A stretch of 14,129 nucleotides of DNA from NCBI GenBank assembly GCA_050012475.1, contig JBEKHC010000204.1, positions 1-14,129 on the forward strand, in the 5' to 3' direction. The stretch comes from Candidatus Velthaea sp. Its GTDB lineage: Bacteria > Vulcanimicrobiota > Vulcanimicrobiia > Vulcanimicrobiales > Vulcanimicrobiaceae. Of the stretch, positions 1 to 14,129 are shown in pieces. The translations under genes were made by a program, and so were the position numbers. The notes below the pieces were generated by a model that saw only the letters and a list, made by a program, of their open reading frames with translations, was not told the DNA's origin and did no database searches. Positions within the stretch are counted from its first letter, which is position 1. Each line of letters begins with the position of its first letter.

Positions 1-142
1 TCTCCAGGTAAGGATTGCTGCTTGAGTACGCCCAGCGCGGCGTCTCGGATGAGTCGCCCTCGCGCTTCCAGCGTTGCCCTTTTGGGCCGCGAGCCGTCGA
101 GCGGCTCCAGAAGCACGCATCCTATGGGCCTACAGGCCGCCC
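1..142 (-). repeat. Inverted, diverged copy of 1142-1291 (gene end + intergenic + promoter + leader); truncated by window edge
   Basis: Reverse complement of 1-56 matches 1235-1291 with 3 substitutions and 1 indel; similarity continues more loosely to 142/1142 (GGCGGCCtgTAGgCCCATAG vs GGCGGCCccTAGcCCCATAG). Confidence 0.9.
26..54 (-). promoter_or_regulatory. ECF-type promoter copy 1 (ACTCATCC-N15-GCGTAC), pointing off-window to the left
   Basis: Exact bipartite motif seen on the - strand; same boxes as at 1237-1265. Confidence 0.75.
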
Positions 143-198
143 ACGAACATTTCGGCCTGCGCCGGATCGGCGTCCGTTGCGCCGCGAAGCGCGGTAGG
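130..198 (-). pseudogene. 3' remnant of a paralog of the 926-1153 small secreted protein
   Basis: Reads ..TDADPAQAEMFVGGL* versus ..PDVDPMVEVNKLLLGGP*; the stop codon sits at the homologous position of the inverted repeat; in-frame TGA at 199-201 and no signal peptide upstream. Confidence 0.4.
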
Positions 199-357
199 TC
201 AAGCTTCGTTTTCGGTGCCGGGCATCGGCGGACGCCTGTGGTCGGCTTGAACGTCAGGCACGCCGCCGGAGGTGACTCGCGATTCAGTAAATGCGTTCGC
301 GATCTGGTGAATGCTCGTGGCCGTGGGGTGCGAGATTCGCCCGTACGATCGAGTCCG

Positions 358-507
358 CTATCGGGCGTTGCCGACATGCACGACGGCCAGCGCCCAGTCG
401 CGCGACGTGCGGGTGCGCACCAGATAACCGTAGCTCGTCCGATCGTATACTTGAAAGCCTGCCCGCAGCGCCTCGCTGACGGAACGAAAGACCATGATGC
501 CTGCCAT
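358..507 (-). CDS. 49-aa hypothetical protein MAGIMVFRSVSEALRAGFQVYDRTSYGYLVRTRTSRDWALAVVHVGNAR
   Basis: ATG at 507 with GAGGG Shine-Dalgarno, own promoter (564-593) and leader; a second partial copy at 12626-12690 preserves the reading frame. Confidence 0.8.
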   Translation of the reverse strand: MAGIMVFRSVSEALRAGFQVYDRTSYGYLVRTRTSRDWALAVVHVGNAR

Positions 508-529
508 TGCGTGCGCCCTCGGCCAGCGG

Positions 530-556
530 TTGTGCGATGTGCGACCTTGAGTCGCT
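530..556 (-). repeat. 27-nt leader AGCGACTCAAGGTCGCACATCGCACAA, perfect inverted copy of 874-900
   Basis: 27/27 identity seen directly; begins 8 nt after the CGTA box. Confidence 0.95.
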
Positions 557-563
557 ACGTTAA

Positions 564-593
564 GTACGCGCGCGACCGCGCAAACGGATGAGT
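564..593 (-). promoter_or_regulatory. ECF-type promoter copy 2 (ACTCATCC-N16-GCGTAC) upstream of the 49-aa gene
   Basis: Bipartite motif, correct orientation, intergenic. Confidence 0.8.
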
Positions 594-837
594 TCGTCGG
601 ACACCAAGGACTCTCGGTCAAGCGCGCTGATGAGGTGAGATGTAACGATCGCTCCAGGATCGCGTCAACTCGGCCGCCCCGGTGTTTATGCGATCCCGAG
701 CCCCGAGCGCTTCACAAATCGAACTGAAAACGTCCGCGGTTTCCCCGGTTCGGATGACCGGTAGTAAGGGTGGATCGCGCAGCTCGACGCGGCACGGAAA
801 GCTTGCGCGTTAACCGGGAACCTTTCGTATCCGAAGG

Positions 838-867
838 ACTCATCCAGACACCTCTCCCCGCGCGTAC
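838..867 (+). promoter_or_regulatory. ECF-type promoter copy 3 (ACTCATCC-N16-GCGTAC) upstream of 926-1153
   Basis: Bipartite motif, divergent from copy 2. Confidence 0.8.
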
Positions 868-873
868 AGATGC

Positions 874-900
874 AGCGACTCAAGGTCGCACATCGCACAA
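874..900 (+). repeat. 27-nt leader, identical to 556-530 (- strand)
   Basis: 27/27 identity; begins 7 nt after the CGTA box; contains a GCGAC/GTCGC hairpin followed by a CA-rich tract. Confidence 0.95.
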
Positions 901-925
901 ACGCTAGAAGAATGTGGAGATCGAA

Positions 926-1153
926 ATGAAGAATGGAATACTGCGGGCGGCGCTGCTGGGAGTAGTCGCGAGTGCTTCGTTCAGCGTGACGCAAGCGGCT
1001 TCGCTGGCCGCGATGACGAGCTATTCCGCGCCGGCGACCGCGACGAACACCTGCGCGGTGGTCAATCCCGCTAAAGCGGCCTCGAAGAACGCCCCCGCCC
1101 CGGACGTCGATCCGATGGTAGAGGTCAACAAACTACTGTTAGGCGGCCCCTAG
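926..1153 (+). CDS. Small secreted hypothetical protein, 75 aa
   Basis: GGAG at 916-919, ATG 926; Sec-type signal (MKNGILRAALLGVVASASFSVTQA); Ala/Thr-rich linker; ends DVDPMVEVNKLLLGGP. Confidence 0.75.
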   Translation: MKNGILRAALLGVVASASFSVTQAASLAAMTSYSAPATATNTCAVVNPAKAASKNAPAPDVDPMVEVNKLLLGGP

Positions 1154-1291
1154 CCCCATAGTGATGCGCGCGCCGGGGTCGCTCGAGCCGCTCTGCGGTT
1201 CCCCGCAAAGGGCAACGCGCTTGAAGCGCGAGACCGACTCATCCGAGACGCCGCGCCGGGCGTACTCCAAGCAGCAGTCCTCACCTGGAGA
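1142..1291 (+). repeat. Right arm of the inverted duplication (partner of 1-142)
   Basis: Alignment by eye to the reverse complement of 1-142. Confidence 0.9.
1237..1265 (+). promoter_or_regulatory. ECF-type promoter copy 4 (ACTCATCC-N15-GCGTAC) upstream of 1340-1585
   Basis: Bipartite motif, intergenic, correct orientation. Confidence 0.8.
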
Positions 1292-1339
1292 CACCGAAAG
1301 ATATCCGCAAATGACAACAAGTGAAAAGGAACGAATTAC

Positions 1340-1585
1340 ATGAAGATCAGTTTACCGAACATCCAACGGCTCGTGATCGCAAGCGCACTCGCATCCGGAC
1401 TGGTTTCAGCCGGTGTTGCTGCGTCGGCTCAGACAAACACGGAGCCTGCCGCGACGATAACCACGAATGCAACGAACGTGTCGATGTCGACCGTTGACCC
1501 GAAGGCCAAACGTCAGGCCGAGTTGGAACAAGAGAACGCCGATGCCCGTCGCGTGGAATTCCGCTTTCTGGGCACGAGTCTCTAA
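1340..1585 (+). CDS. Small secreted hypothetical protein, 81 aa
   Basis: AAAGGA Shine-Dalgarno before ATG; signal peptide with ASA/Q cleavage; Thr-rich linker, then VDP and a charged, probably helical C-terminus. Confidence 0.8.
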   Translation: MKISLPNIQRLVIASALASGLVSAGVAASAQTNTEPAATITTNATNVSMSTVDPKAKRQAELEQENADARRVEFRFLGTSL

Positions 1586-1765
1586 CGCAGTAGCGACTAA
1601 CGAGAGAGCGCCGGATCCGCGCGCCATTTAAGCCGCTCCAACCGGTACGGATGGACCCGTTGTCCTTTGTGTACCGTCCTCGCGATTTGCACGTTTGTAC
1701 GACTGTGGTTTGTCGTCATCACTGTCGACGATATTATCTCGACTTCGCATCGATGACCACTTAAC

Positions 1766-1794
1766 GTTCAAACCTTAGGCGGTTACGAGCGTAG
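1766..1794 (+). promoter_or_regulatory. Variant ECF-type promoter (GTTCAAAC-N15-GCGTAG) upstream of the lipoprotein/haloperoxidase genes
   Basis: -10 GCGTA exact and spacing matches; -35 TCAAAC differs from TCATCC at 2 positions. Confidence 0.4.
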
Positions 1795-1913
1795 ACCCGT
1801 TGGCTGCTAACCGACTGACTGGCGGCGTGTCTCTTGCGCGCTTCCAATTCTCTTGCCAGCTGCTCTTGTCGCATATTAAGAAACAATACCTCCTTGCCCA
1901 AAGGACATTACTC

Positions 1914-2486
1914 GTGCTCTATCAACGTCGCATTGTTCCCGCGGCGGCAACGCTCGCCGTGACTGTTCTTGCCGCATGCGGTGGGGGCGGCAGCACCGCA
2001 TCGCCGACACCGGCTACCGTGCCTGCGCCGGTGGTCACCGGATCGGCCACACCATCGGCACCCAAAACACCGGCGCCGACAGCTGCTCCCACGCCGACAC
2101 CGGCTGCCGCACCCCTCGCCACGGCGCAATTAGGTGGGGCGCCCGGCTTCGTGAACGCGCAATCGCATACCGTGTACGTATTCGATGGCGATCTGAGCGC
2201 ACCGGGTACGTCGACCTGCAACGGCGCTTGTGCAGCCGTTTGGCCGAGCGTTGCCGCCACCGCCGCAACAACCTATCCCGCGCCCTTCGGCGAAATCACG
2301 CGGTCGGACGGAAGTTTCCAGCTCACCTACGCCGGTCGGCCACTCTATACGTTCGTCGTCGACACGGCACCCGGCTCGATCGCCGGTAATGGCATCACGT
2401 CGTTCGGCAACACCTGGCATATTGCGCGTCCCAGCGGGGCTGTTGCGGCTACGCCGACGCCGATCCCGGGCGGACCGAGCTACTGA
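1914..2486 (+). CDS. COG4315 / Lipoprotein_15-type lipoprotein, 190 aa
   Basis: AAGGA + GTG at 1914; lipobox LAAC; Pro/Thr/Ala linker; TVYVFDGD..STCNGACAAVWP..QLTYAGRPLYTF..D..PG..GNG..W family motifs. Confidence 0.9.
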   Translation: MLYQRRIVPAAATLAVTVLAACGGGGSTASPTPATVPAPVVTGSATPSAPKTPAPTAAPTPTPAAAPLATAQLGGAPGFVNAQSHTVYVFDGDLSAPGTSTCNGACAAVWPSVAATAATTYPAPFGEITRSDGSFQLTYAGRPLYTFVVDTAPGSIAGNGITSFGNTWHIARPSGAVAATPTPIPGGPSY

Positions 2487-2677
2487 GGCGGCCGATCCGC
2501 TGCAACGGCGATCGGCATGGCCTGACTATGCCGTTGCGATTGGTCGTTGCGCGGGTTCTGTCGCGAAGTTTGAGCGTGATAGGTGATGGGATCGGTGAGG
2601 ACGCTTTGAAGCGATCGATCGGAGCGGGAATCACTCGAATCGAACGCCGCAGGTTTTCGTCGGAGGAGGAAACCGAA

Positions 2678-4264
2678 GTGAAACGCAGTGCGTTTGTCGG
2701 TGTTGCGGGAGCCGGACTGCTCGCCGGAGTGCCGGCTGCGGCTCGGGCGACGGCGACGGCGACGTCTGACGATGCGAAGTATCGGCCCGACGTTGTCTAC
2801 CGCCGCCGGGTTGCCGCCGCTGCTGAGGCGCGCGCCGCGTACAAGACATCGCGCGCGAACGGAGACGAAGCGCGGTACGCGGCGAGCGGCTACCTCGGCA
2901 GTTACGCTAAAGGCTTGCCGCACGAGGCAAACGGGAACGTCTACGAGGACTCATTCCAATCGATGGTTCGAGCGATTGATGCGCGCAATCCGGCGCTGTT
3001 GGATTTCTTCGCATCGCGGACGCTGCACAACCTCGTCGCCATCATCATCCTGCCGAACGGAGAACTTGCCGGCTGCGATTATACCGGCTACTTCGTACCG
3101 CCGGCGCCGACGCTGGCATCTGCTCGAACGGCCGCCGACGCGATCGAACTCTATTGGCAAGCATTGACGCGCGATGTTCCGGTAGTGGATTATGATACCG
3201 ATCCGACCATTGCCAAGGCCTGCGCGGACCTTTCGCGGCTGACCGACTTCGATGCACCGCGCGTACATGGAGCGATCACGCCGCAGACGATTTTTCGGGG
3301 TCCCGGACGCACGCTGAGCGGACCATATCTGTCGCAATTCTTCTGGCTCGATGTCCCGATTGAACTTGGCCAACTGTCCTCTCAGCGGCGCTCCATGCCG
3401 GTCCGCCACGATTATCTCACCGATCGCACCAGCTGGCTCGCGGCTCAGGACGGCCGGTCTGGCGTGGAACTCACGCCACGCGACGGCAGCCTGCGCTACA
3501 TGCAGACCGGTCGCGATCTGGCCGATTATCTATGGCAGCTCAACTCCCTAGTTGCGTGGCGAAACGCGGCCGCGATCGTCGGGGGGTTGCCGGACGAAGC
3601 TCGCACGGGTGAGTTCGACTTCGACGATATCGTCGCGATGATGTCCTTTGCATCGAGCATCTCCGGGGTTGCGACCTTGTACCAGAAGATGTTTATCCAC
3701 CGGCGCGCGCGTCCCGAAGCGTTCGGCGGTCTGGTGGATCGTGGGCCGAAAGCTTCGCCGCTGCATCCCGACATCTGGACGACGCCCGCGCTCGAACTGG
3801 TGCGCGCCCGCTACGATAGCCATCTGCTGCCTCAGGCGTATTTGGAAGGCTGTCCGACCCATCCCACGTATCCCTCCGGTCACGCCGCTCTTGCGGGCAC
3901 CGGTGTAACGGTGCTCAAGGCGCTGGTCAACGAATCGTACGTCCTCCCGGCGCCGGTCGTTCCGTCGCGTGACGGCTTGCGGCTCGAACCCTATAAGGGT
4001 CCGCCGTTGACGCTCGGCGGCGAGCTCGATAAGTTGGCCGAAAACATCGCCTTGGGACGCGGCGCCGCCGGCGTGCATTTCCGCTCGGATTCGTACGCCG
4101 GGCTGCGGAACGGCGAGGCCGCAACCCTCTCGCTGATGCGCGACCGAGTCACCGCGATCGGCGACGGCGCGCCGGTCTATAGCCTGACAACCGTCGACGG
4201 CGCCAAAGTGCGGATCGCGCCTGATGATAATTCACATATCCCGAAGGCGACGCGTTCAACCTAA
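2678..4264 (+). CDS. Vanadium-dependent haloperoxidase (bromoperoxidase-like), exported, 528 aa
   Basis: GGAGGAGG + GTG at 2678; Tat-like MKRSAF.. signal; vanadate-binding motifs YQKMFIHRRARPEAFGG, PTHPTYPSGHA and GRGAAGVHFRSD; N-terminal NGDE..SYAKGLPH. Confidence 0.92.
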   Translation: MKRSAFVGVAGAGLLAGVPAAARATATATSDDAKYRPDVVYRRRVAAAAEARAAYKTSRANGDEARYAASGYLGSYAKGLPHEANGNVYEDSFQSMVRAIDARNPALLDFFASRTLHNLVAIIILPNGELAGCDYTGYFVPPAPTLASARTAADAIELYWQALTRDVPVVDYDTDPTIAKACADLSRLTDFDAPRVHGAITPQTIFRGPGRTLSGPYLSQFFWLDVPIELGQLSSQRRSMPVRHDYLTDRTSWLAAQDGRSGVELTPRDGSLRYMQTGRDLADYLWQLNSLVAWRNAAAIVGGLPDEARTGEFDFDDIVAMMSFASSISGVATLYQKMFIHRRARPEAFGGLVDRGPKASPLHPDIWTTPALELVRARYDSHLLPQAYLEGCPTHPTYPSGHAALAGTGVTVLKALVNESYVLPAPVVPSRDGLRLEPYKGPPLTLGGELDKLAENIALGRGAAGVHFRSDSYAGLRNGEAATLSLMRDRVTAIGDGAPVYSLTTVDGAKVRIAPDDNSHIPKATRST

Positions 4265-4365
4265 CTCAAGCGCAAATCTTGTCGCCTGCCCAGATTGCGC
4301 AGGCTGAACGCCCGCGTTGAGCGAGAAAGCAACGAGCGAACATGAGCGAGAACGGGGACCGCGCG

Positions 4366-4902
4366 ATGAGCGTCGCACATGATCGAGGTGACGGAAGGAC
4401 AAGTTGGCTCGCCATATCATCGAGCCCAGCCGTTCGAGGCCGCTTCGCTCTCGCCGTCGCATTCGTCATACTCGCAGGCTGCACGCCCGGCTCCTTCGCC
4501 GGACTGAACGCGGGCGCTGGCGTTGGCGGTCCGTCGACGACGATCGACGTCGATTTGACAACTCACCCACAAGGCACGTCGCCCGCTGGCACGGCGGCCG
4601 GCTACGCGCCGCTCGTGACGATGCTGGCCGTCGGCGACTCCCTTCGCTTCACGAACAGCGACGGCTTTGCGCACACCGCGACCGCGATCCCTGGGAACCC
4701 GCCGACGTTCCCAGCGGCGTACCCTTTCACTAGCTCGGCGCTGATTTCGAGCGGCGCGACCCTCTCGAGCGGTTTCTCCTCCGGCAATTTGCAAGCCGGT
4801 GCGACTTCCCAGGTGCTGCTCGCCGACAAACCGGGCAGCTACGTCTTCGGCTGCTTCTATCACTACGGTGCGCCGATGCGCGCCGTCATCGTGGTGCACT
4901 GA
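4366..4902 (+). CDS. Cupredoxin (type-1 blue copper) lipoprotein; start uncertain (4342/4366 or later)
   Basis: Lipobox ILAGC; VGDSLRFTNSDGFAHTAT and PGSYVFGCFYHYGAPM give His + Cys-x2-His-x4-Met ligands; stop overlaps the next ATG (TGATG). Confidence 0.9.
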   Translation: MSVAHDRGDGRTSWLAISSSPAVRGRFALAVAFVILAGCTPGSFAGLNAGAGVGGPSTTIDVDLTTHPQGTSPAGTAAGYAPLVTMLAVGDSLRFTNSDGFAHTATAIPGNPPTFPAAYPFTSSALISSGATLSSGFSSGNLQAGATSQVLLADKPGSYVFGCFYHYGAPMRAVIVVH

Positions 4903-6059
4903 TGCGCACCGTAGACCGGTGGCTGCGCCGCTCGCTGGTGGCAACCGTCGTCCTCGCCGCCAGCGCGTTCCTTCCGCAGCGTCCCTCGCAGGCGATGCCG
5001 ATCTTCGCGCAGCGCTATCAATTGCGATGCGCCGCGTGCCACACCGTATTGCCGGAACTCAACGCCTTCGGCAACGCCTTTCGCGACCACGGCTTCCGCT
5101 TACCGCCGGCGGCTCCGGTCCACGGCAACACGGGCGTCGCGCTGCGTTACAACAATGAGTACGAGGCCGATCCCGTGCCCGGCATGCGACGCTTTACACC
5201 GACTGCCTCGCTGCTTTCGGAGCAAAACATCGGCGCGATCGGCGCCTATCTGCACTACAACGTGGGAGCGGGCGGCGCGCCGGGCGCGCCGTATTTGGGC
5301 TATCTCGTCACTTATAACGAGCATACGCACTCGCTCTATCGTTTAGGGCTCTACGAGTTGCCGCTGACCCAATCGCCCGGGCAGCGGCTGGACGACATTG
5401 CGGAGTACGGCTACCTTGGAACGACGGTCGGCCAGAACGATCTCGCGCTCAACGCGCCCCGCCTCGGCTTTGAGGCGCAGCGCGACGTCGGGCAAACGCG
5501 CATCGCGACCTCGATCGCATTCGGTGAGTTCAAGGGCGCGGCATATGGCGGTGCGCCCGTCTTCGACAACGTGTCAACGCGTGCCGCACGACCCGAGATC
5601 GAGCTCTTCGCGCATGGCCCGCTCTTGCGCAACGTCGACTTTAACGCGGAGATCATCGACGGCGAGCGTGCGATCAGGCTCCCCTCGCGCTCGCCCTTCG
5701 ACGATCCTTACGCACGCCTGGGTTTCGGTTTCGAAACCTCCTTTCTCAAGAAGCGGCTGGATCTCGAGGCGCAACAGTGGCTTGGGCGCGACAATGATGC
5801 CGACGGCGCCGGCAACGCGGTCGACTCGAGCGGTGGCTACGCGCGCCTGAAATACTTCGTCACGCCGCACTTCTACACCGCGGCTCGGTACGACACGGCG
5901 GCAAATCCTTTCCCGACGCGGGGGTTCGTCTTCTACGCCGGAGCACTAGTGACGGGACATGCTCGGCTGGAGATCGAGGAACGGTTAAACGCGCTGCACG
6001 GCAGCTCGCAGTTCGGCGGCGAGTTCATCGTCGGATTTCCCTGGCCGCTCGGATATTAA
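4902..6059 (+). CDS. Cyc2-like fused monoheme cytochrome c / outer-membrane beta-barrel, 385 aa
   Basis: Signal peptide then AMPIFAQRYQLRCAACHTVLPELNAFGNAFRDHGF, matching the Cyc2 N-terminal pattern AxPxFAxx..CxxCH..PxLxxxGxxFxxxG(F/Y); remainder has alternating amphipathic, aromatic-rich strands. Confidence 0.8.
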   Translation: MRTVDRWLRRSLVATVVLAASAFLPQRPSQAMPIFAQRYQLRCAACHTVLPELNAFGNAFRDHGFRLPPAAPVHGNTGVALRYNNEYEADPVPGMRRFTPTASLLSEQNIGAIGAYLHYNVGAGGAPGAPYLGYLVTYNEHTHSLYRLGLYELPLTQSPGQRLDDIAEYGYLGTTVGQNDLALNAPRLGFEAQRDVGQTRIATSIAFGEFKGAAYGGAPVFDNVSTRAARPEIELFAHGPLLRNVDFNAEIIDGERAIRLPSRSPFDDPYARLGFGFETSFLKKRLDLEAQQWLGRDNDADGAGNAVDSSGGYARLKYFVTPHFYTAARYDTAANPFPTRGFVFYAGALVTGHARLEIEERLNALHGSSQFGGEFIVGFPWPLGY

Positions 6060-6067
6060 CGTAAGCC

Positions 6068-6849
6068 ATCAAAGTGAGATCCGTTCGAGGAAGGGCGTTC
6101 CTCGCAACCGACATCTTGGGAGTTTCGGGACGCGCTATGCTCAACGCTCTGATCGGGGCACGCCCGATCCGGATCTCTTCGCCGAACTTGCTCCCGCAAC
6201 GCTGCACAAAAAGTTGCCGGCGTTACGAAAAGCGCTTAGTGGCGGGCTCTCACCGACACACTGCGTACTCTCGGCGAACTGCTCGCCCACCTCGAGTCCA
6301 TCGACAGGTCAATTGAGCGTCTGAGCAACGACGTGGCGAGTATGATCGTCCCTTTTTCCCAAGCGATCGACCTCCTCGACACCAGTCCCGGGGTTAATCG
6401 CAAGACAGCAGAAGTGGTAATCTCCGAATCGGCGCGGATATGGGCCGCTACCCATCAGCAAACTACTTGGTGTCATAGGATGAAATGTGGTCCTGGAAAC
6501 GACGAGTCTGCCGGCAAACATTTCTCCGGCAAGACGCGCAGGGGCTCGAAGTGGCTGCGCATTGCGCTCGTGGAGTCAGCCTCGGCGGCGACTCGCATGA
6601 AGGGCACATACCTTGCCGCGCTGTACGCTCGCGTCAAGGGGGCGTCGTGGTCACAAAAAGACAATCATCGCCCTTACGCACTCGATCCTTGTGTGATCGT
6701 CTATCATCTCCTTGAGCGAGATCGGCCCTACGACGAGTTCGGCGGACTACTTTATCGAGCGCCAGCAGATAGATGACTACGAACGACGGTTCGTCAAGCA
6801 ACTCGAACGCATGGGTTACGCGGTCTTCCTCACAAAGCGGGCCGCGTAG
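6068..6849 (+). mobile_element. IS110-family transposase remnant (C-terminal part, multiple frameshifts)
   Basis: ATDILGVSGRAMLNALI, LLDTSPGVNRKTAEVVISE, PGNDESAGKHFSGKTRRGSKWLRIALVE, TYLAALY, IVYHLL and RRFVKQLERMGY are spread over different frames; N-terminal DEDD domain absent. Confidence 0.9.
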
Positions 6850-7044
6850 AGCTAATGTTTACCTCAGATTTGGAACGAGCGTTCGCGCCGATACGCGACG
6901 GCCTCGCCGCTGCCGCTCCACACGATCCTCGAACTGCTCTTGCTTCCAACGACGACGTCGAGGCGCGCGTGTTTGGTTTGATAAAATCACGGCGCAACTC
7001 GTGACTCAGCACGGCGTTCGCGACCCTCGATCGACCGGACCATT

Positions 7045-7811
7045 TCAGGTGCGATGCGACGCCGAATCGCGAAGCAGCCCGGTAGCCTCCTCTACGAGCG
7101 TCGTCGAATGCAGTAGCGTTCGGGCGAGCCAGCCTTGCGCATCCGGCACGTAGACGAAAATCGAGTGAACGTCGGGAACGCCGCTTGGGTCGGGCTGCAC
7201 AGCCACGCCGAAGGCGAGCATCGGCGCGTGGACCGACGCGATCGTACCGCTTGCAAAGCGCCACCCCGGCACTGCAAGCCGGACAGATGCGCGCTTCGCG
7301 CGCCACGACATCGGGTGTGTCGTAAGGGGGATCGAGCGTCTCTGTTTGCAAAGCGCAACCGCTGAACGCGAGCCGGACAGATGCGCGCTTCGCGCGCCAT
7401 GATATCGGGTGTGTCGTAAGGGGATCGAGCGTCTCTGTTTGCAAAGCGCCACCGCTGCACGCGAGCCGGACAGATGCGCGCTTCGCGCGCCATGACATCG
7501 GGTGTGTCGTAAGCGGGATCGAGCGTCTCTGTGACCAGCGTCGCAACAGCGTTGTCCCGATCGAGGCTAGTTCAATGGTTTTCGAAGAGTGCATTCGCGA
7601 TCGGACATGCGTCCTCGGCAGCGCGTCGCGACGAAGGTAACGAGCACGGGCGCGCCGCGCAACTCGTGCAACGAAAACGGAGCGTTGCGTTGATCGACCA
7701 GCGCTGTTGTAAGCAGGTCGAGCGGACGGAATGCGCTCGCGTCTGTTGCGCCAAAAGTCACGAGGGACCCGAGCCACAACGCTCAGCCGCGACCAGGATT
7801 CGCATCAACAT
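7045..7811 (-). pseudogene. SCO1/SenC-family pseudogene, paralog of 8543-9169
   Basis: ALVDQRNAPFSLHELRGAPVLVTFVATRC / DACPIANALF / TLDP.YDTP.VMAREA / PGWRFASG / GVPDVHSIFVYV..LARTLLHSTTLVEEATGLLRD lie in shifting frames; ATG 2 nt after the lipoprotein stop. Confidence 0.92.
7251..7532. repeat. Three head-to-tail units of 95, 93 and 94 nt inside the SCO pseudogene
   Basis: Units 7251-7345, 7346-7438 and 7439-7532, each TTGCAAAGCG..GCCGGACAGATGCGCGCTTCGCGCGCCA..GATCGAGCGTCTCTGT. Confidence 0.95.
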
Positions 7812-7813
7812 GC

Positions 7814-8389
7814 TTAATCGGCGATGGGGTTGAGTGGCCCCCCGGGTGAGGTGGAGGGAGAACCGTTCGGCGGTGAGGTCGCCGGCGCGGACGTCGCAGA
7901 GCTTGACGGGCGCGCGATGTGCCAGGTCGCGCCGAACGAGGTGATGTCGTCGCCGTTAGTCTGCCCGGAAGCCTGATCGACCGTGAACGTGTAGAGCGGC
8001 CTTCCGCCGAAGGTGAGCTGTTGCATGCCGGTGTCCGAGCGCGTGATTGTCGAGAAGCCTGGCGACAGCCCCGTGCCGGAGGCCACGGGCACGGCCGGCC
8101 AAACGCCTGCGCACGTTGCTGTGCACTGCGAGGTCCCCGGCGCCTTCAGATCGGCGTCGAAGACGTACACGGTGAAACCCGCGGCGTTTATGAAACCCGG
8201 GCTGCCGTTGAGCCGCGCGGTCGAGAGCGAATTCGCGCCGCCCGTCGTCGTGGGCGCATTGATTGTTGGCGGCGTTATTGGCGTGGTGCCGTAAGCTCCG
8301 CTCGTTCCGCCGCCGCTACAAGCGGCGAGCGAGCCTAGGGCGGCGACTAGGGCGAGGGCTGGTAGCGAGGCGGTGGGTCGCGGGTTCAC
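7814..8389 (-). CDS. COG4315 / Lipoprotein_15-type lipoprotein, 191 aa, paralog of 1914-2486
   Basis: GAGGAG + GTG at 8389; lipobox LAAC; TVYVFDAD..SQCTATCAGVWP..QLTFGGRPLYTF..TWHIARPS. Confidence 0.9.
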   Translation of the reverse strand: MNPRPTASLPALALVAALGSLAACSGGGTSGAYGTTPITPPTINAPTTTGGANSLSTARLNGSPGFINAAGFTVYVFDADLKAPGTSQCTATCAGVWPAVPVASGTGLSPGFSTITRSDTGMQQLTFGGRPLYTFTVDQASGQTNGDDITSFGATWHIARPSSSATSAPATSPPNGSPSTSPGGPLNPIAD

Positions 8390-8458
8390 AACGGTTAACT
8401 CCTCATTTGGACATTGTGACGCCAAGCGGACATTGAAACGACAAGCACACCGCTACGA

Positions 8459-8488
8459 GTACGCCCGGCGAGTATCGATCGGATGAAT
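8459..8488 (-). promoter_or_regulatory. ECF-type promoter copy 5 (ATTCATCC-N16-GCGTAC)
   Basis: Intergenic, about 70 nt upstream of the lipoprotein start. Confidence 0.75.
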
Positions 8489-8542
8489 CTCGGGCAGGAA
8501 TTGCGAACGCGGTGCGACGCCGAAAGATACGTCGATACTCGC

Positions 8543-9169
8543 TCAGAAAGAGCGCAAAGCCGGGTCGCGCAGCAGCTCCGCGGCCTCGTCCACGAGCGTC
8601 GTTGAGAGCAGCAAGGTGCGCGCCAGCCGGCTGCGCGCGTCGAGGACGTAAACGAAGGTCGTGTGCACGTCGGGCACACCGCGGCGATCGGGCCCGACGT
8701 CGACGCCGAAGGCGCGCATCAACGCGCGGATTGCGTCGGGCGAACCGGTGGCGAACCGCCAACCCGGCACGCGTGCGGCGAAGACGTGCGCTTCGCGCGC
8801 CATGACAAAGGGCGTGTCATAGGCCGGATCGAGCGTCACGGTGAGCAGCGTCGCCGCCGTATGGTCGTGATCGAGCCGCGACCGCAGGCGGGCAAAGAGC
8901 GCGTTTGCGATCGGACACGCATCCAGGCAACGCGTCGCGATGAAGGTCACGATCACGGGCACGCCACGCAGGTCGCGCAGCGCGAACGGCGCGCCGCGTT
9001 GGTCAATGAGCGCGATACCGCGCGGATCTGGCGAACGCGACGCGTGCGCATCCGCCGCTGCGATTGGCCCGAGGACGGCCAGCGTTAAGATCAGCGAAGA
9101 GGCAAGCGTAAGCGTCGCCAGTGACGCTGTCGCTCGTATCAGCCTCCGGTTGGCGAAGTATTTGTACAT
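8543..9169 (-). CDS. SCO1/SenC-family copper chaperone, 208 aa
   Basis: AAAGGAG Shine-Dalgarno; N-terminal hydrophobic segment; LIDQRG, TFIATRCLDACP (CxxxC), TLDPAYDTP, WRFATG and conserved His (DVHT). Confidence 0.93.
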   Translation of the reverse strand: MYKYFANRRLIRATASLATLTLASSLILTLAVLGPIAAADAHASRSPDPRGIALIDQRGAPFALRDLRGVPVIVTFIATRCLDACPIANALFARLRSRLDHDHTAATLLTVTLDPAYDTPFVMAREAHVFAARVPGWRFATGSPDAIRALMRAFGVDVGPDRRGVPDVHTTFVYVLDARSRLARTLLLSTTLVDEAAELLRDPALRSF

Positions 9170-9208
9170 CCGAAGGTCTCCTTTGACGATGAGAGGGCCG
9201 TCGCTGTT

Positions 9209-9238
9209 GTACGTCTGAGCCGACCACCTCGGACGAGT
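9209..9238 (-). promoter_or_regulatory. ECF-type promoter copy 6 (ACTCGTCC-N16-ACGTAC)
   Basis: One mismatch per box; about 40 nt upstream of the SCO ATG. Confidence 0.65.
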
Positions 9239-9383
9239 CTCCTCAGATGATGTTCGTGCCGGCCGCGCTGATCGATCGGCGCGATTATACGCGGGTCGAG
9301 CGGGCGCCGTGCGCGATTGTTCGTTGCGCGGAGGGGCACGGGGGATGCGAGCACCGCTCTCAGCGCAACTAGGAATCCCATCA

Positions 9384-9412
9384 ATACGCTCAACGGGCGT
9401 CGGGGGTTGATC
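9384..9412 (-). promoter_or_regulatory. Variant ECF-type promoter (GATCAACC-N15-GCGTAT), further upstream of SCO
   Basis: -35 TCAACC has one mismatch to TCATCC; -10 exact; intergenic. Confidence 0.5.
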
Positions 9413-9468
9413 GGTGTAAGTGTGCTGCCTTGTGTCCTGCCCCTGCTCGATGCGATCGACGTGAACTT

Positions 9469-9488
9469 CGTCCTTCGGCTGAAGGACG
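9469..9488 (-). terminator. Perfect 8-bp hairpin downstream of the cupredoxin-fusion gene (possible terminator or stabiliser)
   Basis: CGTCCTTC-N4-GAAGGACG, 50 nt after the stop; no U-tract. Confidence 0.35.
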
Positions 9489-9538
9489 GCGTGATTCGTC
9501 CGATTTGGCCGGGCCGCTGTGGAATAGCGGATGCGCCG

Positions 9539-10399
9539 TTATCTCGCGGCGCCCGTCACGACGATGGTACCGCGCATGTACGGATGAAACCCGCACAGGA
9601 ACGCATACCTTCCCGGCTTGTGAAAGCGGTGGATCCAGGTGTTCTTCGCGTCAAGAGCGCCTGAGTCGAAGCTCCGGTCGAGCGCGGTGATTGTGTGCGG
9701 CTCCCCGTCACGGTTGACAAACGTAACCGCTGTGCCGGCGGCGACCCTGAGCACGCGCGGATGATACGCGAAGTCGACGATGTCGACCGTCGTCTTGGCC
9801 GGGGGCAATGCCCTGCCAGAGTCCGGCGAGGAAGGATCGACGGCGCGCGTTTCAAGTTCGGCGACTCCGTCGTCAGCGAACAATCGTTCCTTCGTCGGCG
9901 CGTCGAGATCGACCCGAGCAAGGTTGGCTGTGCGACCGAAATGATATGTCAAACGCGACCGAGACCCGTTGAGCAGCCCGAAATCGAACGATGCGTCGGC
10001 GGCTAAGCCCGGAACATCGACAACCGTCTGAATCGGCTGCGGGGTCGGGCCCGGGCCGAACGACAGATCGAGGGGAATTCGCACGTCCAGAACGGGGATG
10101 TGGCCGTAATTCGTCACCGCGCAGCGAGCGAACGGAGTTGGCCCGCTGTTGTGCACCCACTGGCCGCCTCGGGTCGTGAGTAGCAGGGTCTGCGCGGGCG
10201 GCGCCGCGTGTTCGGCCAGATCGAGCGGCGCGAACTCGGGACGGCAGGACAGATGGATCGCGGGCCGCCGCTCCAAATCGACTCGCGCCTTCTCGTAGGA
10301 TGCCCCGACGAATGCGCCGACCGCGGCAAGCGATCCGCTTATGGCCGCGAGGAGCGTCAGAAAGATCTCGACGTCACTTCGATTGATCGAGGGTCGCAC
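9539..10399 (-). CDS. Membrane-anchored protein with unknown central domain and C-terminal plastocyanin/amicyanin-like cupredoxin, 286 aa
   Basis: N-terminal TM helix (IFLTLLAAISGSLAAVGAFVGA); C-terminal VDIVDFAYHP..GTAVTFVNRDGEPHTIT..FDSG..PGRYAFLCGFHPYMRGTIVV with His/Cys/His/Met ligands. Confidence 0.88.
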   Translation of the reverse strand: MRPSINRSDVEIFLTLLAAISGSLAAVGAFVGASYEKARVDLERRPAIHLSCRPEFAPLDLAEHAAPPAQTLLLTTRGGQWVHNSGPTPFARCAVTNYGHIPVLDVRIPLDLSFGPGPTPQPIQTVVDVPGLAADASFDFGLLNGSRSRLTYHFGRTANLARVDLDAPTKERLFADDGVAELETRAVDPSSPDSGRALPPAKTTVDIVDFAYHPRVLRVAAGTAVTFVNRDGEPHTITALDRSFDSGALDAKNTWIHRFHKPGRYAFLCGFHPYMRGTIVVTGAAR

Positions 10400-10406
10400 G
10401 TTTCTT

Positions 10407-10435
10407 GTACGCGCACCGGCACGCTACGGATGACT
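10407..10435 (-). promoter_or_regulatory. ECF-type promoter copy 7 (AGTCATCC-N15-GCGTAC)
   Basis: Ends 7 nt before the GTG at 10399. Confidence 0.75.
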
Positions 10436-10658
10436 CCGCGTGCAGCGCCTACGCTTTCCGATTGCGCGTTGCCGAGGAAGCGGCGCGACGAAACGCGCTT
10501 GCGCGGTAGCAGGGAGGCGGCGCAGCCGGCGGAGACCTCGGAGCGAGGGTCGCCGCGGCCGTCCTGCGGCGTTGCAATATTCCACTGCGCACCGAACGCT
10601 ACCAGTCCACCCCGTGCGTGCTGCCAGACCGCGTATCGGCGACGAGCGTCTACAGCGG

Positions 10659-10751
10659 GGCACCGGATGCATGGCGGCAAATGCCGGCTGTGATCACTGC
10701 TACGCGAATCCGTTTACTTCGGAGAATGGCTTCGACTTGACGGTTCGTCCT
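10659..10751 (+). pseudogene. DUF5131 (phage Gp37/Gp68) N-terminal fragment
   Basis: GTGCMAANAGCDHCYA..ENGFDLTVRP resembles the family motif TGCTKxSxGCDHCYA...GFDLTLRP with an internal deletion; no start codon and the rest of the domain is missing. Confidence 0.65.
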
Positions 10752-10853
10752 AACTGCTGGAATGAAAACGGCCGAGCCGTCATTCGCAAAACTCCCACGT
10801 CAGACCGATTGCGGCAGAAACGTGCCTGCTGCGTCCGCCGCATCGGTTTCAAT

Positions 10854-10950
10854 ATGAAGGCCGCCAGAGCGGAGATCCACGAGGTCCAAAGTGTTGACGA
10901 AGCGCCCCGAGCGCTCGCCGAATCGTCCCATTGATTTCGTTGTGGTGGCT
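10854..10950 (+). pseudogene. Possible response-regulator receiver-domain fragment
   Basis: AEIHEVQSVDEAPRALAE / RPIDFVVV (frameshift) recalls beta2-alpha2-beta3 of REC domains; short, and the phospho-Asp is absent. Confidence 0.3.
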
Positions 10951-11206
10951 TCACCGTTCATCCCTGCACGAGAACCGGCACCTCACCAGCATGCGCCTCA
11001 CTCGTGGGCCGCAACTCGGCCCGTCCCCCGCGCTCCAACCCTGCGCTCTATGCGGGCGACTGTCATGCATTACCGCTCGACTTGATCATTATGAGGCTGA
11101 CAGGGTCGGACTGCACGCCGATAGCGCAGCTCGACGCGTCAGCAAAAGCAAGCTCACCGTTCACGCTGAAACGCGCCCCCTCTGTCCGAAGGACTCATCC
11201 CCAAGG

Positions 11207-11236
11207 ACTCATCCACGCGCCTCCCTACGCGCGTAT
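11207..11236 (+). promoter_or_regulatory. ECF-type promoter copy 8 (ACTCATCC-N16-GCGTAT) with a tandemly duplicated -35 box
   Basis: AAGGACTCATCC occurs at 11189-11200 and 11203-11214; 11185-11200 is identical to 830-845. Confidence 0.8.
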
Positions 11237-11239
11237 AAT

Positions 11240-11283
11240 AGATGAAGCTGCTCAAAGTTGCACGGCGCACATCGCACAAACGC
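11240..11283 (+). repeat. Third, diverged copy of the leader at 868-904
   Basis: CGCACATCGCACAAACGC is 18/18 identical to 887-904; upstream AGATGaAGCtgCTCAAaGTtGC aligns to AGATGcAGCgaCTCAAgGTcGC with a 7-nt insertion. Confidence 0.85.
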
Positions 11284-11445
11284 ATGATTGGCATGTCGCG
11301 CTCGAAGTGCCAACGAGTAGCATCGGCGTACAGCGCGTCCGTGATCTCAAGAAGGAGGCAGGGTGCCCGATAGCGGCACTGCCTAGAGACTGCTGCCTGC
11401 GCTTCACGGAGTTCCATCTGCCAACAATTTGCGGAGGGGTAAATT

Positions 11446-11748
11446 GTGGAACAAACATGGTCTCTAGCAGACCGCAACGCTCTTGCCGAATCTCACCTCA
11501 ACCTCGCGTATGGAAGCGTTAACATCAGTGGAAACGCAGACGAGCGTATGCGAGCCCTGGGCGTCTCATCGGGAATGGTTGCGGAGACTCTGAACGCTCC
11601 TGATTGCGTGCGGCATCTCCCGCAATCAAACAACCTCTCCTATTTTTGCAAGTTTAATGGGCGGACTCTTCGCGTGATGACGACGCTCGAAGATTGCGTT
11701 ATCACGGTATCGTGGACGACCATTCGACCCCTTCCGATAAGACAATAA
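11446..11748 (+). CDS. DUF4258-like (RelE/BrnT-fold) small protein, 100 aa
   Basis: GGAGG + GTG; ISGNADERMRALGVSSGMVAETLNAPD...GRTLRV...VITV resembles the S-x-HA-x-ERM-x-x-RGI..V...L..P / LRV / VITV pattern (His replaced by Asn). Confidence 0.6.
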   Translation: MEQTWSLADRNALAESHLNLAYGSVNISGNADERMRALGVSSGMVAETLNAPDCVRHLPQSNNLSYFCKFNGRTLRVMTTLEDCVITVSWTTIRPLPIRQ

Positions 11749-11983
11749 CTTCTCGATCAGGCAGCGAGTAACTCCGCTGAGTGTCGAACCGTCGGGACCG
11801 AGCGGCCCAGACAATATTGGACTACTCTGACTCGCGAGGCTGGCGCAGGGCTGTTGACTTCCACACGCACGTTTGCGCTCGCAGCGCGGGCGTCCGCCCA
11901 CTGCCGAAACAGTCGGAACCTCGGGCGATAGTGATTGCTTCCTATAGCGGTCTTTTTTAGCACCGCGAGTGCGCCCGTCGCAT

Positions 11984-12436
11984 TTAGCGGTTCGCGAAGT
12001 CGCTGCCGGCAGTGCGCCAGACGCTGCCGTCGGCGAAATCAACTTCAGTGACGTTGCACGCAGCGTTTGGAAGTTCGCTGATGACGCTGTCCACCTCGAA
12101 GGCATGTTTTATCTGCACGCCCGGAGCGAAACGGCCTTTGTCCACGATGGTCTGCGTGAAGTCGCTGTCATTTACCGAAAACTTAACCGTCGTGGCCAAG
12201 ACTTTGCTCTTATTGACGAATGTCAACGCGAAGCTGCCAACGACGTACTGCGGCAGTTCCTCGTTGTTTGTCCCGGCAAGCAACGTGTTGACGTTGAACG
12301 ATGTTATCGCTACGGGTGACGTCGTGCCGTAGGCTACGGTTTGAGCGCCGTAGGCTAAGGTTTGAGCAGTCGCGAGGCCCGGAGTCGCGGTAGTCATCGC
12401 GGCTAACGCGCAAATCTTTAGGAAGCGATTAGACAT
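11984..12436 (-). CDS. Secreted hypothetical beta-rich protein, 150 aa
   Basis: GGGAGAG + ATG 12436; signal peptide ending ATA/Q; LTFVN..A..VKF..DKGRFAPGVQIKHAF..CNVTEVDFADGSVW. Confidence 0.85.
   Translation of the reverse strand: MSNRFLKICALAAMTTATPGLATAQTLAYGAQTVAYGTTSPVAITSFNVNTLLAGTNNEELPQYVVGSFALTFVNKSKVLATTVKFSVNDSDFTQTIVDKGRFAPGVQIKHAFEVDSVISELPNAACNVTEVDFADGSVWRTAGSDFANR
12326..12367. repeat. In-frame 21-nt tandem duplication (AQTLAYG AQTVAYG) at the signal-peptide cleavage site
   Basis: GCCGTAGGCTAcGGTTTGAGC / GCCGTAGGCTAaGGTTTGAGC, 20/21 identical. Confidence 0.9.
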
Positions 12437-12477
12437 TGAAAACTCTCCCTGGCAAACGAATGATCTTACTACACCGA

Positions 12478-12507
12478 TTACGCGCGACACGGGAGTCGCG
12501 GATTACT
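12478..12507 (-). promoter_or_regulatory. ECF-type promoter copy 9 (AGTAATCC-N16-GCGTAA)
   Basis: About 40 nt upstream of ATG 12436, correct orientation. Confidence 0.7.
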
Positions 12508-12625
12508 CCGGCCTTCAATTTGTCAACGCGCGCAAACTTCTGGTCCACGTCCACACGCTGAATTGAGGTCCAGAACTATCCGCATCCCTGGCGGGGTAAG
12601 GGTTTCTCAGACCATTCGAGCCGCT

Positions 12626-12690
12626 GACATACACGACGGCCAACGCCCAGCCGCGCGGCGTTCGAGTGCGCACCAAGTAACCGTAGCTCG
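12626..12690 (-). pseudogene. 5'-truncated copy of the 49-aa gene
   Basis: 57/65 nt identical to 373-437; SYGYLVRTRTPRGWALAVVYV versus SYGYLVRTRTSRDWALAVVHV. Confidence 0.85.
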
Positions 12691-12957
12691 GCGGCGCCGA
12701 ATCGAGGTTCATTCCCGGCGCATATGACTCGTTCACGCTGCAGGACCTTATCGCTAATGGGGGCACGAGCTGCTTTGCGCACTTGCAAACGACCGAGCTG
12801 CGACAATCATCGCGGTTGCCGCGGATCGCTTTAGGCGCAGACGTCATCATCATCCGGCCATTAGCCGGTTCCGAGCCGCGTGATCTTATCGCGTGGCACG
12901 ACGGGCCGTGGCGACATCTCGCCCAAACCTCTGGCCTTGACCAGCGGAGACGTCTGC

Positions 12958-13371
12958 ATGCCCTGGTCCGAACCCGTGAATTCGCAGCCGATCAGCCAGA
13001 TGTCGCTCGTCGCCGGCATGATCGACTGCGCTCTCAGCGACACCCGCGACCCACACCCAAACCCTGACCAAAGCACGGGTTCAGCCCCATGTCTTCGACG
13101 ACGCCACCATCGATCGGATCGAGCGGGTCCATCGCGAGCAACTTGAGGTTCGTCGATATCTACGCGGAACAGATCCAACGCTGGAGGGCCGAGGGCCGTG
13201 CGCTGAGCAAACGTTGGAACTGGACCGTTTGGAAAAGCAGAACCGCCGCCTGCGCCAGTCACCACGGACGTGCTCGCCCTGGCCCACGAACTCCGCAAGG
13301 GGACCATCGACCGTATCATGGCCATGAGCGACCTCGAACTCGGCTGCACGGGCGCGGATGAAATCGAGTAG
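12958..13371 (+). pseudogene. Conserved hypothetical helical protein broken by four frameshifts
   Basis: GGAG + ATG; joins as MPWSEPVNSQPISQMSLVAGMIDCALSDTRD / QTLTKARVQPHVFDDATIDRIERVHREQLE / FVDIYAEQIQRWRAEG / PCAEQTLELDRLEKQNRRLRQ / VTTDVLALAHELRKGTIDRIMAMSDLELG. Confidence 0.7.
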
Positions 13372-13380
13372 CAACACCTA

Positions 13381-13599
13381 TTAGCCATCCTTTGACAGGG
13401 CCATGATGGCAACCGTCATCTGGTCAATCGATATCTCGCCGTCGACGTAGTGCTGCGCAATTGCAAACGCCTCCCGCGGATCGACGTGCAACCCGTCGAC
13501 GTGCAACGAGCCAAGAACACTCGCGACATCGTGAGCGCGCTGTCGGCGAAGGCGGGTTTCTTCTGGGCCAAGCTCTCTCAATGCGGCTGCTACACTCAA
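13381..13599 (-). CDS. VbhA/FicA-like antitoxin; start uncertain (TTG 13599 or 13581)
   Basis: RQRAHDVASVLGSLHVDGLHVDP..AFAIAQHYVDGEISIDQM fits the R..V..A.(S/T)xxxEG...P.......Y..GEI pattern, with Asp for Glu. Confidence 0.7.
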   Translation of the reverse strand: MSVAAALRELGPEETRLRRQRAHDVASVLGSLHVDGLHVDPREAFAIAQHYVDGEISIDQMTVAIMALSKDG

Positions 13600-13628
13600 C
13601 TACGCGCGCAATAGGGTCGTGGATTACT
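13600..13628 (-). promoter_or_regulatory. ECF-type promoter copy 10 (AGTAATCC-N15-GCGTAG)
   Basis: Immediately upstream of the VbhA-like ORF; shares GGAGTAATCC(G/A)CGAC with copy 9. Confidence 0.6.
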
Positions 13629-13671
13629 CCTTGGCCTGGGAAGTTTAGGCGCGGAAATTGTGGTTCGCGGT

Positions 13672-13900
13672 GAGCAGACTACGTTAGCAAGCACATGCAA
13701 GTCGAGCGCTTTCGCGGTTGACGACGTGTGCTGCATTCTTGGCCGAGATGGACGGGATTGTTCCCTCGGATCGGCCATCCGCGCTCATCGAGCGTCGTTA
13801 CACCACAGGCGAGCCCGGTCGGCCGCCGATTCCCTTGGAACAAATGCTCAAGAGCATTTCTTGCAGCAGCAGTTCAACCTTAACGATCCGGCCTTTGGAG
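13672..13900 (+). mobile_element. IS5-family transposase N-terminal remnant
   Basis: QTTLAS / AFLAEMDGIVP..ALIE..Y..GEPGRPPIPLEQML / HFLQQQFNLNDPA match the IS5 N-terminus (FLAEM..VVPW..LIEP.YP..GRPP.PLE.MLR.HFLQQWFNLSDPA); frameshifted, no DDE domain. Confidence 0.88.
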
Positions 13901-13999
13901 GTTCGTTCTTCGGACCGCTTCGATGTGCAAGTGCGGCCGTCGCGAGCCCCGCTCCCATGACGGCGCCGAGGTTGCCGCCGAACGATCCGGGCATGGGTG

Positions 14000-14129
14000 C
14001 TACTGCGCCGGATAGGGGAGCGTGGCGCCGGAGATGACCCGGCCCGACGCGTCGACGAGCTCGAGCGAGGTTGGACGCGGGAAGTCGCGGACGAAAAGTG
14101 TCGCGGTGCTCCCGCGGACCTCGGGTTTC
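14000..14129 (-). CDS. 3' end of a gene entering from the right (..KPEVRGSTATLFVRDFPRPTSLELVDASGRVISGATLPYPAQ*); possibly an anti-sigma factor C-terminus
   Basis: 42 open codons with high GC at third positions, ending TAG at 14000-14002; not in the ORF track because it lacks a start; product call is from remembered resemblance only. Confidence 0.65.
   Translation of the reverse strand, partial: KPEVRGSTATLFVRDFPRPTSLELVDASGRVISGATLPYPAQ

Follow-up and report, generated by a model that had tools for sequence, protein, structure and literature searches.

A probable cluster-situated ECF sigma regulon, grown by promoter duplication, in a peat-soil Eremiobacterota genome

The closest described counterparts of the system considered here are found among three kinds of ECF sigma factor. 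In the RpoE-ChrR type (ECF11), for which R. sphaeroides sigmaE, S. oneidensis RpoE2 and P. syringae PSPTO_1043 were compared, the promoter is given as TGATCC-N16-CGTA, for which starts have been mapped with RpoE2 and PSPTO_1043 (PMC4336711, PMC5507510), and is listed as GTGATC/CGTA elsewhere (PMC7826278 supplement). The SigK-RskA system of Mycobacterium tuberculosis (ECF19/18) is described as controlling a small regulon of mainly secreted proteins, with autoregulation mediated by the promoter of the upstream gene (PMC7509140), and the ECF18/19 factors are described as carrying a conserved pair of cysteines in region 4 of the sigma (PMC7509140; PMC7826278). A third arrangement is that of groups ECF206 and ECF207, with a calcineurin-like phosphoesterase at -1, a cupredoxin or cytochrome c at -2 (PMC7826278, Casas-Pastor et al. 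2021) and, at +1, a one-helix zinc-finger anti-sigma that may or may not include an RskA-like domain (PMC7826278). In the entries for these two groups the ECF207 promoter is GGAATAAA/GTC, none is given as conserved for ECF206, and the reported hosts are Acidobacteria and Proteobacteria (PMC7826278).

The DNA analysed here, called the window, is a stretch of 14,129 nucleotides that forms part of a peat-soil Eremiobacterota genome. It carries ten oriented copies of a bipartite motif, P1 to P10 (Table 1). With a probability that we put at roughly 85%, these are promoters read by an ECF sigma factor encoded just past the right end of the window, with a paralogue on another contig, C76.

The core pattern ATCC-N14-17-GCGTA has nine matches in the window against 0.42 expected; over 200 dinucleotide shuffles the mean was 0.42 and the maximum 3, and none of the 200 reached nine. 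The matches lie at 27-50, 565-589, 8460-8484, 10408-10431, 12479-12503 and 13601-13624 on the minus strand and at 842-866, 1241-1264 and 11211-11235 on the plus strand. All nine also share positions outside the searched pattern, namely A at -4 and T at -2 before ATCC and a G two bases ahead of GCGTA. Genome-wide, T[CA]ATCC-N15/16-GCGTA is matched 15 times, nine of them on this 14-kb contig. A matrix built from the window's own sites finds ten sites of at least 22 bits in the real genome and none in each of three simulated genomes, and nine of these ten strong sites, with the extended consensus GGA(C/G)T(C/A)ATCC-N16/17-CGTA, are on the window's contig. The nine strong window copies score 28-31 bits, a result that is circular because the matrix was built from those same sites; support independent of the matrix comes from the shuffle-tested matches, from the C76 site and from relatives. 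The motif departs from chance and is consistently oriented, and within the genome its strong form is almost confined to this contig. Weak sites are indistinguishable from background in the simulated-genome comparison. Outside the contig the core motif shows no intergenic enrichment (16% of matches against 19% of the genome, a share set by a crude gene caller); the predicted regulon is therefore small and bound to this motif-bearing region, the island.

An earlier sequence-only reading had listed twelve copies. Nine of them stand to within a few bases and one, at 9209-9238(-), is present as the weak copy P6. The variants proposed at 1766-1794(+), which scores 2.3 bits, and at 9384-9412(-), which is missing from the 14-bit list and was not scored on its own, are not counted as sites. 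The genome-wide enrichment that it had put forward as a check is absent outside the contig. Its statement that the copies point at start codons holds throughout: each faces the start of an ORF, at 6 to 75 nt past CGTA, with P1 facing off-window.

Table 1. Predicted promoter copies and associated genes in the window
Feature	Position (strand)	Motif score (bits)	Remarks
P1, predicted promoter	25..56 (-)	28.7	faces off left window end
49-aa protein gene (MAGIMVFRS...)	358..507 (-)		family of unknown function
P2, predicted promoter of 49-aa protein gene	563..595 (-)	29.9	CGTA to ATG at 507, 57 nt
P3, predicted promoter of 75-aa secreted protein gene	836..868 (+)	30.7	ATG at 926 after 59 nt
75-aa protein gene	926..1153 (+)		N-terminus signal-peptide-like (translation)
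P4, predicted promoter of 81-aa secreted protein gene	1235..1266 (+)	29.5	ATG at 1340 after 75 nt
81-aa secreted protein gene	1340..1585 (+)		62% identical to C76:11463-11227
Lipoprotein_15 lipoprotein gene	7814..8389 (-)		lipobox LAACSGG; PF03640, E 1.8e-21
P5, predicted promoter of second Lipoprotein_15 (COG4315) gene	8458..8490 (-)	28.2	GTG at 8389 comes 70 nt on, behind GAGGAG
SCO1/SenC gene	8543..9169 (-)		copper chaperone or thiol-disulfide oxidoreductase; PF02630, E 3e-19; CxxxC intact, as CLDAC
P6, weak promoter-like copy before SCO	9208..9240 (-)	16.0	GTCC...ACGTA; inside background range
Cupredoxin-domain protein gene	9539..10399 (-)		PF13473 2.2e-10, PF00127 3.8e-7; type-1 Cu ligands H, C, H, M
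P7, predicted promoter of 286-aa membrane-anchored cupredoxin	10406..10437 (-)	29.3	GTG at 10399
P8, predicted promoter	11205..11237 (+)	29.2	-35 box tandemly duplicated (11190-11215)
100-aa protein gene, unknown family	11446..11748 (+)		downstream of P8; nothing over Pfam cut-off
150-aa secreted protein gene	11984..12436 (-)		Vulcanimicrobiota/Eremiobacterota-specific family; none of its Atlas clusters named
P9, predicted promoter of 150-aa secreted protein	12477..12509 (-)	28.8	ATG at 12436 after 42 nt
VbhA-like 66-72-aa protein gene	13381..13599 (-)		PF18495, 26.5 bits vs cut-off 25.9
P10, predicted promoter of VbhA-like small protein	13599..13630 (-)	28.1	in-frame TTG at 13581, 19 nt past CGTA; longest-ORF TTG at 13599, 1 nt past
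3' end of island anti-sigma gene	14000..14129 (-)		last 42 codons + stop; right window end

The genes behind these copies are mostly small or copper-related, and several have counterparts elsewhere in the genome. The 49-aa protein has eight genome copies (46-84% identity) and a Pfam search gives it no family; the 75-aa protein likewise has nothing over the Pfam cut-off. The paralogue of the 81-aa protein gene sits downstream of the C76 sigma operon, the 150-aa protein is 50% identical to the product of the gene after the C76 anti-sigma, itself behind a 20.5-bit motif copy, and the leader of P1 ends in TGGAGA, as does that of the C76 operon. P6 is retained because an 87%-identical SCO paralogue on contig C13 has a matching weak box in the same place, and the layout of P7 is kept in an 84%-identical paralogue, also on C13, at 17.1 bits. 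Since the start codons lie only 8 nt past CGTA at P7 and 6 nt past it at P8, where an ATG at 11242 begins a 43-codon ORF and the 100-aa ORF begins 210 nt downstream, both messages may be leaderless; for P7 this is probable. The earlier label 'TA-like' is backed by one borderline VbhA match, and a Fic-type partner was not found within the window. Also present on the island are pseudogenes, a fragment of IS110 and a tandem triplication of 93 bp.

The tenth strong site of the genome, C76:15309-15340 (26.1 bits), was excluded from matrix building. It heads an operon of cupredoxin, TAT phosphoesterase, 191-aa sigma (Sigma70_r2 and Sigma70_r4_2) and 237-aa anti-sigma (zf-HC2/RskA_N), and so precedes the sigma's own operon, the arrangement of autoregulation. 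At its end the island has another copy of this operon. The 42-codon end of the anti-sigma gene in the window matches residues 196-237 of the C76 anti-sigma at 69% identity, and a metagenome contig from another sample, L070, is 99.58% identical to the window over 11252-14129 and continues through genes for an anti-sigma (238 aa) and an ECF sigma (189 aa) to the end of a phosphoesterase gene. Because so similar a contig continues in this way, the island is taken to carry its own sigma, which is known from L070 of the other sample and is absent from this assembly. The two sigmas are 74% identical and both have regions 2 and 4 only; the sigma assignment is also given by NCBIfam TIGR02937 (93.9 bits, cut-off 42.9). 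On C76 and L070 alike, the anti-sigma gene overlaps the sigma stop codon.

The anti-sigma is of the membrane ZAS/RskA_N type. The island protein matches RskA_N at 31.6 bits (cut-off 27). The anti-sigma has one hydrophobic span, and all 20 sequences compared have H13, H37, C41 and C44 in the N-terminal domain. Among the 20 homologues, Pfam finds zf-HC2 in 20, RskA_N in 16, RskA_C in one (E 0.0011) and the cupin family in none. In a structure model the N-domain is helical, and a long helix (102-142) precedes a beta-sandwich (block-mean pLDDT 90-97), and Atlas language-model features liken this outer domain to RskA_C at 0.88-0.89, as a lead only.

Judged by its boxes, the window promoter is ECF11-like, in keeping with the resemblance to RpoE-ChrR promoters noted in the sequence-only reading. 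The core ATCC-N16-CGTA is common to both, here with N16/17, as are autoregulation and the H, H, C, C zinc-type ligands of the anti-sigma domain, and among solved structures the best relative of the sigma is R. sphaeroides RpoE (2q1z, E 2.4e-18). The two differ in that the window -35 is TCATCC or TAATCC rather than TGATCC, that the anti-sigma is membrane-spanning, with a beta-sandwich as its outer domain, whereas ChrR is soluble with a C-terminal cupin, and that the targets here are copper and secreted proteins, without the photolyase, peroxidase and catalase of the ECF11 accounts (PMC4336711, PMC5507510). SigK-RskA shares the one-pass anti-sigma with an RskA_N domain and, as it is described, the small regulon of mainly secreted proteins and autoregulation by way of an upstream gene's promoter. 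Unlike ECF18/19, however, neither sigma has region-4 cysteines (the island sigma has only Cys 55, in region 2, and the C76 sigma Cys 55 and 113); RskA_C is nearly absent from the homologues, and SigK is the third-best solved relative (E 1.1e-10). The C76 operon and the relatives show the ECF206/ECF207 neighbourhood, a likeness to groups compared by their published descriptions, but the motif is TCATCC/CGTA and not that listed for ECF207.

Relatives were scanned on the sense strand for strict ATCC-N16/17-CGTA, with positions relative to the sigma start. The core motif precedes sigma homologues or their operons at 16 of 36 loci taken in E-value order, seven at -100..+30 and nine at -1450..-1050. 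Over all 41 loci the same intervals hold 11 matches in 5.3 kb and 10 in 15.1 kb, compared with none in 57.4 kb downstream and a background of 205 per 10.7 Mb, or about 1 per 52 kb; 20 of the 41 loci have no strict match. At the three loci examined (G001, G003, G013) the -1450..-1050 copy stands directly ahead of the cupredoxin gene, and where cupredoxin is divergent from sigma (L019, L022) the motif still precedes it. The spacer is 16 in 12 of the 21 sites and 17 in nine, so that a spacing of 16-17 nt with a CGT-containing -10 box is common to these sites, the C76 site and the nine strong window sites. Positions left free in the search also follow the consensus of the window (G ahead of CGTA in 18/21; T and C ahead of ATCC in 14/21 each), and two sites, L007 and L027, read GTGATCC. 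In same-genus genomes a convincing promoter is found at the sigma operon only, and the motif is missing from the two SCO orthologues that were inspected in them. The content of the regulon is thus not conserved, and comparison lends no support to the function of individual island copies.

The proposal that these are ECF promoters, already made from the window alone, thus gains from the same motif before the C76 operon and its homologues, and from a second sigma/anti-sigma pair directly adjoining the window. That they are ECF-type promoters read by some other sigma of the genome is improbable. Candidate readers are many, as Sigma70_r4_2 has 55 genome matches, 48 over cut-off, and ATCC/CGTA-like boxes are described as common to ECF11, 18 and 19 factors elsewhere; yet the full motif lies upstream of just one of the 55, the C76 sigma operon, it tracks homologues of the island/C76 sigma across relatives, and the second sigma copy adjoins the ten sites.

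Some of the copies are related beyond their boxes. P1 and P4 are duplicates over upstream flank and leader (about 140 nt), P2 and P3 have a 30-nt leader in common, and P9 and P10 a -35 flank. The earlier statement that spacers are unrelated is nevertheless mostly right: in 31 pairs drawn from different flank families, identity is 0.80 for the 10-nt -35 box, 0.31-0.39 for spacers and 0.25-0.27 for flanks. One could view the boxes as leftovers of segmental duplication, copied as promoter plus leader with paralogous genes and now mostly unused. Flanks or leaders shared within P1/P4, P2/P3/P8 and P9/P10, the pseudogenes, IS110 fragment and triplication, and the motif-free orthologous targets of relatives would all suit this, but it is very improbable: the boxes are 0.80-1.0 identical across flank families against 0.25-0.39 for spacers and flanks, all copies retain their orientation and still stand 6-75 nt from an intact ORF, and P5 and P7 have no flank in common with any other copy. 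An operator of a non-sigma DNA-binding regulator, which may likewise be bipartite, is scarcely credible, as the two boxes differ and form neither direct nor inverted repeats, their spacing is fixed at 16/17, they are always oriented toward the gene, they fit a promoter class described with mapped starts, the motif is placed before sigma genes, and no sigma-70-like promoter accompanies it (window matches at chance, 5 versus 2.9).

On the preferred reading, promoters served by the island/C76 sigma, the membrane anti-sigma would keep the sigma inactive until it is freed by a signal from the envelope or a thiol-oxidising one, which may be copper or an oxidant if gene content is a guide. The freed sigma would bind core polymerase and contact TCATCC at -35 and CGTA at -10, with transcription starting about 6-9 nt past CGTA. 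Expression of its own operon would rise, along with that of SCO, two cupredoxin genes and the COG4315 lipoprotein, as well as four small secreted or tiny proteins and the VbhA-like protein. The island promoters may have arisen through copying of promoter and leader before spare paralogues.

Taken together, this is probably a cluster-situated ECF regulon that has grown by promoter duplication, for which a role in envelope or redox stress may be proposed. The switch itself would be of an ordinary kind, undescribed in this phylum.

A predicted bipartite promoter recurs along the whole of contig C204 (14,129 bp, 62.3% G+C), which the window covers in its entirety and which belongs to a 5.36 Mb assembly of 204 contigs with 64.2% G+C. 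The pattern ATCC-N14-17-GCGTA matches nine times, compared to a mean of 0.42 in dinucleotide shuffles, and none of 200 shuffles reached nine; the search recovered the same nine positions that the sequence-only reading had listed. Alignment of the nine gives the consensus GGA(C/G)T(C/A)ATCC(G/A)-N11/12-(C/T)G(C/G)GCGTA, in which, beyond the searched pattern, an A and a T before ATCC and a G two bases before GCGTA are invariant. A further copy (P6), which that reading had placed before the SCO gene, is present but weak (GTCC...ACGTA, 16.0 bits versus 28-31 bits for the nine). Two additional variants proposed there were rejected as promoter sites, as neither reaches 14 bits by a two-box matrix trained on the nine sites and the left-hand one scores 2.3 bits; the unit behind the latter may have a sigma-70-like sequence as an alternative promoter.

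Copies P2-P10 are each oriented toward the start of an open reading frame. At P7 and P8 the predicted start codons lie so close to CGTA that the messages would be leaderless, and the P7 layout is retained in a paralogue on another contig (C13:26199). Immediately upstream of P8, the -35 box and its flank (AAGGACTCATCC) occur as a tandem duplicate. A 19-codon upstream reading frame at P3 was rejected, as its ATG lies just 3 nt past CGTA.

Predicted promoter copies (P1-P10, left to right) and other features of the window; distances are counted up to the start codon, beginning at the A of CGTA
Feature	Position (strand)	Distance (nt)	Remark
P1			faces contig end
P2, 49-aa protein		57	
P3, 75-aa protein		59	
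P4, 81-aa protein		75	
P5, Lipoprotein_15		70	
P6, SCO	9208-9240	40	weak copy
P7, cupredoxin	start codon 10399 (-)	8	
P8, 43/100-aa unit	start codon 11242 (+)	6 (or 210)	
P9, 150-aa protein		42	
P10, VbhA-like protein		19	
Duplicated -35 box and flank	11190-11215 (+)		
Rejected variant	1766-1794		
Rejected variant	9384-9412		
Sigma-70-like TTGTCG-16-TATTAT	1710-1737		possible promoter
Leader hairpin, P2	525-558 (-)		-9.0 kcal/mol, z -3.0
Leader hairpin, P3	873-905 (+)		-9.7 kcal/mol, z -2.4
45-49-aa family copies	358-507 (-); 12515-12853 (-)		
Lipoprotein_15/cupredoxin-like/cytochrome c module	1914-6059 (+)		
Bromoperoxidase homologue	2678-4264 (+)		528 aa
IS110-family transposase fragments	6074-6849 (+)		PF02371, E 1.3e-6; several frames
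93-bp unit x3.0	7251-7532, inside 6830-7777 (-)		92% identity
21-bp unit x2	12326-12367		95% matches
End of anti-sigma paralogue	14003-14128 (-)		last 42 residues

Duplication accounts for part of this repetition. The boxes had been described as conserved independently of duplication, which holds across different flank families: identity in 31 such pairs is 0.80 for the 10-nt -35 box, versus 0.31-0.39 for spacers and 0.25-0.27 for flanks. It does not hold for three pairs that share a flank or leader, namely P1/P4 (duplicates across about 140 nt, a stretch that takes in the last part of the gene before them), P2/P3 (a common 30-nt leader) and P9/P10 (a common -35 flank). The P2/P3 leader can form a 6-bp hairpin that begins 8-9 nt past CGTA, roughly where the transcript is predicted to begin, and is not retained in P8.

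Across the genome, T[CA]ATCC-N15/16-GCGTA matches 15 times, nine of them on C204. At 22 bits or more the matrix finds ten sites, the nine and one on contig C76 (C76:15309-15340, 26.1 bits), and none in three simulated genomes; below 22 bits, real and simulated counts converge. The genome-wide intergenic enrichment that had been proposed as a test fails outside C204, where 32 of 196 matches to the core ATCC-N16/17-CGTA are intergenic (16%, versus 19% of the genome according to a crude self-trained gene caller). There the core shows no upstream enrichment, its counts approximate those at other spacer lengths, and the regulon is therefore small and local. Intergenic core matches on C8, C56, C1, C61, C182, C175 and C66 precede unrelated genes and were treated as chance.

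The independent strong site on C76 points to a probable regulator. The genome contains 55 Sigma70_r4_2 matches; one of them is found downstream of that C76 site, and no other has the full motif in the 2.3 kb preceding it. The minus-strand operon consists of the motif followed by genes for a 123-aa cupredoxin, a 293-aa twin-arginine (TAT) metallophosphoesterase, a 191-aa ECF sigma factor and a 237-aa anti-sigma factor with zf-HC2 and a weak RskA_N. Beyond the operon lies a 20.5-bit motif copy, behind which come genes paralogous to those for the 150-aa, 81-aa and 49-aa proteins in the window. The right end of the window encodes the C-terminus of a second anti-sigma factor, 69% identical to the C76 protein. 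A metagenome contig (L070) that is 99.58% identical to window 11252-14129 extends 1,273 nt beyond it and encodes a 238-aa anti-sigma factor (70% identical to that of C76; RskA_N 31.6 bits and zf-HC2 28.1 bits, both above cut-offs), a 189-aa ECF sigma factor (74% identical, region 4 nearly identical), as well as the last part of a phosphoesterase gene. The anti-sigma reading frame also carries on past 14127 in fragmentary contigs from other DNA runs. Thus, judging from these coding sequences, the island carries its own predicted sigma factor. It is no assembly chimera, since the stretch is present in 20 DNA runs from 13 studies of peat, bog and soil. A circular or tandem layout, in which P1 at the left end would read into the right-end operon, is unsupported: four DNA runs contain no joint between the window ends.

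Binding of a sigma factor by its anti-sigma factor is a textbook pairing, and for the island system the most likely reading is an autoregulated switch made of an ECF sigma and its anti-sigma. Residues H13, H37, C41 and C44 are invariant among 20 anti-sigma homologues, which match zf-HC2 (20/20), RskA_N (16/20) and RskA_C (1/20). In an AlphaFold model (mean pLDDT 84) the N-domain is helical, residues 102-142 form a long helix, and a beta-sandwich is modelled with confidence; the likeness of the outer domain to RskA_C clusters in language-model features (0.88-0.89) is a lead only. The promoter class resembles the ECF11 type TGATCC-N16-CGTA, which has mapped starts in S. oneidensis and mapped binding sites in P. 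syringae (PMC4336711, PMC5507510; also PMC7826278 supplement). The island differs from ECF11 in its anti-sigma type, here a membrane ZAS/RskA_N protein, and its sigma lacks the sigma-4 cysteines of ECF18/19. The gene neighbourhood is as given for ECF206/207 in the PMC7826278 supplement, whereas the promoter differs from that of ECF207; the island is assigned to no one group. For the CCATCC -35 element of SigK, also invoked by the sequence-only reading, no promoter statement turned up in the literature searched, and neither did a matching ECF system with SCO or cupredoxin.

Sigma homologues occur in 39 of 41 genomes searched, a tally including two unpublished genomes, G022 and G036, that contribute nothing else here. 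Forty loci were taken, the first 36 in E-value order with G022 skipped, and one (L067) was added separately to make 41; the last four of the 40 were out of order, and three of these were chosen since the pattern had already been seen beside the gene and are hence not independent. Strict sense-strand ATCC-N16/17-CGTA, with a background of about one match per 52 kb, occurs at -100 to +30 of the sigma start in 7 of the 36 ordered loci (11/41 overall; 5.3 kb searched) and at -1450 to -1050 in 9 (10/41 overall; 15.1 kb). Between these zones one of the 41 loci has a match (38.3 kb), downstream none has (57.4 kb), and 20 of the 41 loci have no match at all. In the three loci examined (G001, G003, G013), the distal copy immediately precedes the cupredoxin gene; in two others (L019, L022) that gene is divergent from sigma and is still preceded by the motif. 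At their unconstrained positions, the 21 relatives' sites follow the consensus of the window. The sigma's own operon, with a blue copper protein first, would be the conserved core output. One locus (L005, G013:C45:109816-109870) has two copies placed back to back with 1 nt between them, one predicted to drive a cupredoxin-sigma operon and the other facing a divergent 97-aa secreted protein. Antisense matches inside the phosphoesterase gene (L006, L024, L025; GTCGTCCATCCCCA...GCGCGTA) were discarded, since they stem from a conserved coding motif that yields false positives.

Within this lineage the predicted promoter also stands before SCO (by the weak copy), a membrane cupredoxin, a COG4315 lipoprotein, three small secreted proteins, the 49-aa protein (eight genomic paralogues), the 43/100-aa unit and the VbhA-like protein. 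From these targets and the H-H-C-C domain only, we infer copper, oxidant or thiol stress as the inducing signal. The motif is absent before target paralogues elsewhere in the genome (the C1 module, C60, C30, C25, C9), paralogue copies on C13 retain weaker boxes, and two SCO orthologues examined in same-genus genomes are without it; this pattern points to recent recruitment via promoter copying. Queried at the DNA level with the entire window, same-genus genomes gave short coding matches only, at 65-71% identity, which precluded an alignment of orthologous intergenic regions. For one target protein, the Atlas clusters are from Vulcanimicrobiota.

Several further features lie among these units. 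The bromoperoxidase homologue (twin-arginine-type signal; clear similarity to the vanadium-dependent enzyme 1qi9, E 1.1e-50) has a COG4315 lipoprotein, a cupredoxin-like protein and a CAACH cytochrome c protein as neighbours, and no ECF motif precedes its unit. The Lipoprotein_15, cupredoxin-like and 385-aa cytochrome c module recurs at 51-64% identity on C1 (C1:105983-107095), where it also has SCO, which suggests an undescribed copper-handling gene set; a literature search on Lipoprotein_15/COG4315 function returned nothing useful. The 93-bp repeat sits in a degenerate SCO-like region, whose longest reading frame is arginine-rich and an implausible translation, and the 21-bp repeat in the portion of the gene for the 150-aa secreted protein that codes for its N-terminal part. 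The 45-49-aa family (core SYGYLVRTRT..WALAVV) has no Pfam family that we found; its other six copies are on C76, C30, C60, C36, C14 and C116, and on C76 and C60 the 150-aa secreted protein has a paralogue near the copy.

Eremiobacterota (WPS-2, Vulcanimicrobiota) are found in abundance in peat and polar soils. Taken together, the island could be a regulon being born, a tentative reading to which we give roughly one chance in three (0.35). An ancestral one-operon ECF circuit of blue copper protein, phosphoesterase, sigma and anti-sigma would have been duplicated, and its promoter, at times with the leader, copied before at least nine units; spare SCO, cupredoxin and COG4315 paralogues and phylum-specific small secreted proteins would thus have been recruited into a new copper/oxidant response of peat Eremiobacterota, absent even from same-genus relatives. 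No sigma-factor regulon of Eremiobacterota was found described in the literature searched, most subscription papers being outside its reach. Cluster-situated ECF regulons with autoregulated promoters are already well known, and the island adds this phylum. To a specialist this is the kind of result expected, its worth lying in the lineage, in how densely the sites are packed (ten within 14 kb) and in an evolutionary mechanism that would be open to view. A membrane anti-sigma of the ZAS/RskA_N kind, two sigma paralogues and about ten predicted natural promoters of graded strength form a concrete testable set, with an output pointed to as copper and secreted proteins, and the promoters could be used as orthogonal parts. 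The island would also offer a clean natural case of regulon growth through promoter duplication beside the regulator gene.
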